Virus record (IMG/VR): IMGVR_UViG_3300012683_000008
Coordinates: 15,798 to 79,797 of that record
From: a virus
Length of the DNA stretch: 64,000 bases
Reading direction: 5' to 3' (one strand)
Numbering within the stretch: the stretch's first letter is position 1; the number at the start of each line of letters is the position of its first letter. Positions 1 to 64,000 of the stretch are shown in pieces. A program made the position numbers and the translations under genes. The notes below the pieces were generated by a model. That model did no database searches, was not told where the DNA came from, and was given only the letters and a program-made list of their open reading frames with translations.

Positions 1-2828
1 ATGGTTTCACTTAGGGAGAAACCACCGACGGCACTGCCGTAGACAAGGACGCCGGTAAACCCATCGACCGGCACCGCATAGACAACAGCAGTAGCCCCGC
101 TTGTGCCCCCTGTGATGGTCTCCCCTGGGGTGAAAGTTCCGAACTTGAAGCTGAAGGCGATGTTCTGGCCTGAGACAGCTTCTCCGTTGAGAATGTTGAG
201 GACAGAGCCCTCATCGGTTCCAAAAGTCAGAACGCCTGTAGTGGTCAAGATCGGATGAGGGTTGTCATCCTCCAGTCTTCCCCAAGAGAACGTCGTACCA
301 CTGGCGATGTAGACCCCAGAGTTCATGGGACTGCCGCCACCAGTTGCTCCTGTGTACGGAAGGAGAATCCCAGGGATGCGACGCCAGATGTCGAAGTCCT
401 TGTCGTAGGCCTCCATGGTCCTGACGTTCAGACCGTTGTCGTCAACTCCGCCGGCCACCAAGACCATGTCCGAACCAGCGATATGAGCCTCGACGACGCT
501 GTGGTCTCTTCGCTTGTAGAGCATCGGAGAGACGAAGGCCCACTCCTGGAGGTAGTAGGGGCCATTGGAGAAGAAAGCTGCGAAAGCGTCTCCTCCTGAG
601 CTGTCGGTGATCTCTTCCGACTGAACCCAAAAGCCACCGACTACGTCAGAGACGATGAGCTCAGGGCCCCCAAAGAACCCGAACGGATTGATCTGCCGAA
701 TGATGCCCGTAGTCCCGCTCGTGAGACCGGTGAGAGTTGCCCCGACAGTGAATGGCGAAGTCTGGGCGGTGACTGGAACACGCTGGCAGGTGCGGTAGAA
801 GAGGCGCTCTGCGGTATTGGTGACGCCCGAAACCGTCTCACCACCTGCTCTCAGAAGGTCATTGACCTCGATACCTCCCACAACGTGTCCCTCGACAGCC
901 TCCTGCATAGAGGGCGTGGAGCTGTGGCTGTTGCTGAAGAAGCCATCGATGCTGCCGAAGCCCGGTGAGTAGGGGTTGTATCTCGCGACGGAGTCTGTCC
1001 TGAAGGTGCCGCCCTGAAGGCCGCCGACGATGGCTCCGTAACGATTCTCCGCATCGTTGATGGTGACATCACTGTGAACGACGGCTGCACCTTGAAGGCT
1101 GGTCGTGATGTTCGTGATTCGCTCTACTTCTTGTCCATCGATGCTGTAGATGTCCCCATCAATCGGATCGACACCAGCATTGGTGCCGCCGAAGACCATG
1201 TAGCGACTGACGTCAGAAGCCGGGTTGATGGGGCCCCATCCAATCTTGTAGCCCTGCAAGTCTTTGCGGGGCTGGCTCATCGAGGCAGCGGCGGTCCAGT
1301 TCCAAGTCGGAGCCGCAGGTGTCGCCGGTGTGTGGAAGTGAACCTCGACGAGATTGGTATCGAGGTTGAATGCTATGGGCGTCTCGCCCTGAAACGTCTC
1401 GAAGACATCCATGTCTCTTGCACGAACCACGAAGTAGTAGTCCGTGTCAGGAGTGAGGCCGAAGAGTTCGATCCCTTTGCTGCCAGCCCATGCCTGCGTA
1501 GTGACGTTCGGAGAATTGAAGTCCTGCCCGCCTGAGCTATTGGCGTAGTAGACGTAGTAGTTGAGGTCGTTGACGAAGGTCTTCGCATCCGATCCTGGAG
1601 CCCAGCTCAGGTAGACCCGTCCATCTTGGCTGCCGGCTCTGACTGAGACGAGACCTGCGAAGGTCGGCTTCCCACCGTCATCCTTCTTGAAGGTGCTCAG
1701 CAGAGAGTAGTGGCCAACATGATGAGGGACGAGGAATCCGCCGGTCTGACCACCCAACATCAAGAAGGTGTTCTTCGTGATGTGGAAGAGGCAGTCTCCA
1801 ACTGGAAGAGGCTCAGGGTAATTGAACTGCTTCTCGAACCAGGTGTTGGTCTTGATGTCGTAGTACGAATCTCTCGGAAAGAAGTTCTTCAACACCATCA
1901 CGAGAAAGCCGCCGCCAATGTCAAAGAGGAGCTGAGATCCGGGGCTCGAAGAGATGCTCTGGAATGACCCACTCATGGTCGCCAGAGGAACGAACGAATT
2001 CGTGATCAGATTGAAGCGGTCGATGTAGAGAATGAAGGAGCTGTTCGAATCGGCTGCATACGTCTCACCAGCATCGGTGGTGAGAAGCATGAAGCCCCTG
2101 TTACCGGCCTGGGGCTGATTCGCCGTAGGAGCCCACGAGTTGCCGACCGGATCATAGATCTCAGCCGTTGCGACACCTCCGGCAGTCACGAGCACACGGC
2201 CATCGGCCAGCAGAACTGCGACGCACCCAACTCGTGCGTGCGCCATAGAAGCCTTGGCGGACCATGTATTGGAGCCCTGGTTGAACATCTCAACGGTGGC
2301 GACAGGGGCAGCGAGATTGTCGACTCCGCCGATGCGAAGGACGTGGCCGCTTGCGAGAGTGACGAGCGTGTAGCCGCTGACTGCATTGCCGCCCATGTCA
2401 GGCTGGCTCGTCCAGAGAAGCGTTCCTGGGTGAAGAGTCCGAGTCTTGATTCCTGTGGATCCTCCGCAGAAGAGGATCCGTCCATCTCCGAGAGTCGCAC
2501 TGAGGATCAGGAATCCACCGTTGTTGGGGAACGCCGGAAGAGCCGTAACAGTCTCCCCGCTGGCGGAGAACACCCAAGCATCGTCAGTGGGCGCCGTAGT
2601 GTCGTCAACGACCTTGTTGCCTCCGACAACCACGGCCCTCTTGTCGAGGAACTGGCCCTGGCCCATTCCGGAGTACGAGTCGTTGAAGACGTGAGAGATG
2701 CCCCACTCCAGCTCAGGAGCCTGGCGAATCCTGGCGAATGATTTGTTCGTCTCTCGAAGAAAGTTGGAGACGCCCCTCGTCAGAGGGCGAAACGCCTTGT
2801 TCCTGAGAAGAGTCTGAGCACGACGCAT
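1..2828 (-). CDS. Kelch-repeat + fibronectin type III protein, putative tail fibre/receptor-binding protein (3' end beyond window, at least 942 aa; absent from ORF track)
   Basis: Manual translation from ATG 2828 (just after the TAA of the 512-aa gene) is open to base 1. Kelch blades (LLADGRVLVTAGG..TAEIYDPVGNSW; GHVLRIGG..TVEMFNQGSNTWS; MVLVAGGVDD..TMEAYDKDFDIW), an FN3 unit (VYLSWAPG..YYVYY..GLTPDTDYYFVVRARD) and repeats FTVGATLTGLTSGTTG / FTPGETITGGTSGATA. Confidence 0.8.
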   Translation of the reverse strand, partial: MRRAQTLLRNKAFRPLTRGVSNFLRETNKSFARIRQAPELEWGISHVFNDSYSGMGQGQFLDKRAVVVGGNKVVDDTTAPTDDAWVFSASGETVTALPAFPNNGGFLILSATLGDGRILFCGGSTGIKTRTLHPGTLLWTSQPDMGGNAVSGYTLVTLASGHVLRIGGVDNLAAPVATVEMFNQGSNTWSAKASMAHARVGCVAVLLADGRVLVTAGGVATAEIYDPVGNSWAPTANQPQAGNRGFMLLTTDAGETYAADSNSSFILYIDRFNLITNSFVPLATMSGSFQSISSSPGSQLLFDIGGGFLVMVLKNFFPRDSYYDIKTNTWFEKQFNYPEPLPVGDCLFHITKNTFLMLGGQTGGFLVPHHVGHYSLLSTFKKDDGGKPTFAGLVSVRAGSQDGRVYLSWAPGSDAKTFVNDLNYYVYYANSSGGQDFNSPNVTTQAWAGSKGIELFGLTPDTDYYFVVRARDMDVFETFQGETPIAFNLDTNLVEVHFHTPATPAAPTWNWTAAASMSQPRKDLQGYKIGWGPINPASDVSRYMVFGGTNAGVDPIDGDIYSIDGQEVERITNITTSLQGAAVVHSDVTINDAENRYGAIVGGLQGGTFRTDSVARYNPYSPGFGSIDGFFSNSHSSTPSMQEAVEGHVVGGIEVNDLLRAGGETVSGVTNTAERLFYRTCQRVPVTAQTSPFTVGATLTGLTSGTTGIIRQINPFGFFGGPELIVSDVVGGFWVQSEEITDSSGGDAFAAFFSNGPYYLQEWAFVSPMLYKRRDHSVVEAHIAGSDMVLVAGGVDDNGLNVRTMEAYDKDFDIWRRIPGILLPYTGATGGGSPMNSGVYIASGTTFSWGRLEDDNPHPILTTTGVLTFGTDEGSVLNILNGEAVSGQNIAFSFKFGTFTPGETITGGTSGATAVVYAVPVDGFTGVLVYGSAVGGFSLSET

Positions 2829-2837
2829 CCGATCACC

Positions 2838-4376
2838 TTAGCGCCGTTGCGGAATTGGCTGAGTAACACCGCTCTTGAATCCAGGGGTGATGGCGGTGTG
2901 CTCTTGGGCTGCGAAGTTCGCACCCGTTCGAGCAGGGGCATGCAGTCCAGGAGTGGCGGACTTGTAGGCTTTCTGCATCGAAGGGAGGGCGGCCTTGGCT
3001 CCAGCTCCAAGAGCTCCACCCACCATCGCTCCACCGGCAGCTCCACGTGCCATTGCTCCGATGCGGCTCTTCGGCTGTCCGGTTGCTGGGTCACGCCCAG
3101 GAGCCACGAGTCCCTTCGCAGCTCCGAGAGCAGCGCCACCAGCGGCTCCCATGCCTGCGGCCTGACCCATCGTCTTGCCACCCAGAGCCTTGGTGGCCAT
3201 GGGAGCGGCCTTCGCCATGGCGTTCTGCATCATCGGCTTGGCAGCTCCCATTGCCTTCTGAGCGATCGGCTTCATCTGTCCGACGAAGTTCTTCGCCATC
3301 GAGCCGATGCCGGCCATACCGGTACCGAGAGCAGCCCTCTTCTCCATCGCTGCTGCGAGCTTCTGGACGCTCACTGAAGAGGTCTTGCCGATCGAGCCGA
3401 AGAGAGCACCAGTTGCTGCACCACCAGCAGCTCCTGAGAGCCCACGGCGCATCATCGTCTTCATGCGCTGCTTCTCTCCAGTGACTGGATCTTCTTTCGG
3501 ATCGAGGAAGCCAGAGACGGCACCACCGGCACCACCGGTCGCAGCACCGATCGCAGTGCCTCTGAGGATGGGGTCCTGAATCTTGCTGATGCCGGAGCCG
3601 ACTGCCTTCACAGCTCCATGAGCCTTCGAGCCGACAGCCTTGGCTGCGGCCCCGATCGGTCCCTTGACTCGATCGTAGGCACGCATGACCCGACCTGGGA
3701 TCTTCGAGGCCTCGTTCACCTGGTGGAAGCTGGTCGCTTCCTTCTTCTTCTCGATCTTGCCGTACGTGCCGAGGAAACCAGGCTTCGCTCCCTTCTCCTC
3801 TGAAAGAGGCGTGAGCTCTCCGCCCATCGGGTTCCAGGCGTTCTTGCCCTCACGGTGCTTCTTCTCGACGTAAGAGTAGTGACGAGCTGCTCCTCGTGGG
3901 TCTCCCTCACCGAACATGAAGCGAAGAACCCTGAGAATCTTTGCTGGATTCTTTCCGGTCTTGGAATCGATGTGGCCGAGGGCGTTGTGCTCTTGAAGGT
4001 GAGCCGCACGGTTGGTGAAATACTCCTTCCGATGCTTGGCTCTCTCAGCATCGAAGGCATGTCCTTCTGGAGTCACTGCAAGAGCCTGCTTCTCCATCCG
4101 AGCGATCTCACGGCCCCAGGCTTCTGCCTTCTTCAGCAGCTCCTGCGGAGACGGCTTCTCGTTCTTCTCCATGTCCCTCTTGATGAGAGACGAAGCAGCC
4201 TCGTTGGTCTCCAGCTCTGAGGAGGATCTCTTGTGCAGTTTCTGGGCAGCGTTGTCATCGGGGAAGGACCAAGCCTGCTTCAAGAGCCCTTCGAGCTCCT
4301 CGACGGACATTGAGCGGAGAGGAGTGATCTCCTCATCCTCACTCAGGGTCCACGCCAGCTTCATCTCGGGCTTCAT
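2838..4376 (-). CDS. Putative virion protein, Gly/Ala-rich with two glycine-zipper modules
   Basis: 512-aa ORF with GGAG RBS; duplicated GAxxGGAxGA...DPxTG..K.R.....RGxxGAxxGA modules; many K-x-A motifs. Confidence 0.7.
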   Translation of the reverse strand: MKPEMKLAWTLSEDEEITPLRSMSVEELEGLLKQAWSFPDDNAAQKLHKRSSSELETNEAASSLIKRDMEKNEKPSPQELLKKAEAWGREIARMEKQALAVTPEGHAFDAERAKHRKEYFTNRAAHLQEHNALGHIDSKTGKNPAKILRVLRFMFGEGDPRGAARHYSYVEKKHREGKNAWNPMGGELTPLSEEKGAKPGFLGTYGKIEKKKEATSFHQVNEASKIPGRVMRAYDRVKGPIGAAAKAVGSKAHGAVKAVGSGISKIQDPILRGTAIGAATGGAGGAVSGFLDPKEDPVTGEKQRMKTMMRRGLSGAAGGAATGALFGSIGKTSSVSVQKLAAAMEKRAALGTGMAGIGSMAKNFVGQMKPIAQKAMGAAKPMMQNAMAKAAPMATKALGGKTMGQAAGMGAAGGAALGAAKGLVAPGRDPATGQPKSRIGAMARGAAGGAMVGGALGAGAKAALPSMQKAYKSATPGLHAPARTGANFAAQEHTAITPGFKSGVTQPIPQRR

Positions 4377-4385
4377 GAACTCTCC

Positions 4386-4859
4386 TTAACCAACGAACCT
4401 GCGAGCCAGGGCACCAGCGGCGTAGCCTGCGGCGCCTCCAAGGGGAGCAGCCAGCAGAGCTCCACGAACCGGGTGCTTCTCTGAGATGCGAGCGATGTCG
4501 ACTGAGGACTTCGCACGAGCATGGCCCATCTGCTGATCGAACGATGGGGTCTGAGTCTCTCCCATCTCCTTCTCTCGACCGGCCAGGCTCTTCTCGGCCA
4601 CCTCACGCTGCTTCGAAGGCTTGCCGTCCTTGGACTTGTTCGCCAGGTACTGAAGACCCGTGGCAGTGGCCATGCCGATGGCGGCTCCGAGAAGAGGAGC
4701 CTTCCTGCCGGCGACGAACTCTCCGACCTCTCGGACTCCCTTGGCTGCGAGGTCCTTCACGCCGGCGGCGGACTTCCTGAGCTCAGAGAAGTACTCTGAG
4801 GCCTCCTTGGCGAAGGTCCCATCTGTCTTCAGAGCTGACAGGAAGTCTCTCTCGTCCAT
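4386..4859 (-). CDS. Small putative virion protein with hydrophobic glycine-zipper helices
   Basis: 157 aa; LLGAAIGMATATGL and GALLAAPLGGAAGYAAGALA; KEAS/KSAA motifs. Confidence 0.7.
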   Translation of the reverse strand: MDERDFLSALKTDGTFAKEASEYFSELRKSAAGVKDLAAKGVREVGEFVAGRKAPLLGAAIGMATATGLQYLANKSKDGKPSKQREVAEKSLAGREKEMGETQTPSFDQQMGHARAKSSVDIARISEKHPVRGALLAAPLGGAAGYAAGALARRFVG

Positions 4860-4898
4860 GGCACCAGGGTACGACGGTCGAACGGGTGTGGGAACTGC

Positions 4899-5042
4899 TC
4901 AGGTGTAGAACAGGACGTACTTGCCGCTGGACGTGTCGAAGACGATCGAGACGACGGTGGTGACGTTGTTCGGGGCTGAGGCAGCGTACGCTGCGGCCTC
5001 TGAAGCGTTGGCAAATGCTTTCTGCTTGAGTGCGACGGCCAT
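4899..5042 (-). CDS. Small hypothetical protein (47 aa, MAVALKQKAF...SGKYVLFYT)
   Basis: Below the ORF-track cutoff; AAGGAG RBS upstream; fills the gap between co-oriented genes. Confidence 0.65.
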   Translation of the reverse strand: MAVALKQKAFANASEAAAYAASAPNNVTTVVSIVFDTSSGKYVLFYT

Positions 5043-5051
5043 GATCTCTCC

Positions 5052-5663
5052 TTACGCAGGGGTTCTCTTGAACAGCTTCATCGGATTCGCTTTGGAGAGA
5101 GCGGACCCTACACTCTTTCCGACACTCTTCGCAGCGTTCCCGACTCCCTGAGCTGCCCTTCCTGCCACGCCCTTCAGGTCTTTGCCAACCTGGCTGACTG
5201 GAGTGAACCCGTAGTCGACCACCTTGCGCAGGCCCTTGGACTCCAGAGGAATGCCCTTGGCGAACTCGGCAGCGTGGGCCAGCTCGGGGATGTGCTTCGC
5301 CGCAGAGAGGTGTTGTCCAAGCTGCTGAAGACCTCCCATGCCCTTCGCCGCCCCAGCGGCTCTGTGCGCCGTCTCGTAGAGGTTGGTCAGCTTGGGATCA
5401 ACGCCGATGGCCATTGCATGACGCAGAGGAGCTGAGAGCATCGGCTTCCCCTGCATGGCTGTACGAGCTCCGACGCCGGCCACCTCTTGAGCGAGCCGAC
5501 GAAGCGGAGGAAGGTGGTGACCGAACCTGTTGAGAGCGTTCGTTGCCATGATCTTCCCGCCTGCGACCATGCCGGCCATGGCCATGGGATCGATCGCCGC
5601 CTGCTTCTTGTGAGCGATCTTCTCGACCTCGTCGAGGAATGCCTTGTACGTGGCGGGATGCAT
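5052..5663 (-). CDS. Putative internal head protein with FLDEVEKIA leader
   Basis: ATG overlaps upstream stop (TAATG); AFLDEVEKIA then Gly/Ala/Lys-rich amphipathic sequence. Confidence 0.7.
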   Translation of the reverse strand: MHPATYKAFLDEVEKIAHKKQAAIDPMAMAGMVAGGKIMATNALNRFGHHLPPLRRLAQEVAGVGARTAMQGKPMLSAPLRHAMAIGVDPKLTNLYETAHRAAGAAKGMGGLQQLGQHLSAAKHIPELAHAAEFAKGIPLESKGLRKVVDYGFTPVSQVGKDLKGVAGRAAQGVGNAAKSVGKSVGSALSKANPMKLFKRTPA

Positions 5664-6151
5664 TACCACTCACCGTAGAAGTTGTTCACGAAACGGTACT
5701 CCGAGAAGATGCCTCCACCCCAGGCGTTCTCGATGTTGATGGCGACCTTGATGCGCTGCTTCTTCTCTTCGTACGAGTTCTTGAAGAGCTGGATCCAGGA
5801 CTGAATGAAAGGCGTCTTGTCGCTGACGCCGACCTGGATGCCACCGTCGCTGAACTGGAGATGGTTCCGAGTCTGGAGGATGCCCACGGACTCGTAGAGC
5901 GAGATGACGGTCCCTCGAAGCAGGAGACTCGCCGAGGGGAAGTTGACGATACCGTAGTTCGTGAAGTGCGGAGTCGTGTTGAAGTCGTCGATGGCGTCGG
6001 CGATGGCCCAGACGATCTGCCGGTTGGAGCTCTCGAAGCCGGCGATAAGCCGGTTGAGCTCAGGGTAATCCCGAGTGAAAGTCCGCACCGTCTGGATGAA
6101 CCTGTTCAGTTCCAGACTTGCATTCGGGATTCCTGGGCCAAACTCGTCCAC
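5663..6151 (-). CDS. Putative head-tail connector/neck protein
   Basis: 162 aa, helical (AIADAIDDFNTTP...LLRGTV...RNHLQFSDGGIQV), downstream of capsid gene; inferred from position and pattern. Confidence 0.5.
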   Translation of the reverse strand: MDEFGPGIPNASLELNRFIQTVRTFTRDYPELNRLIAGFESSNRQIVWAIADAIDDFNTTPHFTNYGIVNFPSASLLLRGTVISLYESVGILQTRNHLQFSDGGIQVGVSDKTPFIQSWIQLFKNSYEEKKQRIKVAINIENAWGGGIFSEYRFVNNFYGEW

Positions 6152-6163
6152 GCCGCACCCCTG

Positions 6164-6496
6164 TTACTTCTTCTTCTTGGAATCGTCCTTCGACTCGGGC
6201 CTGGCCTCGGCCGGAATCTTGACCTCGACCTTCACCGTCTCTTCGAGCTTGACGACGTCGGAGGCCTTCTTGGCCGGCACTTCCTTCATCGCCAGCTCGT
6301 CGGGCGTCGGCTCGGGAACAGGCTCAGGCTTCGACCACCCCTTCGGGAGAGATCCGAAGGCGAGAATGCCTGCGTCCTGTAGGGCGAGGTCACGATCCGG
6401 AACGTGCTTCAGGTCGGCGTGCTCGCTCATCCCGTACCCCGGCATCGTCCGGCCACGGTAGTCCACGTGCTTGTCGGTCAGGTTGAAGACTTTCAC
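6164..6496 (-). CDS. Hypothetical protein
   Basis: 110-aa ORF coupled to neighbour (GTGA overlap). Confidence 0.65.
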   Translation of the reverse strand: MKVFNLTDKHVDYRGRTMPGYGMSEHADLKHVPDRDLALQDAGILAFGSLPKGWSKPEPVPEPTPDELAMKEVPAKKASDVVKLEETVKVEVKIPAEARPESKDDSKKKK

Positions 6497-7086
6497 TTGG
6501 AGGCTCCCTTCTTCTTCGAGCTGGACTTGGACTCGGCCTTCGGCGCCGAGGGAGGAGGTGCAGGAATCTCCTCTTCCTTCTTCTCTTCGACGACCGGAGT
6601 CGGCTCAGGAGCTGGAGGAGGTGGCTCTTCCGCCGGTGGGGTTGGAGCAGGAGGCTCCGACGGTGGGTGAGGCGGGATGATGACTTCAGGCGGCGCAGGA
6701 GGAGCGGCGACTACTTCTGGAGCCACCACCTCCCCCTGCGTCGCTGGAGCGTCCCCGGCTCCTGGATCGTGGACCATTGGCAGACCACAGACTGGGCACT
6801 TGTACTCGCCGCCCTGCCCACGTGGAACCTGCCCACACTTCGAACACGGAACTGGTGCTGCCATGGCTTCCTCCTTCGGTCGATCGATCTTGATTGCGCC
6901 TGCCTTCTCCAGTTCGAGCAGTTGGCGTTCGTTCGCTTTGTAGTCCACATCTGCGAGCCGCATCGGCTTGCTACCACGACGTAGCACTCGCCCGAGAACA
7001 ACGGGCTCCTCTGCGAAGCGAGCAGAGGTCTTCTGCGCAGTAGAAAGCTGCTTCCCCTCTTGAAACCCCCTGGTGATGACGTACAT
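6493..7086 (-). CDS. Hypothetical protein with zinc ribbon and Pro/Glu-rich tail
   Basis: CSKC...CPVC; AAAGGA RBS. Confidence 0.7.
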   Translation of the reverse strand: MYVITRGFQEGKQLSTAQKTSARFAEEPVVLGRVLRRGSKPMRLADVDYKANERQLLELEKAGAIKIDRPKEEAMAAPVPCSKCGQVPRGQGGEYKCPVCGLPMVHDPGAGDAPATQGEVVAPEVVAAPPAPPEVIIPPHPPSEPPAPTPPAEEPPPPAPEPTPVVEEKKEEEIPAPPPSAPKAESKSSSKKKGASK

Positions 7087-7153
7087 CGACAGGTCCTTTC
7101 AGTTATTGCTGCTTGAAGGTCCAAGCTACTCCATCTTGGGCCCACAAACAGCA

Positions 7154-7185
7154 AGAGGAAGGAAGGAACATCCCTTCCTTCCTCT
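7154..7185 (-). terminator. Intrinsic terminator after major capsid gene
   Basis: 13-bp perfect stem AGAGGAAGGAAGG/CCTTCCTTCCTCT, 6-nt loop, then TGCTGTTTGT on minus strand. Confidence 0.7.
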
Positions 7186-7224
7186 CGGACTCAGCCAGTT
7201 ACGGCCAAGAGTCGATGGACTCGC

Positions 7225-8346
7225 TTAGAACTGGTCGACCTGGGGGTAGGTCAGGCCAGCGTCGGCACGGTTGTTCACCGTGGACAGGTTCTCCTCGGAG
7301 ACCGGCAGGGCGGCTGCGAAGCCGGTGTCGGTTGCGCCGGGGGTGACCGAGCCCGAGTAGAGCTCCAGCTTGACGACGGCGGCGATGTTGCCGAAGCCCA
7401 TGCCGATGTCTTCCCAGCTCATCCAGGTGATCAGGTTCGCGATCTTGTCGATGTAGAACTTGGTCTGGTTGAGGATGTAGAACCGGCCGAAGAACTCCGG
7501 CGCCGTGAAGCAGTAGATGTTGCCTTCACGGAGGAGGTCCGTCTTGATGGTCCGGATGATCTTCAGTCCGGTCACCGTGTTGGACTTCCAGCCCTCGGTT
7601 GCCGTCTCGCCGGCGATCGTCATGCCGACGTCCTGGATGGTCCAGGCCGAGATGTCGTCGTAGTCCGGCTCCGTGATGAGAACCCGCTCCGCACGCAGCT
7701 TCTTGCGGTGGAGCAGCTTCTTCAGCTTGATGAAGTCCGGCTTCAGCACCGGGTTGATCGTGAAGTTGTCCGTCGCCTGCGACAGAGCACCCTCACCCTT
7801 CACCACCGCCGAGCCGATGACCGTGGCGGCGAGCACCGCCGAGGTCCGGAAGCCCGTGGCCGAGCCGTTCACGTCGAGCTGCACCGCCTGGATGCAGGCT
7901 TCGACGTACAGCAGGAACTGCCGGTCTTCGATCTCCTGGATGTCCTTCACCGAGTTCTCTTCGATGATCTTGGTGATGGGCATCTCGTACGCCAGGAGCT
8001 CCTGCTCGTACTTCTCGAACTTCTCGCTCGCGATCGTGAAGAACGGGATCTCGTAGCGGGCCGCCCTGATGAGGCGAGCCGTGGGCTGGCCACGGAAGGT
8101 CAGCGCCATCGCCCGTGAGTTGGGCTCGATGTCGACGATCTTCACCAGCGTGTCGTGGTTGACCGACCGCTGGAGTTCGGTGCGCTGCACGTTCGTGGGA
8201 GGAACGATCTTTCTGGCGAAGCTGACTTCACGCAGACGGTCGCGGATGTACGACCCGCCGAACTCTGCGATCTTGTCCTTGCCCGCTGAGGATCCGATCT
8301 TCTCGAAGAACATCTCGTTGAGGACCTTTGCTGGGACTGCGCTCAT
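7225..8346 (-). CDS. Major capsid protein (HK97 fold)
   Basis: 373 aa, strongly biased codons, AGGAG RBS, own terminator; IRDRLRE.SFARKIVP and IEENSVKDIQEIEDRQFL spine-helix-like segment; downstream of protease and scaffold-like genes. Confidence 0.8.
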   Translation of the reverse strand: MSAVPAKVLNEMFFEKIGSSAGKDKIAEFGGSYIRDRLREVSFARKIVPPTNVQRTELQRSVNHDTLVKIVDIEPNSRAMALTFRGQPTARLIRAARYEIPFFTIASEKFEKYEQELLAYEMPITKIIEENSVKDIQEIEDRQFLLYVEACIQAVQLDVNGSATGFRTSAVLAATVIGSAVVKGEGALSQATDNFTINPVLKPDFIKLKKLLHRKKLRAERVLITEPDYDDISAWTIQDVGMTIAGETATEGWKSNTVTGLKIIRTIKTDLLREGNIYCFTAPEFFGRFYILNQTKFYIDKIANLITWMSWEDIGMGFGNIAAVVKLELYSGSVTPGATDTGFAAALPVSEENLSTVNNRADAGLTYPQVDQF

Positions 8347-8421
8347 GGTCTGTCTCCTGTTTCTTTCTTTGGGTGGACGAGGGTATCTACGTCCAAGTTG
8401 GTGTTTGTTGGACTTCCTCGC

Positions 8422-8889
8422 TCACATCTTCTGGTTGCCGAAGTGCACGAAGCGGACGAATCCGCCGTCGAGCAGCTTGCTCACGTACCCGACCCGAACA
8501 CGGCCGGCGCCGGCGGCGTCCTTCTTCACGCCACGGCGGGTCAGCGACTGGTAGGTGACGTCCTGAACCGTCAGGGAGTCGCCCAGGGCCAGAGCGGTGG
8601 TGTCGATCACCTTCGTCTGGGCCTCGTACATGCCCAGCATCAGCGTGCTGACCTTGCCGATGGCCTGCGTGTCGTAGCGACCACGCTCGGTGAAGACCGG
8701 GAACACGTTCGGATCGGTGCCCTCACCCGTGCCACGAGCGAGGTTGTAGTTGGTGTCGATGACGAGCCACTCGCCGTCGATCACTGGGTTGGCGTTGAAC
8801 GGGTTCACCAGAGTCTGGTCCGCCAGGTAGAAGTCCCGGCGAGTCAGGGTCTGAATCTCGGTGACCAGTTGAAAGTTTGGTCCAGGCAT
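8422..8889 (-). CDS. Putative capsid decoration/cement protein
   Basis: 155 aa, beta-rich, immediately upstream of MCP, AAGGAG RBS, similar codon bias. Confidence 0.55.
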   Translation of the reverse strand: MPGPNFQLVTEIQTLTRRDFYLADQTLVNPFNANPVIDGEWLVIDTNYNLARGTGEGTDPNVFPVFTERGRYDTQAIGKVSTLMLGMYEAQTKVIDTTALALGDSLTVQDVTYQSLTRRGVKKDAAGAGRVRVGYVSKLLDGGFVRFVHFGNQKM

Positions 8890-8943
8890 CTTGTTACTCC
8901 TTCAAAGTGTGTTGGTGTGAAGTTCAAACAGCGGTGGGAGGCC

Positions 8944-9339
8944 TCACTCGATCGTGGAGAGATTGGCGGCGAAAGCATCGGCAGCGTTGTCTCCATCGCT
9001 GTCGCTTCCTTCGACCGTCACGTGGCCGCCTTCAGCCACCGAGGCGAGCTTCATCTGGGGGGCGGAGAGGTTGACTGCCTCTTCGAGGACCTCCAGCTTC
9101 TCGTGCTGACGAAGGCTGGCGACCTTTTCCTCCAGGCTGAGCTCGGGGTTCAGACCCTTGGACTCCATCGCCTTGGCGACCTTCTCGATGCGCTTGTCAC
9201 GCTCGAAGCCGGCGACCTTGGTCTGGAGCTCCTCGTTCTTCGCCTTGACCGTCTTGTTCTCCTCCGAGAGCGCCCGGAGGTTCTCGGCGGCCACTTTCAT
9301 CATCTGGCCCGCCTGTGCTGCACTGACTTTGTTCATCAT
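8944..9339 (-). CDS. Putative scaffolding protein
   Basis: 131-aa coiled coil with acidic C-terminus ending ADAFAANL; position before decoration/MCP genes. Confidence 0.5.
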   Translation of the reverse strand: MMNKVSAAQAGQMMKVAAENLRALSEENKTVKAKNEELQTKVAGFERDKRIEKVAKAMESKGLNPELSLEEKVASLRQHEKLEVLEEAVNLSAPQMKLASVAEGGHVTVEGSDSDGDNAADAFAANLSTIE

Positions 9340-9366
9340 GGGCGTTTCTCCTTGGACTTTGGCCTC

Positions 9367-10584
9367 TTACATCGAGGGAGCGGGCGTCGAAGTCGTGGAG
9401 GAGCCGGTCATGGGCATGCCCATGCTCTTCTTCTCCATCGCCTTCTTCATCTTGCAGTGCTTGCACTCGCCCTTCCCGTCGCACGTGCAGCCCTCTTCAG
9501 CGATCTTCTTGAGGAGCTCCCGTGCCGCTGCGATCTTCACGCCGCCTTTGGCGGCATTCCGCAGGTTCTCTTGGACCTTGGCGTCGTGAGCCTTGGACAT
9601 CATCGGCTCGGTGAGCACCTCGGCCATCAGCTTCTTCTGCGGCGCCTTCGCCTGAACCTTCTTGGCGTTGGTCGCGGCAGCGTTGGAATCGATCATCGAA
9701 CGAGCGCTGTTGGTGCCGCCCGACGGAGGCTTGGGGCCGTCACCCGACTTGGAGTCGAGCGTCTCGCCGCCCATCTTCTTCTCGACGTTGGCGATCTTGC
9801 CGAGGATGAAGTCGACGGCGGAAGCCTTCTTCTCGCCATCCTTCTTGTCGAAGGTGACGACCTCGGCCGGCTTGGTCTCTTCCTTGGACTCTTCGTCCTT
9901 GGGAGCCAGAGCAGCCTGGAGGCGGGCGACGGAAGCCGACTTCGGCTTCTCGGTCTTGGCCTGCTCCTCGACCTCGGCGGTGTCGTCTTCGTGACCGACG
10001 TCCTCGTTCAGGGTCGTCGGCTTCGGGGCAGCAGCGGAGCGGATCTTGTCCAGCACCGACTCGGCCGCCGTCTTCATGACGCCCTTCTTGGGGTACGGAG
10101 TCCCACCGGGACGCTTGGCGTGATCGTTCTTGACCTGGGTGGGGGCTGGTCCGCCGGCATCACCCTTCTGGCTCTCGGTCGACATCGGCACGTTGTGCGC
10201 CTTCGACTTGTCCTTGCCGTAGTTCTGCTTGCCGGAAACGGGCTTCATGACGGCGAGGGTCTGACCGCCACCCTTGTACTCGGCCCCGTGGTCCTGCTCG
10301 TCGGCCGACGTCTTCATGAGCTGATCGCCGACCGTCTCCAGCGCCGAGGCGAGCTTCTCGACCTCTTCTGGATCAGCGAAGTCGATCGCCGAGGCTTCCT
10401 TGTCCTTCTCCTCTTTCTCTTCCTTCACGGAGGGGACGTGGCCGTGTTCCTTCTTCTCGTAGTCGACGAGCTTCTTGACCTTCTCGTCCTTGCCTTCTGC
10501 GGCAGCGATCTTCACGCGGGAGTCGTCGATGATCCGAGCGACCATATCGGCGAGCGGAAGGTTGCCTGCGAGCTTTGAGATCAT
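9367..10584 (-). CDS. Putative prohead core/scaffold-like protein
   Basis: 405 aa, charged/low complexity, about ten K-x-A motifs, C-terminal CxC..CxxC. Confidence 0.6.
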   Translation of the reverse strand: MISKLAGNLPLADMVARIIDDSRVKIAAAEGKDEKVKKLVDYEKKEHGHVPSVKEEKEEKDKEASAIDFADPEEVEKLASALETVGDQLMKTSADEQDHGAEYKGGGQTLAVMKPVSGKQNYGKDKSKAHNVPMSTESQKGDAGGPAPTQVKNDHAKRPGGTPYPKKGVMKTAAESVLDKIRSAAAPKPTTLNEDVGHEDDTAEVEEQAKTEKPKSASVARLQAALAPKDEESKEETKPAEVVTFDKKDGEKKASAVDFILGKIANVEKKMGGETLDSKSGDGPKPPSGGTNSARSMIDSNAAATNAKKVQAKAPQKKLMAEVLTEPMMSKAHDAKVQENLRNAAKGGVKIAAARELLKKIAEEGCTCDGKGECKHCKMKKAMEKKSMGMPMTGSSTTSTPAPSM

Positions 10585-10596
10585 TTCGGCGTCTCC

Positions 10597-10857
10597 TTAC
10601 TGCGTCACGGGAGGAGGTGGGTTTGCCTTCATACTGCTAAGGTGGTCTTGAACGGGAGAAGTTTCTGGTGGTGTCTGTGGCTTTGAGACCAACTTGGGCA
10701 GCTTTGGCTTGTTGGCCATCACCGGCTTCGTTACCTGCGCAACCGATGATGCCGTGTTTTGAGTGGTGGTGGCAATCTTCTTGAGTTCGTCTGAGAACCC
10801 CAAGAACATCTCCAAGCTGATTCTTCTGTTGGACATGTTCGTCGTTTCCTCAGACAA
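10597..10857 (-). CDS. Small protein with FSDELKKIA leader
   Basis: 86 aa; GFSDELKKIA followed by Thr/Pro-rich peptide; start uncertain. Confidence 0.6.
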   Translation of the reverse strand: MSEETTNMSNRRISLEMFLGFSDELKKIATTTQNTASSVAQVTKPVMANKPKLPKLVSKPQTPPETSPVQDHLSSMKANPPPPVTQ

Positions 10858-10867
10858 GCTCCTGGGG

Positions 10868-10905
10868 CCTGCAAAGATACATCTGCCCCAGGAGCCCGTA
10901 CGCCT
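10868..10905 (-). terminator. Hairpin after the 289-aa gene (3' part; whole element about 10858-10905)
   Basis: GCTCCTGGGGC...GCCCCAGGAGC inverted repeat just downstream of the stop; large loop and no clear U-tract. Confidence 0.3.
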
Positions 10906-10911
10906 GATGTC

Positions 10912-11781
10912 TTACTTCGCAGCTTCCTCGGCCGGAGCCTCTTCTTCCTTGGCCGGGAGCTCGTAGCCGGCGTTGGCGATCATCGCCAGGGCCCGCTCGT
11001 CGACCTTCTGAGCGAGCAGAGCTGCCTGCTCCTCGTTGATCGAGCTCTTCTTCTCGCTCTCTTCCGTCTCCTGCTGGGCGTTCGGGTCGATCCCGTGCTC
11101 CTTCAGGATCTCGTGAGCCCGAACGACGGCGAGCTGATCGAGAGCGGAGAGCTGCTGCTCTTCCTCTGCCGGCTGCTCAGCCGATGCCTTCTTCGACTTG
11201 CGGCCGGCTGCGAAGCCAGCTCCTGCCGAGGCGGCGGCACCTGCTGCCATCGCCTTGCCCTTGTTCTTGGCCATGAAGTCACCGACCTTGCCTGCGCCCG
11301 ACTTCAGCGCCGCCTTGGCAGTGTCCTTGTGCTTCGAAGCCGCAGCGCCAGTCATGGCCACTGCGCCCTTCAGGTTGTCGAGCTTGTTGGCCGTCTTCGT
11401 CTTGGCAGCGGCCTCCTTCTCGATCTCCTTGCGCTCCGCCACGTAGGCGTGCGCCATCACGCGACCCAGGTAGTCGGCCTCGGCGATCTTCTCCTGCTCG
11501 GGCGTGAGCTGCTCGCCCTCTTCGCCGGCCGTCTTCTCTTCGCCCTCTTCACCTTCGTCGCCTTCTGCTTCGGTCTGCTCTTCTGCCGGAGTCTCCTCGG
11601 CAGCCGAGTCGCCATCGAGGATCGAAGCGGCCAGCGTCTCTGCCTCTTCGTCGCTCAGGCCACTGACGTCGACTGATTCGTCAGACGCCAGCTTCTCGGC
11701 GAGAGCTGCCGTGGCGATGGCTTCGAGGTCGGTCTCGTCGGCCTGGTTGGTCTTGTACACCTCTGCGAGCTTGGGATCCAT
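10912..11781 (-). CDS. Acidic prohead core/scaffold-like protein
   Basis: 289 aa; KIAEADYLGRVMAHAY helix; KLAS, KTAG, KEAA, KKAS motifs; AAGGAG RBS. Confidence 0.6.
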   Translation of the reverse strand: MDPKLAEVYKTNQADETDLEAIATAALAEKLASDESVDVSGLSDEEAETLAASILDGDSAAEETPAEEQTEAEGDEGEEGEEKTAGEEGEQLTPEQEKIAEADYLGRVMAHAYVAERKEIEKEAAAKTKTANKLDNLKGAVAMTGAAASKHKDTAKAALKSGAGKVGDFMAKNKGKAMAAGAAASAGAGFAAGRKSKKASAEQPAEEEQQLSALDQLAVVRAHEILKEHGIDPNAQQETEESEKKSSINEEQAALLAQKVDERALAMIANAGYELPAKEEEAPAEEAAK

Positions 11782-11840
11782 CTTGTGTCTCCTTCAACGA
11801 ATGAACTTCTGGAAGATGGCCGTCTTCAAGGTCGAGACCT

Positions 11841-13502
11841 CTAGGCCTGGGGGTACTGCGGAATCACTCCGACATCGATCGGAGTGTCGAGAAGCAGGTC
11901 CCGGTTCTGAAGATGAACGCCCGAGAAGTACGAAAGCGAGTCGAGAGAGATCATCGGGGCGCTGGCGGTCTTCGTGAACATGTCTACCAGTTGGCTCCCA
12001 ACTACTGCGTCTCTCAACTTCGGGTCGTTCTGAATCACTTCTTCGGCCTGCGACAGCTTCTGCATGAGCGAACGACGGTAGCCGTTGTAGGCAGCGCCGA
12101 TCTTACTCAACAAAGGATGGTCTACCTGAGTCTCAGTGGGAAGAGGCTTTTTGCTTGTCACCGTGATGCGAATCACTCTTCCCTGTAGAGGACTTCCAAG
12201 ACCGCTTCTTTGACCGATCAGACCTTCCAAGAGCTTCTTCAGTTCTTCATTGAAACGGCTCTTGTCGACGGCCACTGATTCGTCGAAGTCTCCCGTCTGC
12301 TTGAAGACCTCATTCTTGTCGTCGAGCTTGTCTGCGAGCCCACCCTCGCCCATGCGCATCAGCACCAGCCTCTGGAACTCACGAGGCTTGAGGACGATGC
12401 CCATCATCCCAGCCGTCGAGCAGCAGGAGCCGAGGTCGTGCTCAGCCATCTCATCCAGGGCGCTCCTTGAGATGGTGATCTCGTCCTTCTCCAACTTCGG
12501 AAGAGACGACATCGAAAAGGCACCAGCCGGGACGGTCTTGACGATCTCACTGAGCTTGAGCTGAGCGGCCGTCTTCGTCGGCTTCTTGCCAGTCATGGCG
12601 AAACCGAGCTTGTCGATCTCCGAACACTCGTCTGGGCATCCGCACTCGCAGTGCGCTGAAGCGGTCTTCTCGACCCCGTAGGTGCTGGGCACCTGGATCA
12701 TGAAAGCGACCTCAGACGAGAGACGAGGCATCGAGCATACGTCGCCGAGACACACATACTGGCCTCTCGACGCCAGCTTCGCCATCACCTTGGCCGTCTT
12801 GTCCGCACCGATGAAGACGAACGAGATGTCGAAGAAGCGAGGGTGGGTGTTCTCGACGCAGCACCTCAGCCCGTTCGGGAGAATCTTGTTCGGGCCGTAC
12901 AGATGCCGCAGGTGCTCTGGCGGCAGCATGTGCTCGCAGTAGTCGTCCTTGGTCTTGGACGAGTGGCGGCACACCATGCAGATGTCGTAGGGGACCTTGC
13001 AGCCCATCGAGACGTCGGGGAACTCCCCGGCGTCGATGCGAGCGATGATGCCGTCTGCACCTTCGAGCTTCGCCTTCTCCCTGTTGAGCTGAACGATGAG
13101 CTCGACCCGCTTCATGTACGGGTTGAGCAGAGAGAGGACCGGCTTGCCGAAAGCCCGGCTCGGGTCCTTGTTCACGTGGTGCTGAAAGGCGTGGGCCTTG
13201 AGGAACGTCAGGTAGCCGTAGTCGTCACCCTGGTGAGCGAGAGCGTTCCAGGGAAAGTAGTCGGCGTTGATGTTGGAGCCGAAGTACTCACCAGCTCCGA
13301 GCGCATTGACGAGAACGTAGGCGTTCTCTTGGCGGTTCTTCTTGGAGATCTGCGAGAGGAAGTGGCGAAGTCTGTCGCCGTTGGCCCAGTCGGCAAAGGC
13401 TGGCGCACCGGCTGTCTTCTCGAAAGCCCCGGCTGAGCCGAAAAGGGACTGACAGAAGATGCCGGAAGCGGTCTTGCCGAAGAATTGGACCTGCTTGTCC
13501 AT
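11841..13502 (-). CDS. Prohead maturation protease (HK97/assemblin-like) with Cys/His insert
   Basis: Motif order N.N.D.F, FQHH, VSMG (candidate nucleophile Ser), FFDISFVFIGAD matches phage prohead proteases; CMVC..YCEH insert; upstream of scaffold and MCP. Confidence 0.65.
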   Translation of the reverse strand: MDKQVQFFGKTASGIFCQSLFGSAGAFEKTAGAPAFADWANGDRLRHFLSQISKKNRQENAYVLVNALGAGEYFGSNINADYFPWNALAHQGDDYGYLTFLKAHAFQHHVNKDPSRAFGKPVLSLLNPYMKRVELIVQLNREKAKLEGADGIIARIDAGEFPDVSMGCKVPYDICMVCRHSSKTKDDYCEHMLPPEHLRHLYGPNKILPNGLRCCVENTHPRFFDISFVFIGADKTAKVMAKLASRGQYVCLGDVCSMPRLSSEVAFMIQVPSTYGVEKTASAHCECGCPDECSEIDKLGFAMTGKKPTKTAAQLKLSEIVKTVPAGAFSMSSLPKLEKDEITISRSALDEMAEHDLGSCCSTAGMMGIVLKPREFQRLVLMRMGEGGLADKLDDKNEVFKQTGDFDESVAVDKSRFNEELKKLLEGLIGQRSGLGSPLQGRVIRITVTSKKPLPTETQVDHPLLSKIGAAYNGYRRSLMQKLSQAEEVIQNDPKLRDAVVGSQLVDMFTKTASAPMISLDSLSYFSGVHLQNRDLLLDTPIDVGVIPQYPQA

Positions 13503-13508
13503 CAGTCG

Positions 13509-14234
13509 TCAGTCGTTCGTGGGCGTGGAGCCAGGGGTGTTGTCCGGTCTTGGCCCCTTCTTGAAGCCGAAGACCTTGCGGCCTTTTCCTTCTTCCTGAT
13601 GCAGGTGGTAGTGGAGTGGGCCTTCCTTCTTCTCCTGCTTCTTGCCCATCTCCCTGAGGTCGAGACGGAACTGGTTGTTCCGGATGTCGACCAGGTTCTT
13701 GCGAGAACCGATGAGGTCCCGGATCAGCACGTGCTCGTTGCCCGGTGCCTGATTCGCCAGAGACTTGAGAAGCGAGCCTCCGACCAGCGGATCCTTCATG
13801 AGGTCCGGGGCGTAGTGGTGAAGGGCGTTGAACGCCGGCTTCAGGCGTTCCGGATCGTTCACTTCCTCACGTAGCTTCGGGTTGCTCGCCATGATGCGGC
13901 GAAGGTCCCGAGCCTTGGTGAGGCCTCTCTTGGCCGTGTCGAAGAGGTCCGCAGCGATGGCAGACCCCAGAGAAGCTGCGACTCCCACGCCGATGGAGGC
14001 TGCGACTCCGATGGCAGCTTGGCCCACGGGAGAAGAGAACACCCGACTTGAAGCAGCGCTCGGGGCCGCTGCCAGCTTCTCGGTGGTGACACTGGCGATC
14101 GTCTCGAACTCCTGGAGGACGTCGGGCAGGAACTCGGGTGCCAGCTTCTCGATGAGAGACAGGGCCTGCGCCGTCTTCTGCATCAGCTCTGGCTCCGCCT
14201 GGTTGGCTGCTTCGAGGTATCTCTTGTCCATCAT
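13509..14234 (-). CDS. Putative virion protein with hydrophobic Gly/Ala helix
   Basis: 241 aa; AAIGVAASIGVGVAASLGSAIAA after KLAA. Confidence 0.6.
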   Translation of the reverse strand: MMDKRYLEAANQAEPELMQKTAQALSLIEKLAPEFLPDVLQEFETIASVTTEKLAAAPSAASSRVFSSPVGQAAIGVAASIGVGVAASLGSAIAADLFDTAKRGLTKARDLRRIMASNPKLREEVNDPERLKPAFNALHHYAPDLMKDPLVGGSLLKSLANQAPGNEHVLIRDLIGSRKNLVDIRNNQFRLDLREMGKKQEKKEGPLHYHLHQEEGKGRKVFGFKKGPRPDNTPGSTPTND

Positions 14235-14476
14235 CCAACTCCTGGCGGTAGGGGCTGCCCCTGGGCTTCTTGGAACTTCTTCTTGTTCTTGTCGTACTCG
14301 CCCTTGGCACCTGGGATCACCGTCGCAGCGGTGAGAGTAGCGACTGGATGCTTTGCTGCGGTGATGGCAGCTTTCCCGGCAAGCGTGCCGAGGACCCCGA
14401 GGATGGCCATCTTCTCCATTGGCGCTCTCCGAAGAGCGATGGAGATCGAGGCCAGCTTAGCGAGCCGAGCGAGCAA
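14231..14476 (-). CDS. Small hydrophobic hypothetical protein
   Basis: 81 aa, overlaps both neighbours; KLAS/KMA motifs. Confidence 0.55.
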   Translation of the reverse strand: MLARLAKLASISIALRRAPMEKMAILGVLGTLAGKAAITAAKHPVATLTAATVIPGAKGEYDKNKKKFQEAQGQPLPPGVG

Positions 14477-15404
14477 GGAATTGCTCCTTGATGAAGCCGT
14501 CCACCCGACCGAGTTGAGCGTTGACGTCTTCGAGAGACATCGCCACCTTGTCGATCTCCGCCTCCAGAGCGAGCATGGAGCGGAAGGTCGAAACGAACGG
14601 GTGCTTCTCGTTCACGACCCTGTGCGCCAGCTTCTCCAACTGCTCGGTCATGATCTTGAGCTGGAGAGGTGAGGCGACCTTCTCGGTGAGGAGACGCTCG
14701 ACGATGGGTCGGAACGCCTCGGCGATCTTCTGCTTGTCGGACCCGGAGCTCTGGGCTGCGACAAGGACGTCGCTGAAGCTGTTGCCCTCCAGGAGGTGGT
14801 TCTTCACCATGGCGTAGTACTCCGCCTGGGCTTCCTTGAGGGCCATCTCGTGCCGCTCACCGTCGTACGACAGCGTGTCCTTGAAAGCCTTGAGCTCGGC
14901 CTTCGTGTCCATCACCTGCTTCACGGCCTGGTCACGAGTGACCTCCTGAGAGGAGGCCTTCTTGATGCCGAACATCGTCTCGATGACCGAGTCCTTCATC
15001 GAGGAGACGTGAGCTGACGCCGTCTTCGACTTCTGCGGCATCTTCGAGTACTCGATGTCGACGGGAGTCGTGACCGTGGGCCGGGCACCGTCCGACATCT
15101 CCTGGATGATGCGGCCAGCGTCTGCGAGCTGGAACTGGGGGTAGCTGCTTTCTGCCCCTGCCGTCTTGCTCTGGTCGTGCTTCGCCAGGTAGACAGCGGT
15201 GTTCGCGAACTCCACGATGCGCTTGATCTGGTCGCCGTTGATGTCCTTGTGCTCGCCGGCGAGCTTGCAGATCGACTCGTTGAGAGCCAGACCTTCGTTC
15301 AGGAACCGGTTGGCTGCCTGCTTGCCCATCAGCTCCAGAGCCTCGGCCGAGACAGAGGCATGCCGAGAGCCGGTCATCAGGTAGTTCGTGAGCTCGTCTG
15401 ACAT
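14457..15404 (-). CDS. Putative head-module protein (first gene of head operon)
   Basis: Start reassigned to MSDELT (15404) to avoid overlap with the divergent gene; LNESICKLA..INGDQIKRIVEFANTAVYL; many K-x-A motifs. Confidence 0.65.
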   Translation of the reverse strand: MSDELTNYLMTGSRHASVSAEALELMGKQAANRFLNEGLALNESICKLAGEHKDINGDQIKRIVEFANTAVYLAKHDQSKTAGAESSYPQFQLADAGRIIQEMSDGARPTVTTPVDIEYSKMPQKSKTASAHVSSMKDSVIETMFGIKKASSQEVTRDQAVKQVMDTKAELKAFKDTLSYDGERHEMALKEAQAEYYAMVKNHLLEGNSFSDVLVAAQSSGSDKQKIAEAFRPIVERLLTEKVASPLQLKIMTEQLEKLAHRVVNEKHPFVSTFRSMLALEAEIDKVAMSLEDVNAQLGRVDGFIKEQFLARSAR

Positions 15405-15467
15405 GTGATTTAGACTCCGAATCTGAAGAGAGTCAGTCTGTTGGAGGGTAGTTGTTGGGAGGACAAG

Positions 15468-16151
15468 ATGGGAAGAACTTTCGTGACCTTCGAAGACGCC
15501 GCAAAGCTGCTGAAGTGTAGCAAACGCACAGTCCACAACTACGTCAAGAAGGGGCGGCTCCGAAAGGACGTCGAGGATGGAGAAGTAGTACTTCGGCGGG
15601 AAGATGTCGAGCAGCTCGCTGAAGGACTGGGCTCAGACCTGCCCGCTCTGAACAACCGCACGCTGTTGGAGCTGCTGGGCAGGATCAAGACTCTGGAGAT
15701 GAAGGTCTCCGTATTCCAGAAGATACACGGCATCGAGGAGCACCCACCCCTCCGTCCAGGCACGGACGAGGCCCTGAAGCTGGTGAGCAACGCAGAGTGG
15801 TACCTCCAGAAGAAGGACATCACCTCACCGGAGATCGGTCTCTGGGTCTCGCTCTTCCAGCGCATGGATGAGCTCACCTTCCAGATGATTCACCGGGCAG
15901 GGGCCAAACCAGAGTTCTGGAAGACCCTCTTCGACCTCTGTCTCTACCTCATGGACTTCGTCTCGAACCCCAGGCGGTGCAAAGAGACCCGTACGTGGCT
16001 TGCCCACCACCTGGAGCTCAACGAGTGCAGGAAGTCCCTTCGATCGATCATCCTCCTGTGGGTGGAGCTGACCAGGGAGAGCCATACCAAGGGCCTGCAC
16101 AAGTACCTGGGTGGGGGCAAAGAGGACCTTGCCCGTCGGCTGGGCAATTAG
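15468..16151 (+). CDS. MerR/excisionase-like helix-turn-helix DNA-binding protein
   Basis: VTFEDAAKLLKCSKRTVHNYVKKGRL..REDVEQL HTH, then coiled coil; GGAGG RBS. Confidence 0.75.
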   Translation: MGRTFVTFEDAAKLLKCSKRTVHNYVKKGRLRKDVEDGEVVLRREDVEQLAEGLGSDLPALNNRTLLELLGRIKTLEMKVSVFQKIHGIEEHPPLRPGTDEALKLVSNAEWYLQKKDITSPEIGLWVSLFQRMDELTFQMIHRAGAKPEFWKTLFDLCLYLMDFVSNPRRCKETRTWLAHHLELNECRKSLRSIILLWVELTRESHTKGLHKYLGGGKEDLARRLGN

Positions 16152-16163
16152 ACCCCCTCCTCC

Positions 16164-16171
16164 GGGATAAG
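16164..16171 (+). promoter_or_regulatory. GGGATAAG motif, putative phage-RNAP promoter element
   Basis: Intergenic, upstream of 16228; one of seven GG-N-ATAAG sites seen on the plus strand. Confidence 0.55.
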
Positions 16172-16227
16172 GACTTGGGCCGGATAAACCTGCCCATGTT
16201 CAATCCCCATTGGGAGGAGAGTCGAAG

Positions 16228-16746
16228 ATGGAAATCGAGAAGACGGAGACGGTGCATCAGTTGCCTCGGCCGGGTGTCAGTCTGAAGCCGGCAACTGGGG
16301 AGGCACACGTGCCGACCCCCGAAGGTGATGTTCGGGTCGAGGTGAAGGCGGGCGGTTCGACGCACTTCCTGTTCAACGACACGCCGGCCTCCAGGGACTT
16401 CCTGAAGAAGCTCGTCGAGAAGAACGATCTGAAGGCCGAGGCGTCTGCGGCTCAGGGCGAGAGCTACAACCTCACGCTCTGGGGTCGGATCAAGGGCGTG
16501 AGCACTTCGAACGTGACGCCGGCCAGGCTGGTCATCGGTGGCGTCGTCATGTTCGTGGCGTACCAGGGTGCCAAGTGGCTCGGCAAGCGCATCGCCGAGT
16601 ACTTCGGCTGGAACCTCTTCGGCAACATCGTCAGCGAGGAAGAGATGTACGCTGGGGGCAACAAGGACTTCGACGAGCGGAAGGCTCCTCGTCGGCAGGC
16701 TCCTCGTCGGCCCAACGAGCCGACGATGCCGTCTGCTGCGGCCTAG
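16228..16746 (+). CDS. Hypothetical membrane-anchored protein
   Basis: GGAGG RBS; LVIGGVVMFVAYQGAKWLG hydrophobic segment. Confidence 0.7.
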   Translation: MEIEKTETVHQLPRPGVSLKPATGEAHVPTPEGDVRVEVKAGGSTHFLFNDTPASRDFLKKLVEKNDLKAEASAAQGESYNLTLWGRIKGVSTSNVTPARLVIGGVVMFVAYQGAKWLGKRIAEYFGWNLFGNIVSEEEMYAGGNKDFDERKAPRRQAPRRPNEPTMPSAAA

Positions 16747-16753
16747 TGCGGCC

Positions 16754-16797
16754 AGAGAGTACCGGGAGGATGAGCTCGCTCCCGGTATTTCTCTTAG
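16754..16797 (+). terminator. Hairpin terminator followed by TTAG, between convergent genes
   Basis: AGAGAGTACCGGGAG / CTCCCGGTATTTCT stem. Confidence 0.65.
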
Positions 16798-18614
16798 TCC
16801 TCAGACTGGACGCCCGTCTTGGCAGTGGGGTTCAGGATGTCGAAGCGGGGGATCTTCAGCATCGATGCCAGCGTGCAGAGAAGGATGGAGTGGAACGAGT
16901 CGTCCGTCGCATCGGGGGTCTTCTTGTACTGAATCTGCCGCTGCTGCTCGTTGTACTCCGAGAAGATGTTCAGCATGTCCTTCGAGAACGGCTCTTCGAA
17001 GTGGACCCAGTTCGGGAACCGGAAGACGTTGCGACGCTTGATGGCGTTGAAGACGTCGGACATCACTTCGGTGCGGTGAACCAAGAACCGAGAGAGCTCG
17101 GGGTGCCACTGCACCTTCTGCCCAGGCTGAGAGTACTGGTACTTCCGAATGCGTTCGGGACCGAACTTGCGAGTCAGGTGATCGTTGCGGTCGAAGCCAC
17201 CGCCGTAGTCGACGCCGACCACCATGCAGTTCCAGGCCTTGATGATCTGGTCGATCTTGTCGAGCTGCACCTGCGGCTCGGTGTCCTGGTGCTCGAACCG
17301 GTGGATGTAGAAGATGCAGAAGAACCCATTCAGCATGTATGCGCCGAGTGAGAGAACCGTGTACGAACCTTCGCCAGTACCCCAGTCGATGCCAGCGAAG
17401 ACCGGGCTGCTTCCGCCAAGGTTGTGGCGGATCATGTCCAAGGTCGCCTGGTCCATCAGCAACTCGTTGGCACAGTTGTCCATGATGTCCTGGCGAGTGA
17501 GCGGACGAGTGCCAGAGTCGTACGAAAGACCGAGAACTTCGTTGTGGAACTGAGAGGGCGGGTAGGTCGTGTACTTGACCAGAATCTCGTTCCACTCCAG
17601 CCACGGCACCATCACCTGGGGAACTCGGAAGCCTTCGTAGGCCTTGTCTCCGAGACCACCTTCCTGAGGCGGCCGACGAACGGTGGGGTTCATCGACGCC
17701 CAGCAGGACTCTGCACTCATGGCGTGGATACGCTGCTTGCACTTGTCGCAGACGAGACCGTCTGAACCGATGTTGTTCTCGCCGAGGACGTTCCAGTGCC
17801 ACGAGGACGGATCCTTCGGAGTCCCATGGCGCTGACAAGGAACGACCCACTCGTTCTGTGTCGAGAACGCCGACCAATAATGCTCGATGGCGTTGTCGTA
17901 GGACTTCGGCGTCCCCGAGTACATGAAGAGCTTGAATGGAGAGTGAGAGGCGCACTCTTCGATGACGGGGATGTTGTCCGTGATGACGTCTTGGAGCTCG
18001 TCGATCAGGATGAGGTCGGCGGGGATACCACGGGTTCGGTCGGCGTTGTGGTAGGCGTAGCGGAGGGTGATCTGGCTCCGGTTGATGAACTTCTTGAGGA
18101 AGACGTTGTCCGAGAGCTTCGTCGTCGTCCAAGCTCGCAGCGAGTCCGAGGTCTCGATGGGCTCCTTCAGACGGTCCTGCGAGAACACCTTCGTCTGCTG
18201 GTTGGTCGGCGAGACGTAGAGGATGTTGAAGGCGTTGTTGATGCAGGCGTACGCCAGGCTCTTGTTGCCGAGGAAGGTCGACTTCTCGACCTGCCGGCCG
18301 CACTTGAAGAGAGTCCGCTTCGCCGAGGTGTCATACGGGAGCTTCAGGTACTCACGGCCTTCGAAGGAGAAGGGCACGTGCTTCTGGGCCTTCTTGTCTG
18401 GCACCTTGATGGCGAACTGCACGAACTCGGAAGGCATGACGCCCATGAGGCGTGCGTTGCGTCGTAGGATGTCCTCATCCAAGAGGGCTTCATCGAGGTC
18501 CGGCTCGAAGTCCCATTCCTCTTTGAGCTCAAGCCTGCCGCTCTCGGACAAGACGACGTTGGAGCCGAACTTCCGTCGATACTCGTCGCTGGATAGAACG
18601 TTGTCTTCGTACAT
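16794..18614 (-). CDS. Terminase large subunit (lambda GpA-like)
   Basis: Walker A-like CGRQVEKST, Walker B LILIDELQD, coupling motif SGTP, C..H/CDKC zinc segment, nuclease GIDWG ... VDYG ... DDSFHS. Confidence 0.88.
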   Translation of the reverse strand: MYEDNVLSSDEYRRKFGSNVVLSESGRLELKEEWDFEPDLDEALLDEDILRRNARLMGVMPSEFVQFAIKVPDKKAQKHVPFSFEGREYLKLPYDTSAKRTLFKCGRQVEKSTFLGNKSLAYACINNAFNILYVSPTNQQTKVFSQDRLKEPIETSDSLRAWTTTKLSDNVFLKKFINRSQITLRYAYHNADRTRGIPADLILIDELQDVITDNIPVIEECASHSPFKLFMYSGTPKSYDNAIEHYWSAFSTQNEWVVPCQRHGTPKDPSSWHWNVLGENNIGSDGLVCDKCKQRIHAMSAESCWASMNPTVRRPPQEGGLGDKAYEGFRVPQVMVPWLEWNEILVKYTTYPPSQFHNEVLGLSYDSGTRPLTRQDIMDNCANELLMDQATLDMIRHNLGGSSPVFAGIDWGTGEGSYTVLSLGAYMLNGFFCIFYIHRFEHQDTEPQVQLDKIDQIIKAWNCMVVGVDYGGGFDRNDHLTRKFGPERIRKYQYSQPGQKVQWHPELSRFLVHRTEVMSDVFNAIKRRNVFRFPNWVHFEEPFSKDMLNIFSEYNEQQRQIQYKKTPDATDDSFHSILLCTLASMLKIPRFDILNPTAKTGVQSED

Positions 18615-18624
18615 GAATCCCCAT

Positions 18625-18652
18625 ACCGTACTGAAGCGAGAAGGGATTGCAA
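18625..18652 (-). promoter_or_regulatory. sigma70-like promoter for terminase (TTGCAA-16-TACGGT)
   Basis: Hexamers read directly; would give a nearly leaderless mRNA. Confidence 0.35.
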
Positions 18653-18653
18653 G

Positions 18654-18959
18654 ATGCTACCGCCACCGTTGGCCTGGGTAGATGGCTTCATCCACTCCAT
18701 TCAAGGAGCTCTTGGCCAGCAGGTCCGGCACGAGGTCAAAAGCACCGTCAACCCACTCGTCTACAGGATTCGAGTCGACTTCCCGGAGAAGATCTCGGGC
18801 AAGAACTTGATGCTGGTGTGGAACCTCTTTCAGATGTACGCCGCAAAGAATGACGGCGTTCCGCAAGGAAAAGCAGCCGACACAGAACGCTGCCTCGTAG
18901 CCGACGTCATCATCAAAAGACGGCTCGGCCTGCCCCGGAAGAAGCACCCACTGGAGTGA
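18654..18959 (+). CDS. Hypothetical protein
   Basis: 101-aa ORF overlapping the rnhB start (GTGA). Confidence 0.65.
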   Translation: MLPPPLAWVDGFIHSIQGALGQQVRHEVKSTVNPLVYRIRVDFPEKISGKNLMLVWNLFQMYAAKNDGVPQGKAADTERCLVADVIIKRRLGLPRKKHPLE

Positions 18960-19603
18960 ACATGTCACCAGTCAGAGCTGGCCTCGATGAGGTCGGCATC
19001 GGTGCTCTCTCGGGCCCGTACATCGCCGCCGTTGCCGTCTTCCGAGAACGAGATCTTCTTCTCCTGCCACATGGAGTGAAGGACTCGAAGAAGACGACTG
19101 AAGAACAGAGAGGCAACCTCTACCTCCCCATCTGTGCAGCAGCCTGGGACGTTGGGCTTGGCTGGGCCTGGCCATGGGAGATCGATCGATACGGCCCCTC
19201 TGAAGCCCTTCAGATGACGTACCGCAGAGCACTTGGAGAACTGAGGGTCCAGTACGACGTCCTGGTGGTCGACGGCAACATCGGGGTCCAGAGTTTCAAG
19301 GACCTATACCGCCCTGGGCGCATCATCGTTGAGCCGAAAGCCGACGTGAACCACCGAGAAGTCTCGGCCGCATCGATCATCGCCAAGTGGGCCCGAGACG
19401 AGATGATGATTTCGTACTCGAAGAGGTTCCCTCAGTACGCCTGGAACGAGAACAAGGGCTACGGCACGAAGTCTCATGAAGACGGTATAAGGAAGTACGG
19501 ACTACTCGTAGACCCTCAAGACACGAGTAGGTACCTTCACCGGAGACACTACTGCAAGAAGTTCATGTATGAGACAAACAACGGTACCACCAGGGTTCGA
19601 TAG
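18956..19603 (+). CDS. rnhB: Ribonuclease HII
   Basis: GLDEVGIGALSGP, GVKDSKK, VVDGN, AASIIAKWARD, NKGYGT. Confidence 0.93.
   Translation: MNMSPVRAGLDEVGIGALSGPYIAAVAVFRERDLLLLPHGVKDSKKTTEEQRGNLYLPICAAAWDVGLGWAWPWEIDRYGPSEALQMTYRRALGELRVQYDVLVVDGNIGVQSFKDLYRPGRIIVEPKADVNHREVSAASIIAKWARDEMMISYSKRFPQYAWNENKGYGTKSHEDGIRKYGLLVDPQDTSRYLHRRHYCKKFMYETNNGTTRVR
19484..19491 (+). promoter_or_regulatory. GGTATAAG motif inside rnhB
   Basis: About 80 nt upstream of ORF 19569; uses an ATA codon that looks uncommon here. Confidence 0.45.
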
Positions 19604-19847
19604 CCAGGTCCCCTGTCTCTGCTGCAACCAGATGGTGCTGATCAGATCCAACGACTGGACCAATTCATCGGCCGGTCTTTGCGTTGGCTGCTACGGCTTC
19701 TTGCCGCTTCAGCTCATCCAGGTGCTGTACATCCTGAGATGCCAGATCGGTGCGATCCACATCCAAGTCGGAGAGGTGCAGGGGAACATGCAGAAGCTCT
19801 TCAACACTGTCAGGGACCTCGAAGAACTGGTCCTCAACACGCCCTGA
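19569..19847 (+). CDS. Small zinc-finger/coiled-coil protein
   Basis: CLCC...CVGC; followed by terminator. Confidence 0.6.
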   Translation: MRQTTVPPGFDSQVPCLCCNQMVLIRSNDWTNSSAGLCVGCYGFLPLQLIQVLYILRCQIGAIHIQVGEVQGNMQKLFNTVRDLEELVLNTP

Positions 19848-19852
19848 AAGGG

Positions 19853-19884
19853 AAACAGAGAGGACGAACCTCTCTGTTTTTAGC
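19853..19884 (+). terminator. Hairpin terminator followed by TTAGC
   Basis: AAACAGAGAGG-acgaa-CCTCTCTGTTT then TTAGC. Confidence 0.75.
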
Positions 19885-19886
19885 TC

Positions 19887-20363
19887 TCAGTCCTTGCCGC
19901 CCATCGCCTTGTGCAGCTCCATCGCTGCCTCGATGCAGATGTTCCGGAAGAACTGGTTCGTGCCGAAGCCGTTCACCTTCACGAACCACGCACCGATGTC
20001 GGCATCGAAGCTGAGATCGCAGCGGCCCTGACCGAAGACCTTCGCCATCACCATGCTGAGGGTCTTCTCGAAGTCCTTCTTGAACGCCGGCAGGCGCTCG
20101 TCCTTCTTGCGGTCCGCATCGTGGTAGCCCCACGGCCAGACGTGGTAGATGACGTCGTCACCCTTCACGCCGAACTCGGCCTCGAAGGTGTGCACTCCCT
20201 TGATGGGCTGGAAGTCGACCTTCTCGAAGGGACGGGTCCCTCTGTCGGCTTCCTTCTGAACGACCGGCAGACTCTCCTTCCTGACTTCGGTCAGGAGACG
20301 AGCTCTTGCCTCATCGACCTGCAACTTCTCTCGGGTCTGGGTCTGCTGCTCAGTCCATTCCAT
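19887..20363 (-). CDS. Hypothetical protein
   Basis: 158-aa ORF, GAGG RBS, typical codon usage. Confidence 0.7.
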   Translation of the reverse strand: MEWTEQQTQTREKLQVDEARARLLTEVRKESLPVVQKEADRGTRPFEKVDFQPIKGVHTFEAEFGVKGDDVIYHVWPWGYHDADRKKDERLPAFKKDFEKTLSMVMAKVFGQGRCDLSFDADIGAWFVKVNGFGTNQFFRNICIEAAMELHKAMGGKD

Positions 20364-20605
20364 AGTGCCCTCGTGTGCTGAAAGAACTCCGTATCCCTCT
20401 ACCTACGGCGCTCTGTACCATAGCACTCGAATGAGTTCTTGCAGCCCCTCTTGTAGACGGGTTTCGAATCGAGTAGTCGGATGTCCGAGATGCAGCCCTT
20501 GCCACCAACGGAGTCAACGAAGGAAGTGACCTTCCTTCGAGCTCAGCCCTCTCTGGGTCTACGAGAAGCCGAGCTCTGTCTCCTGTACTCGGATCTTCGC
20601 CCGAT

Positions 20606-21304
20606 TCAGAAGCGCTGAGGCTGCTGCGGTTGCTGCTGTTGGTGATGGGGCATCATGTGCCCGGCCACCATGGCGCCACCCACGGCCCCACCGATGGCGA
20701 GGTTGCGACGCAGGTTCGACGCCTGCGCCGTTGGAGAGCCTTGAGGCCTGACGTGAGTCTTGGTCAACCCACCGCCACCCAGAGACTGCGGAAGCACTCC
20801 AGCGTTCGTTGCTCCATGCGCTGCACCGCCACCGATGTTGACGGGAGCCTTGGTGGAAGAGAAGCCACCGGCGACATGCATGCCTGCTGCACGAGGCTTG
20901 AGAGCCGGCATTGCTTGAGTGACACCTGTCTTGAGAGCCGGGGAGACAGCCTTCATCTCCGTCCGAGCAGTGCGAGCCAAGCCACCAAGCGCCCGACCAG
21001 CAACCGTCAGCTCGTTGGCCTCCTTGGCCATCCCGAGCTTCTCCAACTCGTCGAAGAACGCTGCGATGCTGACGCTGTCCATGCCCTTCTTCTCCCAGCC
21101 ACGAAGGCTCTTGTCGAAAGCGTCTGAAGCTACCGCGAGCTGAGCCATCACGGGAATGGAAGCCTTCTTCACGTGATACGGAAGCTTCTTCTTCACCTTC
21201 TTAGGAGTGGCGTGCTCCCACTCGTGAACCATCTTCTCGGACATCTCTCCACGACCTGCCTTCGCGTGGAACAGTCGCCGCTGGGCCTCTGACTTGAACG
21301 GCAT
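20606..21304 (-). CDS. Two-module putative virion protein (MPFKSEAQRR module + FFDELEKLG module)
   Basis: 232 aa; internal AFFDELEKLG; C-terminal AIGGAVGGAMVAG and poly-Q. Confidence 0.7.
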   Translation of the reverse strand: MPFKSEAQRRLFHAKAGRGEMSEKMVHEWEHATPKKVKKKLPYHVKKASIPVMAQLAVASDAFDKSLRGWEKKGMDSVSIAAFFDELEKLGMAKEANELTVAGRALGGLARTARTEMKAVSPALKTGVTQAMPALKPRAAGMHVAGGFSSTKAPVNIGGGAAHGATNAGVLPQSLGGGGLTKTHVRPQGSPTAQASNLRRNLAIGGAVGGAMVAGHMMPHHQQQQPQQPQRF

Positions 21305-22194
21305 CAGTGAACCTCTTCTTCCTTCTTCTTCTCGTCAGCCCCGCTGCTCGTGTAGTTCCCGCCCGGAGCGAGCTCGTGGATGGATGGAGGAGAGCCCATC
21401 GGGTGCTCCATGCGCCAGCGCTCGAACTGCTGGAGCACGTCCTTGAGAGCCATGTCGGAAGTCGACAGAGCGTTGTGGCACTCGACGACGACTTTGCTGA
21501 GAAGGGCGATGGACTTCACCTTGTCTGGCATCGTTCCGGGCTTGGTGTTGACCTCTTCGATGTTGTGGAAGGAGATCTCCTGCACCCGCTGAATCATCCT
21601 CTTCGACTCGATCGTCTGGTCGAGACGGAGATGGAAGTAGACGAGGGACGGAGGCCCATGAAGAAGGGCCATGTGGCGTTCGTACATCGCCGTGCGACCG
21701 TAGAGGAAGCGGCCCCACTCATCGAACGTCATCAGCTTCACGTTCCAGAAGAAGTGGTAGAACGCCTGGAGACCGTCTGCGGTGAGGAAGATGTTGTACT
21801 TCTTGTTCAGCTTCTGAGCGGTGGTCTTGAGCTCCAGCCGGCCCATCAGTGCCTGCTCTACGAGCAGACGTCGATTCGGGTCCGCCAAGATGTCCCAGGC
21901 CTCTTGAACAGCCTCAGTCGGGTAGAAGAGGTCGTAGACCTTCATGTCCCTCAGGTACCGCATCGAGGGAAGGTGGGTGCGGCTCGCTGGGTCGAACGCC
22001 GGTGGGAGCTCTGCCATCTTCTGGCGCAGGAAGCCCCAGAACGTCGGAGCCGGCTGGAGGAAGCCCCAGTCGTCCAGAGCCTTCGTCAGCATCGCATCCG
22101 TGATGCCTGGCTCACGGAGCAACAAGTACCGGAGGTAGTGCTCCGCCGGATGCTTGTTGAGGTTGACGATGTGGTTGGTGAAGACCTCGGGCAT
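21304..22194 (-). CDS. Hypothetical helical protein (terminase small subunit candidate, weak)
   Basis: 296 aa, coupled to both neighbours; function not recognised. Confidence 0.6.
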   Translation of the reverse strand: MPEVFTNHIVNLNKHPAEHYLRYLLLREPGITDAMLTKALDDWGFLQPAPTFWGFLRQKMAELPPAFDPASRTHLPSMRYLRDMKVYDLFYPTEAVQEAWDILADPNRRLLVEQALMGRLELKTTAQKLNKKYNIFLTADGLQAFYHFFWNVKLMTFDEWGRFLYGRTAMYERHMALLHGPPSLVYFHLRLDQTIESKRMIQRVQEISFHNIEEVNTKPGTMPDKVKSIALLSKVVVECHNALSTSDMALKDVLQQFERWRMEHPMGSPPSIHELAPGGNYTSSGADEKKKEEEVH

Positions 22195-24602
22195 TACGCC
22201 TCCGCGTGCTGAACGGCCTTGAGGGCGACCAGGACCTCTTCGAGGTTCTTCATACCTCTCTCGATGGCCCCTTCTGGAAGCTGCTTCATGCCGAGGTAGC
22301 TCGACAGAAGCATCTCAGCGAGCTTCTCCGAAGTTGCCTCCAGGTCCGGCATGTACGAGACGAAGATGCCCAGGTTCTCCGGGTTGATGAAGTTGAGGGC
22401 CAGGAGGCTGTCCACCGTGCTCTCATCGTCCAGAGCTGCGGCTTCCTTCGTCAGGTCACGGCGCAGGTTCGGCATCTTCGAGATGAGAGCCGACGCTGTC
22501 TTGGTCGCCTCTGCGTACCTCTCGGCGAGCAGGGTGATGGTCTTCAGACCAGCGAGCTTGACGGTCCCCTTCTTCCGGGCCTCGGCCATCTTCTGCTTGG
22601 CCTTTGGACCTTCGACGCCGAGAACACCGAGCATGAACTCGGTGGTGACGGGATCGAGATCCTGGCGGAAGTCACGGGCCAGCTTGTTGAGACCGCAGCC
22701 ACCTTCGAGGTTGAAGGAGCCGTTGAAGAAGAGCGTGACACCGCTCTTCGCAGCAGCGTGCTTCGTGGCCTGGTTCATCGCCACTGGGTCAGAGGCGAGC
22801 TGCGTCTGGCCGTTGAGCCGCATGAACTTCCAGCTCTTGGGCAAGGCGTACTCGACATCGGAAACCCGAGTCGGGCGAGCGATTCCCTCGGCGAGGTGGA
22901 CCTGAATCTGGTTGCCGAAGAGATCCTGACCCATGAGGATCTGGTTCCCGTCAGGGCCGGCTGCGGTCGAGCCGATGGTGATCGGGGCGGTGCAGACAGC
23001 ACCTCCGCCCTCGGACGAGTAGAAGACTCCGTCGCCACGAGGCTCATCGACCGGGAAGGTCGTGCCCTTGCCGACGAGACGACCGGCGATGGTGTCCTGA
23101 ACGGCGTAGGCCGACCCGTTCGTGAAGAGGGCGATGGGCTGCGGAGTGAACTCCCCGTCCCACGACAGCATCTGGGGGAAGACCCAGCCCATGATCTGAT
23201 TGCCCATGGCGTCTTGAACGAGCCACTCACCGAACTCGTCGACCGCCTTCTCGTTGGTCGTGTAGAGCGGCTGCTCTTCGGCTGGGTCCGCCACCGCAGT
23301 GGCGACCTGACCTGGCTGCATGGCCATGGCCTGCTCCTGGCCCATCGCCTCGGCAGCCTCGTCTCCAGGCAGAACTTCTCCCTGTGCTGTCTGAGGAGAG
23401 AACGCACCGGTGTTGGCGGTCTTGAAGAGGAAGTCTCCGCCCGGCAGCTTCTGGATGGTGACGGCCGTGGGCTGAATGCGGTCGGCCAGGTTCTTCATCA
23501 TCTCGTTGGTGGTGGCGTACTTCTCCTGGTCCATCACCTGGATGAGGGTCTTGCTGATGCCGCTGCGAGAGAAGCCGGCTCGGAGAGTCGGGTCCGAGGC
23601 CACCTTGTCGATGAACGATGAGCGATCCTTCTCTCTGATGGTCGGAGCGATGGCAACGAGCAGAGATGCCCTCTTCTCGGACATCGCCAGAACACTGGCA
23701 GTCTTCGCCTTCGCTGAGACGGGCTTCTTCTCTGTCGACTTGGCGATGTCCTTCGCTTTCTGCTCGATCGCCTTCATCTCAGGAGGCTTCGAGTACACCT
23801 TCGGGTGGAAGCCGTAGACCTTGGCGGCGGTCTCGTAGACCTTGTTGGTCACCTCGGGGTGCGAAACGGTGCCGTTCTTCTGGACCGCCTTCATGACGCC
23901 GTCGCTCTTGTAGATGGCGTCCCACTGCGGCTTCGAGATGTGGTTGAAGGCCTCTTTGACCATGGCCTCCTTCTTCTTGGGGTCCTTCATGCAGTCGAGC
24001 TCGGACATCCACGAGTCGACGATCTCCTGGAGGCCACCGTCGCCGTAGTACTTGGTGACCGTCTGCACCATCGCAGCCGTCTTCGTCTTCGCCGACGCCT
24101 GCTTGTACTCACCGCCCTGGCCGATGCCGGAGCGCTGCGGAGGGTTGGTCGCTTCGACGAGGCTCGGGTCCCGAGGAGTCGAGGTCGAGAGATCGAACGT
24201 GCCTGGGTTGAAGAGAATCTCCCGGATCCGCTCCTCCGTCATCGGCATCACCTTCTCGCCGTCGAGGAAGACAGAGAAAGGCTTCACGGCCCGGTCTTCG
24301 ATCACCAGCGGGATGCGGATGTGAGGGAGACCTGCTTCCTGGTGCTCGACCTCCGGCCGCTCGGTCTTGTTCGAGACGTCAGCGTAGCCAAAGGCGAACC
24401 CACGCTGCGGATCGACCTTCGCCAGGTTCACGTTCACCTCGTAGTCCGAGAGGAACGGGAGCTGCTTGTAGAGCTCGCTGGTGAGCTCCTGCGGCCACAT
24501 GTCGATGTTCTCCGACAGGCGGCTTGCGAAACCGGCTTCCTTCCTGAAGGACCGGTCGAGCTCTGGGAGCTGATCGAGGAACAGTGGTTCAGACATGTTC
24601 AT
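22194..24602 (-). CDS. Large putative virion structural protein
   Basis: 802 aa in the spike/RNAP operon; KEAG, KQAS, KTAA, KTAS, KRAS, KVAS, KEAA motifs. Confidence 0.7.
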   Translation of the reverse strand: MNMSEPLFLDQLPELDRSFRKEAGFASRLSENIDMWPQELTSELYKQLPFLSDYEVNVNLAKVDPQRGFAFGYADVSNKTERPEVEHQEAGLPHIRIPLVIEDRAVKPFSVFLDGEKVMPMTEERIREILFNPGTFDLSTSTPRDPSLVEATNPPQRSGIGQGGEYKQASAKTKTAAMVQTVTKYYGDGGLQEIVDSWMSELDCMKDPKKKEAMVKEAFNHISKPQWDAIYKSDGVMKAVQKNGTVSHPEVTNKVYETAAKVYGFHPKVYSKPPEMKAIEQKAKDIAKSTEKKPVSAKAKTASVLAMSEKRASLLVAIAPTIREKDRSSFIDKVASDPTLRAGFSRSGISKTLIQVMDQEKYATTNEMMKNLADRIQPTAVTIQKLPGGDFLFKTANTGAFSPQTAQGEVLPGDEAAEAMGQEQAMAMQPGQVATAVADPAEEQPLYTTNEKAVDEFGEWLVQDAMGNQIMGWVFPQMLSWDGEFTPQPIALFTNGSAYAVQDTIAGRLVGKGTTFPVDEPRGDGVFYSSEGGGAVCTAPITIGSTAAGPDGNQILMGQDLFGNQIQVHLAEGIARPTRVSDVEYALPKSWKFMRLNGQTQLASDPVAMNQATKHAAAKSGVTLFFNGSFNLEGGCGLNKLARDFRQDLDPVTTEFMLGVLGVEGPKAKQKMAEARKKGTVKLAGLKTITLLAERYAEATKTASALISKMPNLRRDLTKEAAALDDESTVDSLLALNFINPENLGIFVSYMPDLEATSEKLAEMLLSSYLGMKQLPEGAIERGMKNLEEVLVALKAVQHAEA

Positions 24603-24605
24603 CTC

Positions 24606-25673
24606 CTACTTGGCGAACAGGGACGACGAGGTGATGTCAGGGGTCGTTGGGGAAAGGGGAGGGCCGGTTGGAGCTCCAGGCGACGTTGTCGAGTGCATGT
24701 GGTTGTCGAGCCATGTCAGAAGAGGAGGGGCGAGAGCAACTCCCTTGGTCCCACCGCCGGCGTAGAGCTTTGGCTTGCAGTTCACCTGGCCCGAGCCTTC
24801 GATGTTGACGTCGCCTCCTGATGACTTGATGTCGACACCGTCGCTGCCCTTGATCTCCGCTTTCTTCTTTGAGTCGACGTTGAAGTTGTCTTCCGTCTTG
24901 ATGGTGATGGCCTTCTTTACCGTGAGCTTGAACTCCCCGTCGATCACCAGCTCAGCGTCCTTCTTCGTCGTCAGCTTGAGCTTGCCGTCTTTACCAAGAC
25001 TTAGCTCGATCTGTTTCTCGGCGCCGCTCTTGCCCTTGTCATTGATGAGAAGGGTGAGAATACGGTCGTCTCCATCACCGTGGGAACCGATAAGAAGCTT
25101 GGCAATTGGCTCCTCGTCGTCTGCGAACTCTCGGGCTGCGATCAAGAGAGAGGCTGGTCTCTTCCCGTCAGTCGTGCTCTCTTCTCGTTCCACTTTCCAT
25201 TCGAGGTCACCACCGAGAGTATGGAGACCGTAGTTCTCACAGAAGTCTTTGATGGTGTTGGCGATGGGCAGGAAGATCCTCTGGCACAGAGGCCCAGCCC
25301 CTATCTGTACGACTCCACCTCTCCGCAGAAACAGAAAGTTCTCGTCACGGGTGCCCATGTAAATGTCACCCGGATTGAGGTCTTTCTTCTTCGCCCTCGC
25401 ATCTCCGTCTTCGGACGCTGGCCCCCATGCGAGGATGAAGGGCCGGTTGTGATCTGAGGGCGAACAGATCCAACAGAGGCTGCCCACCTCCGGCATGAAG
25501 TAGATGCCCTCACCGTTCGAGTAGTGCTGGTACGGCGTGGCGAACTTGATGCCGGTCAGAGGCTTCTTCGAGAACTCGGTGGCAGCAGAGACCGTGTAGG
25601 TCGTGATGTCGACGTCCAGGATGATCCCGGACTCGATCCTGGCTGCAATTACCTCAGACTGAGTCGGAGTCAT
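24606..25673 (-). CDS. Baseplate central spike (P2 gpV/Mu gp45-like)
   Basis: N-terminal OB-fold motif FMPEVGSLCW, beta-helix repeats, C-terminal LDNHMH..PGAPTGPP (HxH apex). Confidence 0.75.
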   Translation of the reverse strand: MTPTQSEVIAARIESGIILDVDITTYTVSAATEFSKKPLTGIKFATPYQHYSNGEGIYFMPEVGSLCWICSPSDHNRPFILAWGPASEDGDARAKKKDLNPGDIYMGTRDENFLFLRRGGVVQIGAGPLCQRIFLPIANTIKDFCENYGLHTLGGDLEWKVEREESTTDGKRPASLLIAAREFADDEEPIAKLLIGSHGDGDDRILTLLINDKGKSGAEKQIELSLGKDGKLKLTTKKDAELVIDGEFKLTVKKAITIKTEDNFNVDSKKKAEIKGSDGVDIKSSGGDVNIEGSGQVNCKPKLYAGGGTKGVALAPPLLTWLDNHMHSTTSPGAPTGPPLSPTTPDITSSSLFAK

Positions 25674-28600
25674 CAGTACACGTACTTGGCTTTGCTCGGC
25701 GGAGCCTTACCGAACTCGGCCCCATACGCTACACCAGGAATCGGGTGAGTGCCGTGGAGGTCGGACTTCATGTTCGTTGCCACACCCTCCTGAAGGGTCG
25801 AACGAATCTGCTGGAAGTTGAGCCGGGCCATCCAGTCCTTCGACCGCATGGGCAACTGGTTGACCGACTGGAGCATCGGCCGGTGAACGACCTGCCTGGC
25901 ACCCTTTGCCATCTCCCGGTTTCTCTCTTCGACCTTCGAAAGGGCGATGATGTCTCCAGGCGTGTAGTCCGAGTCTCCTGGCTCTACGACCTTGGTGAGG
26001 TTCGTGAGGGCCCTGACCACCGTCTCGATGTTCCTCCGCCGCACGCCCTCTTTCTTGTAGAGGCCATTGTAGAGCTCGTTCGTGAGGTGGTTCTGCACGT
26101 TGGACATGTCGGTGTACTTCAGGAGGTGCAGAGGGTTGACGTGACCTTCTGAAATCGCATCACCCTTCTTCACCTCGGACCCGATCTGAACCATGAGCGG
26201 CAGCTTCACCGGCACGTAGTGACGCTCGTCACCGATGAAGATGTCGTGACCACCGGCCGCATCCTTCTTGATGTCCGTCACCTTGCCGGTCACCTTCGAG
26301 AGGGTCGCCTCGTTCTTCAACTTCTTTGGCACCTTGAGGAGGTTGTTCAGCTTCTCGAAACGGCTGACCGACATCGCTCCTCTCGTGCTGCCGGCGATGC
26401 CGCCGGAGTGGAATGCGTCCATCGCCATCTGCACAGCCGGTTCACCCATCGACTGGCCAGCGAGGATGCCGACGTTCGTGCCCTCTGAGTGGAGGGTTCC
26501 GTTCTCGTTGAGACCGAAGCACTTGGCGCAGATGCCTTCGCCCTTGTGGCACTTGAGCGGAGAACGAACGACGACCTTGTCGTGCTTCGAGTTCTTCAGC
26601 CGGCTCCAGATCTCTGGAGTGACGAGCGTTCCGGCCTTGATGACCTTGCCGTCTTTCGTCTCGTACGGCTTGGCCAAGAAGCGATCGTGGATGTCCTCGT
26701 GTTCGAGCGGCATCAGAACGCCGTGGGTAGTACCGCAGTCCTCAGACGTGATGAGGTAGTTCATCGTCGAGTTGAGGATCTCCTTCGACATCGCTCCAGG
26801 CTCGCTGGTGCCCTGAGCACGCTGGAGGGTTCCCTTGCGAGCGCCGTGCTGTGCCAGCCAGTAGTCGCCGATGTCCAGACCTTCGGAGTAGCTCCTGGTC
26901 ACAGGCGTTGGGATGGTCCGGTTGGTCGCATCCTGCATCAACATCGGAGCAGCGATCATCTGTCGGAGCTGCTCTGGCTTTCCACGAGCCCCGGAGTAGA
27001 CCATCGTGGCAAGACGGTTCGACGTACCAGCGAGCTGGTGCCGAGCTGAGGCATCGAGCTCTTCGGTCGCCTTCGAGTAGATACTGACGAGCTTCGCATC
27101 GAGCTCGTCCTTGCCCTTGACGGTCTTCTTGGCCTGATCCGCTTCCTTGTGGGCGACGGCCAGGATGCGGTCTCGACCTTCTAGGGGCTTCAGGTCCTTC
27201 AAGCCGATGGAGAACGCCGTCTGGTAGGAGTGCTCGTTGCCGAGATCCTTCAGGGCGTCGATGGCCTGAGCGAAGTGCTCTGAATGGTTCTTGGCGAGAT
27301 CCGTCGCCATGTGGCTCATCGTCTTCTTGTTGATCTCGTAGCTCGGATCGTGAAGAACACCCTCACGCATATGCATGGTCTTCGGCAGCCACGCAGCGAT
27401 GCGCATGCGGCCGAGAGTGGTGTCCTTGCCGTTGAGCTTGATGATGTCCGTGTGCTCGATCTCGTGCTTGTCAGCAGCACGGTCGACTCCGGCACCGTCA
27501 GTGAAGCTCTTGGTCGTCTTCTTGCCCCACTTCGACATCAGGTGGAGACCGAGCATTGCTTCCTGGCTCGGCGTGTACATGACGCTGCCCGTGGTCGGGG
27601 AGAAGAGGTTCCTCGACGGGAACATCTTCTTGGCCTCGTCCACTGCCTCACGAGACAGAGGCACAGTACCGGCCATAGTGTCACCGTCGAAGTCGGCGTT
27701 GAAACCACCGGTGACGAGCGGGTGAATCTGAATGGCCTTGCCTTCGATGAGCTTCGGCTGGAACGCCATCACCGAGAACTTGTGGAGTGCAGGGTCACGC
27801 TTCAGGAGGATGGGGCGGTCCTTCACCACCTCTTCGAGTGCCTTGAAGGCGAAGTCGGTCCCGTCCTTCATCTCCTTGCGAGCGACGAGAGGATCCATGC
27901 CCCAGCGTCCGAGCTGGGCGACCACGAAGGGCTTGTAGAGCTCCATCGCTGCGTTCTTCGGCAGGCCGACCTGATCGATGTGCAGGTTCGGCTCGGGGAT
28001 GATGGTGGAACGGATCGAGAGGTTCTGCCGCCTCTTGACGAGCTTCGACTGGAAGTAGGCGTCCTTTGGCTGGTCGCCTTCTCCAGAGCCACCGAGAGTC
28101 TCCAGGATGCCCTTGAGCTTCCTCCGACCGCTCGACTCGTCGTAGACGGGTCGGTAGTCGCCGACTGCCTGGAGTGCTTTGTAGGCGTCCCAGAGAGCTG
28201 ACTGGAGCGGCTTCCGATCGCTCTCCGTGAAGACCGCTGGGTCCCAGTCCTTGAGAGCCTGGTTGACGATGGCGAAGTTCTTGTAGTGCTGAACGATGGG
28301 CGGAGTGTTCACGTCCCCACGGTCTGTCGGCGTCATCGGCCGGAAGACCGGCGGGATGATCGGCAGGTAGTGGGTCATGTACGCCTCAGCGGGCGACATG
28401 CCGTTCTCTTTCAGAGCGGTGAGGAACTTCACCTTCTTGTGGAGACGATCGAGCTGAGCTCCCTTCACCGTCTTGAGCCGCTCCTTGGCCCCACGAAGTT
28501 CGGCATCGACGTCAAGCTTCTGCAATGCGGACTTGATGGCCGCACCACCGGTCTTGCCGTTGAGGTCCTGCTTGCCGGCCATGATGGCGTCGATGTCTTC

Positions 28601-31600
28601 GAGCTTCAGGTGCAGCAAGGTCGGAACCGGACCTGGTCGGTTGCCGGCGCCCACGAAGATGGGAGACGGCATCGGCTCCGCCATGCGGATGAAGGACCAC
28701 TTCTCGCCCTCGATCCCGCCCGTGGCGTGAGGGTCGTAGAGACCACCCTTCTCTTCCTTCAGGTCCTTCGCACGGAGGGTGTACTTGCCCTTGGTGATTT
28801 CGTTCTTGCCGTTGTTGGCGAGACGAAGAGTGTCCTTGTCCGTGAGAGGCAAGAGACGGATCTCCGTCCCCTCCTTCTGCACGTTGATGCCTGAGCCTTT
28901 GAGCAGCGCCTCGAACTTCTTGTACGAGAACGGGACCTGAGGAGGAGGCGGCTCGAACCCCTGCTGGATGCGGACCCAGAAAGAGTCGTCCTGCTTGTCG
29001 GACTTGTACGTCGCCATCTCTCGAACGTTGTGCCGAGCTCCGTGTCCCAGCATCGAGTAGAGCTCAAGCTGGCCGAAGCCCTGCCCACCGTGGGCACCGC
29101 CCTTCACCGGCTGACGATCGAGGCTGTAGGTCAACGGCTTGTTGTCGAGTGTCGTGCCACCGCCACGAACGCTGAGCTTCTTCTCGACCTGGTGACGCAG
29201 CTTCAACAGGTACTGCGGCCCGACCAGGACCGAGCCCATCACCCTCGACGGGTCCTTCGGGTCGAAGACGTGCTCTTCATCGTTGATGCCGTGGTGCTTG
29301 AGCTCATCAACAACCTGAGAACGGTAGTCGTGGTTCGGTCCTGAGAAGTTGTTGACGACATACGGCTTGCCCGTCTTCTCGGCGATCTTTCCGGCGGCGG
29401 TCTCCAGAAGTTGTCCGACGTTGATGCGTGTAGGAACTCCTGAAGGGTTGAGAAGAACTTCGAGGGGCTTGTGCTCACCTTTGGGATCCTTCGTGAACGG
29501 CATCTCGTGATCGGGAATGATCTGCGTGATGATGCCCTTGTTTCCGTGACGACCAGAGAGCTTGTCTCCGACCACCATCTGCTCTTCGGTCCTGACGTAG
29601 ACCTTCACGCCCTTGCCGTTCGGCTGATGAACGACTCGAACCACCTCGCCCATGTGGTCCTCGTCCCAGACGAGGCTCTTGTCCTTGTAGGCGAAGAACT
29701 TGTTGTAGCGAGAGCCGAGGGCCGCCAAGGCGCTGCCGCCCTTGGTGTTGGTGTTCTTGGACAGGGCAGTGATCAGCACTGAACCAGGCTTCACCTTCGT
29801 GCCGACCTTGATGACACCGTGCTCGTCGAGAGAGTCGAACTCCTCTTTCGTCATCTCCGTCGCCCGACGGGAGGCGAAGGCGTGCCAGGACTTCTTGTTG
29901 ACCGTATCGTTGTCCGGATCGATCTCCAGGTTCTTCCGGTACAGGTGCTCGGAGGTCAGCTTCTTGGCTGCCGTCTCTGAGATGACGATGCCGTCTTCGA
30001 AGTTGTAGCCCTTGTACGGCATGTACCCGACCCGGAGGTTCGTTCCGATCGCGAGCTGGCCGTCTCTGGTGAAGTTCGTATCGGCCAGGAGCTGGCCTTG
30101 CTTCACCGAGTCTCCGACCTTCACCTGGGGAGTCGAGTGCATCATCCCCTTGTCGTCGTTGAGCGGGAAGTGGTTGTAGAGGTGGACTTCGTGCTTGCTC
30201 TTCCCCTCGCCGATGACGATGAAGTTCGGGGTCACGCTGGTGACCTTGCCGGAGACTGGAGAGTTGATGGAGCTGAACGAGCCGATGACCTTCTCGAAGG
30301 TGCTGGCTCCTTCCGTCTTTGATTGCACCAGTGGCGCCTCACGATGCTTCAGTGAGATGGCCTGCTCCATCTGCTTGTCGGCCATCGACACACGGTTTCC
30401 TTGGTCGGTTGGTAGGAAGGGAATGAGGTTCGAGGTGTAGTCGAAGAGACCCTTGGCCGAGGGAAGGACGTACGTCGCCTCCTTGAACGGCCGGGTCTCG
30501 ATGGCCCCGCCTGGAAGCTTCATCTTAACGTTGGCGGAGATGGGTACTGGCTTGCCCTTCTCCCACTTCACCTGGTCAGGAAGCACAGCAGACGCCTGGT
30601 GAAACGCTGGCACCCCCACGTACTCGATCTTGCCGGAGGCGATGGAGAAGGCGGGTGTCTCCAGCTCCTTGCCGTTCTTCCGAACGTTGGCTGCCAGGTA
30701 GAGCGTGATGCCTGTGCGCTCTGACTCCGGGGTGTGCATCGGGTCGAGGAACCCGAAGTGGCTCGGGTTGATGACCTGCATCTGCTCGGTGATGGCGTTC
30801 TTGTTCTTGATACCGCCGAGGTCAGAGAAGAGCGTCGTCTTCCGGTGACCCGCCATCATCTGGAGCGGGTTGGTCTGGTCGTACCGCTCGATGATCTTGG
30901 TGCCGCCGCTGAGGAAGAAGGCGTTGATGGGCTTCTTGAACAGGTCAGGAGAGACGATCTCCGTGATGGTCTTCTTGTGGTCGACCGTCTGACGCAGCTT
31001 CACCTTGATGTTCTTGGCGTTCCTCGCCAGCATCTCGGGAACGAAGTCCTCGACAGAGACGACCTCCTTGAAGGCGAGGCTGTCACGGTCATCCGGCTCC
31101 TGGGTGCCACGAGAGACGCCCAGAATCTTGTTGGCTGCCAACTTGAGCACTTCGCCGTTCACCTGAGTGAAGGGCTTGCCCAGCGTCACCTTCGTGGTGT
31201 CAGGAAGCAGGGCCGTGCTGTCGAAGAAGTGGTGAACGTAGGCGTGGTGACCGGCGTCGTCCTTCGGTACCTCAGCGTCCTCTTCGTTCGTCCTCTTGAA
31301 GAAGTCCTGAAGAGCCTTCTCGTTCTTCTTGTCGAACTTGTTGGAGTGGAAGATCTCCGCTCCCCACTGGTGCTCCAGCTCGTCGTCCGAGACGCCCATC
31401 GACTTCATGATGGGGTAGAGCGGAATGTGAGCTGAGCCGTACTTGAACGAGAACTTCTTCGTGCGAGGGTTCAGGTGGATGGAGAAGTTGCTGCCCAGCT
31501 TGCGAGCCAAGTTGAACTCAGATTCGAGCTCGCCGTTCTCCTGCACTCGGGCGTAGACGCCTGACTTGAGGCGGAAGAGGTGGTCGACCTGGTACTCGTT

Positions 31601-31912
31601 GCCGCTGACGATGAAGCCGTAGCGGCTGGTGAGCTTCGGAATGGTGGCCAGTGTGGCCTTCTTCTTGTCGATGACCTGCCCTGTCGTCTTGTCGATGAGA
31701 GACAGGTTGGCGACGACCGGCACGCCCCAGGTGCGCTCGTTGTCCTTGGCGTCGGCCTGGGACTTGATGTCACCGATGTCGAGCTTGTCGTCGACTCCGA
31801 TGCTGTCGAGAACGATCTTCTGTCGCTTGCCCTCGAACGGGAAGTACGCACCGATGGAGCTGACGACGTTCTTCTTCAGCGTCTCGAAGCTTGCTTCTGG
31901 GGTGATGTCCAC
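25673..31912 (-). CDS. rpoBC: Single-chain DNA-directed RNA polymerase, fused beta-beta' subunits (2079 aa)
   Basis: beta motifs DQTNPL, HTPE, YNFEDGIVISE, GDKLSGRHGNKG, LLNPSGVPTRINVGQ, GGQGFGQLE; beta' motifs LPIIPPVFRP, KRDPALH, NADFDGD (27680-27700), SGARG, GARKG, DCGT, RSPLKC..ICAKC, GEPAVQMAMDAFHSGG. Confidence 0.95.
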   Translation of the reverse strand: MDITPEASFETLKKNVVSSIGAYFPFEGKRQKIVLDSIGVDDKLDIGDIKSQADAKDNERTWGVPVVANLSLIDKTTGQVIDKKKATLATIPKLTSRYGFIVSGNEYQVDHLFRLKSGVYARVQENGELESEFNLARKLGSNFSIHLNPRTKKFSFKYGSAHIPLYPIMKSMGVSDDELEHQWGAEIFHSNKFDKKNEKALQDFFKRTNEEDAEVPKDDAGHHAYVHHFFDSTALLPDTTKVTLGKPFTQVNGEVLKLAANKILGVSRGTQEPDDRDSLAFKEVVSVEDFVPEMLARNAKNIKVKLRQTVDHKKTITEIVSPDLFKKPINAFFLSGGTKIIERYDQTNPLQMMAGHRKTTLFSDLGGIKNKNAITEQMQVINPSHFGFLDPMHTPESERTGITLYLAANVRKNGKELETPAFSIASGKIEYVGVPAFHQASAVLPDQVKWEKGKPVPISANVKMKLPGGAIETRPFKEATYVLPSAKGLFDYTSNLIPFLPTDQGNRVSMADKQMEQAISLKHREAPLVQSKTEGASTFEKVIGSFSSINSPVSGKVTSVTPNFIVIGEGKSKHEVHLYNHFPLNDDKGMMHSTPQVKVGDSVKQGQLLADTNFTRDGQLAIGTNLRVGYMPYKGYNFEDGIVISETAAKKLTSEHLYRKNLEIDPDNDTVNKKSWHAFASRRATEMTKEEFDSLDEHGVIKVGTKVKPGSVLITALSKNTNTKGGSALAALGSRYNKFFAYKDKSLVWDEDHMGEVVRVVHQPNGKGVKVYVRTEEQMVVGDKLSGRHGNKGIITQIIPDHEMPFTKDPKGEHKPLEVLLNPSGVPTRINVGQLLETAAGKIAEKTGKPYVVNNFSGPNHDYRSQVVDELKHHGINDEEHVFDPKDPSRVMGSVLVGPQYLLKLRHQVEKKLSVRGGGTTLDNKPLTYSLDRQPVKGGAHGGQGFGQLELYSMLGHGARHNVREMATYKSDKQDDSFWVRIQQGFEPPPPQVPFSYKKFEALLKGSGINVQKEGTEIRLLPLTDKDTLRLANNGKNEITKGKYTLRAKDLKEEKGGLYDPHATGGIEGEKWSFIRMAEPMPSPIFVGAGNRPGPVPTLLHLKLEDIDAIMAGKQDLNGKTGGAAIKSALQKLDVDAELRGAKERLKTVKGAQLDRLHKKVKFLTALKENGMSPAEAYMTHYLPIIPPVFRPMTPTDRGDVNTPPIVQHYKNFAIVNQALKDWDPAVFTESDRKPLQSALWDAYKALQAVGDYRPVYDESSGRRKLKGILETLGGSGEGDQPKDAYFQSKLVKRRQNLSIRSTIIPEPNLHIDQVGLPKNAAMELYKPFVVAQLGRWGMDPLVARKEMKDGTDFAFKALEEVVKDRPILLKRDPALHKFSVMAFQPKLIEGKAIQIHPLVTGGFNADFDGDTMAGTVPLSREAVDEAKKMFPSRNLFSPTTGSVMYTPSQEAMLGLHLMSKWGKKTTKSFTDGAGVDRAADKHEIEHTDIIKLNGKDTTLGRMRIAAWLPKTMHMREGVLHDPSYEINKKTMSHMATDLAKNHSEHFAQAIDALKDLGNEHSYQTAFSIGLKDLKPLEGRDRILAVAHKEADQAKKTVKGKDELDAKLVSIYSKATEELDASARHQLAGTSNRLATMVYSGARGKPEQLRQMIAAPMLMQDATNRTIPTPVTRSYSEGLDIGDYWLAQHGARKGTLQRAQGTSEPGAMSKEILNSTMNYLITSEDCGTTHGVLMPLEHEDIHDRFLAKPYETKDGKVIKAGTLVTPEIWSRLKNSKHDKVVVRSPLKCHKGEGICAKCFGLNENGTLHSEGTNVGILAGQSMGEPAVQMAMDAFHSGGIAGSTRGAMSVSRFEKLNNLLKVPKKLKNEATLSKVTGKVTDIKKDAAGGHDIFIGDERHYVPVKLPLMVQIGSEVKKGDAISEGHVNPLHLLKYTDMSNVQNHLTNELYNGLYKKEGVRRRNIETVVRALTNLTKVVEPGDSDYTPGDIIALSKVEERNREMAKGARQVVHRPMLQSVNQLPMRSKDWMARLNFQQIRSTLQEGVATNMKSDLHGTHPIPGVAYGAEFGKAPPSKAKYVY

Positions 31913-31963
31913 GTTGTGCCCTTACCCTGCGCCAGGTGAGGAAGTCACGATCGACCAGACCCT

Positions 31964-31982
31964 ACCCTTGCGCAGCAAGGGT
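31964..31982. repeat. Perfect inverted repeat ACCCTTGC-gca-GCAAGGGT between divergent transcription units
   Basis: Seen directly; possible operator or hairpin. Confidence 0.5.
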
Positions 31983-32027
31983 CCTCAGGCCCGTCGGCAG
32001 GGTACATGAAAACAGACTCTTGCCCAA

Positions 32028-32035
32028 GGTATAAG
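32028..32035 (+). promoter_or_regulatory. GGTATAAG motif
   Basis: 40 nt upstream of the first gene of the 32-34.5 kb island. Confidence 0.55.
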
Positions 32036-32074
32036 GTCAGAGTCGTAGAGTAACAGCTCTGCGACGGAGGGATC

Positions 32075-32227
32075 ATGGGACCAGACGACAAAGATGAAGA
32101 GAAGCCGAAGTCGCAGTCCGAGATGTTCGAAAAGGAACGCAACGATGCGTTCTTCAGTCATCTCGATGGGGAGAAGAAAGAAGACGAAGAGGAAGAGGAG
32201 AAGAAGCCGGCAGAGGAACCGAAGTGA
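32075..32227 (+). CDS. Small acidic protein (50 aa)
   Basis: GGAGG RBS; MGPDDKDEEK...NDAFFSHLDG...EEPK; not in ORF track. Confidence 0.6.
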   Translation: MGPDDKDEEKPKSQSEMFEKERNDAFFSHLDGEKKEDEEEEEKKPAEEPK

Positions 32228-32325
32228 AGATCTTCCTGCTGGGAATACTGATCCGAGTCCTCCAGTACGTCGTGTGGACTCTCCACGTCGAGTACCAACG
32301 TCTCTCAGGGATGACCCTGAACTGA
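32224..32325 (+). CDS. Small hydrophobic peptide (33 aa)
   Basis: GTGA overlap with upstream gene; MKIFLLGILIRVLQYVVWTL. Confidence 0.4.
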   Translation: MKIFLLGILIRVLQYVVWTLHVEYQRLSGMTLN

Positions 32326-32332
32326 GGTCCGA

Positions 32333-32815
32333 ATGCTCGCCTCTTGTCCCATTCTCTTCTTGAGTACGGGTGGCCAGTTAGACAAACGAGGCAGGCCTCT
32401 TTTTACCTTCAACGGAACTGAGATGGTGCCTCTGGGAAATCCAGAGGCACGTCTCAACTGCGATCGAGCGTACGACTGCGGAGTCTGCACCCTGCTCCAC
32501 AGATGGCTCGAAGCCAGAACCGCTGAGGGGTACTCCTTTGGGTGGGAGTGCGACCGCTGCCTCAAGTACACCCTGGAGCTCGACAGGACGAACAACATCG
32601 AGCGCATCGTCACCGGCTACTACCAGGCCGGGAGAAAGTTCGACATCGATCCAGGGGATGAGGCCTTTGATCCCGACAGGCCTGGCCTCGATGGATGCAC
32701 CCACGTTCATGAGTTCGAAGACCCCGAAGTGAACAAACAAGCGGGCGAGAGATGCTGCTGGGAGACTTCCTTCCTGCAACTCGTCCTGCGCAGAAGGAGA
32801 GCGGATGGCCGATGA
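32333..32815 (+). CDS. Cys-rich hypothetical protein
   Basis: 160 aa; several CxxC. Confidence 0.65.
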   Translation: MLASCPILFLSTGGQLDKRGRPLFTFNGTEMVPLGNPEARLNCDRAYDCGVCTLLHRWLEARTAEGYSFGWECDRCLKYTLELDRTNNIERIVTGYYQAGRKFDIDPGDEAFDPDRPGLDGCTHVHEFEDPEVNKQAGERCCWETSFLQLVLRRRRADGR

Positions 32816-33218
32816 AATTCCCCCATACCCGTTCTTCCAACAACCCGACTACGTCCAAGCATTCGAACCGGCTCAGTACCAGCCGGTGCCAGTGCCTCAA
32901 GCTCATGTGGAGTCGCAGAAGAACCTGACCTGCGACTACTGCAAAGAGCCCATCGTCGAAGGCGATGAGGCTATCAATGGGCTCTACGGAACGGCCAGCA
33001 AGGGTAGGAAGAGCGGACGCCTGATGGTGATGCCCGACAAGAACATTCCAGCGGGCGAGTTCAACATTCACATCATCTGCGTCTCAGGGTTCGTCGAAGA
33101 GAACCTGCCCGAGGCTGCGGATGAGATTCGCCAGATGGAGTACGAGCCAGGAGACGAAGAAGCCGAGATCTTCTGCGCCAACTGTGACGCTAAGATCACC
33201 GATGACAACGTCGGCTGA
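32805..33218 (+). CDS. Zinc-finger hypothetical protein
   Basis: CDYC..HIIC..CANC. Confidence 0.65.
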   Translation: MADEIPPYPFFQQPDYVQAFEPAQYQPVPVPQAHVESQKNLTCDYCKEPIVEGDEAINGLYGTASKGRKSGRLMVMPDKNIPAGEFNIHIICVSGFVEENLPEAADEIRQMEYEPGDEEAEIFCANCDAKITDDNVG

Positions 33219-33432
33219 GCCGGTCTGGAAAGAAGACGTCGAGAAGGAAGTGGAGTACCTCGGAGAGGGATCTCGGACCCTCGCTGAGTTCTACCATCGA
33301 CTCAAAGCCCATCAGGCACCTGCCGCACTGCTCGATGAACTAGCAGCAGCGTGGCAGGGCCTTGACGGCTCTCGACGTCGTCTCGAAGCACTGCTGGCGT
33401 GCTTCCCACCAGAACCAAGGACCACAAGATGA
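33202..33432 (+). CDS. Hypothetical protein
   Basis: Start MTTSAEP within overlap chain. Confidence 0.55.
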   Translation: MTTSAEPVWKEDVEKEVEYLGEGSRTLAEFYHRLKAHQAPAALLDELAAAWQGLDGSRRRLEALLACFPPEPRTTR

Positions 33433-33632
33433 GACAGATGTCGGACAAGATGTTCACTGCGGTGGTGATCTCAGCGCTTCTCGCCTTTCTAGGGGCCCTG
33501 GGTTTTCTCATCTGGGCCACAAGGCCAACGGCAGCGAAGTACGAGGAGTGTCGACACTACTGCGCTCGCATGGATGCCCCTTCTTGGCAGTACGGAGCTC
33601 ACGGATGCTTATGCGGAGGACCTACAAATTGA
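33429..33632 (+). CDS. Small membrane protein with Cys-rich tail
   Basis: TM AVVISALLAFLGALGFLIWA; CRHYC..CLC. Confidence 0.6.
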   Translation: MRQMSDKMFTAVVISALLAFLGALGFLIWATRPTAAKYEECRHYCARMDAPSWQYGAHGCLCGGPTN

Positions 33633-33985
33633 GTCGACCAAGCTTACAGAGAGTCAAAGAGTTCTCCGACGGCCTACCTTCATTCGGGAAGGTTCTGCGT
33701 GAGAAACGTGAAGCGAAGAGGATGACCATTCGAGGAACCGGAGAAGCATCCGGCATGGGCGCCTCGGACTGGAGCTACATCGAACACGGCCGCCTCTGGC
33801 CCCAGGAGAAGTACTACGACTTCTTGGCCACGTTCCTCGACACTTCTCCAGCGATGCTGAGGCAGGACATCAAGCGCATTCAGCATGAGCAGGAGCTGTG
33901 GATGAAGAAGTACCAGGACGTCGCGGACTGGCTCAAGAAGATGGGCGAGAACAATGCGGCTATCCGAACGCTTGTCCTCCGCTAG
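33629..33985 (+). CDS. XRE-family HTH transcriptional regulator
   Basis: TTG start after GGAGGA; FGKVLREKREAKRMT...SYIEHGRLWP...LATFLD. Confidence 0.75.
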   Translation: MSRPSLQRVKEFSDGLPSFGKVLREKREAKRMTIRGTGEASGMGASDWSYIEHGRLWPQEKYYDFLATFLDTSPAMLRQDIKRIQHEQELWMKKYQDVADWLKKMGENNAAIRTLVLR

Positions 33986-34208
33986 GGAGAGGTACTGGAA
34001 GCTCAGCGGCTTCTCCCACCCTGAGGCCATTCGGCTCTACAAGCTCACCATCCAGCTTCGAGAGATGCCGGGTGGTGAGTGTCAGGTCATCCGGTTCATC
34101 GACAAAGAGGAACACGAGCGGGTGATCATGGCGCCAATCCACTGGCCGTACGAACACGGAGCTCTCGTGCTGGCACGGGCCAAGAGCTGGAAGGAGCTAG
34201 GACTGTGA
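33954..34208 (+). CDS. Hypothetical protein
   Basis: 84-aa ORF in overlap chain. Confidence 0.55.
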   Translation: MRLSERLSSARERYWKLSGFSHPEAIRLYKLTIQLREMPGGECQVIRFIDKEEHERVIMAPIHWPYEHGALVLARAKSWKELGL

Positions 34209-34450
34209 GGAACTTTCTACGCCGCCTGAGGATCTGGCTGCTCGATCTCAGGTGCCCTGTCTGCTCTCTTGAGCTGGTCGACGAAGCAGGGTCAGCGATT
34301 CACTGTGTCGAAAGGCACTACGTCCGCATCGAGATTCCGATGCAGGGCGGAGGTCTCTGCAAGATCGAACGCTACGACGAAGATGCGGAAGAGAATCTCT
34401 TCGTGTACGGCCACGAATCCTGTGATCATGGAATCGTGGGCTACGTGTAA
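34205..34450 (+). CDS. Hypothetical zinc-ribbon protein
   Basis: GTG start after AAGGAG; CPVC..C..H. Confidence 0.55.
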   Translation: MRNFLRRLRIWLLDLRCPVCSLELVDEAGSAIHCVERHYVRIEIPMQGGGLCKIERYDEDAEENLFVYGHESCDHGIVGYV

Positions 34451-34453
34451 GGG

Positions 34454-34488
34454 GAGAAACGACCGGGCCGGGTCGTTTCTCTTTAGCC
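34454..34488 (+). terminator. Hairpin terminator followed by TTTAGCC
   Basis: GAGAAACGACC-gggccg-GGTCGTTTCTC then TTTAGCC. Confidence 0.75.
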
Positions 34489-34571
34489 TTCGAACCGCAG
34501 CACAACAGGAGAGAGGAAGCTCAGCGTCTGTTCTAGGTCCCTCAACGGTTCCAAGACGCCTTGCTACAAGC

Positions 34572-34838
34572 CTACGTTGCGGAAGGTGCCACTACGGGGT
34601 TGGGCTCTTCATCCGCCCACTTCCAGTAGTTGCCGTGCACCGGAGTCGCACTCTTGTGCGAGACAGACGTGTACCTCTTGATCTGCCTGCCGTAGGGATC
34701 CGTCTCAGCCTCGTTGTCGCTCAGCACGACGACGTTGATGCATGTCGGTCCCCAGACTGCGGTGACCAAGGCGTTGGACGGCTTGCCCACTGGATCCATG
34801 TACTCGACGACACTTCCAACTTTCAGCTCTTTGCTCAT
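34572..34838 (-). CDS. Hypothetical protein
   Basis: MSKELKVGSVVEY..ALVTAVW..CINVVV; AGGAG/GAGG RBS. Confidence 0.65.
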   Translation of the reverse strand: MSKELKVGSVVEYMDPVGKPSNALVTAVWGPTCINVVVLSDNEAETDPYGRQIKRYTSVSHKSATPVHGNYWKWADEEPNPVVAPSAT

Positions 34839-34893
34839 TGCCTCTCTCCTGCGTGCTACTCCGCCCACTATGGGCGGGTAGTTCAGGAATCTC

Positions 34894-35160
34894 TCAGAGA
34901 ATCAGCCCGCGAATCGTGTCCTTGGCGAAGGTCCACAAGAACTGACCCTCGGTCGTCGGGTCAAGCTCCTTCTTGCCTTCGGGACCAGGAGTCGCCTCGT
35001 CCCACTTCTTCTGAACTCTCGCCTGCATCCTCTTGACGGCCTCGAAGACGACGACTGCGGCACGATCTGCCTGGCCGGCGTCAGGAGCGTGACCACGAGT
35101 CTTGATGAGGTCACGGATGTCAGCGAGCATCTTTTCATCTGTGGTGTTCTTGAGTGCCAT
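34894..35160 (-). CDS. Hypothetical protein downstream of portal
   Basis: 88-aa ORF. Confidence 0.6.
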   Translation of the reverse strand: MALKNTTDEKMLADIRDLIKTRGHAPDAGQADRAAVVVFEAVKRMQARVQKKWDEATPGPEGKKELDPTTEGQFLWTFAKDTIRGLIL

Positions 35161-35162
35161 GT

Positions 35163-37187
35163 TCAGCTCACCGGGGCGGGACGACGAGAAGGCTTCTGCT
35201 GCGGAATCGGACTCTGCGTCGGGTTCAACGGATCGGCCTGTGATCCCTGCTCGCTCTGGAGGAGACGGAAGACCACCATGTAGAGCTGGGGGTTCGACAT
35301 CTTCATCCGGTTGAGCTCTTGGTACTTCTGAGCCTCAGGCATGCCCTGGAGCTTCTCGGCTGCACGCTTGGCGAGGTACAGGATGTTCGCACCTCCACCC
35401 TGCATGCCCATCGTGAGTGGGCTCTGCATCTGCTGCGGAACACCTTCCTGAGGTGCCTGCTGGGCATTCTCCATCGAGACCGAAGAGCCCGGAGGCATCG
35501 CTGGGTCGACCGCCTGCCCGTCGAGCATCTCGCCTTCTTGCCCCGTCTGACCTCCGCCCTCTTGCCCTGGTGCCCCTCCTCCTGGAGGAGCCCCTTCCAT
35601 GCCTGGCGCTCCGCCCTGGGGCATGGCGGCCATCATGATCTGCTGGGCCTGAGCCTGGTAGCGGGCCGTGACGACCTGCACTTCGCCCTGCACACCAGCC
35701 TGAGCGAGCTGCATCTTCCTCTGGTACTCCAGCTCCTTGTCGAGCTCGCCCTTCCGGCGCTCGGCCTCGACGATCGGGTCGAAGTCGGCTTCTTGGAGCA
35801 TGGTCTGCTTCGAGATCATCATCGCCTGGTTCATCTGGAAGAAGAACGCAGTGCGCTGGAGATCGTCCGCCATCTTGAACCGGCGCATGTGGGCCTTCAC
35901 TACCGGCCAGCCCATGAACTCGGCGATGCGTTTGATGACGAACTTGTTGAGCATCAGGTGGTGGTCCGTGCGGTACCCGATGAACATGTTCTCCAGCATC
36001 CGCATCGAGACGTTGGAGCCGGAGTACTGCATGCCGCCGAAAACGAACTCTTCGGGCACGCCCATGCCAGCCACGATGTGCCGGCTCCAGACTTCCATCT
36101 CCTGGTAGAGGCCGAGGGCCTTACCGTCTCCGCCGATGGACTCGTTGCCGATCGGCAGCGGCATGATGGGGATGTAGTTCTGGTCGTACTTCCACTTGGC
36201 GATCTCCGACTCGATCCGACCCTTCCAGTTGTCGAGGTTGATCGTGGTGTACGGGTCGGCCGTGCCACCGTTGCCGGTCGGGAAGAGAACTCGCAGAGGA
36301 ACGATGTGCTCCTGAGCGATGGCTTCCTGAGCCTTGCGGAGGATCTGAAGGTAGAACGTATCCTTCAGCACCGGGAAGATGAGCGGCATGCCCCAGCCCA
36401 TGTCCTTCTGGCTGATGATGGGCCGCTTGAAGACGAAGATGTTGTCGTCGGAGAACCGGATGAACTTGTTCCGACGCATCGCCTCGATGAACGTGTCGGG
36501 CACGGTGTCGAGAACGTTCTTCTTCCCGAGGATGATGTCGTTCTTGAGCTGGATGGGGATCTCGAAGGTGTAGACCGGATCCGCTCCTGCGAAAGCTGGG
36601 TCGACGTTGATGTACTCGGGGTTCCACCGCATCAGGCGAATGCGGCGGACGTCTCGCTCGAAGTAGTCGAGCACCTTCGCCGGGCCGTAGTGGCTGCACT
36701 TGTCGCACTGGATGATGTAGTCGAAGTTCTTCCAGGTGTAGGCCAGCTTCGAGGCCTTCTCCTTGTGCTTGCAGCGCTCGCAGATGAGCCACTTCGTGTA
36801 CGGGAAGTGAACCGTGACGACGCACATCCCGTAGGTGTAGTAGTCGAGACCGACCTCGATCTGAAACGCTCGGTACCGCAGCATCTCTCCGAGAAGTGTC
36901 TCCCACTTCTCTTTGACTTCTTTCCTCTCCTCGTCGACGACGATCTCCGTCACCGGGTACTCGCTCATCTTGTGGACCACTGCGTTGATGAGCGGATTGA
37001 CGAGGTAGTAGTACCGGCACCACCTCATCAGCGCCTTCATCGAAGGCGGGAGGTACGTGTGGCCGATGTCGAAGAATGGAGAGGGGTATCGGACGCCGCT
37101 CCGGCTCATGCCGTCAGCGGTACGCCCACGCTGACCGGAGAACCGGGACGTTCCCGAGAAACCAAGACCAAGATTGTCGAAGCTCAA
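35163..37187 (-). CDS. Portal protein with zinc-ribbon insert and Q/P/G-rich C-terminus
   Basis: YYYLVNPLINAVVHKMSEYP, GLDYYTYG, WGMPLI, IVPLRV, IVAGMGVPEEFVFGG.YSGSNVSMR; CERC..CDKC. Confidence 0.78.
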   Translation of the reverse strand: MSFDNLGLGFSGTSRFSGQRGRTADGMSRSGVRYPSPFFDIGHTYLPPSMKALMRWCRYYYLVNPLINAVVHKMSEYPVTEIVVDEERKEVKEKWETLLGEMLRYRAFQIEVGLDYYTYGMCVVTVHFPYTKWLICERCKHKEKASKLAYTWKNFDYIIQCDKCSHYGPAKVLDYFERDVRRIRLMRWNPEYINVDPAFAGADPVYTFEIPIQLKNDIILGKKNVLDTVPDTFIEAMRRNKFIRFSDDNIFVFKRPIISQKDMGWGMPLIFPVLKDTFYLQILRKAQEAIAQEHIVPLRVLFPTGNGGTADPYTTINLDNWKGRIESEIAKWKYDQNYIPIMPLPIGNESIGGDGKALGLYQEMEVWSRHIVAGMGVPEEFVFGGMQYSGSNVSMRMLENMFIGYRTDHHLMLNKFVIKRIAEFMGWPVVKAHMRRFKMADDLQRTAFFFQMNQAMMISKQTMLQEADFDPIVEAERRKGELDKELEYQRKMQLAQAGVQGEVQVVTARYQAQAQQIMMAAMPQGGAPGMEGAPPGGGAPGQEGGGQTGQEGEMLDGQAVDPAMPPGSSVSMENAQQAPQEGVPQQMQSPLTMGMQGGGANILYLAKRAAEKLQGMPEAQKYQELNRMKMSNPQLYMVVFRLLQSEQGSQADPLNPTQSPIPQQKPSRRPAPVS

Positions 37188-37918
37188 GTAGTCCTCTCAG
37201 GAGGTGGATTGGCGGGTGCCGTGTGCTTCTTCTTGAGGTTTCGAGCGACCTCAACACCCTTGCCTACCAGTCCGCCAGCCTTTCTTCCAATCTGTCCGCC
37301 GACGATGCCGCCAGCCAGTCCGAAAGGAGAGCCGATGATGCCACCGACCTGGTCTCCGATTGCCGTTCCGACACGAACCGTCCGGCTACGTCCTTGCCGC
37401 ATCGGGTCTTCCTTCGACAGGGCCTCATGACCACCGGCGACGAGACCTGTGACAGCGAGAGCCTTCATGCCTGGGCCCATCTTGCCGAAGTCGGTGACGG
37501 AAGTCTGCCAGCCCTTCTTGAAAGACTGGACTGGGTTCGCGAACGCACTGACGGCGCTGCCTGCGTTCCGAATGCCACCCTGCACTGCACCGGGAGTGGC
37601 TTTGACGAGTCCCAATGCAGCAGAGGGAGCTGACCGAAGTCTGGAGCCGAGGTTCTGGATGAGGCCTGCATTCTTGAGGAGTCCAGGCAAGAACATGGCG
37701 CCGGTCGTCAGAGCCAGGCCTTTCCCTGCGCCCTTCAGAGCTCCGCCAAGGCGGCTCTTCTTCTCGCCTTTCTCATTGTGTCCTGGGCGCAAGGCGCCGT
37801 AGCCAGAACCAAGAAGGGCTCCCGCCATCATTATTTCGGAGACGGTGGTTGCCTTCTTCTCCATGGCGGCGATCTTCTCCAACTCATCCATGAAGGACAG
37901 GTAGGTTGCGGTTCTCAT
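37184..37918 (-). CDS. Glycine-zipper protein with FMDELEKIA leader
   Basis: SFMDELEKIA; GGIIGSPFGLAGGIVGGQIG; ATGA overlap. Confidence 0.7.
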   Translation of the reverse strand: MRTATYLSFMDELEKIAAMEKKATTVSEIMMAGALLGSGYGALRPGHNEKGEKKSRLGGALKGAGKGLALTTGAMFLPGLLKNAGLIQNLGSRLRSAPSAALGLVKATPGAVQGGIRNAGSAVSAFANPVQSFKKGWQTSVTDFGKMGPGMKALAVTGLVAGGHEALSKEDPMRQGRSRTVRVGTAIGDQVGGIIGSPFGLAGGIVGGQIGRKAGGLVGKGVEVARNLKKKHTAPANPPPERTT

Positions 37919-38850
37919 GAGGCACCCAGCCACGAACGCAGAGAGACGAGCTGCTCGGCGAGCTGCCGTCTCCGAACGTTCATGTAGTCACGAGAGACGA
38001 TGAGCTTGGCGACCTGAACGTCGACCTGGGTCTCTTGGAGTTCGATGTCCATCTCAGACTTCTTCCGAACTTCTTCCCAGCGGGTTTGGACTGGATCCGG
38101 GTCGTACTTCACGATCAGCGCCATCTTCTTCCCGAGTCCTGCCTCCAGAAGCTCTTGCTTGGGCCGCATCGAGAGGCCCTGCTCTGGGTCGAACTTCTCC
38201 GTGCAGTTGTCGCAGACGCCGTCGTGGAAGGCTGCCAGGAACGTCGAGTTGCAGTCTCCGCACTGGTAGAAGGGCCTGCTCACCTCGACTTGGATGAAGT
38301 CGAGAGGAGACGGGACGTAGAACACGTCTTCGTGCAGAACGGCGGCACCCATGTACTGCTTCACCTCGTCGGAGAACTCTTCACGACGAAGCGTGTCCAT
38401 GATGTCGATGCCGGCGTAGAGCTGTTCCAGGGACGGAGCCTGCATGATGTCGAAGTTGGGGACGTTGTTGTTCAACGCCTGAATGACCTTCTCGAAGACC
38501 TGCCACTGCATCCAAGGGGCATGGGAGACGTGCATCGTCTGCACGGCCATGATCTTGGCTCGATTGTGTTCCGAGACGTTGCTCTTGAACATGTCGAGAA
38601 TGGAGGCCCAGATGGTCTCCGGCTCCCAGAGAAGCCAATCGAGCTGGAACGCCTTGATGAGGGCGAAGTCCAGCACGATGGGGTGAGCATCGTGGTGAGT
38701 GAAGAGGTTCCTCAGGGTGAGAGGAACGCGGAAGTCGGAGTCGGTCTTGGCCAACTCCTTCTCGACAGCGCCTCCCATGACGGGTGCCGTCTCTTTCACC
38801 TTCTCGGCTTCTGACAGCCGAGAATAGAGGTCGTCTTCTGGAGTCCTCAA
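37915..38850 (-). CDS. Hypothetical (virion-module) protein with zinc ribbon
   Basis: Start reassigned to TTG 38850 after GGAG; WLLWEPETIW; CGDC..CDNC. Confidence 0.65.
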   Translation of the reverse strand: MRTPEDDLYSRLSEAEKVKETAPVMGGAVEKELAKTDSDFRVPLTLRNLFTHHDAHPIVLDFALIKAFQLDWLLWEPETIWASILDMFKSNVSEHNRAKIMAVQTMHVSHAPWMQWQVFEKVIQALNNNVPNFDIMQAPSLEQLYAGIDIMDTLRREEFSDEVKQYMGAAVLHEDVFYVPSPLDFIQVEVSRPFYQCGDCNSTFLAAFHDGVCDNCTEKFDPEQGLSMRPKQELLEAGLGKKMALIVKYDPDPVQTRWEEVRKKSEMDIELQETQVDVQVAKLIVSRDYMNVRRRQLAEQLVSLRSWLGAS

Positions 38851-38863
38851 AGCAACTCCGTTC

Positions 38864-39361
38864 TTACAACGAAATGGCTCTCTTCGCAGCAGCCGCAGGA
38901 TTCCAGGCGTGTCCACCGGTTGCCACATTGGCAGCGAGGTGGGAAGCCCGGCTCATGTTGTTCGGGCTGGTGAGGGCCTTGCCAGCTTGCGCCATCGGCT
39001 TCGCCACACCTTTGGCGGCCTTCGCAGCGTCGGCCAGACGGTGCATGTTCATCATGGCGCCCATCGAAGGGGCGGCATGCTTCGGCATCTTCGAGGCGAG
39101 GCCCCGAAGCTTGGAGAGACCGCTCTTGCCGGCCTTCAGGGCATCACCTGCGTGCTCTGCGGCGACGCTGGCTCCGAGAAGACCGAGACCGCCCGCTTCC
39201 CACTTGGCCTTGGTCTTTTCTTCTTTCGGAGCGGTCTTGCTCATCAACGTGTGAGCCACAGGCACGCCGAGAGCTCCGAGACCGGCCATGTCCAGCGCCG
39301 GCCCTAGAAGGGCGATCTTCTCCAGCTCATCCTGGAACGACAGCATCGTTGCGAGGTGCAT
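38864..39361 (-). CDS. Gly/Ala-rich protein with FQDELEKIA leader
   Basis: SFQDELEKIA then two hydrophobic helices (LDMAGLGALGVPV; EAGGLGLLGASV). Confidence 0.7.
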   Translation of the reverse strand: MHLATMLSFQDELEKIALLGPALDMAGLGALGVPVAHTLMSKTAPKEEKTKAKWEAGGLGLLGASVAAEHAGDALKAGKSGLSKLRGLASKMPKHAAPSMGAMMNMHRLADAAKAAKGVAKPMAQAGKALTSPNNMSRASHLAANVATGGHAWNPAAAAKRAISL

Positions 39362-39367
39362 GGTTCC

Positions 39368-40789
39368 TCAGTTGGTCGGGAGTCCGTCGAATTCCTGGCT
39401 GGCGAGACGAGCCAGGACCTTCTTCTGAAGGTCGGGCAGGGACTCGAAGATGGTGATGGGATCTTTCGAGAAGGCAGCGGCCAGCCCAGGTTCGAACTGC
39501 TTCGAGACCAGCGGCCGGCCGTTGAGGGCGAGCTTCTTGAGCTGGTCGCCGGAGACGTAGTCGCCCGTGTTGCTCATCCAGCTCCAGGCAGCACTCGCTT
39601 CCTTCACCTTGTTGCCGCCGAAGGTGGCGTAGAACGGGTCAGCGAGGTGGCCACCGTAGTACCAGTTCAGTCCGGCGACCTCGTCTGCCTCAGCGAGGAG
39701 CTTCACGAACTCGTCAGGCTCGATGCTGGCTCGCTTCTCCTGGAGAGTGTCCCAGAGCTCTGCGTGATCCGAAGCGAGGGAACGGCGGTTCGCCAGGTGC
39801 GCCTCGACATCAGGGGCGTACTCGACCGAGCCGTACCGCTCCAGCTCTTCGCTCACCGAGATGCCGAGCTCTTCAGCCCGTGAGGCTGTCTTCACGGCGA
39901 AGTCGTGACGGTCTTCTGGAGTGAGCTCCAGGTAGTTCTCGTTGAAGAACCGAACCGCCATCTGGACATCGCCGAAGCTGTCGAGCGGGTACTGGTTCAA
40001 GGCCATGTGCTGCGCTGAGGCCTTCTTCACTAGCAGAGGAGCTTCGAGGTTCGAGACGTCCACGACGTTGGCCATCTTCACCGGGCCGCAGCCGTCCTTC
40101 TCTTTCGGCTCGGCCTCGGGGTTCAGCTTGTGGAAGTCCTTGAGGTAGTCGACCTTGTCGCCCTTCTTGGGAGCCTTGGGCTTGAACCCGTCCCTCTTGT
40201 TGTCGGCCTTCTCCTGAGCATCGTCGATGTGATCCTGTGCCTCTTTCACCGAGGCGGTCTTCATCGAGCTCGCCGTGGGAATGACCCGACCAGCGTCGGC
40301 ACCGCCTCGAACGCTCACGAGGTTCGTCCTCTCGTTCCAGTCGGCTTCGTCTCCGACCAGAGGCTGCCGCATCGGGTCTCTCGACCGAGCAGACCCCTTC
40401 GTCGGAGCGGCAGTAGCCTGCTCCTTCCGACCAGCGATCTTCTCCAGGCTCTCGATGGGAAGACCGAAGAACGAGCACGCCTGCCCGATGTTGGCCGCAG
40501 CGACCTTCACTGCTTCCTCCGGGAGACGGTCTGCGTTCTCTGCGAGGTAGAGCGCCGAGAGAAGGGTGTTGCCGGGGTCGACGCAGGCGAACTTCCGAAT
40601 CATCTTGCCGTCGTTCTTCATGACGAGAGCGAAGGCATCGTCTCGGAGAATGTCTCTCTCTTCCGAAGACAGGATGTGGGCCACCTTGATGACCTCTGGA
40701 AGGGTCTCGGCCGTCGGGAAACTCCTCTTCAAGAGGGCGCCCTCCAGGTCGTCATAGAAGTCGAGAACCACGCCTGCGGTCTTCATCAA
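39368..40789 (-). CDS. Putative head protein (first gene of portal operon)
   Basis: 473 aa; AAGGAG RBS; about ten K-x-A motifs; YPLDS...A.RFF helical segment. Confidence 0.7.
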   Translation of the reverse strand: MMKTAGVVLDFYDDLEGALLKRSFPTAETLPEVIKVAHILSSEERDILRDDAFALVMKNDGKMIRKFACVDPGNTLLSALYLAENADRLPEEAVKVAAANIGQACSFFGLPIESLEKIAGRKEQATAAPTKGSARSRDPMRQPLVGDEADWNERTNLVSVRGGADAGRVIPTASSMKTASVKEAQDHIDDAQEKADNKRDGFKPKAPKKGDKVDYLKDFHKLNPEAEPKEKDGCGPVKMANVVDVSNLEAPLLVKKASAQHMALNQYPLDSFGDVQMAVRFFNENYLELTPEDRHDFAVKTASRAEELGISVSEELERYGSVEYAPDVEAHLANRRSLASDHAELWDTLQEKRASIEPDEFVKLLAEADEVAGLNWYYGGHLADPFYATFGGNKVKEASAAWSWMSNTGDYVSGDQLKKLALNGRPLVSKQFEPGLAAAFSKDPITIFESLPDLQKKVLARLASQEFDGLPTN

Positions 40790-40821
40790 CTGCTCCTTGG
40801 AGGGAGGGAATCGAGCATTTC

Positions 40822-40851
40822 AGTGTAGGTCCTTCCCCTCGGAACGGTCAA
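40822..40851 (-). promoter_or_regulatory. sigma70-like promoter of portal operon (TTGACC-18-TACACT)
   Basis: Near-consensus hexamers about 33 nt upstream of the first gene. Confidence 0.5.
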
Positions 40852-40884
40852 CGAATTCCCCCGGACAAGAACGAATGCTTTCAC

Positions 40885-40892
40885 GGGATAAG
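40885..40892 (+). promoter_or_regulatory. GGGATAAG motif
   Basis: 37 nt upstream of the first gene of the replication block. Confidence 0.55.
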
Positions 40893-40928
40893 AGGCAAGC
40901 GGGAATCATTAAACTTGAAGGAGGTGGA

Positions 40929-41519
40929 ATGCAGCCGCAACTTTACGGGAATCCGAGCGTCGGTAATCGCCCAAGCTGCTGGGGCAAGCCGGACATCTAC
41001 GACAGTCAAGACCGTGAGTGTCGAGGATGCGGATTCCAGAGTTCATGCCGTGATCAAGTCATCAAGTTAACCCCAGCCCAACAGAACCCGCCTGTGACGA
41101 CCACACCTGCGCCGTATTATCACTCGTACGCTCCATACGCTGCGCCGCAACCGACTGTCGCTCCAGCGCCAGTGCCGGCTCCGGTTCAGATCTCGCAGTA
41201 CAGACCGGCTCCAGTGGCACCTGCTCCAATCGCTCCGCCGACGTATACAGCGCCAGCGACGAGGGCACCAGTTCCACAACAGCCACCGCAAGCCGCTCAG
41301 TTCCAGCAAGACTGGTACGGGCGGATGCAAGATCCTCTCTTCTTCACGGTTCTCTCTCCTCCGCCTCTTCGTCAGCAAATGTACGGCGAGACGTTCGGAG
41401 AGCGCTTCTTCAAGAACCTTCTTCTGGATGTTGGTGCGATGGCTGCTGGCCATCTCATGCTCGCTCTGCGGCAGATGCTGCTTCCGCCGCTGCCTCCGGA
41501 TCCGACTCAGCGTCGGTGA
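40929..41519 (+). CDS. Zinc-finger + Pro/Tyr/Gln-rich protein
   Basis: AAGGAGG RBS; PSCWG..ECRGC...C then low-complexity region. Confidence 0.7.
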   Translation: MQPQLYGNPSVGNRPSCWGKPDIYDSQDRECRGCGFQSSCRDQVIKLTPAQQNPPVTTTPAPYYHSYAPYAAPQPTVAPAPVPAPVQISQYRPAPVAPAPIAPPTYTAPATRAPVPQQPPQAAQFQQDWYGRMQDPLFFTVLSPPPLRQQMYGETFGERFFKNLLLDVGAMAAGHLMLALRQMLLPPLPPDPTQRR

Positions 41520-41552
41520 TCGAATGTCAGAGCGGCAAGGTAAGGTGAAATC

Positions 41553-43025
41553 ATGAAGCTGACCCTGCCGTTCAAAGACCCAACGAGAGCGTACGTCTCG
41601 AACCAGCTCTGGCTCCCCAAGGAAGGAAACGTCCTTGGTGGGGTCAGAGTCGGTCCGATTCAAAAGGCTCTTGAGTTCACTGTGGGTCGAGCGGGGCAAC
41701 TCGATGTTCTGAAGATGTGGGAAGAGTCTAGGGGTCACGTCATCTGCCCCCGAGAGTTCCTTCCGACGTCGGAGTACGTGAAGTACAAGTTCCCCTTCGT
41801 CGATCTTAGGCCTCGGTTCCAGGACCGCTACTTCCAAGACCTCGTAGAGCCGAGGAACGAAGAGCAGGTCAAAGCTTGGGAGGCGCTGAGTCGCAACGAC
41901 AACGGCATCCTCAACTTGGGCTGCGGCAAGGGGAAGACGAAGCTCTCTCTGAAGAAGATTGCTCAGAAGGGAACGCCCACTCTGATCATCGTTCCGGATG
42001 GCGGGATGCTCGACCAATGGCGGCAGTCGATTCAAGGAAGCGACAGAACCCCACAGGGTCTGCGCTTCGACGGAGGCATCGGTCTCGTCCACGAGAGTCA
42101 CTTCGACTGGAGAGGCCGTCCTCTGGTGTTGGCGAACGTTTACAACTTAGCCCTCAAGATCCGAGATGGAAGAGTTCCTGAGGAGTTCTTCAGGTACTTC
42201 GGACTTGTCGTCTACGACGAGGTCCACCAGATGGGGGCGCCAGTCTTCAGTCAGTGCGCCTGGCCCTTCTATGGAGACCGCATCGGCCTCACCGCAACGG
42301 TGCAGAGAGAAGACGGGCTCGACCCCATCTACCGCTACCACATCGGAGAGCCCTTCTACTCCGACCTCGTGCAGCCCCTCATTCCTCTGATCTACTTCCA
42401 GAAGACACCAGTCAGGCTCGACATCGCTCCGACCATCAGGAACGGTTCCGTTCACCTCGGGCTGTTGCGAACGTCACTGGGCAGGGACCTGACCGGGAAC
42501 ACGTATCGCTACTACGCCATCAAGGAAGCGCTGGACCAGGGCAGGAAGATCCTCTGCCTCTCGCACTCGAAGGACCAGCTCTACCTGATGCACTCGCTCT
42601 TCCCAGGCTCCGGACTCCTCGTTCAGGAGACACCGACGAACCGGCGGCTGGAGATTCTACGGAACAGCCAGGTCTGCTTCGCCATCTCACGGCTCGGGGA
42701 CAAGGGCGTAGATGATGACCGCTTGGACACGTTGTTCTGGCTCACCCCGTTCAAGTCTCTCATCTCCTTGCAGCAATCCATCGGTCGAGTACAAAGGTCC
42801 CTCGAAGGCAAGAGGCATCCTGTGGTGGTCATCTTCGAGGACAACCTCGTCTCGACGCTGAAGAACCTGTGCCTGAGACTGAAGCAGACGTTCAGGCAGT
42901 GGCAGTTCAACTTCGATGTACTTCAACCGGGACGGTTCCAGAGGGAGCTGCCCCCAGAACTGAGAGCAATCTATGAGCAACGATTCCAGCAACTCCCCCA
43001 ACGCGGCGACGCAGACGACGACTGA
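41553..43025 (+). CDS. Superfamily II DNA helicase (UvsW/XPB-like)
   Basis: LGCGKGKT, YDEVH, GLTAT, GVD, QSIGRVQR. Confidence 0.88.
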   Translation: MKLTLPFKDPTRAYVSNQLWLPKEGNVLGGVRVGPIQKALEFTVGRAGQLDVLKMWEESRGHVICPREFLPTSEYVKYKFPFVDLRPRFQDRYFQDLVEPRNEEQVKAWEALSRNDNGILNLGCGKGKTKLSLKKIAQKGTPTLIIVPDGGMLDQWRQSIQGSDRTPQGLRFDGGIGLVHESHFDWRGRPLVLANVYNLALKIRDGRVPEEFFRYFGLVVYDEVHQMGAPVFSQCAWPFYGDRIGLTATVQREDGLDPIYRYHIGEPFYSDLVQPLIPLIYFQKTPVRLDIAPTIRNGSVHLGLLRTSLGRDLTGNTYRYYAIKEALDQGRKILCLSHSKDQLYLMHSLFPGSGLLVQETPTNRRLEILRNSQVCFAISRLGDKGVDDDRLDTLFWLTPFKSLISLQQSIGRVQRSLEGKRHPVVVIFEDNLVSTLKNLCLRLKQTFRQWQFNFDVLQPGRFQRELPPELRAIYEQRFQQLPQRGDADDD

Positions 43026-43473
43026 ACTCGATGAGCTCAAGAAAGAGCTCAAGGAGAAGGGCATCGACACGGAGAAGCTCGCCGTCCTCATGATCGGAGG
43101 GGAGCAGATTCTCGGCGAGGTCGTTCACGAGGATCGGGACATCATGACGGACGATCGCCTGGTCGGGAACCTCGTCAGGCTCAAGAACCCGAAGCGGTAC
43201 ATGCGGCTTCAGCGGATGACTCAGGACGGATCGGCAATGTCCGTCGACGTCTTCGTGGGCGGCCTCGATCTCATCGAAGACGATGGGTCCGAGATTCAGG
43301 TGCACGCACTCGGTGGCTACTGGCTCAGGAAGCTCGGCCTGAACTCGCAGCGGGAGCTGATGAAGACGCTGGTGATGTTCTTCAAGCACAGGACGATGGC
43401 TCGGGCCGCCAAGGCCGGTCTCATTACGCCCGACGGGCGTCTCAACATCGGAGGGATGGGTGGCAAAGGCTAA
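42973..43473 (+). CDS. Hypothetical protein
   Basis: 166-aa ORF, typical codon usage. Confidence 0.65.
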   Translation: MSNDSSNSPNAATQTTTELDELKKELKEKGIDTEKLAVLMIGGEQILGEVVHEDRDIMTDDRLVGNLVRLKNPKRYMRLQRMTQDGSAMSVDVFVGGLDLIEDDGSEIQVHALGGYWLRKLGLNSQRELMKTLVMFFKHRTMARAAKAGLITPDGRLNIGGMGGKG

Positions 43474-44260
43474 GAAGGAAGAAGCAGTTCCCCTCCCTTA
43501 CTTGGAGGGAGACGGTGATGAACAGCTCCAGGGCCTCTACGGTCAGTGGTACGCCTGTTCGAAGTGCCCGCTGCACGTAGAGAGACCGGGACCAGACGTT
43601 GTCTTCGGAGAGGGCAAGGCGAAGGCTCGCATCCTGTTGGTCGGAGAGGCCCCTGGTGAGGAAGAAGAACGCACGGGCATCCCGTTCCATGGACCCTCGG
43701 GTCAGCTCTTGAACCAGATGCTGGCTCTCGTGTCTGACGACCTGGAAGTCCAGGAGATCAGCAAATGGTACGACAAGGCGGCTCGGACGAAGGAGAACGT
43801 GCGGCGCTTCCACGAAGTCGTTGCCGAGTGGAGGAAGAAGGAGTTCTTCATCACCAACGTCGTCTGCTGTCGGCCACCGGAGAACAGGCAGCCGACCAAC
43901 CCAGAGATCAAGTCCTGCTCTGAGCGCCTCAGGGCGATCATCAACATCGTCGACCCGCTGGTCATCATCAGCATCGGCAAGACGGCTCTCGAAGCTCTGG
44001 TTCACAGAGTGACCGAGATCACCCAGAAGCGTGGTCAGCTCCATGAGATCGAAGTCATGGGGCGAGTCATGCCGGTGAAGTACCCGGTGATGCCCATCCT
44101 TCATCCCTCGTACCTCCTGCGAAAGGCGGACTGGAAGGTGAAGGATGGTGACTACGCCAAGACGGTGAAGGACCTCTACAAGGCGATGCGTCTGAAGGAC
44201 GAGCTCATGCTCCACAACTTCGGCACGCCCATTCCAGAAAGGGTGGATCCCACCAGATGA
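43460..44260 (+). CDS. Uracil-DNA glycosylase family 4 (Fe-S type)
   Basis: CSKC, LVGEAPGEEE, PFHGPSG, ITNVVCCRPPENRQP, HPSYLLR. Confidence 0.9.
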   Translation: MAKAKKEEAVPLPYLEGDGDEQLQGLYGQWYACSKCPLHVERPGPDVVFGEGKAKARILLVGEAPGEEEERTGIPFHGPSGQLLNQMLALVSDDLEVQEISKWYDKAARTKENVRRFHEVVAEWRKKEFFITNVVCCRPPENRQPTNPEIKSCSERLRAIINIVDPLVIISIGKTALEALVHRVTEITQKRGQLHEIEVMGRVMPVKYPVMPILHPSYLLRKADWKVKDGDYAKTVKDLYKAMRLKDELMLHNFGTPIPERVDPTR

Positions 44261-44568
44261 GTGAAGAAAACGAAGAGAAGACCTGGGCCTCGATCCTCGT
44301 TCCACTGACGCTGGCAGTACCTCTGATCATGTGGAGAGGTTTCGTGTTCTGCAAGTTGTGGGGATGGTTCTTCCTCCGACTCGGGGCTCCGCCGGTAACG
44401 CTGGTGGAAGGGCTCGGCGTCTGGCTGGTCGTGTCGTTTGCGACGGTCAGGTACGACGGAAAGAAGGATCAACGAGCAGACGAGAAGTGGTGGGCAGTGC
44501 AGTTCGTCAGGTTCCTCTTTCCTGCCTGCTTTCTTCTCTCAGGATGGATCTACCAGAAGTTCCTGTGA
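44257..44568 (+). CDS. Small integral membrane protein
   Basis: Three hydrophobic segments. Confidence 0.65.
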   Translation: MSEENEEKTWASILVPLTLAVPLIMWRGFVFCKLWGWFFLRLGAPPVTLVEGLGVWLVVSFATVRYDGKKDQRADEKWWAVQFVRFLFPACFLLSGWIYQKFL

Positions 44569-44576
44569 GGTAAGCC

Positions 44577-44813
44577 ATGAGTGGCGACATTCCGTTCTAC
44601 GTAACCGTCATGGGGAAGAGGTTCTACGAAGGGACCGTCCCCAAGCTCGTGAGAGAGCTCGAACGTCTCAACGACAACCTGGAGAAGTTCATCAAGGAGG
44701 GTAAGAAAGATGGAAAAGCAGGAGCACCAGCAGAGGATCGACGAGTACACGGAAGCGGTGAAGAAGTACAAGGAGATGGAGGAACACTTCCTCAGTGGCG
44801 GAGTGGCTGTTGA
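44577..44813 (+). CDS. Hypothetical protein
   Basis: GAGGT RBS; T.MGKRFYEGTVPKLVRELERLN; 3' end overlaps the next gene. Confidence 0.55.
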   Translation: MSGDIPFYVTVMGKRFYEGTVPKLVRELERLNDNLEKFIKEGKKDGKAGAPAEDRRVHGSGEEVQGDGGTLPQWRSGC

Positions 44814-45309
44814 GATCAACCGCTTCGCCGGTGGCGACGCAGCTCGGGTCAAGGAGCAGTTCCAGGCCTACGTGCAGCAGCTTCAGGCTGCTCTCGAAGA
44901 CTCGAATGCCAAGCTCCAAGCTGCCAAGAACTCCTTCCGGCAGCTCGTGCAGCTCACGCCCATGCAGCAGCGTGGGCCTGAGGGGAAGGCCACCAAGATC
45001 GACTACGGCCCTCTGAACGTCACCTCGGCGACCAAGAGGTGGCTCGACGCAACGTCCCTTCTGCAACTGGCCGCCAAGCACCAGATCCTGGACCGTCTTC
45101 TGGCCCTGACCACCTTCGACAAGGAAGGCAAAGAGTTCAAGCTCGTCGAGCAGCAGTGGATCATCAACTACGAGCACGTCTACAAGTGGCTCAAGGAGAA
45201 CAAGCTCGACAACATCATCGACGGCTCCTACGACGAGAAGGAAGAGACTCCTCGTGTCGGTGGTGCCAAGCCTCTCGCCTTCCTGGGAGAGAAGATCGAG
45301 AAGTCGTGA
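44710..45309 (+). CDS. Hypothetical coiled-coil protein
   Basis: 199 aa; GGAGG RBS. Confidence 0.7.
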   Translation: MEKQEHQQRIDEYTEAVKKYKEMEEHFLSGGVAVEINRFAGGDAARVKEQFQAYVQQLQAALEDSNAKLQAAKNSFRQLVQLTPMQQRGPEGKATKIDYGPLNVTSATKRWLDATSLLQLAAKHQILDRLLALTTFDKEGKEFKLVEQQWIINYEHVYKWLKENKLDNIIDGSYDEKEETPRVGGAKPLAFLGEKIEKS

Positions 45310-45518
45310 AGAACATCGACATCAGCTACACGCGGCGACAGTTCGATCTGATGATGACAGCCCTGGCCGCTCTGAGTGAGCACGACCTGGCAGTAGCCGA
45401 GCACGCCAAGGGTCGGAAGTCGGCTCGTCGTGCGGTCAGGTTCTTTCTCGCCAGGAAGAACAGGGCTGCGAGGCTTCAGGTGAAGATGCTCCTGACCAAG
45501 CAGAAGCAGAAGAGGTGA
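45306..45518 (+). CDS. Small basic hypothetical protein
   Basis: GTGA overlaps at both ends. Confidence 0.5.
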   Translation: MKNIDISYTRRQFDLMMTALAALSEHDLAVAEHAKGRKSARRAVRFFLARKNRAARLQVKMLLTKQKQKR

Positions 45519-45889
45519 CGATGCATACCTACGTCAAAGAGCCCAGGTTCCATGTCACCTGTCAGCTCGAAGCACCAGACATGAAGACCGAAACACTCAT
45601 CTTCGAAGGCGAAACCCCGAGGGAACTCATGGACCAGTACAAGCAGTTGATCGGTGACGGCAATGCGAGCGTGTCTGTGTCGACGGACATGAGCATCAAG
45701 AAGTTCGGCGCAGGTTCTTCGGCGATGGTGACGGTCTCACTGACCTGCAACCAGGATCAGCAGACCATCGCTGCGGCCATCGACCTGGCGGCGCAGACGG
45801 GCCGCTACTACGCCAAGGCGTACCAGCAGCAGGCCGAAGGAGAACTCCGTACTCTGCTCCAGTCGCAGGGTCGGCCAGTGGAGTTCTGA
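45515..45889 (+). CDS. Hypothetical protein
   Basis: 124-aa ORF in coupled chain. Confidence 0.65.
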   Translation: MTMHTYVKEPRFHVTCQLEAPDMKTETLIFEGETPRELMDQYKQLIGDGNASVSVSTDMSIKKFGAGSSAMVTVSLTCNQDQQTIAAAIDLAAQTGRYYAKAYQQQAEGELRTLLQSQGRPVEF

Positions 45890-46200
45890 TGACGAAGCTC
45901 GAACCCATCAGCAAGATCGACGCAGTCGACATCGGCGAGGTGACGATCAACCTCGCCATGCAGGGCAACTTCACCATGATGATCGCCACTGCTCACTACG
46001 CTCTCGTCGTCACTGAGACGGGAGTCAGAGTCGGCAAGGGCACTGTGTCTTCCTGGAGCCCTGCGACTCAGCAGAAGGTCAAGGACCTCCTCGCGGCGAT
46101 GGAAGGTGACATCTGCGTCGAGGTGTTCGGGAAGGGACCTCAACCTGTTGAGGGTGCGGTCCAAGACACCCCCAATTCAGACGGCATCCCAGGGCTCTGA
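45889..46200 (+). CDS. Hypothetical protein
   Basis: TGATG coupling. Confidence 0.65.
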   Translation: MTKLEPISKIDAVDIGEVTINLAMQGNFTMMIATAHYALVVTETGVRVGKGTVSSWSPATQQKVKDLLAAMEGDICVEVFGKGPQPVEGAVQDTPNSDGIPGL

Positions 46201-46230
46201 TTGACAGGGCCTTTCCGTCTGGTACTCAAG

Positions 46231-46334
46231 CGCCGCTCACCTCCTGCAAGAGGGGAGACTACTCGGCGACCAACTTGCTCCACTTGTCCGGGATAAGGGA
46301 CCCAGCGGTGGAACTTTAGGTCGCCGAGTCGGCG
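46231..46334 (+). ncRNA. Candidate structured RNA/DNA element upstream of DnaB, with GGGATAAG in the apical loop
   Basis: Nested stems CGCCG/CGGCG, ACTCGGCGACC/GGTCGCCGAGT, TCCAC/GTGGA, GTCC/GGAC; TTGACA at 46201. Confidence 0.4.
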
Positions 46335-46355
46335 GCTCTAACCGGGGACTACAAC

Positions 46356-47789
46356 TTGTCAGCCAATATCGAACTCGCTCTCCTCACACGTGCTGCGGAG
46401 ACGGGAGACTTCAACTCGCTTGTGAAAGCGGGAATCACCGAGGGCTACTTCTTCACGCCCGAGGCCAGAGAAGTCTTCCGTTTCCTCAATGAGATGTACC
46501 ACGCACCAGCAACCGCTGGGCAGGTACCGACGATTGACTTCGTCCGGTACCGGTTTCCCACGCTGCACCTTAGCTCTCCTCCGGACACTGTTCCGATTCT
46601 TGCCGAGCAACTCAGGCAGGAGAAGCTTCGCATCGAGCTCTTGCAGTTGGCTCAGATGATCAACGATCGAGCAGGTCTCGACACTGCGGCATGTATCGCC
46701 GAGCTTCGACAGAAGTCTGTCGAGATCGCCTCGATGCATGAGCCAGGAGAAGACCTCTCCATGTCGGCTGTCTACGACATGATCAAGAGTGAGTACGAGC
46801 TCGTGCAGAACACGCACGGAATGCTCGGCATCCCATACCCATGGGCCGTTCTGAACGATGAGCTCCAAGGCATGCAGGCGAGCCAGTTCATCGTCCTGTT
46901 CGGTCGTCCGAAGTCGATGAAGACGTGGATCGCCGTCTACATGGCGGCTCATGCGTACATCCACTCTCGGAGAAGGGTTCTCTTCTACACGAGAGAGATG
47001 CACCCGAAGCAGATCGCCAAGAGAGTCGCCTGCGCCATTGCTCGGGTCGACTACAAATCGTTCGTCAGCGGTCGTCTTCAGCCAGAGCTCAGGCAACGGG
47101 TCTTCACCATCCTCCAGGAACTCAGGGATGACGAGACTGCTTCCGGCACCTACGCAGGTCATCAGCCGTGCTTCCGCATCACCACGGACCGAGGTCGTTC
47201 TGGTCGTGGCAGCGGTGGCGTGGCGTGGCTCCAGGCGAAGATTCGTGAAGTCCAGCCGCACATCGTCTTCGTCGATGGCATGTACCTGATGAAGGACGAC
47301 CGTTCGAACCAGCGCTCGATCGACTGGAAACAGGTCGCTCACATCTCTCAGGACCTGAAACTCACCTGCCAGGAGTTCGAGATTCCGCTCATCGGCATCA
47401 CTCAAGCGAATCGTAGTTCGGACAAGTCCAAGGGCGAGGATCTCACCGAGCTCTCCTTCTCTGACTCACTGGGGCAGGACGCAGATGCAGTCTTCAGAGT
47501 GTCGAAGGTCAACAGAGTCGACGAAGCAGGTCAGAAGAGGACCGAACTCCTACTGACGGCGCCAGGTCTTCGAGAAGGAACCTTCGAGGGCATGGTGCTC
47601 AACGGGCAGCCGGCGACGAACTTCGACTACATCCGGACGATGACGTCTGGAGACTCGGAGAGCGACTACGGTGACCAGAGAAACCGTGGTCGTGGTGGTG
47701 GCCCGAGAGGCGGGCCTCCTCCGGGAGGAGCCAGTTCGTTCCGACGTCCTCCCAATGACCCTCGCATCAACAACGGCGCATTGAGGTAG
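46356..47789 (+). CDS. dnaB: Replicative DNA helicase, DnaB/SF4 family
   Basis: GIPYPW, FGRPKSMKT, FYTREM, FVDGMYLM, ITQANR, SDSLGQDADAVF. Confidence 0.88.
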   Translation: MSANIELALLTRAAETGDFNSLVKAGITEGYFFTPEAREVFRFLNEMYHAPATAGQVPTIDFVRYRFPTLHLSSPPDTVPILAEQLRQEKLRIELLQLAQMINDRAGLDTAACIAELRQKSVEIASMHEPGEDLSMSAVYDMIKSEYELVQNTHGMLGIPYPWAVLNDELQGMQASQFIVLFGRPKSMKTWIAVYMAAHAYIHSRRRVLFYTREMHPKQIAKRVACAIARVDYKSFVSGRLQPELRQRVFTILQELRDDETASGTYAGHQPCFRITTDRGRSGRGSGGVAWLQAKIREVQPHIVFVDGMYLMKDDRSNQRSIDWKQVAHISQDLKLTCQEFEIPLIGITQANRSSDKSKGEDLTELSFSDSLGQDADAVFRVSKVNRVDEAGQKRTELLLTAPGLREGTFEGMVLNGQPATNFDYIRTMTSGDSESDYGDQRNRGRGGGPRGGPPPGGASSFRRPPNDPRINNGALR

Positions 47790-47791
47790 CC

Positions 47792-48940
47792 ATGCAGGAT
47801 GAAGTCTTCGCCACGGTCCAGAAGTATCTGGCGGGTCCGTTCCGCCAACTAGGCGGAGGAAACGTCCTCACAAAGTGTCCGTTCCACAAGGGAGGAGAAG
47901 AAGCGAAACCGTCGTTCTCCATCAACATCCAGACAGGGCTGTTTCACTGCTTCACGGGTGGCTGCAACGTCGCAGGTGGCATTCAGTACCTGCTTCATCT
48001 CTTAGGTCTTCCACGGGACAGGATCGATGCCGAGCTAGCGGGCATTCGACCCATCCTGGAGAAGAACCGAGAGACATACCTCCTGGAGAAGCAGAACGTC
48101 TTCAAGAACAACAACCCCTTCAAGGCGGATGCGATTCTTCCGGAGTCCATCCTTGGGGTCTATGAGTGGGCGCCACAGAAGCTCATCAACGACGGCTTCG
48201 ACGTGAACCTGCTCCGAGACCTGGAGATCGGTTTCGACAAGAACCAAGAGCGCATCATGTACCCGCTGAGGGATCTCTACGGGAACCTGGCCGGCTTCTC
48301 AGGCGGCGCTCAGCACGCATGGCAACAGCCGAAGTACCACGTGTACCAAGGACGTCGGAAGGTCGACAACCGCTGGGTAGATGGGGACTTCGGCAAGTGG
48401 TTCGATGACGAGTTCCCCGAATACAAGTGTGAGAACCACGACTTCTTGTGGAACTTTCACCGGGTCTACCCTCGGGTCCTGGGGATGTCAGACCCCAATG
48501 CTACGGTGTTCATCGTCGAAGGCTTCAAGGCCTGCATGTGGATGTTGCAGGCCGGGTATGCGAACACGGTGGCGTTGATGGGCAGCTACATCTCGGAGCG
48601 TCAGCAGATGATGCTCCATCGGTTGAACACGAACGTGGTCCTCTTCTTGGACAACGACAGGGCAGGAAGGGAGGCATCAGTCTGGGTTGGAGAACATCTG
48701 TGGCTCCCGATGAGAGGTCGGGTCTCAGTGGTCCTCTACCCTCAAGAAGACGCAGGCGAAAACACCCAGCCTGATGACTACTACCCTGAGACGATTCACC
48801 AGTTGGTGCAGCAACGAGTTCCCCACTCGCAATTCGCGAGCTGGATGATGCAGCAAAACGCAGAGCTGAAAACGAAGATCGAAAGGAAAAGGAGAAAGCA
48901 TCATGGCAATCAGCGCATTCCGCCGTTCAGCGGCGACTGA
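47792..48940 (+). CDS. dnaG: DNA primase, DnaG type
   Basis: CPFH..KPSF..FHCFTGGC zinc domain, RIMYP..GFSG..PKY, TOPRIM IVEG..ALMG..LDNDRAG. Confidence 0.9.
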   Translation: MQDEVFATVQKYLAGPFRQLGGGNVLTKCPFHKGGEEAKPSFSINIQTGLFHCFTGGCNVAGGIQYLLHLLGLPRDRIDAELAGIRPILEKNRETYLLEKQNVFKNNNPFKADAILPESILGVYEWAPQKLINDGFDVNLLRDLEIGFDKNQERIMYPLRDLYGNLAGFSGGAQHAWQQPKYHVYQGRRKVDNRWVDGDFGKWFDDEFPEYKCENHDFLWNFHRVYPRVLGMSDPNATVFIVEGFKACMWMLQAGYANTVALMGSYISERQQMMLHRLNTNVVLFLDNDRAGREASVWVGEHLWLPMRGRVSVVLYPQEDAGENTQPDDYYPETIHQLVQQRVPHSQFASWMMQQNAELKTKIERKRRKHHGNQRIPPFSGD

Positions 48941-50354
48941 GGCGAAGCAGAAGGGCGGGAAGGGGAGCAAGGGAGCGTGGTACGAGAAGCTCCGGCTCCC
49001 TCAGGGAAGCCCAACGCCCGTGGCAATCCTGCACGGCAGCCACCTCGACAAGAGCCCTCCCCCGTCTCTCATCGAGGTTGATCCGGCTACCGGTCGGGCC
49101 AAGGAGGTCTACAACGACTACGCCAAGGTCAAGAAGCACGTCCGGAAGATGATGAACGGCAACAAGCAGGACTTCCGGGACGAGCCGTGCTCAGCGGGAC
49201 CGGATCCGCACAACCAGCAGCCCTGCGCCGGCTGCCGAGCGATGGACCTCGGAGACAAGAGCATCACGGTCAAAGATGCCTTCCTCTTCACGGTCGTTCA
49301 CCTGGCGCCGTACCACATCCACCCTCTGATCGATCGGCAGACGAAGCAGATCGTGATGAAGGACGGAGGGCAGGGCGGGCCGGTGATGGTCTTCTCCGAG
49401 TGCGAGGGCCGCACCTGCAACTTCTGCCGAGTGGCTCGTGGGGAGCCGCCGTTCGTACAGCAGGGTGAGAACTGGCCGGGCTGGCAGGCAAACCAGTTCA
49501 CGACCGAGTTCGGTCACCGTCGCTACCTGGAGGTCGGCAAGAGCCACCTCTCGGATCTCGACGGATTCGAGCAGAGCATCTCCAGCATCTGCGCCAACCC
49601 TCAGTGCGGCAACCAGCTCACGACGGACGGCTACCGCTGCCCGACGTGCAAGACCATGCTGATCGACATGGAGAGGGACCCCAGGTCGGACGCTCAGATT
49701 CTGGATGCCGTGCTGGCTCCGTACCCGTGCCACACCTGCCAGCGAGGAGTGCTGCTGGAGGAAGTCGTGAGCTGCGAGTTCTGCGCTGCTGCCGGTCGGC
49801 AGATGGCTCGGACCTCGCTGTTCGACAACGTGCTCTACCTGTTCCGTCAGGGCGAGGGCACGAAGTCGCACCTCATGATGCAGCGGCATCAGGGCATCGA
49901 CTCTTTCGGCGCTCAGCTCACTCAGATGGGCTGGCTGACGAACGGGAAGACGATCCAACAGCTCATCGCCGACCTCGGCAAGCCGTACGAGTTCGACAAG
50001 ATGTTCGAGCCTCGGAGCATCGAAGAGCAGGTGAAGAAGCTCCAGCTCCAGCCACAGCAGACCCAGCAGTCGGCGTACGGGGCCTACCCTGGCCAGCAGG
50101 CGCCGAACTACGGTCCTCAGCCTGGCTACCCGCCTCAGGGTCAGCCCGGCTACCCGGCACCTGGAGCAGCGTACCCTCAGCAGCAGATGGGGTACCTGCC
50201 TCCCGGTCCTGGGACGGCTCCGCAGCAGCAGTTCATGGGCCCAGGTGGGGCTGCACCGCAACAGCAGCCCCAGGGCTACGCTCCGTACCCTGCACAGCAG
50301 CAGTCGGGACCCGCTCCATTCCAGCCGGGTCCTCGCACGAACTTCGGTTCGTGA
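48903..50354 (+). CDS. Putative ssDNA-binding/replication protein with multiple zinc ribbons and Q/P/G/Y tail
   Basis: Between primase and polymerase, strong codon bias, own terminator, several CxxC pairs; SSB role inferred from position only. Confidence 0.5.
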   Translation: MAISAFRRSAATEAKQKGGKGSKGAWYEKLRLPQGSPTPVAILHGSHLDKSPPPSLIEVDPATGRAKEVYNDYAKVKKHVRKMMNGNKQDFRDEPCSAGPDPHNQQPCAGCRAMDLGDKSITVKDAFLFTVVHLAPYHIHPLIDRQTKQIVMKDGGQGGPVMVFSECEGRTCNFCRVARGEPPFVQQGENWPGWQANQFTTEFGHRRYLEVGKSHLSDLDGFEQSISSICANPQCGNQLTTDGYRCPTCKTMLIDMERDPRSDAQILDAVLAPYPCHTCQRGVLLEEVVSCEFCAAAGRQMARTSLFDNVLYLFRQGEGTKSHLMMQRHQGIDSFGAQLTQMGWLTNGKTIQQLIADLGKPYEFDKMFEPRSIEEQVKKLQLQPQQTQQSAYGAYPGQQAPNYGPQPGYPPQGQPGYPAPGAAYPQQQMGYLPPGPGTAPQQQFMGPGGAAPQQQPQGYAPYPAQQQSGPAPFQPGPRTNFGS

Positions 50355-50366
50355 TGCAGTAGAGAG

Positions 50367-50409
50367 AAGCCCTCCCTCGAAAGGGGGAGGGCTTTCTTCC
50401 CCTTTAGCC
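50367..50409 (+). terminator. Hairpin terminator (GAAA loop) followed by TTTAGCC
   Basis: AAGCCCTCCCTC-gaaa-GGGGGAGGGCTT, TCTTCCCC, TTTAGCC. Confidence 0.75.
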
Positions 50410-50420
50410 ACGAGGCACTC

Positions 50421-52427
50421 TTGTTCGCATTCGACATGTCGATTCCGGTCGGCCATCTGGTCGAGACGGAGCACGAAGCTCGGCAGTGGATGCAGTACTT
50501 TCTTCAGTCGCACAAACAGAACGGCGGGCTCGGTCTCGACTCTGAGACCACGGGCCTGAAGAGGCACCGAGACATCGTCATCCTCTTCTCGGTCTCTGAT
50601 GGGCAACATCGCATCTGTCTTCCTTCGCAGTTCATCGGGCTCTACAAGGAGCCTCTGTTGGAGAACCCGGAGATCAACTTCGACTTCACCAACGCCCCCT
50701 TCGACGCTCACATGTTCGCCAACTCCGGTGCGGACCTATCGAAAGCTGGCGACTGGCGAGACACCAGGATTCAGTCCTGGCTGCACAACGAGAACAACGT
50801 CGGACGTCACGGTCTGAAGGACAGCGTCAAGGCGCAGTTCAACCGAGAGACGCCCTCCTTCGAGTCCATCTTCGGGAAGGTTCCTCCGAAGCGGAAAGAC
50901 AAGGCCACGGGTCGAGACATCATCGTGACGGTGGGTGATCTCATCCGTGCGGCGATGAGCGATCCAGAGAAGAGGGTCCAGGCCTCCGACTACGCCAGCC
51001 TCGACGCCTACAACTCGACGATGCTGCGGCACCGATTCGACAAGCTGCTGGGCGAGCAAGAGCTCTACCCCAACATGTCGGCGAGGGACTTCTTCTACCA
51101 AGTCGAGGTCCCCTTCACGAAGCTGCTCTGGAAGTTGGAGCGTCGTGGCATCACTGTCGATGCCGGCTACCTCAAGAGCCTGCAAGGTCCAATGGAAGCG
51201 GAGATGATTCGCATCCAGAGAGAGTTCGCTCACGAACGTGGGCAGCTCGTGAACCTCGATTCCACCCTCGCCATTCGAGACTTCTTCTTCAATCACTTGA
51301 GGAAACAGCCCATCAAGATGACGAAGGGCGGGGCCTCAGGGAACAAACAGCCCTCCACTGACGCAGAGGTTCTCGAAGCCTGGGCAGGCGAAGGTGATCG
51401 CTGGGCGCAGCTTCTTCTGGCCCACCGCAGCATCTCCAAGATCTACGGCACCTACGTCACCAGCTTGCAGGAGTGGATCGACCAGTACTACCGCATCCAC
51501 ACCTCTCTGAACCAGACCGGCACCGTCACCGGCCGCCTGTCTTCCTCCGAGCCGAACCTCCAGAACATCCCACGCCCCGGCGAAGACAAGTTCAAGATCA
51601 GAGAAGCGTTCATCCCAGGAGCAGGGAAAGTCCTGGTGGTGGCCGACTACTCGCAGTTGGAGATGCGCCTCATGGCGCACTTCGCCGGCGACGAGAAGAT
51701 GATCGAGGCCATCTGGAAGGGCATCGATCTCCACTGCCTCACCGTCTCCGAGATGCACGGCATCCCCTACGACGAAGTGATGGCAGCGGTGAAGGCCGAG
51801 AAGGCGTTCAAGAAGGGCGAACGCAAAGAGCCACTGACCGAGCGTGAGGAAGAGCTTCTCTTCATGCGGCAGTCTGCCAAGGCAACCGGCTTCGGCATCA
51901 TCTACGGCATCGGTGGCCCTCGTCTCGCTGCGAACCTCACTGCGATGGGCAAGCGCATCGTCGAGGAAGAGGAAGGCTTCAGGCTCATCGACAGGTGGTT
52001 CGGCGTCTTCCCTGGCGTCAAGTCGTACATCGAGCTCACCAAGAACCTGCTGTGGCGCACTGGCTACGTGCAGACCATCATGGGTCGCTTCCGTCGGTTC
52101 GGCGACCTGCGTGGCATGAACAAGAGGGACTCTGCTCAGGCAGAGCGGCAGGGCGGCAACGCCATCATTCAGGGCTCCGCCGCAGACATCGCCAAGATGG
52201 CGATGCTCAACGCCGAGTCGGATCCGGAACTGGCTCGGCTCGGTGCGAGCCTGCTGCTCCAGATTCACGACGAGCTCATCTTCGAGTGCCCCGACGACAA
52301 GGAGACCATCGCGGCGGTGAAGAAGCGGGTGAAGGACATCATGGAGAACCCGTTCGGCGCCAACGCCCTCAAGGTTCCGCTGCCGGTCGAAATCGGCCAC
52401 GGCTACTCCTGGGCGACCGCCAAGTAA
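50421..52427 (+). CDS. polA: DNA polymerase family A with 3'-5' exonuclease
   Basis: Exo GLDSETTG, NAPFD, YASLDA; TGRLSSSEPNLQNIP, ADYSQLEMR, RQSAKATGFGIIYG, IQGSAADI, QIHDEL. Confidence 0.95.
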   Translation: MFAFDMSIPVGHLVETEHEARQWMQYFLQSHKQNGGLGLDSETTGLKRHRDIVILFSVSDGQHRICLPSQFIGLYKEPLLENPEINFDFTNAPFDAHMFANSGADLSKAGDWRDTRIQSWLHNENNVGRHGLKDSVKAQFNRETPSFESIFGKVPPKRKDKATGRDIIVTVGDLIRAAMSDPEKRVQASDYASLDAYNSTMLRHRFDKLLGEQELYPNMSARDFFYQVEVPFTKLLWKLERRGITVDAGYLKSLQGPMEAEMIRIQREFAHERGQLVNLDSTLAIRDFFFNHLRKQPIKMTKGGASGNKQPSTDAEVLEAWAGEGDRWAQLLLAHRSISKIYGTYVTSLQEWIDQYYRIHTSLNQTGTVTGRLSSSEPNLQNIPRPGEDKFKIREAFIPGAGKVLVVADYSQLEMRLMAHFAGDEKMIEAIWKGIDLHCLTVSEMHGIPYDEVMAAVKAEKAFKKGERKEPLTEREEELLFMRQSAKATGFGIIYGIGGPRLAANLTAMGKRIVEEEEGFRLIDRWFGVFPGVKSYIELTKNLLWRTGYVQTIMGRFRRFGDLRGMNKRDSAQAERQGGNAIIQGSAADIAKMAMLNAESDPELARLGASLLLQIHDELIFECPDDKETIAAVKKRVKDIMENPFGANALKVPLPVEIGHGYSWATAK

Positions 52428-52435
52428 GGCACGTC

Positions 52436-52711
52436 ATGACGGAAGTAGAGATCATCGAGGAGATCGCCGCTGCTCAGAGCCTGTCGAAGGCTACGGTGGC
52501 GGCGGTCTTCCATCAGGCGAAAGACGTGATGAGGAAGGCCCTGGAGTCCGGAGAGAGCGTCACGCTCATCGGCTTCGGGGCTCTCCGAGTCGAGAAGCAC
52601 AAGAAGAAGCAGCTCTTCGGCAAGCCCAGAGGAGAAGGGTTCTGGGTTAAGGTGAAGTTCCACCCAAGCCGGAGGAAGCCTCTTGGAAAAGTACGCCGTA
52701 GTTCTGGATGA
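52436..52711 (+). CDS. HU/IHF-like DNA-binding protein
   Basis: IIEEIAAAQSLSKA..ALESGESVTLIGFGAL..KVKFHPS; DNA-binding arm looks shortened. Confidence 0.8.
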   Translation: MTEVEIIEEIAAAQSLSKATVAAVFHQAKDVMRKALESGESVTLIGFGALRVEKHKKKQLFGKPRGEGFWVKVKFHPSRRKPLGKVRRSSG

Positions 52712-52892
52712 CGAGAAGACGAAGACTGCAAACGCAGGGCGACTGTGCCCAGGGTGCGGACACAACATCAGCACCCCTGGACACTGCTCGAACTGCGGCA
52801 CCAAGCCATTCGAGAAGCAACCAACTGGAGGCACACTTGGCGGGCAAGAAGGCGAAGAGGGAAGCTCCGGCGGCACCACCACCGACTCGTAA
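52683..52892 (+). CDS. Small zinc-ribbon protein
   Basis: GGAGG RBS + TTG; CPGC..CSNCGTKPFE. Confidence 0.55.
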   Translation: MEKYAVVLDDEKTKTANAGRLCPGCGHNISTPGHCSNCGTKPFEKQPTGGTLGGQEGEEGSSGGTTTDS

Positions 52893-54156
52893 GGGCAAGG
52901 AAGAAGCAACACCTCCCTCTCGAAGTGAGAGGGCTGCGGCTCTGATGGAGAGCATCAACACCAAGTCCAAGGGGCATGCGCAGCTCTTTGCCGCCTCTGA
53001 GTACATCCTCCCCTACCTCACGAAGAGAGTTCCGACGGGTCTTCTGACCCTCGACATCGTTCTTCGTGGAGGGATTCCGTGCGGCGGCATCAGCCAGATC
53101 ATCGGGAAGAGGAACGCCGGCAAGGACTGGCTGATGTGGCAGTGCATCAAGCAGCTTCAGTACATGCTGGGCGACAACATGCACGTCATGTTGGCGATGA
53201 ACGAGCACCACGCCGACAGATCCCAAGCACGTCTCGGTGGGGTCAAGGTCTCGATGGGCAAGGACTTCGTCGACCAGTCCAACAAGGCCCGTGAGCAGAT
53301 GGGGCAGCCTCGCTTCACGAAAGAGGAAGAAGAGAATCTGCTCAGTGAGATCGGGACCATCCACGAGCTCCACGCCTCGACCGCTGAAGACTTCTACGAC
53401 TCGATTCTTCAGGCAGTCGAAGAGGGCATCTACCACCTCATCGTCATCAACAGCATCGGCAACATCATGTCGGCGGCGGCAGCAGAGACTGACTCCGTTC
53501 ACGACAAGACCTACGCTGGCGCCGCTGGACCGAACACGGTCTTCCTCCAGAAGCTGACCAGCCTTCTGACGATGAAGGACAAGTACGGCAAGGTTCGAGA
53601 TACCTGCGTCCTTGCCATCAACCAGGTCCGAGACAACATCGCTGACCCGAACAAGCCTTACAAGGCCCCAGGCGGGAAGGCCCTCGAACACGCCAAGCTC
53701 CTCGACATCTACGTCGAGAGCGGCTCTCAGCTTGGTCAGGAGGAACAGGTCCTCAAGATGACCAACGAGGGTCTGAAGGCCTCGAAGCAGTTCACTGCAT
53801 GGGGCAAGCAGGTGAACTGGAAGATCGAGAAGGGCAAGGCCGGCATGCACGAGGGGCAGCGTGGGACGTACGTCTACGACTTCCGCCTGGGCAACGCCGA
53901 CTTCTACACCGACACGATCATCGCTGGCCTCACCTACGGAGTCATCGAAGGTTCGGGCTGGTACAACATTCCAGACCCGGCCAACACGTCTCAGAACCTC
54001 CTCCGAGTGCAGGGCCGAGACAACCTCATCAAGGCTCTGGCCGAGGACGCCAAGCTGAAGGCCGAGGCAGGCGACTCGAACACACTGATGAACTTCATCC
54101 GTGACGAGTGCTTCCGGAGAGCGGGCATCAACATCAACTACGAATGGGAGGACTGA
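52837..54156 (+). CDS. RecA/UvsX-like recombinase with atypical Walker motifs
   Basis: PTGLLTLDIVLRGGIPCG..IIGKRNAGKD, NEH, LIVINSIG, AINQVRD, PGGKALEH, KIEKGK; TTG start after GGAGG. Confidence 0.85.
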   Translation: MAGKKAKREAPAAPPPTRKGKEEATPPSRSERAAALMESINTKSKGHAQLFAASEYILPYLTKRVPTGLLTLDIVLRGGIPCGGISQIIGKRNAGKDWLMWQCIKQLQYMLGDNMHVMLAMNEHHADRSQARLGGVKVSMGKDFVDQSNKAREQMGQPRFTKEEEENLLSEIGTIHELHASTAEDFYDSILQAVEEGIYHLIVINSIGNIMSAAAAETDSVHDKTYAGAAGPNTVFLQKLTSLLTMKDKYGKVRDTCVLAINQVRDNIADPNKPYKAPGGKALEHAKLLDIYVESGSQLGQEEQVLKMTNEGLKASKQFTAWGKQVNWKIEKGKAGMHEGQRGTYVYDFRLGNADFYTDTIIAGLTYGVIEGSGWYNIPDPANTSQNLLRVQGRDNLIKALAEDAKLKAEAGDSNTLMNFIRDECFRRAGININYEWED

Positions 54157-54602
54157 TGCGCCCAGGACGAAGAAAGAGCGTTCTCCAGGAACGCAGAATC
54201 GCTGAAGACATCGGGGGCCGAGTCCAGCCCGGATCCGGTGCCCCAGCGTTCTACAAGAGCGACGCAGTAGCAGGCCTCGACCTGAGAGTCGAGGCAAAGA
54301 CCACCTCGAAGGAGAGCTACACCCTGACCACGGCCGTCATCGACAAGATCCGCAACGAAGCGCTCAGTGGCGGTCAAGAAGACTGGGCGATGCAGATCGA
54401 GTTCCAGGGGCGGTTCTCTCACAAGAGAGTCGCCGTCATCGACTGGGACAGGTTCCTCGACTTGAAGACTCGCAGCGTGGAGCTCCAGGGCGTGAAGGAT
54501 GAGCTCAGTCTTCTCTTCAAGACCATGAAGGCGGCCGAGAAGCTGAAGAAAGAGGCCGGAGAGAAACCGGACGAAGCTCTCAGCAAGGAAGACTGCGGAT
54601 GA
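54156..54602 (+). CDS. PD-(D/E)XK endonuclease, Hjc-like resolvase candidate
   Basis: QERRIA..GGRVQPGSGA..KSD..VEAKTT. Confidence 0.7.
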   Translation: MRPGRRKSVLQERRIAEDIGGRVQPGSGAPAFYKSDAVAGLDLRVEAKTTSKESYTLTTAVIDKIRNEALSGGQEDWAMQIEFQGRFSHKRVAVIDWDRFLDLKTRSVELQGVKDELSLLFKTMKAAEKLKKEAGEKPDEALSKEDCG

Positions 54603-54829
54603 CTGCATCAGGCGTCTACAAGCACAACAAGACCGGGAAGACGTACTTCGTGAAGGGCACGGGCATCATCGCCACCAACGGTGAGAACAACGGCAAGAAG
54701 GTGGTTCTCTACCAGCCCCTCGACGACCCCAAGTGGGACCCCAACGAGTACTACGTCCGGGACGAACCGGAGTTCAACAGCCCTGGACGTTTCACCTACC
54801 TACAGGGCCCAAGGAAGGAAGACCGGTGA
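54599..54829 (+). CDS. DUF1653-like protein
   Basis: GVYKH.KTGKTY.V..VVLYQPL..YYVR...EF..RF. Confidence 0.65.
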   Translation: MTASGVYKHNKTGKTYFVKGTGIIATNGENNGKKVVLYQPLDDPKWDPNEYYVRDEPEFNSPGRFTYLQGPRKEDR

Positions 54830-55695
54830 GTGACAAGCCCATCATCCAGCTTCACACCCTCGAACAGTGGTTCCAACAGGACCCAACGATTCGAGGGATG
54901 ATCCTTCAGAACATCAAGGTGAAGGATCGCCTCTGGCAGTACCTGGAGGGAGAGAAGAGGAAGCCGGACATCGTGGAGCCGTACTGGGCTCCGTGCAAGA
55001 AGTGCGAACAGCGTGGGTGGCTCGCAGTGCATCCCCGCTACGCCGGCTTCCATCCGTCGCAGATCAACAGCGCTTGCATGCTGAAGCTCTACAACGAGAT
55101 CGTCGGCATTCCAGAGTCGAAGAGAACGGAGCCTCGGCTACAGCTCATCTTCGACGTCGGGCACGCCGTACACTACATGTTCCAGAAGTACGGCGAGAGA
55201 GGGGCCTGGGGCAAGCACTACACCCCTGAGGCTCCGGTCAATGCCGAGACGACAGAGCTCGCAGAAGAGCTGATGATCGAGGGACATGCTGACGCCGACA
55301 CACTGATGATGGTCGATCGGCCGGAGTGGCCGGTGGCCTACGAGGTCGGAGTCGTCCACGAGTACAAGACGGCCAACAGCAAGAACTTCTCGAAGCTGAC
55401 TCGCCCGAAACCAGAGCACCAGATGCAGGCGCTCATCTACTCGGCTTGCCTCAACAGGCCAGTGGTGGCGTACCTGTACATGAACAAGGACGATCAGAAC
55501 CTGGCCGACTTCCCAGTCGAGTTCAAGCCCGACGTCTGGGCCAACGTCCACGGCAAGATCAAGATGATGGTGGACATGTACCGGGAGGGAGTCTCTCCGA
55601 AGGGCGAGACCGGTTACCACTGCCAGGAGTGCCCGTACGTTCACTCCTGCTTCGACTACCGCAACGAGATGATCAAGAAAACCCCTGGAGGGTAG
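54826..55695 (+). CDS. Cas4/RecB-like PD-(D/E)XK exonuclease
   Basis: HPSQINSAC, GHAVH, GHAD, EYKT, QALIY, CQECPY...C. Confidence 0.8.
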   Translation: MSDKPIIQLHTLEQWFQQDPTIRGMILQNIKVKDRLWQYLEGEKRKPDIVEPYWAPCKKCEQRGWLAVHPRYAGFHPSQINSACMLKLYNEIVGIPESKRTEPRLQLIFDVGHAVHYMFQKYGERGAWGKHYTPEAPVNAETTELAEELMIEGHADADTLMMVDRPEWPVAYEVGVVHEYKTANSKNFSKLTRPKPEHQMQALIYSACLNRPVVAYLYMNKDDQNLADFPVEFKPDVWANVHGKIKMMVDMYREGVSPKGETGYHCQECPYVHSCFDYRNEMIKKTPGG

Positions 55696-56289
55696 ATGCC
55701 TGGAGCACTAGAAGTTCAACTCGATCAGATCGTTCCGGTGGCGAATGCGAACGTGCTTCTCCATCGGCAGCAGGAGGTTCTCAACTACGTCCACACCACG
55801 TTGGGCATTCCGCAACTGACGAAGCCAGGGCTGGCCATCTCTGCTCTTCCGAACGACCTGACGACTCTTTCGGACAACGACCTCGGCAACCTCCTCAGCA
55901 CTCTCGGCCAGTGGGTCGGCTACATCGACCAGCAGTTGGCCAACACCGACAGCGAGAGGAAGAGTGCTGATGCGTACCTCACGTTCATTCAGGCGAGAGT
56001 GCGCATCGAGATCAAGCAGCACTCGACCGAGAAGCGGCTGACCACGCAGGACAAGAACGACATGATGGAGACCAACCCGACGGTCGTTGACGCCAAGGAC
56101 AAGTCGATGTTCTGGGAGTCGACCTACCGTCTCACGAAGTCTCTTCGAGACAGTGTGCAGCTCGCATGGGAGACTGTCTCCAGACGCATCACGCAGAGAG
56201 GGCAAGAAGTCGACCGCATGCGTAGAGAGACCAACGTGGCCGGCATGCCCTCTGCCGCAAGAACCTTTCACAGGCCAGGAGGAAGCTGA
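55696..56289 (+). CDS. Helical protein, possible UvsY-like recombination mediator
   Basis: 197-aa coiled coil in the recombination cluster; function inferred. Confidence 0.45.
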   Translation: MPGALEVQLDQIVPVANANVLLHRQQEVLNYVHTTLGIPQLTKPGLAISALPNDLTTLSDNDLGNLLSTLGQWVGYIDQQLANTDSERKSADAYLTFIQARVRIEIKQHSTEKRLTTQDKNDMMETNPTVVDAKDKSMFWESTYRLTKSLRDSVQLAWETVSRRITQRGQEVDRMRRETNVAGMPSAARTFHRPGGS

Positions 56290-56960
56290 TGGTGGACTAC
56301 AGGGGCATCATTCTCGGTGTCATGGGGCATTCCGGAGTCGGCAAGGACACGATGGCCGACAGGCTCATCGACAAGCACGGCTTCGTGAAGATGGGGCTGG
56401 CGGACGAGATCAAGAGGACCTGCAAGAAGATCTACGACTTCTCCGACTTGCAGCTCTGGGGGCCGTCGGAAGAACGCAACAAGCCCGACCTTCGCTACCC
56501 CATCCCCGGTAAGGGTCACCTGAGCCCTCGGGTTGCCCTCCAGACCTTCGGGACTGAGGGAGGAAGGGCTTGCTACCCGAACACGTGGATCGATCTCACC
56601 CTGCGGAACTGCGATCGAATCCTCACCGACGGCACCGACTACGACCAGAAACAGGGAGTCTTCGAGAGCTCCTTCTGGAAGCGGGGCCGCTACCAAGGCG
56701 TGGCCATCCCGGACGTTCGCTTCAAGAACGAGCTCGATGCCATCCACTCCAAGGGCGGATACATCATTCGGCTCCGCCGAAAGGGTGTCGACGGAAACGT
56801 CGGTCTCAAAGGCCACGCTTCCGAGGAAGAGCAGAAGTCGATCATGGACCACGAGTGCGACTTCGTTCTCGATGTCCCTGAGGGCTTCGCCAACTTCTAC
56901 GCCGAGATCGACGCCCTCATGATGAAGATCCCGAAGGTCAGCCTTCGGTCAGTCAAGTAG
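56289..56960 (+). CDS. Deoxynucleoside monophosphate kinase
   Basis: GHSGVGKDT, LADEIK, PRVALQTFGTE, IPDVRFKNE, HASE. Confidence 0.9.
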   Translation: MVDYRGIILGVMGHSGVGKDTMADRLIDKHGFVKMGLADEIKRTCKKIYDFSDLQLWGPSEERNKPDLRYPIPGKGHLSPRVALQTFGTEGGRACYPNTWIDLTLRNCDRILTDGTDYDQKQGVFESSFWKRGRYQGVAIPDVRFKNELDAIHSKGGYIIRLRRKGVDGNVGLKGHASEEEQKSIMDHECDFVLDVPEGFANFYAEIDALMMKIPKVSLRSVK

Positions 56961-56968
56961 GAGGCACC

Positions 56969-57229
56969 ATGGCCACACCGAGATGGTTGGAGAACTACTA
57001 CGGGAAGGACTTCGACTTCCTGAACCCTGAAGTCGTGTTCGACGGGAAGAAGAAGGCAGTGGTGAAGCTGGTGAGGACCGGCAGCAGGGTCCACAGCAGC
57101 ATCGGCTACGTGCTTCTCGACAAGAACGGAAGTCACCTCGCCAGCACCCCCAAGTCCCTCCACGAGGGAGTTCCATCGCAGGCGGATCTCGATCGTATGA
57201 GGGAGGCACTGAAGAAAGCAGACACATGA
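56969..57229 (+). CDS. Hypothetical protein
   Basis: AGGAGG RBS. Confidence 0.65.
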   Translation: MATPRWLENYYGKDFDFLNPEVVFDGKKKAVVKLVRTGSRVHSSIGYVLLDKNGSHLASTPKSLHEGVPSQADLDRMREALKKADT

Positions 57230-57600
57230 GCGACCCGGCATTCTACCTCTGGGTGCAGGAGACGATGCCCAGAGAGCGGTACAACAGCTACTCAGACCGT
57301 TACGACAACAAGCCGTCGTCCTTTACTTGGATGGCGCCTCTCGATGCGAAGAGCGTGGAAGAGGCCCGAGGAAAGGCGATCATCATGCTCGATCAACATG
57401 ACCTGACTCGGACGGAGGACAACCTCGACTACCAGGTCAAGCACGCCATCATCTACGAGTTCAAGGAGAACATGATCGGCGTGTACAAGAAGAACAAGGA
57501 AGAGCGGCAGTCAGAGATCGAGAAGAAGAGGAAGCAGGAAGAACTCAAGAGGGCTGAAGCAGAAGTTGAACGGCTGAAGAAGGAACTGGGAGAGGGCTGA
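57226..57600 (+). CDS. Hypothetical protein with C-terminal coiled coil
   Basis: ATGA overlap. Confidence 0.65.
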   Translation: MSDPAFYLWVQETMPRERYNSYSDRYDNKPSSFTWMAPLDAKSVEEARGKAIIMLDQHDLTRTEDNLDYQVKHAIIYEFKENMIGVYKKNKEERQSEIEKKRKQEELKRAEAEVERLKKELGEG

Positions 57601-58628
57601 TGCCACAACCGATCGTTGAACGAGGCACCTTGATGAAGGTGTTGGACCACGGCTACGTCCGCATCATCAACTTCATGGGCAACGACGAGGAGATCGTCGA
57701 AGCCGCACGGATGAGCAACGACAAGGGTTTCATCTCCTGGAACCACTACGTCCGCTGCAAGAACTGCACGAAAGTGCTCTACGCACCACCGGATGGGCAT
57801 GTCGTCGTGCCGAGCGACGACTGCGTGACTCCAGTCACCAGGCGTTCGACAGGAGAGGTGGTCGGCAGTGCGACCGGCAAGCATGACTGGGAGCACTTCC
57901 CACACGGCGACCTCGGCCTCCTCGACAACCTGTGGAGGAAGAAGCACGCCACCCCGTTCGAGATGGGGGAACTCGTCATCGAAGTGCAGGCGCCCATCAT
58001 GGTGTTCCGTGAGTGGCACCGGCACAGGACTCAGTCGTACAACGAGTTCTCGGCCCGCTACTCGGTGATGCCGAACATCCACTACATCCCGGAGAGGGAG
58101 CGCATCCAGAAGCAGAGCACGGCCAACAAGCAGGGCAGTGCCGAGCAGATGGATGACGACACCTCGTCTCAGGTTCGTGCCGAGCTTGAGAGGCAGCAGC
58201 AAGAGATCTACGACTACTACGAAGGTTGGTGCGAGTCGGGAGTCGCAAGAGAAGTGGCTCGCATCAACACTCCAGTCTCTCGCTACTCGAAGATGAGGGC
58301 GAAGGGGAACATCAGGAACTGGTTCCAGTTCTTGAACCTCCGCATGCGGCCCGATGCTCAGTACGAGATCCGCCAGTACGCCAACGAGGTCGGCAAGATT
58401 CTCTCCTGGCTCTGGCCGAAAGCGTACAGCTTCTTCGAAGAGTACGACCTCTACGGAGCTCACTTCAGCAGGACAGAGCTCAAAGCTCTTCGCACCATCC
58501 TCATGAAGGCCAACGTCGTTGAGCAAGTTGAGCTCATGAAAGTCTTCGAAGAACATGGTTTGAAGGGAACCAAGCTCAAAGAGTTCCAGGAAAAGCTGCG
58601 AGAGGGCGGCGACAAGATCCTGAGCTGA
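57600..58628 (+). CDS. thyX: FAD-dependent thymidylate synthase
   Basis: VLDHGYV, AARMS, HATPFE, REWHRHRTQSYNEFSARYS, REVAR, FLNLR, AQYEIR. Confidence 0.93.
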   Translation: MPQPIVERGTLMKVLDHGYVRIINFMGNDEEIVEAARMSNDKGFISWNHYVRCKNCTKVLYAPPDGHVVVPSDDCVTPVTRRSTGEVVGSATGKHDWEHFPHGDLGLLDNLWRKKHATPFEMGELVIEVQAPIMVFREWHRHRTQSYNEFSARYSVMPNIHYIPERERIQKQSTANKQGSAEQMDDDTSSQVRAELERQQQEIYDYYEGWCESGVAREVARINTPVSRYSKMRAKGNIRNWFQFLNLRMRPDAQYEIRQYANEVGKILSWLWPKAYSFFEEYDLYGAHFSRTELKALRTILMKANVVEQVELMKVFEEHGLKGTKLKEFQEKLREGGDKILS

Positions 58629-58631
58629 CTC

Positions 58632-58639
58632 GGCATAAG
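58632..58639 (+). promoter_or_regulatory. GGCATAAG motif
   Basis: In the 30-nt gap before ORF 58659. Confidence 0.5.
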
Positions 58640-58658
58640 AGGGAGGAGGAGCACAAAC

Positions 58659-59348
58659 ATGCCTTTGGTCACTGATGAGCTGAAGAGATTGTTCACCCAG
58701 TTCGACGCCGTCATTCAAGAGGCGGCAAAGGTCATGAAGACCACCTGCAAGGCGGGGTGCAACAACTGCTGCAAGCTGTTCGCTACTTGCACACTGCCCG
58801 AAGGCATCCTCATTGCCGAAGAGCTGTTCAAGAAGCCTGATTGGCAGGCGCTGGTACCTGATCTGGTGAAGGCCTCCAAGGAGTTCTGCTTCGAAGGCGT
58901 CAACTCCATGACCTACCTCAGCAAGAAGCTTCCGTGCGTCTTCTTGAAGGAAGGGCTGTGCAGCATCTACGAGGTGCGGCCTTCGGTCTGCCGGTACTAC
59001 TACTCGGTGCAGGATCCGAAGCTCTGCGATCCCGACAACCACGATCGAAAGGTAGCGACCGTGGATGCCACGCAGATCATAGACGACCTGAACATGTTCG
59101 CGATCCACGTCTCAGTGGGGCTCCAGAACCAGAACATCTGCGCACCCATTCCCCTGATGGTCCTCTACGCGATGTTCCTCGTCGCCGGCAGCAAAGGGGC
59201 GAAGAGGTTCATTCGAGAGGCGACACGCGGACTTCCTATGCCGGAGGACTACCTCAGAGCTTTCCCCTCCGTCATCGAAGAGCCGAGAGAGCAGCGGCTC
59301 AAGCTCACGGAAGAAGAGCTCAAGAAGCTCCAGGAGCAGCAGGGATGA
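58659..59348 (+). CDS. YkgJ/UPF0153-family cysteine-cluster protein
   Basis: CKAGCNNCC...CVFL..GLCSIYEVRPSVCRYY. Confidence 0.85.
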   Translation: MPLVTDELKRLFTQFDAVIQEAAKVMKTTCKAGCNNCCKLFATCTLPEGILIAEELFKKPDWQALVPDLVKASKEFCFEGVNSMTYLSKKLPCVFLKEGLCSIYEVRPSVCRYYYSVQDPKLCDPDNHDRKVATVDATQIIDDLNMFAIHVSVGLQNQNICAPIPLMVLYAMFLVAGSKGAKRFIREATRGLPMPEDYLRAFPSVIEEPREQRLKLTEEELKKLQEQQG

Positions 59349-59794
59349 GGAACATCCTTCAAGTCACGTACCCTGAGCTGCCGCCGACCAGCAACCGTCT
59401 CTACTTTCGAGGGACGATGCTGACGGCGGTGGCCAAGAGGTACGGGGAGTCATTCGCCATGTTCATGGCGCAGAAGCATGGTGCAGACATCCTGGAGATG
59501 GATCGAGAGTCCATCTACGCCCTGCACCTTCGCTTCTTCTTCAAGAAACTGGAGAACGCAGGCTGGAACGACCCCAAATGTCCCCCTTCAAGACGACCCA
59601 AATCTCGGTATAAGAAGATAGACCTCAGTAACAGAATTAAGTTGCTGGAGGACTGCGTCCGAGATGCTCTCGACATCGACGACTCACAGACGTTCGCTGC
59701 CTCCCAAGAGAAGCACCAGTGCGAAGAGGGGGAGAGCGAGCGGGTAGAGATCATCATCCAACGAGTCGAACCGGGCCTCTTTGGCCTCGGTTGA
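59345..59794 (+). CDS. rusA: RusA-like Holliday junction resolvase
   Basis: PPTSN, DLSNRIKLLEDCV...IDDSQ. Confidence 0.8.
   Translation: MRNILQVTYPELPPTSNRLYFRGTMLTAVAKRYGESFAMFMAQKHGADILEMDRESIYALHLRFFFKKLENAGWNDPKCPPSRRPKSRYKKIDLSNRIKLLEDCVRDALDIDDSQTFAASQEKHQCEEGESERVEIIIQRVEPGLFGLG
59607..59614 (+). promoter_or_regulatory. GGTATAAG motif inside rusA
   Basis: Sits in a locally AT-rich patch with atypical codons (AAA TCT CGG TAT AAG AAG ATA). Confidence 0.45.
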
Positions 59795-60275
59795 CGAGGG
59801 AACCTTGACAAACCTTAGCCCGGAGACGCTTCAGGAAGAGGGGCCAGAAGAGCGTCACCAGAGGGAACGTCAGACCGGTGTGCTAGGCAACGGGCACAAC
59901 GTGATCTGCCACCCAACAGGAGACCCGGAAGTCTACGAGACGAAGAACCGGGTGCAGTGCCTCCTCAAGCCATTCCCGGCTTGTGGTAGCTGCGCTCACG
60001 GGAAGTTCAGGATGGTGTTCAACGCAGACCCGAACGCCAAGCTGAAGCAGGTACAGTGTCCTCGCTGGAGAAGTGATGCAGCGAGGATGGTAGGAGAGCA
60101 GCCGGTCGACTACGTGAAGACCGAGCTCGCCACCTGCGCCGACAAGCCGTTCCCGTACTGCGTTTCCTGCCCGTCTCTAGAGAACCTGTCGAAGATGTTC
60201 ATCGACAAGCAGAAGGACGGTTGGTACGCCAGGTACCGCCGCTTCAGCAAAGACGAAGAGGCTGACGATGACTGA
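59781..60275 (+). CDS. Cys-rich hypothetical protein
   Basis: Internal repeat KPFPACGSC / KPFPYCVSC; start uncertain. Confidence 0.6.
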   Translation: MASVDEGTLTNLSPETLQEEGPEERHQRERQTGVLGNGHNVICHPTGDPEVYETKNRVQCLLKPFPACGSCAHGKFRMVFNADPNAKLKQVQCPRWRSDAARMVGEQPVDYVKTELATCADKPFPYCVSCPSLENLSKMFIDKQKDGWYARYRRFSKDEEADDD

Positions 60276-60597
60276 GGACATTCAGCAAGACGGTGTCCTG
60301 ATGTGGTGCTCCGAGACTGAACTCTTAGCTCTGGCTCGGAAGCAAGGTCTCGGGCGGCTTCGACGTGGCATTCCCAAGTCGGAGCTGGTCGATCTCGTGA
60401 AGGGCGCCATCCCTCTTCGGCGAGAGCACCACTCAGAAACGATGGAGACCAGAAGGGTTCTCGAAGCGTTCATCGCCAAGAACTGGGGTCAGCTCAGAAG
60501 TCAGCTCCCTGGGTGCGATGGGAAGTGCACCACCTTTGGGTGCACTGAGGGCAAGCACGCTCTCTGCTTCTACCCGAACAAGAAGCTACTCCAATGA
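60268..60597 (+). CDS. Hypothetical protein, Rho-N/HeH-like helices + Cys cluster
   Basis: SETELLALARKQGL..KSELVDLV; CDGKC..C..C. Confidence 0.55.
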   Translation: MTEDIQQDGVLMWCSETELLALARKQGLGRLRRGIPKSELVDLVKGAIPLRREHHSETMETRRVLEAFIAKNWGQLRSQLPGCDGKCTTFGCTEGKHALCFYPNKKLLQ

Positions 60598-60812
60598 GGG
60601 GAGACTGCCTGTCGTGCTCCAAGATCGACGTCTGCTCCAAGACTTCAGTCGAGAAGGTGCTCAACAGCTTCACGTGCATTCTCTTCGAGTCGATTCCTGA
60701 GCCGGTGTACAGAGCTCGGGTGCAGTTGATGGGGCAGTATGGAGAAGTAGCTGCGGTGGTGGCGATGTTGAAGCGACCACCGCAGATCACAACGCAGGAA
60801 GGAGAGGAGTAG
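60594..60812 (+). CDS. Small Cys-rich protein
   Basis: CLSC..C..C; ATGA overlap. Confidence 0.55.
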   Translation: MRGDCLSCSKIDVCSKTSVEKVLNSFTCILFESIPEPVYRARVQLMGQYGEVAAVVAMLKRPPQITTQEGEE

Positions 60813-61916
60813 ATGCCACCTCCGCCGCTACAAGACGGCAGACCGACGCTGACGACCAGTCAACGACGCCAGTACTTCGAGGAAGTTCGCTTCATCGAAG
60901 TTCGCCACCTGGCGTATCTCTTCTACAAGAAGCCGGACGGCGAACCGCTTCTGAAGTACGAAGACACCCTGGACAACCGAGACATGGTCAAGAACAACGT
61001 CTTGGCCTACGAAGTCGCCCAGGGCTGGCTCATCCCGGACGGGACGGAGGGCCAGACTCAAGTTCCCGCTCAACCGCAACAGCAGCCCACCCAACCCGTT
61101 GTCCAGCAAGGAGCACCCCAGATGCAGCCGTTCAATCCTCCCCCCAACGGAGTGCCTGCCCCTCAGCCGCAGATGGCTCCGGCGCCGATGCCCCAGCAGC
61201 CGCAGTACGCCATGCCTCCGCAGCAGCAGATGCAACCCCAGCAGATGCAGGCACCCGTCCCTCAGCAGCAGCCGATCCCCCAGCCTCAGTACGCTGCTCC
61301 GGCTCCGCAGATGGCCCCTCCGCCCGTGGCAACCCCACAGCAGGCGGCTGGGGTGCCCCCCCAGCAGGAAGCTCCGGCTGGAGCTCCCACCGGTCGTCGG
61401 CGCAAGGGTCAGGGCACGGCAGTAGCCCCGCCTCCCGCTGCTCCTCCGCCTCCGCCGCAGGGTGCTCCGGTCCAGCAGTTCGCACCGCCTCAGCAGCAGG
61501 CGATGCAGTTCGGAGCTCCGCCTCCGGGCATGCCGGTACCGCAGCAGATGGCACCTCCGCAGCAGATGCAGCAGATGCCTCCGGCTCCGTTCGGAGCACC
61601 GGTTCCGATGCAGTCCGGGCCGGCGGCGTATCAGCCGCAGCCGCAGGCTCAGCAGGGTGCCCCTCAGCCCCAGCAGGCTGCGGCGGTGGACCTGAACCCC
61701 GTGCTGGCTCGGGTGGACGCTCTCGCCAAGATCGTCGAGGCGCAGAACGGGCAGATCAAGGAGCTCCGGCTCACGGCTGAGATCTCTCTCGGTCTGCTGC
61801 ACCACCTGTACCTCGTGAACCCCCAGCTCCAGCCTCAGCAGGGCCAGCCCCAGCTCCCCCGGACGCTGCCGGACTTCAAGAAGTACTTCCAGCAGTTCGT
61901 CGGAACCCCTCAGTAG
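60813..61916 (+). CDS. Protein with long P/Q-rich disordered linker and C-terminal coiled coil
   Basis: 367 aa; GAGGAG RBS; about 200 aa of P/Q/A/M low complexity. Confidence 0.75.
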   Translation: MPPPPLQDGRPTLTTSQRRQYFEEVRFIEVRHLAYLFYKKPDGEPLLKYEDTLDNRDMVKNNVLAYEVAQGWLIPDGTEGQTQVPAQPQQQPTQPVVQQGAPQMQPFNPPPNGVPAPQPQMAPAPMPQQPQYAMPPQQQMQPQQMQAPVPQQQPIPQPQYAAPAPQMAPPPVATPQQAAGVPPQQEAPAGAPTGRRRKGQGTAVAPPPAAPPPPPQGAPVQQFAPPQQQAMQFGAPPPGMPVPQQMAPPQQMQQMPPAPFGAPVPMQSGPAAYQPQPQAQQGAPQPQQAAAVDLNPVLARVDALAKIVEAQNGQIKELRLTAEISLGLLHHLYLVNPQLQPQQGQPQLPRTLPDFKKYFQQFVGTPQ

Positions 61917-61951
61917 GGACGCTGTCTCAAGGGGAGCCGCCTTCGGCGGAG

Positions 61952-62152
61952 GTGGCTCCCCTTCGGCGTCCGCACACCATCGTCCCAGAGCAGGTACTGA
62001 CGGTGGAGAGTGACGACCTCAACCTGATGAGTGATCAACAGCTCATCGAATTCGCCGCTCACCACCTCAGTCTCGTCTTCGCACCAGGTTCTCCGAGAAC
62101 TCTTGTCCTAAGCAAGATCGTCTCGTCGTCCCTGGTGATAGCCGACGCCTGA
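61952..62152 (+). CDS. Small Rho-N/HeH-like protein (possibly a frameshift extension of the upstream gene)
   Basis: DLNLMSDQQLIEFA..LSL..RTLVLSKIV; start buried in a 14-bp hairpin. Confidence 0.5.
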   Translation: MAPLRRPHTIVPEQVLTVESDDLNLMSDQQLIEFAAHHLSLVFAPGSPRTLVLSKIVSSSLVIADA

Positions 62153-62186
62153 GTGGTACAACTGGGACTTCGCCAAGGAACAAGTC

Positions 62187-62375
62187 ATGGAAGAGAAGAA
62201 CGACCTCACCCGGTACCAGAAGTACGCCTTTGCAGAGTACCGAAAGTGGGCTCACAAGAACACGCCGAACCACGAGCACCGGTACAACAGCAAAGGTGAG
62301 TGCGTTTGCGGCAAGGTTCTCGCCGACATCAGGCCCTACCCGCTGAGCGGAGGAGCAACTCCGTGGACAGGCTGA
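62187..62375 (+). CDS. Small hypothetical protein
   Basis: AAGGA RBS; HEH..CVCG. Confidence 0.55.
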   Translation: MEEKNDLTRYQKYAFAEYRKWAHKNTPNHEHRYNSKGECVCGKVLADIRPYPLSGGATPWTG

Positions 62376-62530
62376 AGCAGCACAAGCAGATCATCACGCA
62401 GAGCCTGAGAGACGACTTCGAGAAGGAGCTCCGAAAGGAGCATACGATCGCCAGGATGCACTTCGATGTTGCCGATGCGATGGCAGCCTTCGACCGCATC
62501 TTCGAAGTGGCAAAGGCCCCAAAGGCCTGA
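62363..62530 (+). CDS. Small hypothetical protein
   Basis: GTG after GGAGGAG; ends before the terminator. Confidence 0.55.
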   Translation: MDRLKQHKQIITQSLRDDFEKELRKEHTIARMHFDVADAMAAFDRIFEVAKAPKA

Positions 62531-62533
62531 GCC

Positions 62534-62565
62534 AGGAAGGACGCTACCGCGTCCTTTCTTTAGCC
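62534..62565 (+). terminator. Hairpin terminator followed by TTAGCC
   Basis: AGGAAGGACGC-tacc-GCGTCCTTTCT then TTAGCC; between convergent genes. Confidence 0.7.
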
Positions 62566-64000
62566 CTGCTCTTGGGCTGCCTGTCGACGGAGAAGATCTC
62601 GGAACTGGTTGTTGAGCCGTTCCTTCTCGTTCGACATCCGCACCAGGTACTGGTCGACACCGAGGCCTGGATCCTTGAGGTGGGTCTTCTCCAGCACCCC
62701 AGACCGACGCCGAGTGGCCAAGAACCTCTGCACCAGGATCTTCCGCTCTTCTGGCGGCAGTGCTTCGTGGCTCTTGTAGCGGATGCCTCGGCCCTCGACC
62801 TGCTTGAGCTTCTCGTGGTTCCAGTGGGGCTCCAGCATCTGGAGCAGACGAGTTCCCTTCAGGTCGAGACCCTCTCCACCGGCTGAGCTCAGAAGAAGAG
62901 CACGCAGCTTGCCCTCGTTGTACTGCTTCACGAGATCGTTGCGCTCGTCCTTGTTCATCTGCCCACTGAACTCTCCGAACGGAATCTTGGCCTCGTTCAG
63001 CCGCTTCTTGTACGGTTCGAGACCGGCACCAAGGTAGTTCGAGTAGACGACAGCCTTGGCCCTCGGGTTCGAGCCCAGTGTCTTCTGGAGCTCCTCGAAG
63101 GCTCTCTGAATCTTCGGGTCAGCCGGCTTGCCCTTGGTGACGTAGGGAGCAGTGGTGTTCGAGGTCTGCCGTGCAGCACCGAGGAAGGCGTTGAGCTGTC
63201 CGGACTCCTGCTTGGTCGGTGGCAGGCCCTTGAGCACCTTGTAGCGGACCCACAGAGGGGCCTTGCCCATGACCGTGTCGTAGACCTCTTGCTGGGAGCG
63301 TTCCATCGGCACTTCGATGTCCTGGCGCTCGACCGAGGGGAAGTTCTCTGGGGAGCCTTCGTAGTAGTCGACCCACTTCTTCAGGATGCCGCCGAGCTCC
63401 TTCGACGACTTCTGGTTCAGCACAGGGAAGCTGCCAGGTTTCACCCCACGCAGGCGCCCGATGATGCCAGGGCTGACCTTCTGCTCGGCGATGAACTTGT
63501 CCTCGAAGGTCTTCTGGTTCGACGGCAAGACGTCCTCGCCGGCAGCCAGGTTGACGAGAGGAGCGATGTCATAGGGCCGGTTGTAGAGCGGCGTGCCGGT
63601 GAGGAGGAGCCTCTTCTCGGACTTGTTCTTCTTCAGCGTCGAGTATGTCTTCGAGGATGGGTCACGAGCTCTGTGAGCCTCATCCACGACCATCATCTTC
63701 TGCTTCGGCGCCTCGCCTTTGACGGCGATGTTCTGCATCGACTGGATGTTGGTCTGGAGCTTCTTCCCTGAGATGTGCTTCTTGAGCTCCTTGGCGTAGT
63801 TCCCACGGAGCGAAGCAGGCACCACGACATCCGCCGGCATGCCGAGAGCGTCTTGGGCGGCGATGGCAGTGAGCGTCTTGCCGGAGCCAAGACCGTGGGC
63901 AACCAGAAGACCGGGCTGATCGGCCTTCTGGATGCGCTCGACAACCCGCTTCTGGTGGGGCTGGAGCTCGGTCCTGACCTTGGCGAGCTTCTCAGCGAAC
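62560..64000 (-). CDS. SNF2-family helicase/ATPase (5' end beyond window)
   Basis: Frame is open past the ORF-track start to the window edge: LQPHQ, AHGLGSGKT, VVDEAH, LLTGTP, KAVVYS, AGGEGLDL, EPHWN, QVEGRGIR. Confidence 0.9.
   Translation of the reverse strand, partial: FAEKLAKVRTELQPHQKRVVERIQKADQPGLLVAHGLGSGKTLTAIAAQDALGMPADVVVPASLRGNYAKELKKHISGKKLQTNIQSMQNIAVKGEAPKQKMMVVDEAHRARDPSSKTYSTLKKNKSEKRLLLTGTPLYNRPYDIAPLVNLAAGEDVLPSNQKTFEDKFIAEQKVSPGIIGRLRGVKPGSFPVLNQKSSKELGGILKKWVDYYEGSPENFPSVERQDIEVPMERSQQEVYDTVMGKAPLWVRYKVLKGLPPTKQESGQLNAFLGAARQTSNTTAPYVTKGKPADPKIQRAFEELQKTLGSNPRAKAVVYSNYLGAGLEPYKKRLNEAKIPFGEFSGQMNKDERNDLVKQYNEGKLRALLLSSAGGEGLDLKGTRLLQMLEPHWNHEKLKQVEGRGIRYKSHEALPPEERKILVQRFLATRRRSGVLEKTHLKDPGLGVDQYLVRMSNEKERLNNQFRDLLRRQAAQEQG

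Follow-up and report, generated by a model that had tools for sequence, protein, structure and literature searches.

Why should five otherwise dissimilar proteins of one phage share nearly the same short peptide, in most cases at their N-terminus? The question arises from a stretch of 64,000 nucleotides (hereafter the window), which is a fragment of an uncultured phage with relatives of about 130-210 kb. Its closest cultured relatives in the phage collection are distant, with a capsid-protein identity of 28-30%. A preliminary description of this DNA had interpreted the peptide as a modular tag that loads diverse cargo into the head and is then cleaved. Here we examine the peptide, the proteins that carry it and the protease that might remove it.

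Five leader-bearing proteins

The motif F-x-D-E-[LV]-[EK]-K-[IL]-[AG] occurs in five copies in the window, all of them within real ORFs of the structural block, on the minus strand that carries the structural genes, and at the positions first described. A degenerate DNA pattern covering all five copies gives 5 matches in the window against 0.00 expected, and 0 of 100 dinucleotide shuffles contain any match to it. An ATG lies exactly 8 codons 5' of the Phe in four of the five copies (A, C, D and E), and copy B has ATGs at -4 and -13 instead. When codons for the same residue are compared across copies, positions 1 and 2 are identical in 124/128 comparisons and position 3 in 45/64; judged from these codons, conservation acts on the leader peptide and not on the DNA. 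A sixth copy recognised by the leader profile lies on the same contig just beyond the window (G000 13295-13699, minus strand, 14.7 bits). The weaker copy of the preliminary description, YFSELRKSA (4767..4793, minus strand, within a 157-aa protein, gene 4386-4859), is present and has a K-x-A end, but it gains no support from the profile, being absent from the 45 leader-profile matches listed, down to 2.2 bits.

The five proteins, all encoded on the minus strand, differ in size and composition. Protein A (5052..5663, 203 aa), an Ala/Gly/Lys-rich cargo without a known family, begins with M-HPATYKA-FLDEVEKIA (Met -8 to Ala +8; 5613..5663, core FLDEVEKIA at 5613-5639, profile 23.3 bits), and its ATG shares bases with the stop codon of the gene upstream (taATG); a comparison with the ORFs of the loci covered, requiring E<1e-6 and a coverage of at least 50%, gave no ortholog. 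Leader core B, FSDELKKIA (10771..10797, 17.8 bits), lies in a Pro/Ser/Thr-rich ORF of 86 aa counted from the first TTG (10597..10857), between two scaffold-like genes. The start of protein B is probably the ATG 13 codons upstream, at 10836, and its orthologs (cargo cluster 1) retain the leader. Copy C, M-DSVSIAA-FFDELEKLG (21032..21082, core FFDELEKLG at 21032-21058, 20.5 bits), is internal: its core begins at residue 83, and the leader forms residues 75-91 of the 232-aa protein C (20606..21304), with an in-frame ATG at -8 and a purine-rich stretch before this ATG, suggesting either that protein C is clipped internally at the leader or that translation from M75 yields a second product. Protein D (37184..37918, 244 aa, Gly/Ala-rich) is encoded immediately upstream of the portal gene (35163..37187, minus strand, 674 aa; phrog_16240, 1.4e-7) and has syntenic leader genes in the relatives G001 and G004. 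Its leader, M-RTATYLS-FMDELEKIA (37868..37918, core FMDELEKIA at 37868-37894, 22.0 bits), has an ATG overlapping the upstream stop (ATGA) and is followed by a second site, MEKKA. The best profile match, at 26.4 bits, is leader E, M-HLATMLS-FQDELEKIA (39311..39361, core FQDELEKIA at 39311-39337), with GAGGA 5-9 nt 5' of its ATG; in protein E (38864..39361, 165 aa), which has an ortholog in G001, a hydrophobic Gly/Ala-rich segment directly follows the leader. Many cargos have such segments, and a glycine-zipper Pfam match to a leader cargo is weak (E 0.046).

The leader in relatives and a kinase-fold cargo

Across 80 capsid-anchored relatives (1.07 Mb), a relaxed form of the motif has 69 matches on the capsid strand and 0 on the opposite strand, with at least one match in 47/80 loci. 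Strict copies number 2-6 in each of the five near-complete relatives, 24 in total, and a reversed-pattern control on these relatives gives 0 matches. The profile scan of the genome and its relatives that the preliminary description had proposed, using a leader profile trained partly on sequences from the scanned set, returns 24 matches scoring 9.7-26.4 bits across three genomes, of which G000 has 6, G001 has 7 and G004 has 11; below these the highest match scores 6.1 bits, and the reversed-sequence control reaches at most 4.6 bits. The leader motif is carried by 94 distinct ORFs in relatives, among which synonymous variants occur, and BLAST sorts the 91 remainders that reach 30 aa into 42 clusters, a count in which the relaxed regular expression admits a few non-leaders and BLAST is applied to low-complexity sequences. 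These unrelated cargos, together with conservation that ends exactly at the Ala/Gly, bear out the modular tag proposed earlier. Relatives also have several internal copies, one of them at residue 233 of a 348-aa protein, and some leader genes of relatives adjoin a dCMP deaminase, ligase-like or sigma-factor-like gene and not structural genes.

In relatives the leader is about 17 residues long, with a Met at -8 and conservation ending at the Ala/Gly. E+3 and K+6 do not vary across 84 distinct leaders, +8 is occupied only by A, G or S, and there is no conservation beyond +8. The conserved ending is K-[ILV]-[AGS], preceded by E or Q in 54/84, and the F, D, E and L upstream of this site are conserved as strongly as the K and A. 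The Met is at -8 in 32/81 leaders, and an ATG lies 3-14 codons upstream in 66/84.

One cargo family headed by this leader has a Ser/Thr protein-kinase fold in its predicted model (pLDDT 86.8); Foldseek matches it to PknA at 1.8e-7, with at least 500 matches at E<=0.001 and kinases in every listed row. Among 50 homologs of this family the N-terminal peptide differs between groups. In all 36 that were aligned, however different the peptide, its last residues are K-x-[AS] and the conserved mature start follows immediately, with K15 and A18 invariant. AlphaFold places the kinase leader within one continuous, confident helix of residues 3-30, so it is not obviously a flexible propeptide.

A prohead protease and the K-x-A sites of the head module

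The 553-aa product of 11841..13502 (minus strand) is, by structural modelling, fold match and orthologs, a prohead protease of the T4 gp21/herpes-assemblin fold fused to a C-terminal helical, scaffold-like domain. The protease domain comprises residues 49-250 (12753..13358, minus strand) by structural alignment: VIA-align gives Z 10.0 against T4 gp21 (5jbl_C; rmsd 3.0, 135/166 residues aligned), Z 8.3 against the VZV protease (1vzv) and Z 5.6-6.8 against the HSV, HCMV, KSHV and EBV proteases. Foldseek alone is weak on this protein (E 0.16), and tblastn reaches phage genes carrying the annotations 'capsid maturation protease' (7e-8) and 'prohead protease' (3e-4). In 32 orthologs the candidate catalytic residues S165, H108 and H109 are invariant and H90 nearly so. 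The gene belongs to the head module and precedes the scaffold and capsid genes, in the order protease, q289, B, g405, g131, g155, capsid protein, which is syntenic in G001 and G004, and all five further multi-leader contigs encode the protease family.

Each of the four low-pLDDT linkers of this protein holds a conserved K-x-A island, all on the minus strand and all in segments with pLDDT <50. K29-T-A31 (FEKTAG; 13410..13418), with K29 invariant in the 32 orthologs, is found in the disordered N-terminal segment (residues 13-35). K279-T-A281 (VEKTAS; 12660..12668), in the linker after the protease domain (residues 246-286), is positioned as the herpes release site. K316-T-A318 (12549..12557; residues 305-326), with K316 invariant, is assigned to the same linker, and K511-T-A513 (11964..11972; residues 510-513), with K511 nearly invariant, lies about 40 residues from the C-terminus, in a place that corresponds to the herpes maturation site. 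Complex prediction for protease residues 40-250 with residues 1-40 of protein D scores 0.34, where the best of 3 controls scores 0.00; the runs share at least 41% of contacts and the partner pLDDT is at least 43. The mark applied is passed by 116/157 solved complexes and by 2/215 mismatched pairs, and passing scores of 0.60 or under comprise only 18 of the 157 solved complexes plus both passing mismatches, so this model points only weakly to an interaction between the protease and leader D.

The same tripeptide recurs in the neighbouring structural genes. The major capsid protein (7225..8346, minus strand, 373 aa; phrog_2522, 3.9e-10), relatives of which are encoded by 258/260 candidate IMG/VR stretches, has the conserved site D-K-I-A at residues 24-27 (8266..8277, minus strand), which is probably where its propeptide is cut; [EDQ]K.[AGS] is kept there in 57/60 orthologs. 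The scaffold-like genes within 8944..11781 (minus strand), g131 (8944-9339), g405 (9367-10584) and q289 (10912-11781), each have conserved [ED]K-x-A sites. Retention of sites in scaffold-like proteins is 21/21, 37/48 and 7/9, and a terminase control site is kept in 0/27. In a crude ORF set, [ED]K[ILVMT][AG] occurs 24 times on the structural strand against 5.4 expected, and 3 times on the other strand against 2.6 expected. In two complete relatives significant enrichment is confined to genes of the head module (4/228 and 2/207). Conserved K-x-A islands are a shared and specific feature of the head module. Sites of the form [ED]K-x-A also occur in the head-module genes z241, y81 and g359 (13509..15536, minus strand), and a 512-aa Ala/Gly/Lys-rich protein without the leader (2838..4376, minus strand) has EKQA and EKRA sites and is possibly a further head-internal protein.

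A capsid-targeting reading, its rivals and known systems

A leader that is common to unrelated proteins and ends in a likely protease site is probably a label for loading into the capsid followed by clipping. The reading that we favour, and to which we give somewhat better than even credence, is that it is a capsid-targeting propeptide like the CTS of T4, clipped at K-x-A by the phage's own prohead protease. The leader, M-x7-F-x-D-E-L-(E/Q)-K-I-(A/G), would be a portable N-terminal propeptide in two parts. Its F-x-D-E-L, at a fixed distance from the Met, would form an amphipathic helix that docks to a common prohead receptor, which could be the scaffold core or the inside face of the capsid, and through this docking the tagged proteins would be built into the prohead. 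Its last three residues, K-x-A, would be what the protease domain in the 553-aa fusion recognises. Once activated, the protease would cut the leader off at K-x-A or next to it, and in the same step the capsid N-terminus would be trimmed, the protease would excise itself from its linkers and the scaffold-like proteins would be chopped; the freed cargo would be retained inside the head and would accompany the DNA on delivery. The exact scissile bond may differ, since a cut after the invariant Glu (+3) is an alternative. Removal of the leader by a prohead protease is partly supported, independently though indirectly, by the protease identified and by the K-x-A islands it shares with the leader. 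The tag of the preliminary description is modular as it claimed; its head loading and actual cleavage are what we infer.

The K-x-A logic is the best-supported part of this scheme, and a rival account that we regard as rather unlikely retains cleavage only: the leader would serve the prohead protease as an extended substrate or as an exosite, or else would be a pro-segment holding pore-forming or enzymatic cargo in an inactive state, and prohead entry would be by other means, such as the Ala/Gly-rich bodies. The 512-aa protein, y81 and z241, with K-x-A sites and no F-x-DEL part, agree with this account, as do the hydrophobic Gly/Ala-rich segments of many cargos. However, F, D, E and L are conserved equally with K and A and yet are missing at the protease's own and the scaffold sites, and the strong preference for the extreme N-terminus, seen in the Met at -8 and the nearby upstream ATGs, would be needless for a cut site. 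It seems improbable that the leader is instead a permanent, uncleaved amphipathic helix that binds a common partner such as portal, scaffold, tail or chaperone, its K-x-A ending matching the protease sites by coincidence. The long, confident helix running into the mature kinase and the location of D and E directly upstream of the portal gene would suit such docking, whereas the end of conservation exactly at A/G, the very different peptides of the 36 aligned kinase homologs that all place K-x-[AS] at the same junction, and the tripeptide in the protease's own disordered linkers argue against it.

Two further accounts would place the peptide outside the virion or leave it without a role as a peptide. 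The idea that it directs small non-virion proteins to the membrane or to secretion, for example in lysis, in superinfection exclusion or at the host envelope, has in its favour the single hydrophobic Gly/Ala-rich segment of several cargos, the weak glycine-zipper match and the leader genes outside structural blocks. We consider it highly improbable: the leader is acidic and amphipathic, unlike a signal peptide, it also heads a soluble kinase fold, all its window copies share the block and the strand of the structural genes, and the restriction of K-x-A to the head module would be left unexplained. The least credible proposal, which we would hardly entertain, is that the leader is left over from a common ancestor, or is repeated at the DNA level as, for instance, a recombination or regulatory element, and does nothing as a peptide. 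Some cargos are alike in their Ala/Gly/Lys-rich composition, suggesting that part of the set may consist of distant paralogs, but variation at the third codon position with retention of the first two, synonymous variants across relatives, the 42 cargo clusters with their kinase fold and the lack of opposite-strand matches already disfavour it.

Among known systems, the T4 CTS on IPI-III and Alt is described as an N-terminal propeptide of 10-20 residues that is removed by gp21 and ends in a protease cut motif also used to trim capsid and core proteins, and its cargo includes an enzyme (PMC5694885). The leader (five window copies; 94 ORFs in relatives) is likewise a short N-terminal peptide on unrelated proteins, including a kinase fold, and ends in a motif, presumably a cut site, that is also found on protease, capsid and scaffold-like proteins. 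Unlike the CTS, with which it shares no sequence similarity, it has K-x-A/G in place of x-x-Glu, is far more uniform, is spread over a whole uncultured clade and is sometimes internal, and its function is predicted. The Ala/Gly cut is putative because the characterised gp21-type proteases treated in PMC5694885 (T4, phiKZ, 201phi2-1 and SPN3US) all cut after Glu. In phages of the phiKZ/SPN3US type, the same source describes many head-internal proteins processed at one motif by a protease that also cuts itself, conserved N-termini on diverged paralogs thought to be CTS-like, and propeptides mostly of >100 residues with the motif A/S/G-x-Glu (PMC5694885). The present phages have instead a uniform 17-residue tag with K-x-A. 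Encapsulin cargo-loading peptides are also short and conserved and direct diverse cargo into an HK97-fold shell, as we propose for the leader; they are usually C-terminal, uncleaved and without a protease, whereas the leader is usually N-terminal with a proposed protease clip.

A broader version of the favoured reading, which we put forward tentatively as possible rather than probable, holds that F-x-DEL-x-KIA is a sufficient, portable address label for one prohead receptor, serving clade-wide arsenal loading together with a gp21-fold protease that follows a herpes-like rule. If true, a widespread uncultured clade of phages of about 130-210 kb would use this label to deliver with its DNA a fast-changing arsenal of 6-11 proteins per genome, drawn from over 40 families, a Ser/Thr kinase among them; its protease, within a protease-linker-scaffold fusion, would cut after a small residue as in herpesviruses. 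Phage and herpesvirus capsid assembly would then have in common the design of an anchor peptide joined to a clip site, and the leader would be a ready-made handle for protein packaging.

The herpes parallel begins with the layout of pUL26, described as protease, release site, scaffold and maturation site (PMC4498786). Our fusion shares the protease fold (VZV Z 8.3) and has a comparable order of N-terminal protease, disordered linker site, C-terminal helical domain and near-C-terminal site, the cleavage sites being putative. It differs in belonging to a bacteriophage, one whose capsid protein is of the HK97 type (phrog_2522), in having T4 gp21 and not a herpes enzyme as its best structural match, and in the invariant Lys two residues before the Ala. 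We know of no herpes counterpart of the N-terminal cargo leaders. Herpes proteases cut at a small residue before Ser, and many K-x-A-S sites here resemble this rule, which suggests a cutting rule (a small residue, often followed by Ser) closer to that of herpesviruses than to the Glu rule of T4, at a scissile bond that is predicted. K-x-A-S is frequent in this phage and likewise in Vibrio phage D69.

The leader peptide in the window and in related genomes

The window takes up the right-hand part (64 kb) of a virus contig of 79,797 bp that is without terminal repeats and has about 60% G+C. A structural block fills its minus strand from position 1 to about 40.8 kb and includes, all on that strand, a Kelch/fn3 fibre-like protein of more than 1100 aa that runs off the window (1-2828; Kelch repeats and an fn3 domain), the major capsid protein (7225-8346; phrog_2522), the large terminase (16794-18614), a baseplate-like protein, a fused beta-beta' RNA polymerase and the portal (35163-37187); the long plus-strand ORFs beyond 41 kb we take to serve replication (helicase, primase, polymerase). 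Capsid protein relatives are encoded by 258 of 260 candidate IMG/VR stretches, and since several of these lie on contigs of 177-209 kb, one with terminal repeats, the source contig is regarded as a fragment of a larger genome. The nearest cultured phages, Salmonella phage Arash and three Vibrio phages, are distant, with capsid protein identities of 28-30%.

Six-frame translation of the window finds five copies of the strict motif F-x-D-E-[LV]-[EK]-K-[IL]-[AG], all on the minus strand and all within ORFs, exactly where the preliminary description had placed its five strong copies: proteins A (5052-5663), B (10597-10857), C (20606-21304), D (37184-37918) and E (38864-39361). The weak copy that it reported in a 157-aa protein, in contrast, does not match the leader profile. 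A DNA pattern covering all five copies gives 5 matches against 0.00 expected, and none of 100 shuffles contains any match. An ATG stands exactly eight codons ahead of the Phe in A, C, D and E, while B has ATGs at -4 and -13 relative to it. The starts of A and D overlap upstream stop codons, and E has GAGGA 5' of its ATG, so that the start contexts fit real N-termini. In C the in-frame ATG follows a purine-rich stretch, and two readings are therefore possible: C may be a protein of 232 aa in which the copy is internal, and may also yield a shorter product that begins with the leader. Where copies share a residue, 124 of 128 comparisons show identity at codon positions 1 and 2, and 45 of 64 do so at position 3. 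The likeness of the copies is thus at the peptide level, and a DNA-level repeat as the source of the motif was rejected on these codon-position counts. The contig holds a sixth copy outside the window (contig positions 13295-13699, minus strand; LFDELDKIA, 14.7 bits with the leader profile), which is followed by a Gly-rich hydrophobic segment.

The profile scan proposed in the preliminary description, applied to this contig and two complete relatives, gives 24 matches of 9.7-26.4 bits (6, 7 and 11, respectively), with the next match at 6.1 bits below a gap and a reversed-sequence control of at most 4.6 bits; the profile was trained partly on the scanned sequences, and copies outside the training set matched too. 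Strict copies occur in all five near-complete relatives (2-6 each, 24 in total), while the reversed-pattern control gives 0. With a relaxed motif, 80 capsid-anchored loci (1.07 Mb) show 69 matches on the capsid strand and 0 on the opposite strand, and 47 of the 80 have at least one. Across IMG/VR, F-x-DEL-[EQ]-KI-[AG] is found in at least 124 stretches, 80 of which were examined and contain 84 motif ORFs, 66 with an ATG 3-14 codons upstream and a handful resembling chance matches within long ORFs. About a dozen contigs among the matches listed carry two or more copies, and the same protease family as in the window is encoded on five of five further multi-copy contigs. An F-R-x-E-L-E-K-I variant of similar information content, present on some homologs of a kinase-fold leader protein, gives 38 single matches on 38 contigs, a background-like result.

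Among 84 distinct leaders, with the Phe as position 0, E at +3, K at +6 and A, G or S at +8 occur in all 84, a small residue (A, G or S) at -1 in 81, D at +2 in 76, I at +7 in 74, L at +4 in 67, F at position 0 in 63 and E or Q at +5 in 54; Met stands at -8 in 32 of 81, and there is no conservation after +8. The relaxed motif is found in 94 distinct ORFs of the window and 104 related loci. BLAST at E<1e-5 groups the 91 remainders that are 30 residues or longer into 42 clusters (largest n=11), an approximate number, since a few non-leaders pass the relaxed expression and sequences of low complexity make the clusters less distinct. The suggestion of a modular tag on dissimilar proteins is therefore upheld in the relatives as well.

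A protease-scaffold fusion and a shared K-x-A site

Upstream of the scaffold-like and capsid genes lies the gene for the 553-aa protease-scaffold fusion (11841-13502, minus strand), which is conserved in relatives and has a syntenic position there. By sequence it has 0 matches in the PDB at E up to 10 and none in Pfam even at E 5, and it was identified as a protease solely through structural comparison. The AlphaFold model built with 32 orthologs (pLDDT 72.8) has T4 gp21 as its top Foldseek match, a weak one (E 0.16), and VIA-align places its residues 49-232 on gp21 with Z 10.0 and an rmsd of 3.0 over 135 aligned residues, followed by the VZV protease (Z 8.3) and a series of herpesvirus proteases (Z 5.6-6.8). 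H108, H109 and S165 are invariant in the ortholog alignment, and residues 330-553 are helical in the model. In cultured phages, tblastn with the protease domain finds Vibrio phage D69 (8e-39), Arash gp222 (4e-32), Bacillus phage G gp19 (9e-15), and two annotated genes, a 'capsid maturation protease' of a Gordonia phage (7e-8) and a 'prohead protease' of a Rhodococcus phage (3e-4). Several orthologs reach 931-1674 aa (L004:1915-6939, L023:2824-6843, L007:3689-6484 and L037:2706-6224) because they contain inteins with Hint and LAGLIDADG domains, with three LAGLIDADG stretches in the L004 protein; one ortholog carries an InPase domain (PF18823, 9.4e-32).

Amid variable stretches of the fusion stand four conserved islands, K29-T-A31, K279-T-A281, K316-T-A318 and K511-T-A513, of which K29, K279 and K316 are invariant among orthologs and K511 nearly so; all four lie in segments with pLDDT below 50. 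The fusion begins with the protease, continues with a linker bearing sites and then a helical domain, and has one more site some 40 residues before the C-terminal end. Herpesvirus pUL26 is arranged in this way around its release and maturation sites, as the available part of PMC4498786 presents it, although the sites here are predicted. The same kind of site recurs in neighbouring head proteins. The capsid protein has [EDQ]K.[AGS] some 25 residues from its start, retained by 57 of 60 orthologs, and K-x-A sites of the scaffold-like proteins are retained by 21/21, 17/21, 37/48 and 7/9 orthologs, each exceeding the flanking identity, whereas for D-K-K-A of the terminase, a chance occurrence, the figure is 0 of 27. 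[ED]K[ILVMT][AG] was counted in a crude ORF set, in which some ORFs are spurious and some real genes are lacking: the minus-strand ORFs have 24 occurrences (5.4 expected) and the plus-strand ORFs 3 (2.6 expected). The occurrences are concentrated in the stretch from the protease gene to the capsid gene; the fibre and the terminase have none, and of the plus-strand genes beyond 41 kb a single ORF (42973-43473) has any. Genes significantly enriched for [ED]K-x-A in the two complete relatives belong to the head module only (4 of 228 and 2 of 207).

The leader-carrying proteins

The five leader proteins of the window are Ala/Gly/Lys-rich or Pro/Ser/Thr-rich, several with one hydrophobic Gly/Ala-rich segment. 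In Pfam and PHROGs, these five and 18 leader proteins of two relatives match no family above threshold, the sole leads being a sub-threshold Pkinase match and one PHROG of unknown function. None of the ORFs compared is an ortholog of A with E<1e-6 and coverage of 50% or more, a sign that this cargo turns over quickly. The proteins at 2838-4376, 4386-4859 and 14231-14476 (minus strand) are also Ala/Gly/Lys-rich and have EK-x-A or RK-x-A sites without the F-x-DEL part; possibly they are head-internal proteins loaded by another route.

One leader-tagged protein of a complete relative (L113:17718-18626, that is G001 157718-158626; about 295 aa) has a minimal Ser/Thr-kinase fold. Its sequence similarity to bacterial Ser/Thr kinases is weak (StkP, 1.7e-4), and at E<=0.001 its predicted fold (pLDDT 86.8) matches PknA and PknB and, beyond these, at least 500 PDB chains, with kinases alone among the matches listed. 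On this model it is a possible injected host-modifying enzyme. We found 50 homologs, on contigs of up to about 215 kb, whose N-terminal peptides are group-specific: 18 of the 50 have the canonical leader, and the others have the F-R-x-ELEKI variant, a Trp-rich peptide or further types. In all 36 aligned homologs K-x-[AS] closes the peptide and the conserved mature start follows at once; K15 and A18 are invariant. The Trp-rich peptide (P0015, P0018, P0020-P0027 and others) ends in W-K-x-A at the same junction, and no genome relatives of this group were found in IMG/VR or the phage collection.

Proposed capsid targeting and cleavage, and alternatives

The leader consists of two parts, a K-x-A ending common to all probable protease substrates and an F-x-D-E-L part that is absent from those and stands at a fixed distance from the Met. 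According to the available part of PMC5694885, T4 internal proteins are anchored to the core through a CTS of 10-20 residues, which gp21 afterwards cuts off. By analogy, the simplest reading is that the leader works as in T4, for capsid targeting and then removal, in which case its F-x-D-E-L part would be the address and its K-x-A ending the clip site. The kinase homologs look like a natural swap experiment on such an arrangement, in which the address varies and the junction is fixed. A predicted complex between the protease domain and the first 40 residues of D scores 0.34, the best of three controls scoring 0.00, and its runs agree in at least 41% of contacts with a partner pLDDT of at least 43. 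Of 157 solved complexes 116 reach the mark, as do 2 of 215 mismatched pairs, and scores at 0.60 or under include only 18 of the 157 and both passing mismatches; the prediction thus lends weak support to contact between the two.

No position beyond +8 is conserved, and the residue at +8 is small and often followed by Ser, which suggests that the scissile bond comes after the Ala/Gly, a candidate cut that resembles the herpes protease rule. Since characterised gp21-type phage proteases cut after Glu, as far as the available part of PMC5694885 goes, cleavage may instead follow the invariant Glu of the leader. Other observations were counted against capsid targeting and removal as such. AlphaFold places the kinase leader within one long confident helix, which does not suggest a flexible propeptide, and some leader copies are internal. 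Leader genes in relatives adjoin the portal, tail sheath and DarB-like/minor-head protein genes of the head and tail blocks, but others adjoin a dCMP deaminase, a ligase-like gene and a sigma-factor-like gene; this is not decisive, because T4 internal-protein genes are likewise dispersed.

The cultured distant relatives share the protease and K-x-A-S-rich head proteins. In Arash the D-E-L-x-K-I-[AG] pattern was not found, the best profile match in a 25-kb stretch around the capsid gene being an unannotated reverse-strand ORF at 7.9 bits, and in D69 the profile reaches at most 3.9 bits over 40 kb around the protease gene and the full leader was not found. The leader therefore appears specific to the uncultured clade and the K-x-A-S habit wider. 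One 270-aa head-module protein of D69 has eight K-x-A-[SA] sites and its protease homolog four to five, and D69 offers a practical cultured system for probing the cutting rule. Its head module (L250, 18463-22170) is dense in [ED]-K-x-A-S motifs.

DELEKIA and variant strings have no match in open PMC and bioRxiv texts. The principle of a head-loading leader is known from T4 and phiKZ-like phages (available part of PMC5694885). From sequence and models, what would be new here is a tag that is distinct and highly uniform, a gp21-fold protease-scaffold fusion with a K-x-A rule, and cargo that is clade-wide and changes fast. If the reading as a cleaved capsid-targeting peptide is true, an uncultured clade uses an unusually clean and easily recognised capsid-loading code, and a 17-residue tag would allow the injected cargo of uncultured phages, which appears to include a kinase, to be listed from sequence alone. 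The gp21-type protease family would also gain a non-Glu cutting rule resembling that of herpesviruses. The T4 CTS has already been used to package foreign proteins into phage heads, and the leader would be a compact handle for the same purpose.

Inside the structural block, the beta and beta' modules of a multisubunit RNA polymerase are fused in one ORF of 2079 aa (25673-31912, minus strand; Rpb2_6 2.5e-63, with Rpb1 domains) that has no leader. Because RNA polymerase subunits are among the most abundant proteins of the Arash virion, as stated in the available part of PMC10585845, this fused enzyme could be a virion polymerase.

Follow-up and report, generated by a model that had tools for sequence, protein, structure and literature searches.

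The strand-specific motif GGNATAAG in the DNA analysed here (the window, a whole stretch of 64,000 nucleotides from a virus record) is, on the evidence of comparison with related genomes, the downstream, -10-like half of a two-part promoter signal. We propose that this two-box promoter is private to a lineage of phages with genomes of approximately 180-210 kb, and that it is probably read by the lineage's own sigma factor acting with its own fused beta-beta' RNA polymerase (RNAP). Specifically, the reader would be a sigma70-family factor homologous to gp10 of Salmonella phage Arash (OQ632216), bound to a single-chain beta-beta' enzyme that operates without alpha or omega, and the ATAAG promoters would drive genes for replication, recombination and nucleotide metabolism together with small accessory genes that share their strand. 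Within this scheme we infer the start sites, the timing, the identity of the reader protein and the presence of the packaged enzyme in virions. Reviews describe phage multisubunit RNAPs without a sigma homologue, and phage sigma factors in phages without a polymerase of their own (PMC13282480); this lineage combines its own multisubunit RNAP, a sigma factor and a clear, conserved promoter consensus, and we found no description of this promoter class in the literature.

A sequence-only reading of this DNA had listed seven copies of the motif, five of them intergenic and two within genes, and had seen none on the minus strand. On re-checking the window every coordinate and sequence matched exactly, the division between intergenic and genic sites was the same, and the strand count was seven against zero (Table 1). 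In 100 dinucleotide-preserving shuffles, used as background for the window count, 1.57 copies were expected on both strands pooled (sd 1.27) and no shuffle reached seven. The whole 79.8-kb contig holds eight forward copies and no reverse copy, and a reversed control word occurs once on each strand. Of the flanking bases that had been pointed out, a C before six of the seven sites and a purine after all seven, the purine is kept across relatives (R at +8 in 52 of 55 distinct sites) but the C is not conserved.

The same asymmetry is seen in four relatives of approximately 200 kb, where the motif count is 69:2 and the favoured strand is the one opposite the RNAP gene. When the five genomes (52-63% GC) are pooled, the motif strand has 77 sites against 2 for its complement (binomial p = 1e-20), and 65 of the 77 are intergenic, though just 5-12% of the sequence is intergenic (p = 1e-47). 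Using a weight matrix trained on the four other genomes only, with this genome left out, all seven window sites were recovered at 15.7-23.9 bits; no further site in the window scored 9 bits or more, in agreement with the earlier observation that the plus-strand genes at 15468 and 18654 lack the motif, and the best match on the reverse strand of the contig was 7.6 bits. With this consensus, transcription units can be annotated directly across a widespread group of large uncultured phages.

Table 1. Predicted promoters, the RNAP gene and oppositely oriented sigma70-like promoters in the window. G001 to G004 are related genomes.
Feature	Position	Strand	Elements	Score (bits)	Context and orthologous sites
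Predicted promoter 1	16143..16178	+	CAAT box, 15 nt, GGGATAAG at 16164-16171, predicted start ~16178	23.9	Downstream gene 16228-16746 (+), 172 aa, no assigned function
Predicted promoter 2	19463..19498	+	Partial upstream box, GGTATAAG at 19484-19491	17.7	Within 3' part of RNase HII gene (18962-19603); gene 19632-19847 follows
Predicted promoter 3	32007..32042	+	AAAA box, GGTATAAG at 32028-32035	15.7	Divergent gap adjoining RNAP gene; head of + block 32075-34450
Predicted promoter 4	40864..40899	+	CAAGA box, GGGATAAG at 40885-40892	21.4	Head of long replication block: gene 40929-41519, then SF2 helicase 41553-43025; orthologous sites in G001, G003, G004
Predicted promoter 5	46269..46304	+	CAAC box, GGGATAAG at 46290-46297	16.1	Ahead of DnaB-like helicase, primase, DNA polymerase A; orthologous site before DnaB gene of G001
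Predicted promoter 6	58611..58646	+	CAAGA box, GGCATAAG at 58632-58639	23.2	Predicted start leaves whole a GAGGAG ribosome-binding site ahead of ATG at 58659
Predicted promoter 7	59586..59621	+	CAAGA box, spacer 1 nt shorter, GGTATAAG at 59607-59614	20.6	Embedded in RusA-like gene (59345-59794); gene 59805-60275 follows; same embedded site in orthologous RusA-like gene of G001, G003, G004
Single-chain beta-beta' multisubunit-type RNAP, 2079 aa	25673..31912	-	Pfam RNA_pol_Rpb2_6 (2.5e-63) and Rpb1 domains 2-5		
Sigma70-like promoter of RNAP gene	31999..32027	-	TTGGGC, 17-nt spacer ending TG, TACCCT		Back to back with promoter 3; kept as TTGACc-N15/16-TG-TAyyyT in 12 relatives
Sigma70-like promoter of virion-block gene 39368-40786	40822..40851	-	TTGACC-N18-TACACT		Back to back with promoter 4; kept at orthologous spot in G001-G004

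The sequence-only reading took the motif for a short non-sigma70 promoter. Its promoter-like character, its strand specificity and its place before replication and accessory rather than virion genes are supported, but the reading as a short non-sigma70 promoter is not: the signal has two boxes at the canonical sigma70-family spacing. The upstream box, which had been overlooked, spans -19 to -16, counted from the leading G of the core, with the consensus c-A-A-r, and lies at a fixed distance of 15 nt from the GG. Among the seven window sites it is in register in five, shifted by 1 nt in one and partial in one, and across the 55 distinct sites the AA at -18/-17 is present in 46 and 48, respectively. 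The same alignment shows a G at -26 (38 sites), a T at +12 (34) and a G at +14 (35), and the conserved T-R-G at +12 to +14 supports the predicted start, which in sigma70-family promoters falls 6-8 nt downstream of the -10 box. The consensus can be written as (g-N6-)cAAr, 15 nt, GGnATAAGr and a purine approximately 6 nt further on as the predicted start.

If nATAAG is set at -12 to -7, then -14/-13 is occupied by the GG, with a G at the extended -10 position, and cAAr falls at -33 to -30, giving a spacer of 17 bp, within the 17 +/- 1 bp that separates the two boxes of sigma70-family promoters. In the -10 hexamer the A at -11 is invariant, and -7 carries not the T of sigma70 promoters but a G, in 79 of 79 sites by pattern. 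Because the alignment is anchored on the pattern, the two leading Gs and the last G of the core are bound to be invariant in it; independently of this, the core with its final G is the top enriched k-mer and is kept in the alignment of orthologous regions upstream of the RNAP gene.

No other part of the signal is as rich in information as the 8-nt core, as would suit a short sigma-independent promoter that the fused RNAP reads by itself, much as T7, N4 and crAss-like polymerases do, and the RNAPs of phiKZ and AR9 do use short single-element promoters without a sigma homologue (PMC13282480). We consider such direct reading very unlikely, given that the second box stands at a fixed 15 nt in 46-48 of the 55 sites, that each lineage examined carries a sigma70-family gene along with the motif and that the RNAP is of bacterial type, with clamp helices predicted to bind sigma. 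The phiKZ and AR9 enzymes consist of 4-5 polypeptides with no sigma homologue by sequence, and AR9 promoters need uracil in the template strand (PMC7598289; PMC9209446; PMC13282480). Phages of that kind resemble this one in having a two-barrel, cellular-type RNAP of their own; it makes their transcription partly independent of the host, and one version of the enzyme is packaged in their virions, as may also be the case here. They differ from it in that here the core is a single chain, the lineage has a recognisable sigma70-family factor and the promoter has two boxes. A phiKZ/AR9-type promoter, a short single AT-rich element, was rejected on the two boxes, the sigma70-family gene of the relatives and the single RNAP chain of 2079 aa. 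A T7/N4-type promoter, which is a contiguous element of ~20 bp or a hairpin read by a single-subunit (palm-fold) RNAP, was also rejected, as the sole RNAP found is of beta/beta' type and the motif is not contiguous.

Bacterial sigma70 promoters (TTGACA-N17-TGnTATAAT) are similar to the phage signal in their two boxes, 17-bp spacer, G at -14, A at -11, ATAA at -11 to -8 and purine approximately 6-7 nt downstream, and the phage lineage has a sigma70-family protein. In contrast to them, the phage motif always has G rather than T at -7, has no T at -15 and has cAAr rather than TTGACA as its -35 box; moreover the presumed core enzyme is, unlike the bacterial holoenzyme, a phage single-chain beta-beta' without alpha or omega. 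With its invariant G at -7, the phage may have a simple means of keeping its sigma70-type promoters apart from those of the host. An extended -10 (TGn) promoter was tried and rejected, since the G at -14 is present but the base preceding it is unconserved (A in 14, C in 19, G in 12 and T in 10 of 55 sites).

The promoters of sigma-28 (FliA) have the consensus TAAA-N15-GCCGATAA. With these the phage signal shares an A-rich -35 box and, approximately 15 nt further down, an 8-nt box containing ATAA, and the phage sigma, like group-3 sigma factors, possesses a region 3 and finds FliA among its profile matches; the differences are that the CGA core is absent here, the register is off by 1 nt and the final G is invariant. 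As a candidate the sigma-28 promoter was rejected, the base before ATAAG being C in 25, G in 19, T in 8 and A in 3 of 55 sites, the two bases further up being GG and not CC, and the -35 box being c/a-A-A-r.

These likenesses bear on whether the motif could be a host promoter class, read by the host RNAP with a host sigma factor, either a housekeeping variant or a group-3 factor such as sigma-28. The core does equal TATAAT at five of six positions if N is T, and the layout is loosely that of sigma-28 promoters, yet we find this reading very unlikely. A single core is common to a Salmonella phage, a Vibrio phage and uncultured members of the lineage, with genomes of 45-63% GC; an invariant G stands at -7, where sigma70 depends critically on T; and the CGA core of sigma-28 is absent, N being C, G or T. 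In Arash, moreover, GTATAAG is strand-biased (4 forward, 36 reverse) whereas GTATAAT shows no bias (2 forward, 4 reverse). Finally, the strand opposite the motif has separate, ordinary sigma70-like promoters (TTGACc-N17/18-TAnnnT) at at least two operon heads.

In nearly all of 18 related loci the RNAP gene is preceded, 135-190 bp upstream, by a site that is directed away from it, and the position of the motif before orthologous genes is conserved only partially. The distance from motif to the next same-strand start codon has a median of 54 nt and ranges from 5 to more than 700 nt, and a terminator-like element, a hairpin followed by TTAGCC, often precedes the motif, which would then mark the boundaries of transcription units. 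This last association could also be expected if the motif were not a promoter at all but were bound by a phage regulator or replication protein, or acted as a processing or stability signal at the 5' ends of plus-strand mRNAs. That account is very unlikely in view of the sigma-type spacing of the two boxes with a purine conserved at the expected start, and of the strict orientation with the downstream gene at so variable a distance from the start codon, all of which suit initiation better than a signal for translation or processing; nor do the sites cluster in the way of origin-type repeats.

The 2079-aa beta-beta' chain is the candidate core enzyme for the ATAAG promoters; it is present as one copy per genome in the relatives, and the catalytic motif NADFDGD is conserved. 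A domain of alpha or omega was detected in none of the five genomes. A homologue of the Arash sigma gp10 is found in four of four complete relatives (phmmer E = 8e-23 to 4.5e-10), one of which matches Pfam Sigma70_r3 at 27.1 bits against a cut-off of 25.3, and a profile of the four matches the structures of RpoS, SigA, SigB and FliA (E = 3e-6), with RpoS and SigA outscoring FliA. The sigma gene is absent from this contig, which is 43% complete and too short to include it; synteny with the relatives would place the gene beyond the contig end. In the relatives it sits deep within a tightly packed operon whose gene order and sizes match the gp4-gp14 virion block of Arash. The RNAP, sigma and virion genes, the last including terminase, portal, major head and baseplate in this contig, are all on the strand opposite the motif-headed genes.

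A predicted complex of sigma with beta' residues 1010-1460 gave an ipSAE of 0.69, compared with 0.00 for the best of three controls; 58 of 80 solved complexes attained that mark, as did 2 of 110 mismatched pairs. Runs shared at least 57% of contacts, the partner pLDDT was at least 67, and the interface places the predicted clamp helices of beta' (1204-1248) against sigma residues 92-107; as this is a textbook pair, the pass may reflect likeness to solved holoenzymes alone. Such a predicted contact is expected for any sigma with any bacterial-type beta'.

Phage sigma factors that reprogram the host core enzyme are well known, as with SPO1 gp28 and gp33/34 and T4 gp55. The lineage described here is similar in that a phage sigma would give a set of genes its own consensus and so separate temporal classes; it differs in that the phage also brings a bacterial-type core, and in Arash both are in the virion. 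By analogy with SPO1 and T4, the phage sigma could act on the host core RNAP to read the ATAAG promoters, leaving the phage beta-beta' to other promoters or another phase. The likely reader is indeed of the sigma70 family, a class known to redirect host core, the two-box geometry suits any sigma70-type holoenzyme, and with no alpha or omega encoded the fused enzyme may not assemble by itself. Nevertheless we regard use of the host core as rather unlikely, since the sigma homologue was detected only alongside bacterial-type RNAP (in the four relatives, Arash and the D69 group of Vibrio phages; two weak Synechococcus-phage matches aside) and, a weak point for a textbook pair, the model seats sigma on the phage beta' clamp helices. 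The suggestion of the sequence-only reading that the fused RNAP reads the motif is plausible in light of this co-occurrence, the predicted clamp-helix interface and the virion proteomics of Arash.

In that proteomic study the RNAP beta subunit was the most-detected virion protein, and beta' and the sigma gp10 were also detected; promoters go unmentioned in the paper (PMC10585845). It is conceivable, and we put it forward tentatively, that a self-sufficient holoenzyme is packaged in the virion and injected, so that the ATAAG promoters fire first and the virion, RNAP and sigma genes follow through the host enzyme. The fused beta-beta' with its own sigma, and without alpha or omega, would enter with the DNA and act independently of the host, and the later genes would be transcribed by host RNAP from their ordinary sigma70-like promoters. 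If true, labour would be divided much as in N4, but by a cellular-type RNAP with a true sigma. A compact orthogonal transcription system might also be built from a single-chain core, one sigma and the 8-nt core signal.

By gene content this phage resembles the mReC lineage of large tailed metagenome phages, whose beta and beta' are recognisably homologous to those of cellular RNAP (Weinheimer and Aylward, 2020; PMC7481178): it is a tailed phage with Pfam Rpb2 and Rpb1 domains in its contig. Promoters, sigma factors and a beta-beta' fusion are unmentioned for the mReC phages in that paper (PMC7481178).

Conservation of the motif tracks phage lineage and not host, a conclusion supported by sequence comparison with cultured phages. 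Among RNAP-encoding phages, Rhizobium RHph_TM21B, Yersinia YerA41 and Cobetia Carin-5 gave no tblastn match to the lineage sigma, and GGNATAAG is neither enriched nor strand-biased in them. Arash and the Vibrio phages D69, D148 and D181 have a homologous RNAP (approximately 31% identity) together with a homologous sigma (25-32% identity). Arash carries GGTATAAG at 30 reverse sites and 1 forward site, all 30 reverse sites being intergenic and 28 of them ahead of a same-strand gene, while the forward strand encodes its RNAP, sigma and terminase; D69 carries GTTATAAG at 18 reverse sites and 1 forward site, with a tcAA box at equal spacing. In both, as here, the ATAAG core (GGTATAAG or GTTATAAG) lies opposite the RNAP, sigma and virion genes and is almost always intergenic. 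These phages differ from the present one in their more AT-rich genomes, in a discriminator 1 nt longer and in a TAAAATA(T) motif on virion-strand genes that is not seen in this phage; furthermore, beta and beta' are separate genes in Arash and one 2079-aa chain here. As a cultured member growing on Salmonella, Arash offers bench access to the promoter system.

The word GGNATAAG (GG-N-ATAAG) was returned seven times by a pattern search of the window, always on the + strand and each time exactly where the sequence-only reading had placed it; the flanks were also as described there, with C 5' of the word at six sites and a purine 3' at all seven. With both strands summed, 1.57 occurrences would be expected by chance, and none of 100 dinucleotide-preserving shuffles reached seven. 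Across the whole 79.8-kb IMG/VR viral contig, of which the window spans bases 15798-79797 and which CheckV estimates to be 43% complete, the word occurs eight times forward and never in reverse. Four related phage genomes were pieced together from sequence segments (three complete ones of 197-209 kb, plus 180 kb from the start of a fourth) and gave strand ratios of 25:0, 15:0, 12:1 and 17:1, while the reversed word, used as a control, is present 0-6 times per strand in each relative. Pooling the five genomes, 77 of 79 sites share one strand (p = 1e-20), which in the window is the + strand, opposite to the RNA polymerase (RNAP) gene. Moreover, 65 of the 77 motif-strand sites are intergenic in genomes that are just 5-12% intergenic (p = 1e-47), with a median of 54 nt separating a motif-strand site from the same-strand start codon that follows.

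When a weight matrix for the predicted promoter class built on this word, the ATAAG promoter, was trained without the window's genome, the seven window sites scored 15.7-23.9 bits, no other site in the window reached 9 bits and the contig's reverse strand gave no score above 7.6 bits. Beyond the window, two GAGATAAG variants at contig bases 1798 and 3366, which sit 38 and 53 nt 5' of + strand genes respectively, scored 9-11 bits, and in two relatives the regions 5' of genes are enriched in the variant GTCATAAG; thus, the second G of the core can vary. In nearly all related loci the RNAP gene has a site 135-190 bp upstream that is directed away from it, and the site at 59607, inside a RusA-like gene, has a counterpart in the orthologous gene of three relatives. 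Conservation before the remaining orthologous genes is partial, as would be expected if promoters turn over.

The proposal of a short, non-sigma70 promoter did not survive an alignment of 55 distinct motif sites, taken from the contig and from eighteen related loci with RNAPs 53-66% identical to that of the window, which instead revealed two boxes of sigma type. The second element, c/a-A-A-r, lies at -19 to -16 counted from the first G, and its two A positions are kept in 46 and 48 sites; also conserved are G at -26 (38 sites), a purine at +8 (52), T at +12 (34) and G at +14 (35). Among the window sites this box is in register at five, one nucleotide closer at 59607 and only partial at 19484, and in the five genomes the CAA box is missing at the two off-strand sites and at one motif-strand outlier, all of which lie within genes. 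If nATAAG is assumed to be the -10 hexamer (-12 to -7), then GG falls at -14/-13, the cAAr box at -33 to -30 with a spacer of 17 bp, and the conserved purine at the predicted +1. The G of extended -10 promoters is at position -14. On this assumed register the geometry is that of the sigma70 family, except that G always takes the place of T at -7.

The ATAAG signal would work like sigma70-family two-box promoters, although it lacks their defining T at -7, nor does it have the TG of the extended -10 class; identity with sigma-28 promoters was ruled out, as the CGA core is missing. It also differs from the promoters of phiKZ and AR9, which are single elements used by split enzymes without a recognisable sigma (PMC7598289, PMC9209446), and according to a 2026 review phage multisubunit RNAPs have no sigma homologues (PMC13282480). 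This phage group resembles the mReC lineage, and the mReC paper mentions neither promoters nor sigma factors (PMC7481178). In the literature, GGTATAAG matched nothing but primers and unrelated sequences, searches for a fused phage beta-beta' enzyme and its promoter turned up no account of this system, and we found no paper describing the ATAAG promoter.

The + strand carries genes for replication, repair and nucleotide metabolism (SF2 helicase, DnaB, primase, DNA polymerase A, UDG, a RecA-like protein, a PD-(D/E)XK nuclease, dNMP kinase, ThyX, RusA and RNase HII), together with small genes of unknown function, and the virion genes are on the - strand, so the motif heads non-structural genes only. 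Two + strand blocks open with the genes at 15468, encoding an HTH_17/MerR-like DNA-binding protein, and at 18654, which had been reported to lack the motif; indeed, their upstream gaps (15405-15467 and 18615-18653) hold no ATAAG promoter of at least 9 bits with the family matrix.

Genes and predicted promoters of the RNAP/virion strand, in window coordinates
Feature	Position	Strand	Remarks
Major head protein	7225-8346	-	virion gene
Terminase	16794-18614	-	virion gene
Baseplate protein	24606-25673	-	virion gene
Single-chain beta-beta' RNA polymerase, cellular type, 2079 aa	25673-31912	-	Pfam Rpb2_6 at 2.5e-63, plus Rpb1 domains
Sigma70-like promoter of the RNAP gene: TTGGGC, 17-nt spacer ending TG, TACCCT	31999-32027	-	back to back with promoter 3 (predicted + strand ATAAG site, 32007-32042)
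Portal-like gene	35163-37187	-	virion gene
Sigma70-like promoter TTGACC-N18-TACACT	40822-40851	-	ahead of virion-block gene 39368-40786; back to back with an ATAAG promoter

Six-frame Pfam searches of the five genomes found one RNAP per genome, no alpha or omega subunit and, for Sigma70_r2 and r4, no sigma, with only weak helix-turn-helix matches. A megablast search of cultured phages with the RNAP gene gave zero matches; tblastn of them with the protein brought up Salmonella phage Arash and Vibrio phages D69, D148 and D181, whose enzymes are about 31% identical to it. It was only via the sigma70-family protein of Arash, gp10, that a sigma was reached: homologues are present in all four relatives (E = 8e-23 to 4.5e-10), Pfam Sigma70_r3 is above cut-off for one of the four, and a profile of the four matches the structures of RpoS, SigA, SigB and FliA over regions 2 to 4 at E = 3e-6 or weaker. 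The gene lies on the RNAP strand, deep within a tightly packed operon that corresponds in gene order and sizes to the gp4-gp14 virion block of Arash. The same profile found no sigma on the window's contig, a result we attribute to the contig being incomplete, since its synteny is limited to about 25-108 kb of the relative G001, whose sigma operon is at 146-158 kb. The contig opens, outside the window, with a truncated ORF (bases 1-726; 241 aa) that has a weak Sigma70_r2 match at its N-terminus and a helix-turn-helix at its C-terminus; it was considered as the specificity factor and dropped, having no homologue in the four relatives, and may be a strain-specific regulator.

Arash (53% GC) has GGTATAAG once forward and 30 times in reverse, its terminase, sigma and RNAP genes being on the forward strand. 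All 30 reverse-strand copies are intergenic and 28 are ahead of a same-strand gene, with tGGTATAAGtaaagTGTA as the extended consensus and a weak tCCAAtAA box upstream, whereas GTATAAT, a better match to the host sigma70, occurs on both strands without bias (2 forward, 4 reverse). D69 (45% GC) encodes a homologue of the same sigma; the exact word GGNATAAG is not enriched there and the variant GTTATAAG occurs once forward and 18 times in reverse, preceded by an equally spaced tcAA box. Three further phages with bacterial-type RNAP genes, Rhizobium RHph_TM21B, Yersinia YerA41 and Cobetia Carin-5, gave no match to this sigma, and in them GGNATAAG is neither enriched nor strand-biased. Thus, this sigma family and the ATAAG core are found together in phages of different hosts and base compositions, a pattern that speaks for the phage sigma as the reader of the core and against a host promoter. 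These comparisons of sequence support a motif that tracks the phage lineage rather than the host, and the proposal of a promoter stands in part, for one that serves non-structural genes and is specific to this lineage, its short non-sigma70 form having given way to two boxes of sigma type.

In textbook holoenzymes, sigma region 2 sits on the clamp helices. When the sigma was modelled in complex with residues 1010-1460 of the fused (single-chain beta-beta') RNAP, the ipSAE was 0.69, against 0.00 for the best of three controls (58 of 80 solved complexes reach that mark, as do 2 of 110 mismatched pairs); the runs shared at least 57% of their contacts and the partner's pLDDT was at least 67. The model places sigma residues 92-107 on the predicted beta' clamp helices (1204-1248), and as this is the textbook arrangement the pass shows likeness to known holoenzymes, not a preference for the phage over the host core. 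A phage sigma acting on the host core enzyme is a reading that we consider unlikely. The sigma co-occurs with the RNAP and both are present in Arash virions, which speaks for a holoenzyme of phage parts alone. In the Arash paper, which leaves promoters unmentioned, virion mass spectrometry detected the RNAP beta subunit more than any other protein, and beta' and the sigma factor gp10 were present too (PMC10585845). We therefore lean towards a phage-only holoenzyme, phage sigma on phage RNAP, as the reader, with the fused RNAP probably the core enzyme at ATAAG promoters. The Arash proteomics, together with the sigma70-like promoters on the virion/RNAP strand, suggest a speculative programme in which the packaged phage holoenzyme would fire ATAAG promoters first and the host enzyme would then make the virion genes later, as in N4.

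The sigma70-like promoter of the RNAP gene is conserved as TTGACc-N15/16-TG-TAyyyT in twelve relatives, and that at 40822-40851 is kept in the relatives at the corresponding position; no promoter class could be assigned to most of the remaining - strand genes. TTCCCAC was rejected as an RNAP-strand class, being common within genes on both strands. Between the RNAP-gene promoter and the start codon lies a small, conserved leader hairpin (31958-31991, - strand; GGCyCGArGA-CCUC...GAGG-UAGrGCC), with compensatory changes at four of seven predicted pairs across 13 phages, which may regulate RNAP synthesis in cis. On the virion/RNAP strand of D69 and Arash a second strand-specific motif, TAAAATA(T), stands ahead of genes without an evident -35 box (TAAAATAT in D69, 17 forward and 2 reverse; cTAAAATA in Arash). 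This motif is reminiscent of T4 late promoters and has no counterpart in the high-GC family, where the enriched word is TACACT.

At the ends of + strand units (window 19880, 34483, 50404 and 62560) a GC-rich hairpin is followed by a short run of T and by TTAGCY, and intergenic TTAGCC in the five genomes numbers 36 on the motif strand versus 9 on the other. In several relatives this element adjoins the 5' side of the next ATAAG promoter, and in D69 a terminator-like element, there TTTTTAG, is directly upstream of the next ATAAG promoter.

Follow-up and report, generated by a model that had tools for sequence, protein, structure and literature searches.

The window analysed here comprises 64,000 nucleotides, from base 15798 to base 79797 of a viral record with a length of 79,797 bp. 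The record stems from an uncultured soil phage, which like its relatives possesses a bacterial-type RNA polymerase made of one chain. Positions are those of the window unless marked as genome positions; genes were called by a home-made procedure based on open reading frames and codon usage. The record carries tailed-phage genes alongside the gene of a beta/beta'-like RNA polymerase, located in the structural (minus-strand) module. No other RNA polymerase gene was found, a T7-like polymerase included, and no sigma-like gene was detected; one such fused-chain enzyme is encoded per genome. The 2079-aa polymerase is a candidate reader of both the promoter and the terminator signals described below.

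The word GGNATAAG occurs eight times on the plus strand of the record and never on the minus strand. A logo of 96 sites revealed the bipartite promoter consensus CAAAW-N13-T-N-GGNATAAG, which does not resemble TTGACA-N17-TATAAT. The promoter words of the window and the sites at which the units headed by them end are listed in Table 1.

Table 1. Promoter words, hairpin sites (putative terminators) and RNA polymerase gene in the window (z, RNA MFE compared with dinucleotide shuffles)
Feature	Position	Strand	Structure	Remarks
Terminator hairpin of major capsid gene	7152..7187	-	tail CTGTTTGTGG, no TTAGC box; MFE -28, z -4.1	contrast class
Promoter word GGGATAAG	16164..16171	+		heads unit ending 16794
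Terminator site	16754..16803	+	hairpin 16754-16794, box TTAGTCCTCA 16794-16803; MFE -24.1, z -4.0	ends one-gene unit 16210-16746
Promoter word GGTATAAG	19484..19491	+		heads unit ending 19880
Terminator site	19851..19889	+	hairpin 19851-19881, box TTAGCTCTCA 19880-19889; MFE -18.3, z -5.7	
RNA polymerase gene	25673..31912	-		2079-aa single chain, beta/beta'-like
Promoter word GGTATAAG	32028..32035	+		heads unit ending 34483; 5' hairpin 32042-32065 follows
Terminator site	34451..34492	+	hairpin 34451-34484, box TTAGCCTTCG; MFE -21.8, z -4.8	ends unit 32028-34450
Promoter word GGGATAAG	40885..40892	+		heads replication unit ending 50404
Second promoter word	46290-46297	+		inside replication unit
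Terminator site	50362..50413	+	hairpin 50362-50399, tail CCCT, TTAGCC 50404-50409; MFE -27.8, z -2.7	
Promoter word GGCATAAG	58632..58639	+		heads unit ending 62560; another word at 59607-59614
Terminator site	62534..62569	+	hairpin 62534-62559, TTAGCCCTGC; MFE -18.0, z -4.1	

The first-pass annotation had described five tails behind plus-strand hairpins, namely TTAGTCC at 16794, TTTTTAGCT at 19877 and TTTAGCC at 34482, 50403 and 62559. All five were recovered by direct reading, and each follows a stable GC-rich RNA hairpin (MFE -18 to -27.8 kcal/mol, z -2.7 to -5.7). As had also been noted, only two of the TTA triplets are TAA stops of convergent minus-strand genes: the one at 16794 ends the gene of the 606-aa large terminase, the one at 62560 that of an SNF2-type helicase. 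At the 19880 box it is the TCA at 19887-19889, seven bases past the TTA, that provides the TGA stop of a convergent 158-aa gene. Beyond the site at 34451..34492 the stop of the next called minus-strand gene lies 89 nt away, and the 50404 site, between a 483-aa gene and the family-A DNA polymerase gene, is the only co-directional one in the window. The box is degenerate at 50404 and 62560. The record contains two more sites beyond the window (genome positions 1995 and 4127), which makes seven in total. All seven lie 3' of plus-strand genes and close blocks opened by the promoter word; the proposed promoter-to-terminator units hold, since the order is promoter ... terminator in every plus-strand block of the record that has a promoter word or a box. 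Both are missing from a single plus-strand block, situated beyond the window at genome 5864-7291.

The anatomy of the sites was analysed with a set of 52 sites from five genomes, which were picked by a hairpin (dG of -12 or lower) and TTAG alone. Behind the TTAG, a C was found at +4 in 43 of the 52 sites, a pyrimidine at +5 in 49, T at +7 in 38, C at +8 in 37 and A at +9 in 35, as compared to 25-32% for the same positions at other TTAG sites. The full box is TTAGCYYTCA(G) and so exceeds the TTAG(C) of the annotation in length. The 10-mer pattern gave strand counts of 55:4 versus 11:12 for a reversed control. The tail has a median length of 6.5 nt and consists of 84% T and 93% pyrimidine; no T run exceeds 3 in 29/52 sites. 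Stems differ in sequence from site to site and the box stays constant. With a strand-symmetric detection of hairpins, those with TTAG mostly had the greater stability in the form of plus-strand RNA (29 against 10, by -2.2 to -2.5 kcal/mol on average, with p = 0.005 and 0.008), and convergent hairpins without TTAG showed no preference for plus-strand RNA.

The overall number of TTTAG words on the plus strand of the record is ordinary (8 versus 5.4 expected from a Markov model). Within about 17 nt of the 24 intergenic hairpins of the record, TTAG was found on the plus side of eight and on the minus side of none, at an estimated chance expectation of about 0.13, based on the 26 TTAG words that the plus strand has in 79.8 kb. 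Five genomes of the clade were then oriented by GGNATAAG alone, with strand counts of 8:0, 25:0, 24:0, 24:1 and 15:0. A genome-wide scan by strand, which had been suggested as a check, located TTAGC within about 17 nt of intergenic hairpins in 42/263 cases on the promoter strand and in 0/263 on the other strand (Fisher p = 8e-14). A held-out set of 13 further relatives, oriented by the RNA polymerase gene, gave counts of 11:0 for boxes and 35:2 for promoters, and in five more records the strict 10-mer occurred on the promoter strand only (6:0). The box becomes rarer in more distant relatives; it persists in genomes of 51 to 65% G+C whose polymerases are merely 53-66% identical.

As judged from crude gene calls, plus-strand blocks that have a promoter word tend to end in a box (odds ratio 4.6, p = 0.007). 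Because promoter words and boxes all lie on one strand, the effect of transcription class is confounded with that of strand, and the box may also be a purely strand-specific DNA feature. The terminator hairpin of the major capsid gene on the minus strand lacks the tail, as the first reading had it, and so do its counterparts in four relatives. The box is likewise absent from all minus-strand terminators and from plus-strand terminators with good T-tracts.

Examination of the gene context showed 27 of the 52 sites between co-directional genes and 23 at convergent junctions. The reverse complement of the box offers TAA and TGA in two frames, into which convergent genes often run: TTA serves as stop in just 12 of the 23 convergent sites, TTA or TCA in about 19. 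The frame of TAG relative to the upstream plus-strand stop (17/12/12) shows no excess over chance. The tail might have arisen by chance or as a by-product of stop codons, TTA being a reversed TAA beside a T-rich tail; true TAA stops indeed account for two of the five sites in the window, and TTTAG is not over-represented globally. This explanation is refuted by the strand counts (42:0 and 11:0), the conservation from +4 to +9, the frame counts and the 27 co-directional sites, which show that the box is no stop-codon by-product, and we assign it practically no weight. The observations support the earlier claim that the tail is more than a stop codon: it is a conserved sequence element, owed neither to a stop nor to chance.

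A fresh promoter follows the box in 10 of the 52 sites, mostly after 27-32 nt and at some sites after slightly more. Such terminator-promoter cassettes comprise 13 of the 96 promoters; the other 83 have no box upstream, and most terminators and promoters stand alone. In genome G005, an array of terminator-promoter units is located at 9-13 kb. A promoter soon after a box fits real termination, which needs re-initiation.

On balance, we take the elements to be hairpin-dependent terminators, i.e. 3'-end-forming signals, of the plus-strand non-structural class that starts at the bipartite promoter, and the box to take an active part in them. The nascent RNA would fold into the GC-rich hairpin, and the short pyrimidine stretch would replace the usual U-tract. 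The box is situated about 7-9 nt past the stem, where an ordinary intrinsic terminator releases; hence, it would cover the 3' end of the RNA together with the DNA immediately in front of the polymerase, and it may offset the weak U-tract as a pause or release signal. Its reader would be the single-chain beta-beta' RNA polymerase of the phage or a phage factor bound to that enzyme. If a further plus-strand unit comes next, transcription would resume at the new promoter 27-32 nt after the box, resulting in a compact cassette. A point against this reading is the 50404 site, which must be leaky or no terminator at all, because no GGNATAAG follows it and the DNA polymerase cluster behind it (50421-58628) is without a recognisable promoter. 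The degenerate box at some sites, its rarity in distant relatives, the location of the sole polymerase gene in the structural module and the failure to detect a sigma-like gene weigh against it as well. The proposal of a sequence-specific signal for the phage RNA polymerase holds in part, in that the signal is conserved, specific for strand and class, and attached to plus-strand-RNA hairpins; the polymerase as its reader, the ending of RNA at the sites and the function of the box we infer. It is conceivable, though rather doubtful, that release is the dedicated role of the box, and that the phage polymerase or a phage termination factor recognises it either in the DNA or in the nascent RNA. 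Together with GGNATAAG, it would then form a self-contained, orthogonal, U-tract-independent start/stop grammar that shields phage units from the host enzyme.

The same features could in part be explained by RNA processing or stability, with a host or phage endoribonuclease cutting a long plus-strand RNA at or near UUAGC and the hairpin protecting the new 3' end. The selection of the hairpins as plus-strand RNA and the poor U-tract at most sites agree with this, and the missing promoter between the 50404 site and the DNA polymerase gene suits a cut within a polycistronic RNA. However, processing alone does not need the fresh promoters after 10/52 sites, 23/52 sites lie at convergent junctions, where transcription must stop anyway, and phiKZ, the closest precedent, has been read as intrinsic termination; we therefore regard processing as unlikely. 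If the host polymerase read the sites as ordinary intrinsic terminators, a GC hairpin and a T-rich tail would be expected at gene ends too, and the activity of 201phi2-1 terminators in an uninfected host agrees with such a reading. The box would then have no role in termination, being kept for the reverse-strand stops, which it provides at most convergent sites, and copied with recombining terminator-promoter cassettes such as the PeSL of T4-type phages; cassettes are indeed present. Unrelated stems with a constant box are the opposite of what cassette copying predicts, though, and the box is kept at the 27 co-directional sites, which have no use for a stop codon, and across the range of G+C content and polymerase identity given above. 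Furthermore, it is missing from plus-strand terminators that have good T-tracts and from all those of the minus strand. We consider this explanation improbable as well.

A site acting at the DNA level appears more improbable still. An asymmetric operator of about 10-13 bp could allow a phage protein to block elongation one way, in the manner of cluster A mycobacteriophage stoperators, or to tune the promoter downstream. The word is asymmetric and has one orientation relative to transcription, intergenic regions are short with frequent stop-codon overlap, and the spacing to a following promoter is fixed at 27-32 nt, all of which would suit an operator. On the other hand, the tight coupling to an RNA-polarised hairpin at a near-fixed distance would be superfluous for an operator, 83 of the 96 promoters lack a box upstream, and no candidate binding protein was identified. 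Hairpin-dependent termination, for its part, does not have to involve a special polymerase, since the terminators of phage 201phi2-1 work in the uninfected host.

Termination by virus-encoded multisubunit RNA polymerases has hardly been studied. In the paper on the mReC (multisubunit-RNAP-encoding Caudovirales), the words promoter and terminator are both absent (PMC7481178). The phiKZ-type phages are the only case we found with mapped, motif-bearing terminators. The present genomes show a second, unrelated clade of uncultured jumbo phages with a one-chain polymerase, whose putative terminator hairpins are followed by a fixed word of their own, paired with a predicted clade-wide promoter. For these metagenomic genomes, promoter ... 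hairpin + box provides an annotation grammar, and the box gives the biochemistry of the fused polymerase a concrete, testable signal. If it is polymerase-specific, it would be a compact orthogonal terminator part.

Canonical intrinsic terminators share with these elements the GC-rich RNA hairpin and, where units end, the T-rich tail, and several sites lie between convergent genes like bidirectional canonical terminators. The canonical U-tract measures about 7-9 nt and adjoins the 3' side of the stem. In the present elements a brief tail is broken up by C, and after it comes an invariant word absent from canonical terminators; even at convergent junctions, the structure is polarised towards one strand. 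Short fixed words also occur in other virus-specific stop signals, such as the T7 class II signal ATCTGTT and the vaccinia early signal TTTTTNT. These work without an adjacent hairpin, through a single-subunit polymerase and a capping-enzyme factor, respectively, whereas the box stands next to one.

The PeSL (promoter-early stem-loop) cassettes of T4-type phages combine a stem-loop terminator with a promoter (PMC2839356, PMC4122927); they are characterised by their position beside swapped genes of hyperplastic regions. The arrangement of a compact stem-loop terminator and then a promoter, repeated between small genes, is similar, but PeSL carry a sigma-70 early promoter, unlike the promoter found here, which is moreover part of a cassette in only the minority of cases counted above; and conservation concerns the box rather than the cassette in its entirety.

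The terminators of phiKZ consist of a stem-loop and then TTAT, with 3' ends mapped by ONT-cappable-seq (Putzeys et al. 2024, PMC10914365) and the consensus BCCYCCCCHWWDGGGRRGGBYTTATKYYGT (PMC10914365). Phage 201phi2-1 has a similar motif A, and its terminators are active in the uninfected host (PMC11512511). Like the phage studied here, phiKZ has its own multisubunit-type RNA polymerase and many copies of a GC-rich stem-loop with a short TTA-containing word in place of a long U-tract. The words differ (YTTATKYYGT versus YTTAGCYYTCA), phiKZ conserves the stem (CCYCCCC...GGGRRGG) whereas unrelated stems share only the fixed tail here, and the motif is restricted to one strand and promoter class, unlike that of phiKZ. 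The polymerases are two split multi-subunit enzymes in phiKZ and one fused chain per genome here, and the 3' ends mapped for phiKZ compare with predicted ones here. With stems unrelated and TTAGC in place of TTAT, the two do not have the same consensus and the likeness is one of form only. The putative box terminators look like a variant of the ordinary stop signal that is peculiar to this lineage, not like a new kind of system.

Five hairpins of the window, each followed by a short pyrimidine tail and the word TTAG, were found by direct reading at the positions reported in the first-pass annotation. Their minimum free energies range from -18 to -27.8 kcal/mol (z -2.7 to -5.7 as compared to shuffled sequence). 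The same build occurs at positions 1995 and 4127 of the whole record, outside the window, so that the record contains seven sites; six are located at convergent junctions and one (50404) between co-directional genes. Minus-strand TAA stops are formed by the TTA of just two sites, 16794 (terminase) and 62560 (SNF2-type helicase), as had been claimed. Of the 24 intergenic hairpins in the record, 8 had a TTAG no more than about 17 nt away on the plus side, and none had one on the minus side. TTTAG was not globally enriched in the record (8 observed, 5.4 expected), and raw TTTAGCC counts in relatives did not differ from the reversed control. The signal is positional: a globally unremarkable word is placed beside hairpins.

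Location of signals, genes and hairpins (window positions; whole-record positions where marked)
Feature	Position	Strand
Hairpin + box	16794, 19880, 34483, 50404, 62560	plus
GGNATAAG promoter word	16164, 19484, 32028, 40885, 46290, 58632, 59607	plus
Major capsid protein gene	7225-8346	minus
Capsid-gene terminator	7152-7187	minus
HTH_17 ORF	15441-16151	plus
Large terminase gene	16794-18614	minus
2079-aa single-chain beta/beta'-like RNA polymerase gene	25673-31912	minus
Promoter word with 5' hairpin	32028-32065 (hairpin 32042-32065)	
Portal gene	35163-37187	minus
ResIII helicase gene	41553-43025	
TTAGCCCTCA	42147-42156	
Promoter word with TTTAGG	46290-46320	
367-aa gene	60813-61916	plus
Hairpin 3' of 367-aa gene	61926-61966	
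Hairpins at cold-shock-like gene	6974-7015, 7312-7349 (record)	plus
tRNA T-arm-like fragment	about 7380-7420 (record)	
DnaB helicase, primase, family-A DNA polymerase, RecA-like protein and ThyX genes		plus

The record (79,797 bp, 59.5% G+C, 43% complete according to CheckV) originates from a soil metagenome. Its DNA was listed in two soil-metagenome DNA runs only, and no near-identical or close match was found among the deposited phages (INPHARED). A polymerase search identified 18 viral contigs with 53-66% identity, several of them being complete, with terminal repeats and genome lengths of 177-209 kb. Four whole relative genomes were taken and oriented with the promoter word as the sole criterion (25:0, 24:0, 24:1 and 15:0). 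Folding of 50 nt upstream of each TTAG was too noisy in relatives with 52% G+C; intergenic hairpins with dG ≤ -12 were used instead (n = 263 in five genomes). TTAGC followed within about 17 nt downstream in 42/263 cases on the promoter strand and in none on the other (Fisher p = 8e-14). Furthermore, the held-out polymerase loci of 13 other relatives, oriented by the polymerase gene, gave 11:0 for hairpin + TTAGC and 35:2 for promoters, and the strict 10-mer occurred on the promoter strand only (6:0) in five further records.

A logo was built from 52 sites chosen solely by hairpin + TTAG. Conservation continued with C at +4 (43/52), Y at +5 (49/52), T at +7 (38/52), C at +8 (37/52), A at +9 (35/52) and G at +10 (22/52), as compared to 25-32% at the same positions of the remaining TTAG sites, and the consensus is therefore TTAGCYYTCA(G). 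This 10-mer pattern was distributed 55:4 by strand, the reversed control 11:12. The hairpin-linked tail word noticed initially is real; its description as TTAG(C) was too short. Measured between the final G-C pair of the stem and the A of TTAG, the tail has a median length of 6.5 nt; T makes up 84% of it and pyrimidines 93%. In 29/52 sites, T runs reach a length of 2-3 at most, and the wording 'instead of a long poly-U' was fair. The hairpin stems of the sites are unrelated, in sequence as in length, and are not alignable with MAFFT. The ResIII helicase gene also contains a perfect TTAGCCCTCA, preceded at about 20 nt by no more than a weak hairpin; this copy is due to chance or else acts as an internal attenuator.

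The box does not originate from stop codons: 27/52 sites are located between co-directional plus-strand genes, and conservation extends beyond TTA. At the 23 convergent sites, TTA was used as TAA in 12 and TCA at +7 as TGA in about 7. The box word is constant whatever the frame in which the convergent gene arrives; hence, genes appear to run into stops supplied by the box. A role of the plus-strand TAG as read-through stop of the upstream gene was likewise rejected, as the frames (17/12/12) revealed no in-frame preference.

The promoter is bipartite and consists of CAAAW at -19 to -15 (C 62/96, A 67/96, A 81/96), T at -2 and then GGNATAAG (96 sites, five genomes). In the record, GGNATAAG favors the plus strand 8:0; a comparable motif was not found upstream of minus-strand genes. 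All plus-strand blocks with either signal read from promoter to terminator, which confirms the units delimited previously; one plus-strand block outside the window carries neither promoter word nor box. Outside the window, a cold-shock-like gene is flanked by two plus-strand hairpins that have good T-rich tails and no box. The block around this gene also lacks GGNATAAG and may belong to a transcription class of its own, of host type. A tRNA T-arm-like fragment is located nearby; ARAGORN found no tRNA in the entire record, and neither Rfam families nor tRNAs were found in the window.

The minus-strand capsid-gene terminator lacks the tail, as stated in the first-pass annotation, and so do its counterparts in the four relatives (G001, G003, G004 and G005). 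These elements form a hairpin of the GGGAGG...CCTCCC type, followed by TTTGT or TTTCT in 4/5 genomes. This hairpin is a second, box-less terminator type on the late strand. The hairpin of about -31 kcal/mol directly 3' of the 367-aa gene has neither a T-rich tail nor a TTAGC box, so that within the 58.6-62.6 kb unit it represents another kind of element.

At 32028, the promoter word is followed after 6 nt by a 5' hairpin and then by a GGAGGG ribosome-binding site, an arrangement also found at several promoters of relatives. Upstream of dnaB, TTTAGG comes 19 nt after the promoter word GGGATAAG, and the stretch that separates them contains no strong hairpin; a mini-unit of promoter, hairpin and TTTTAGCC has been described at this place in a relative. 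In the relative G005 (reverse-complemented), very small units are densely arrayed at about 9.4-13.2 kb; each has a promoter word, a hairpin and TTAGC, and the distance from promoter to terminator is sometimes only about 40 nt. The units may encode small RNAs or serve as decoys.

The elements had initially been interpreted as a termination or processing signal for the phage RNA polymerase. This is partly supported: they are probably hairpin terminators of one transcription class whose 3' box is functional, the most likely of the readings considered. Where another unit comes next, terminator and promoter are packed in one short cassette, which argues for real termination and then re-initiation; that the box is instead an RNA processing site is unlikely. 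The length and composition of the tail place the start of the box approximately at the expected RNA release point of a canonical terminator. Ordinary terminators with a non-functional box are slightly less probable than processing.

A reading of the box as a DNA operator is less probable still. Hairpins were detected strand-symmetrically from Watson-Crick seeds alone, and both strands were folded. For hairpins followed by TTAG, the plus-strand RNA was more stable in 29 vs 10 cases (mean difference -2.2 to -2.5 kcal/mol; p = 0.005 at co-directional and 0.008 at convergent sites); convergent hairpins without TTAG showed no strand preference in stability. This bias indicates that they act in the plus-strand transcript, including at junctions of bidirectional appearance. 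The box was located upstream of 13/96 promoters, mostly at 26-33 nt. A general upstream promoter element was rejected, since 83/96 promoters lack the box and CAAAW is the promoter's own upstream element.

Each genome encodes one polymerase, sited in the structural module, as the candidate reader of these signals. Neither a second multisubunit polymerase nor a T7-like polymerase (PF00940) was found, and sigma region 2 (Sigma70_r2) had no match. Three Pfam models in all confirmed no sigma factor in the five genomes. A 236-aa ORF with an N-terminal HTH_17 domain (E = 1.7e-8) adjoins the large terminase gene. It is kept in relatives, competes with minus-strand ORF calls over the same stretch and has no PDB relative. 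The weak, sub-threshold region-4 matches fall on its product, which is not a sigma factor; it may be a small terminase or another DNA-binding protein.

Promoters and terminators are not discussed in the paper defining RNAP-encoding Caudovirales. The terminator-promoter cassettes are reminiscent of T4-type PeSLs (PMC4122927). Phage phiKZ uses only its own multisubunit polymerases, and most of the intrinsic terminators predicted at its mapped 3' ends have in common a stem-loop and a subsequent TTAT, with the motif BCCYCCCCHWWDGGGRRGGBYTTATKYYGT (PMC10914365). Phage 201phi2-1 has a similar terminator motif, and eight of its terminators were functional in the uninfected host (PMC11512511). The elements described here have the same form, a stem-loop followed by a short word; however, they differ in the word itself, in their free stems and in their restriction to one promoter class.
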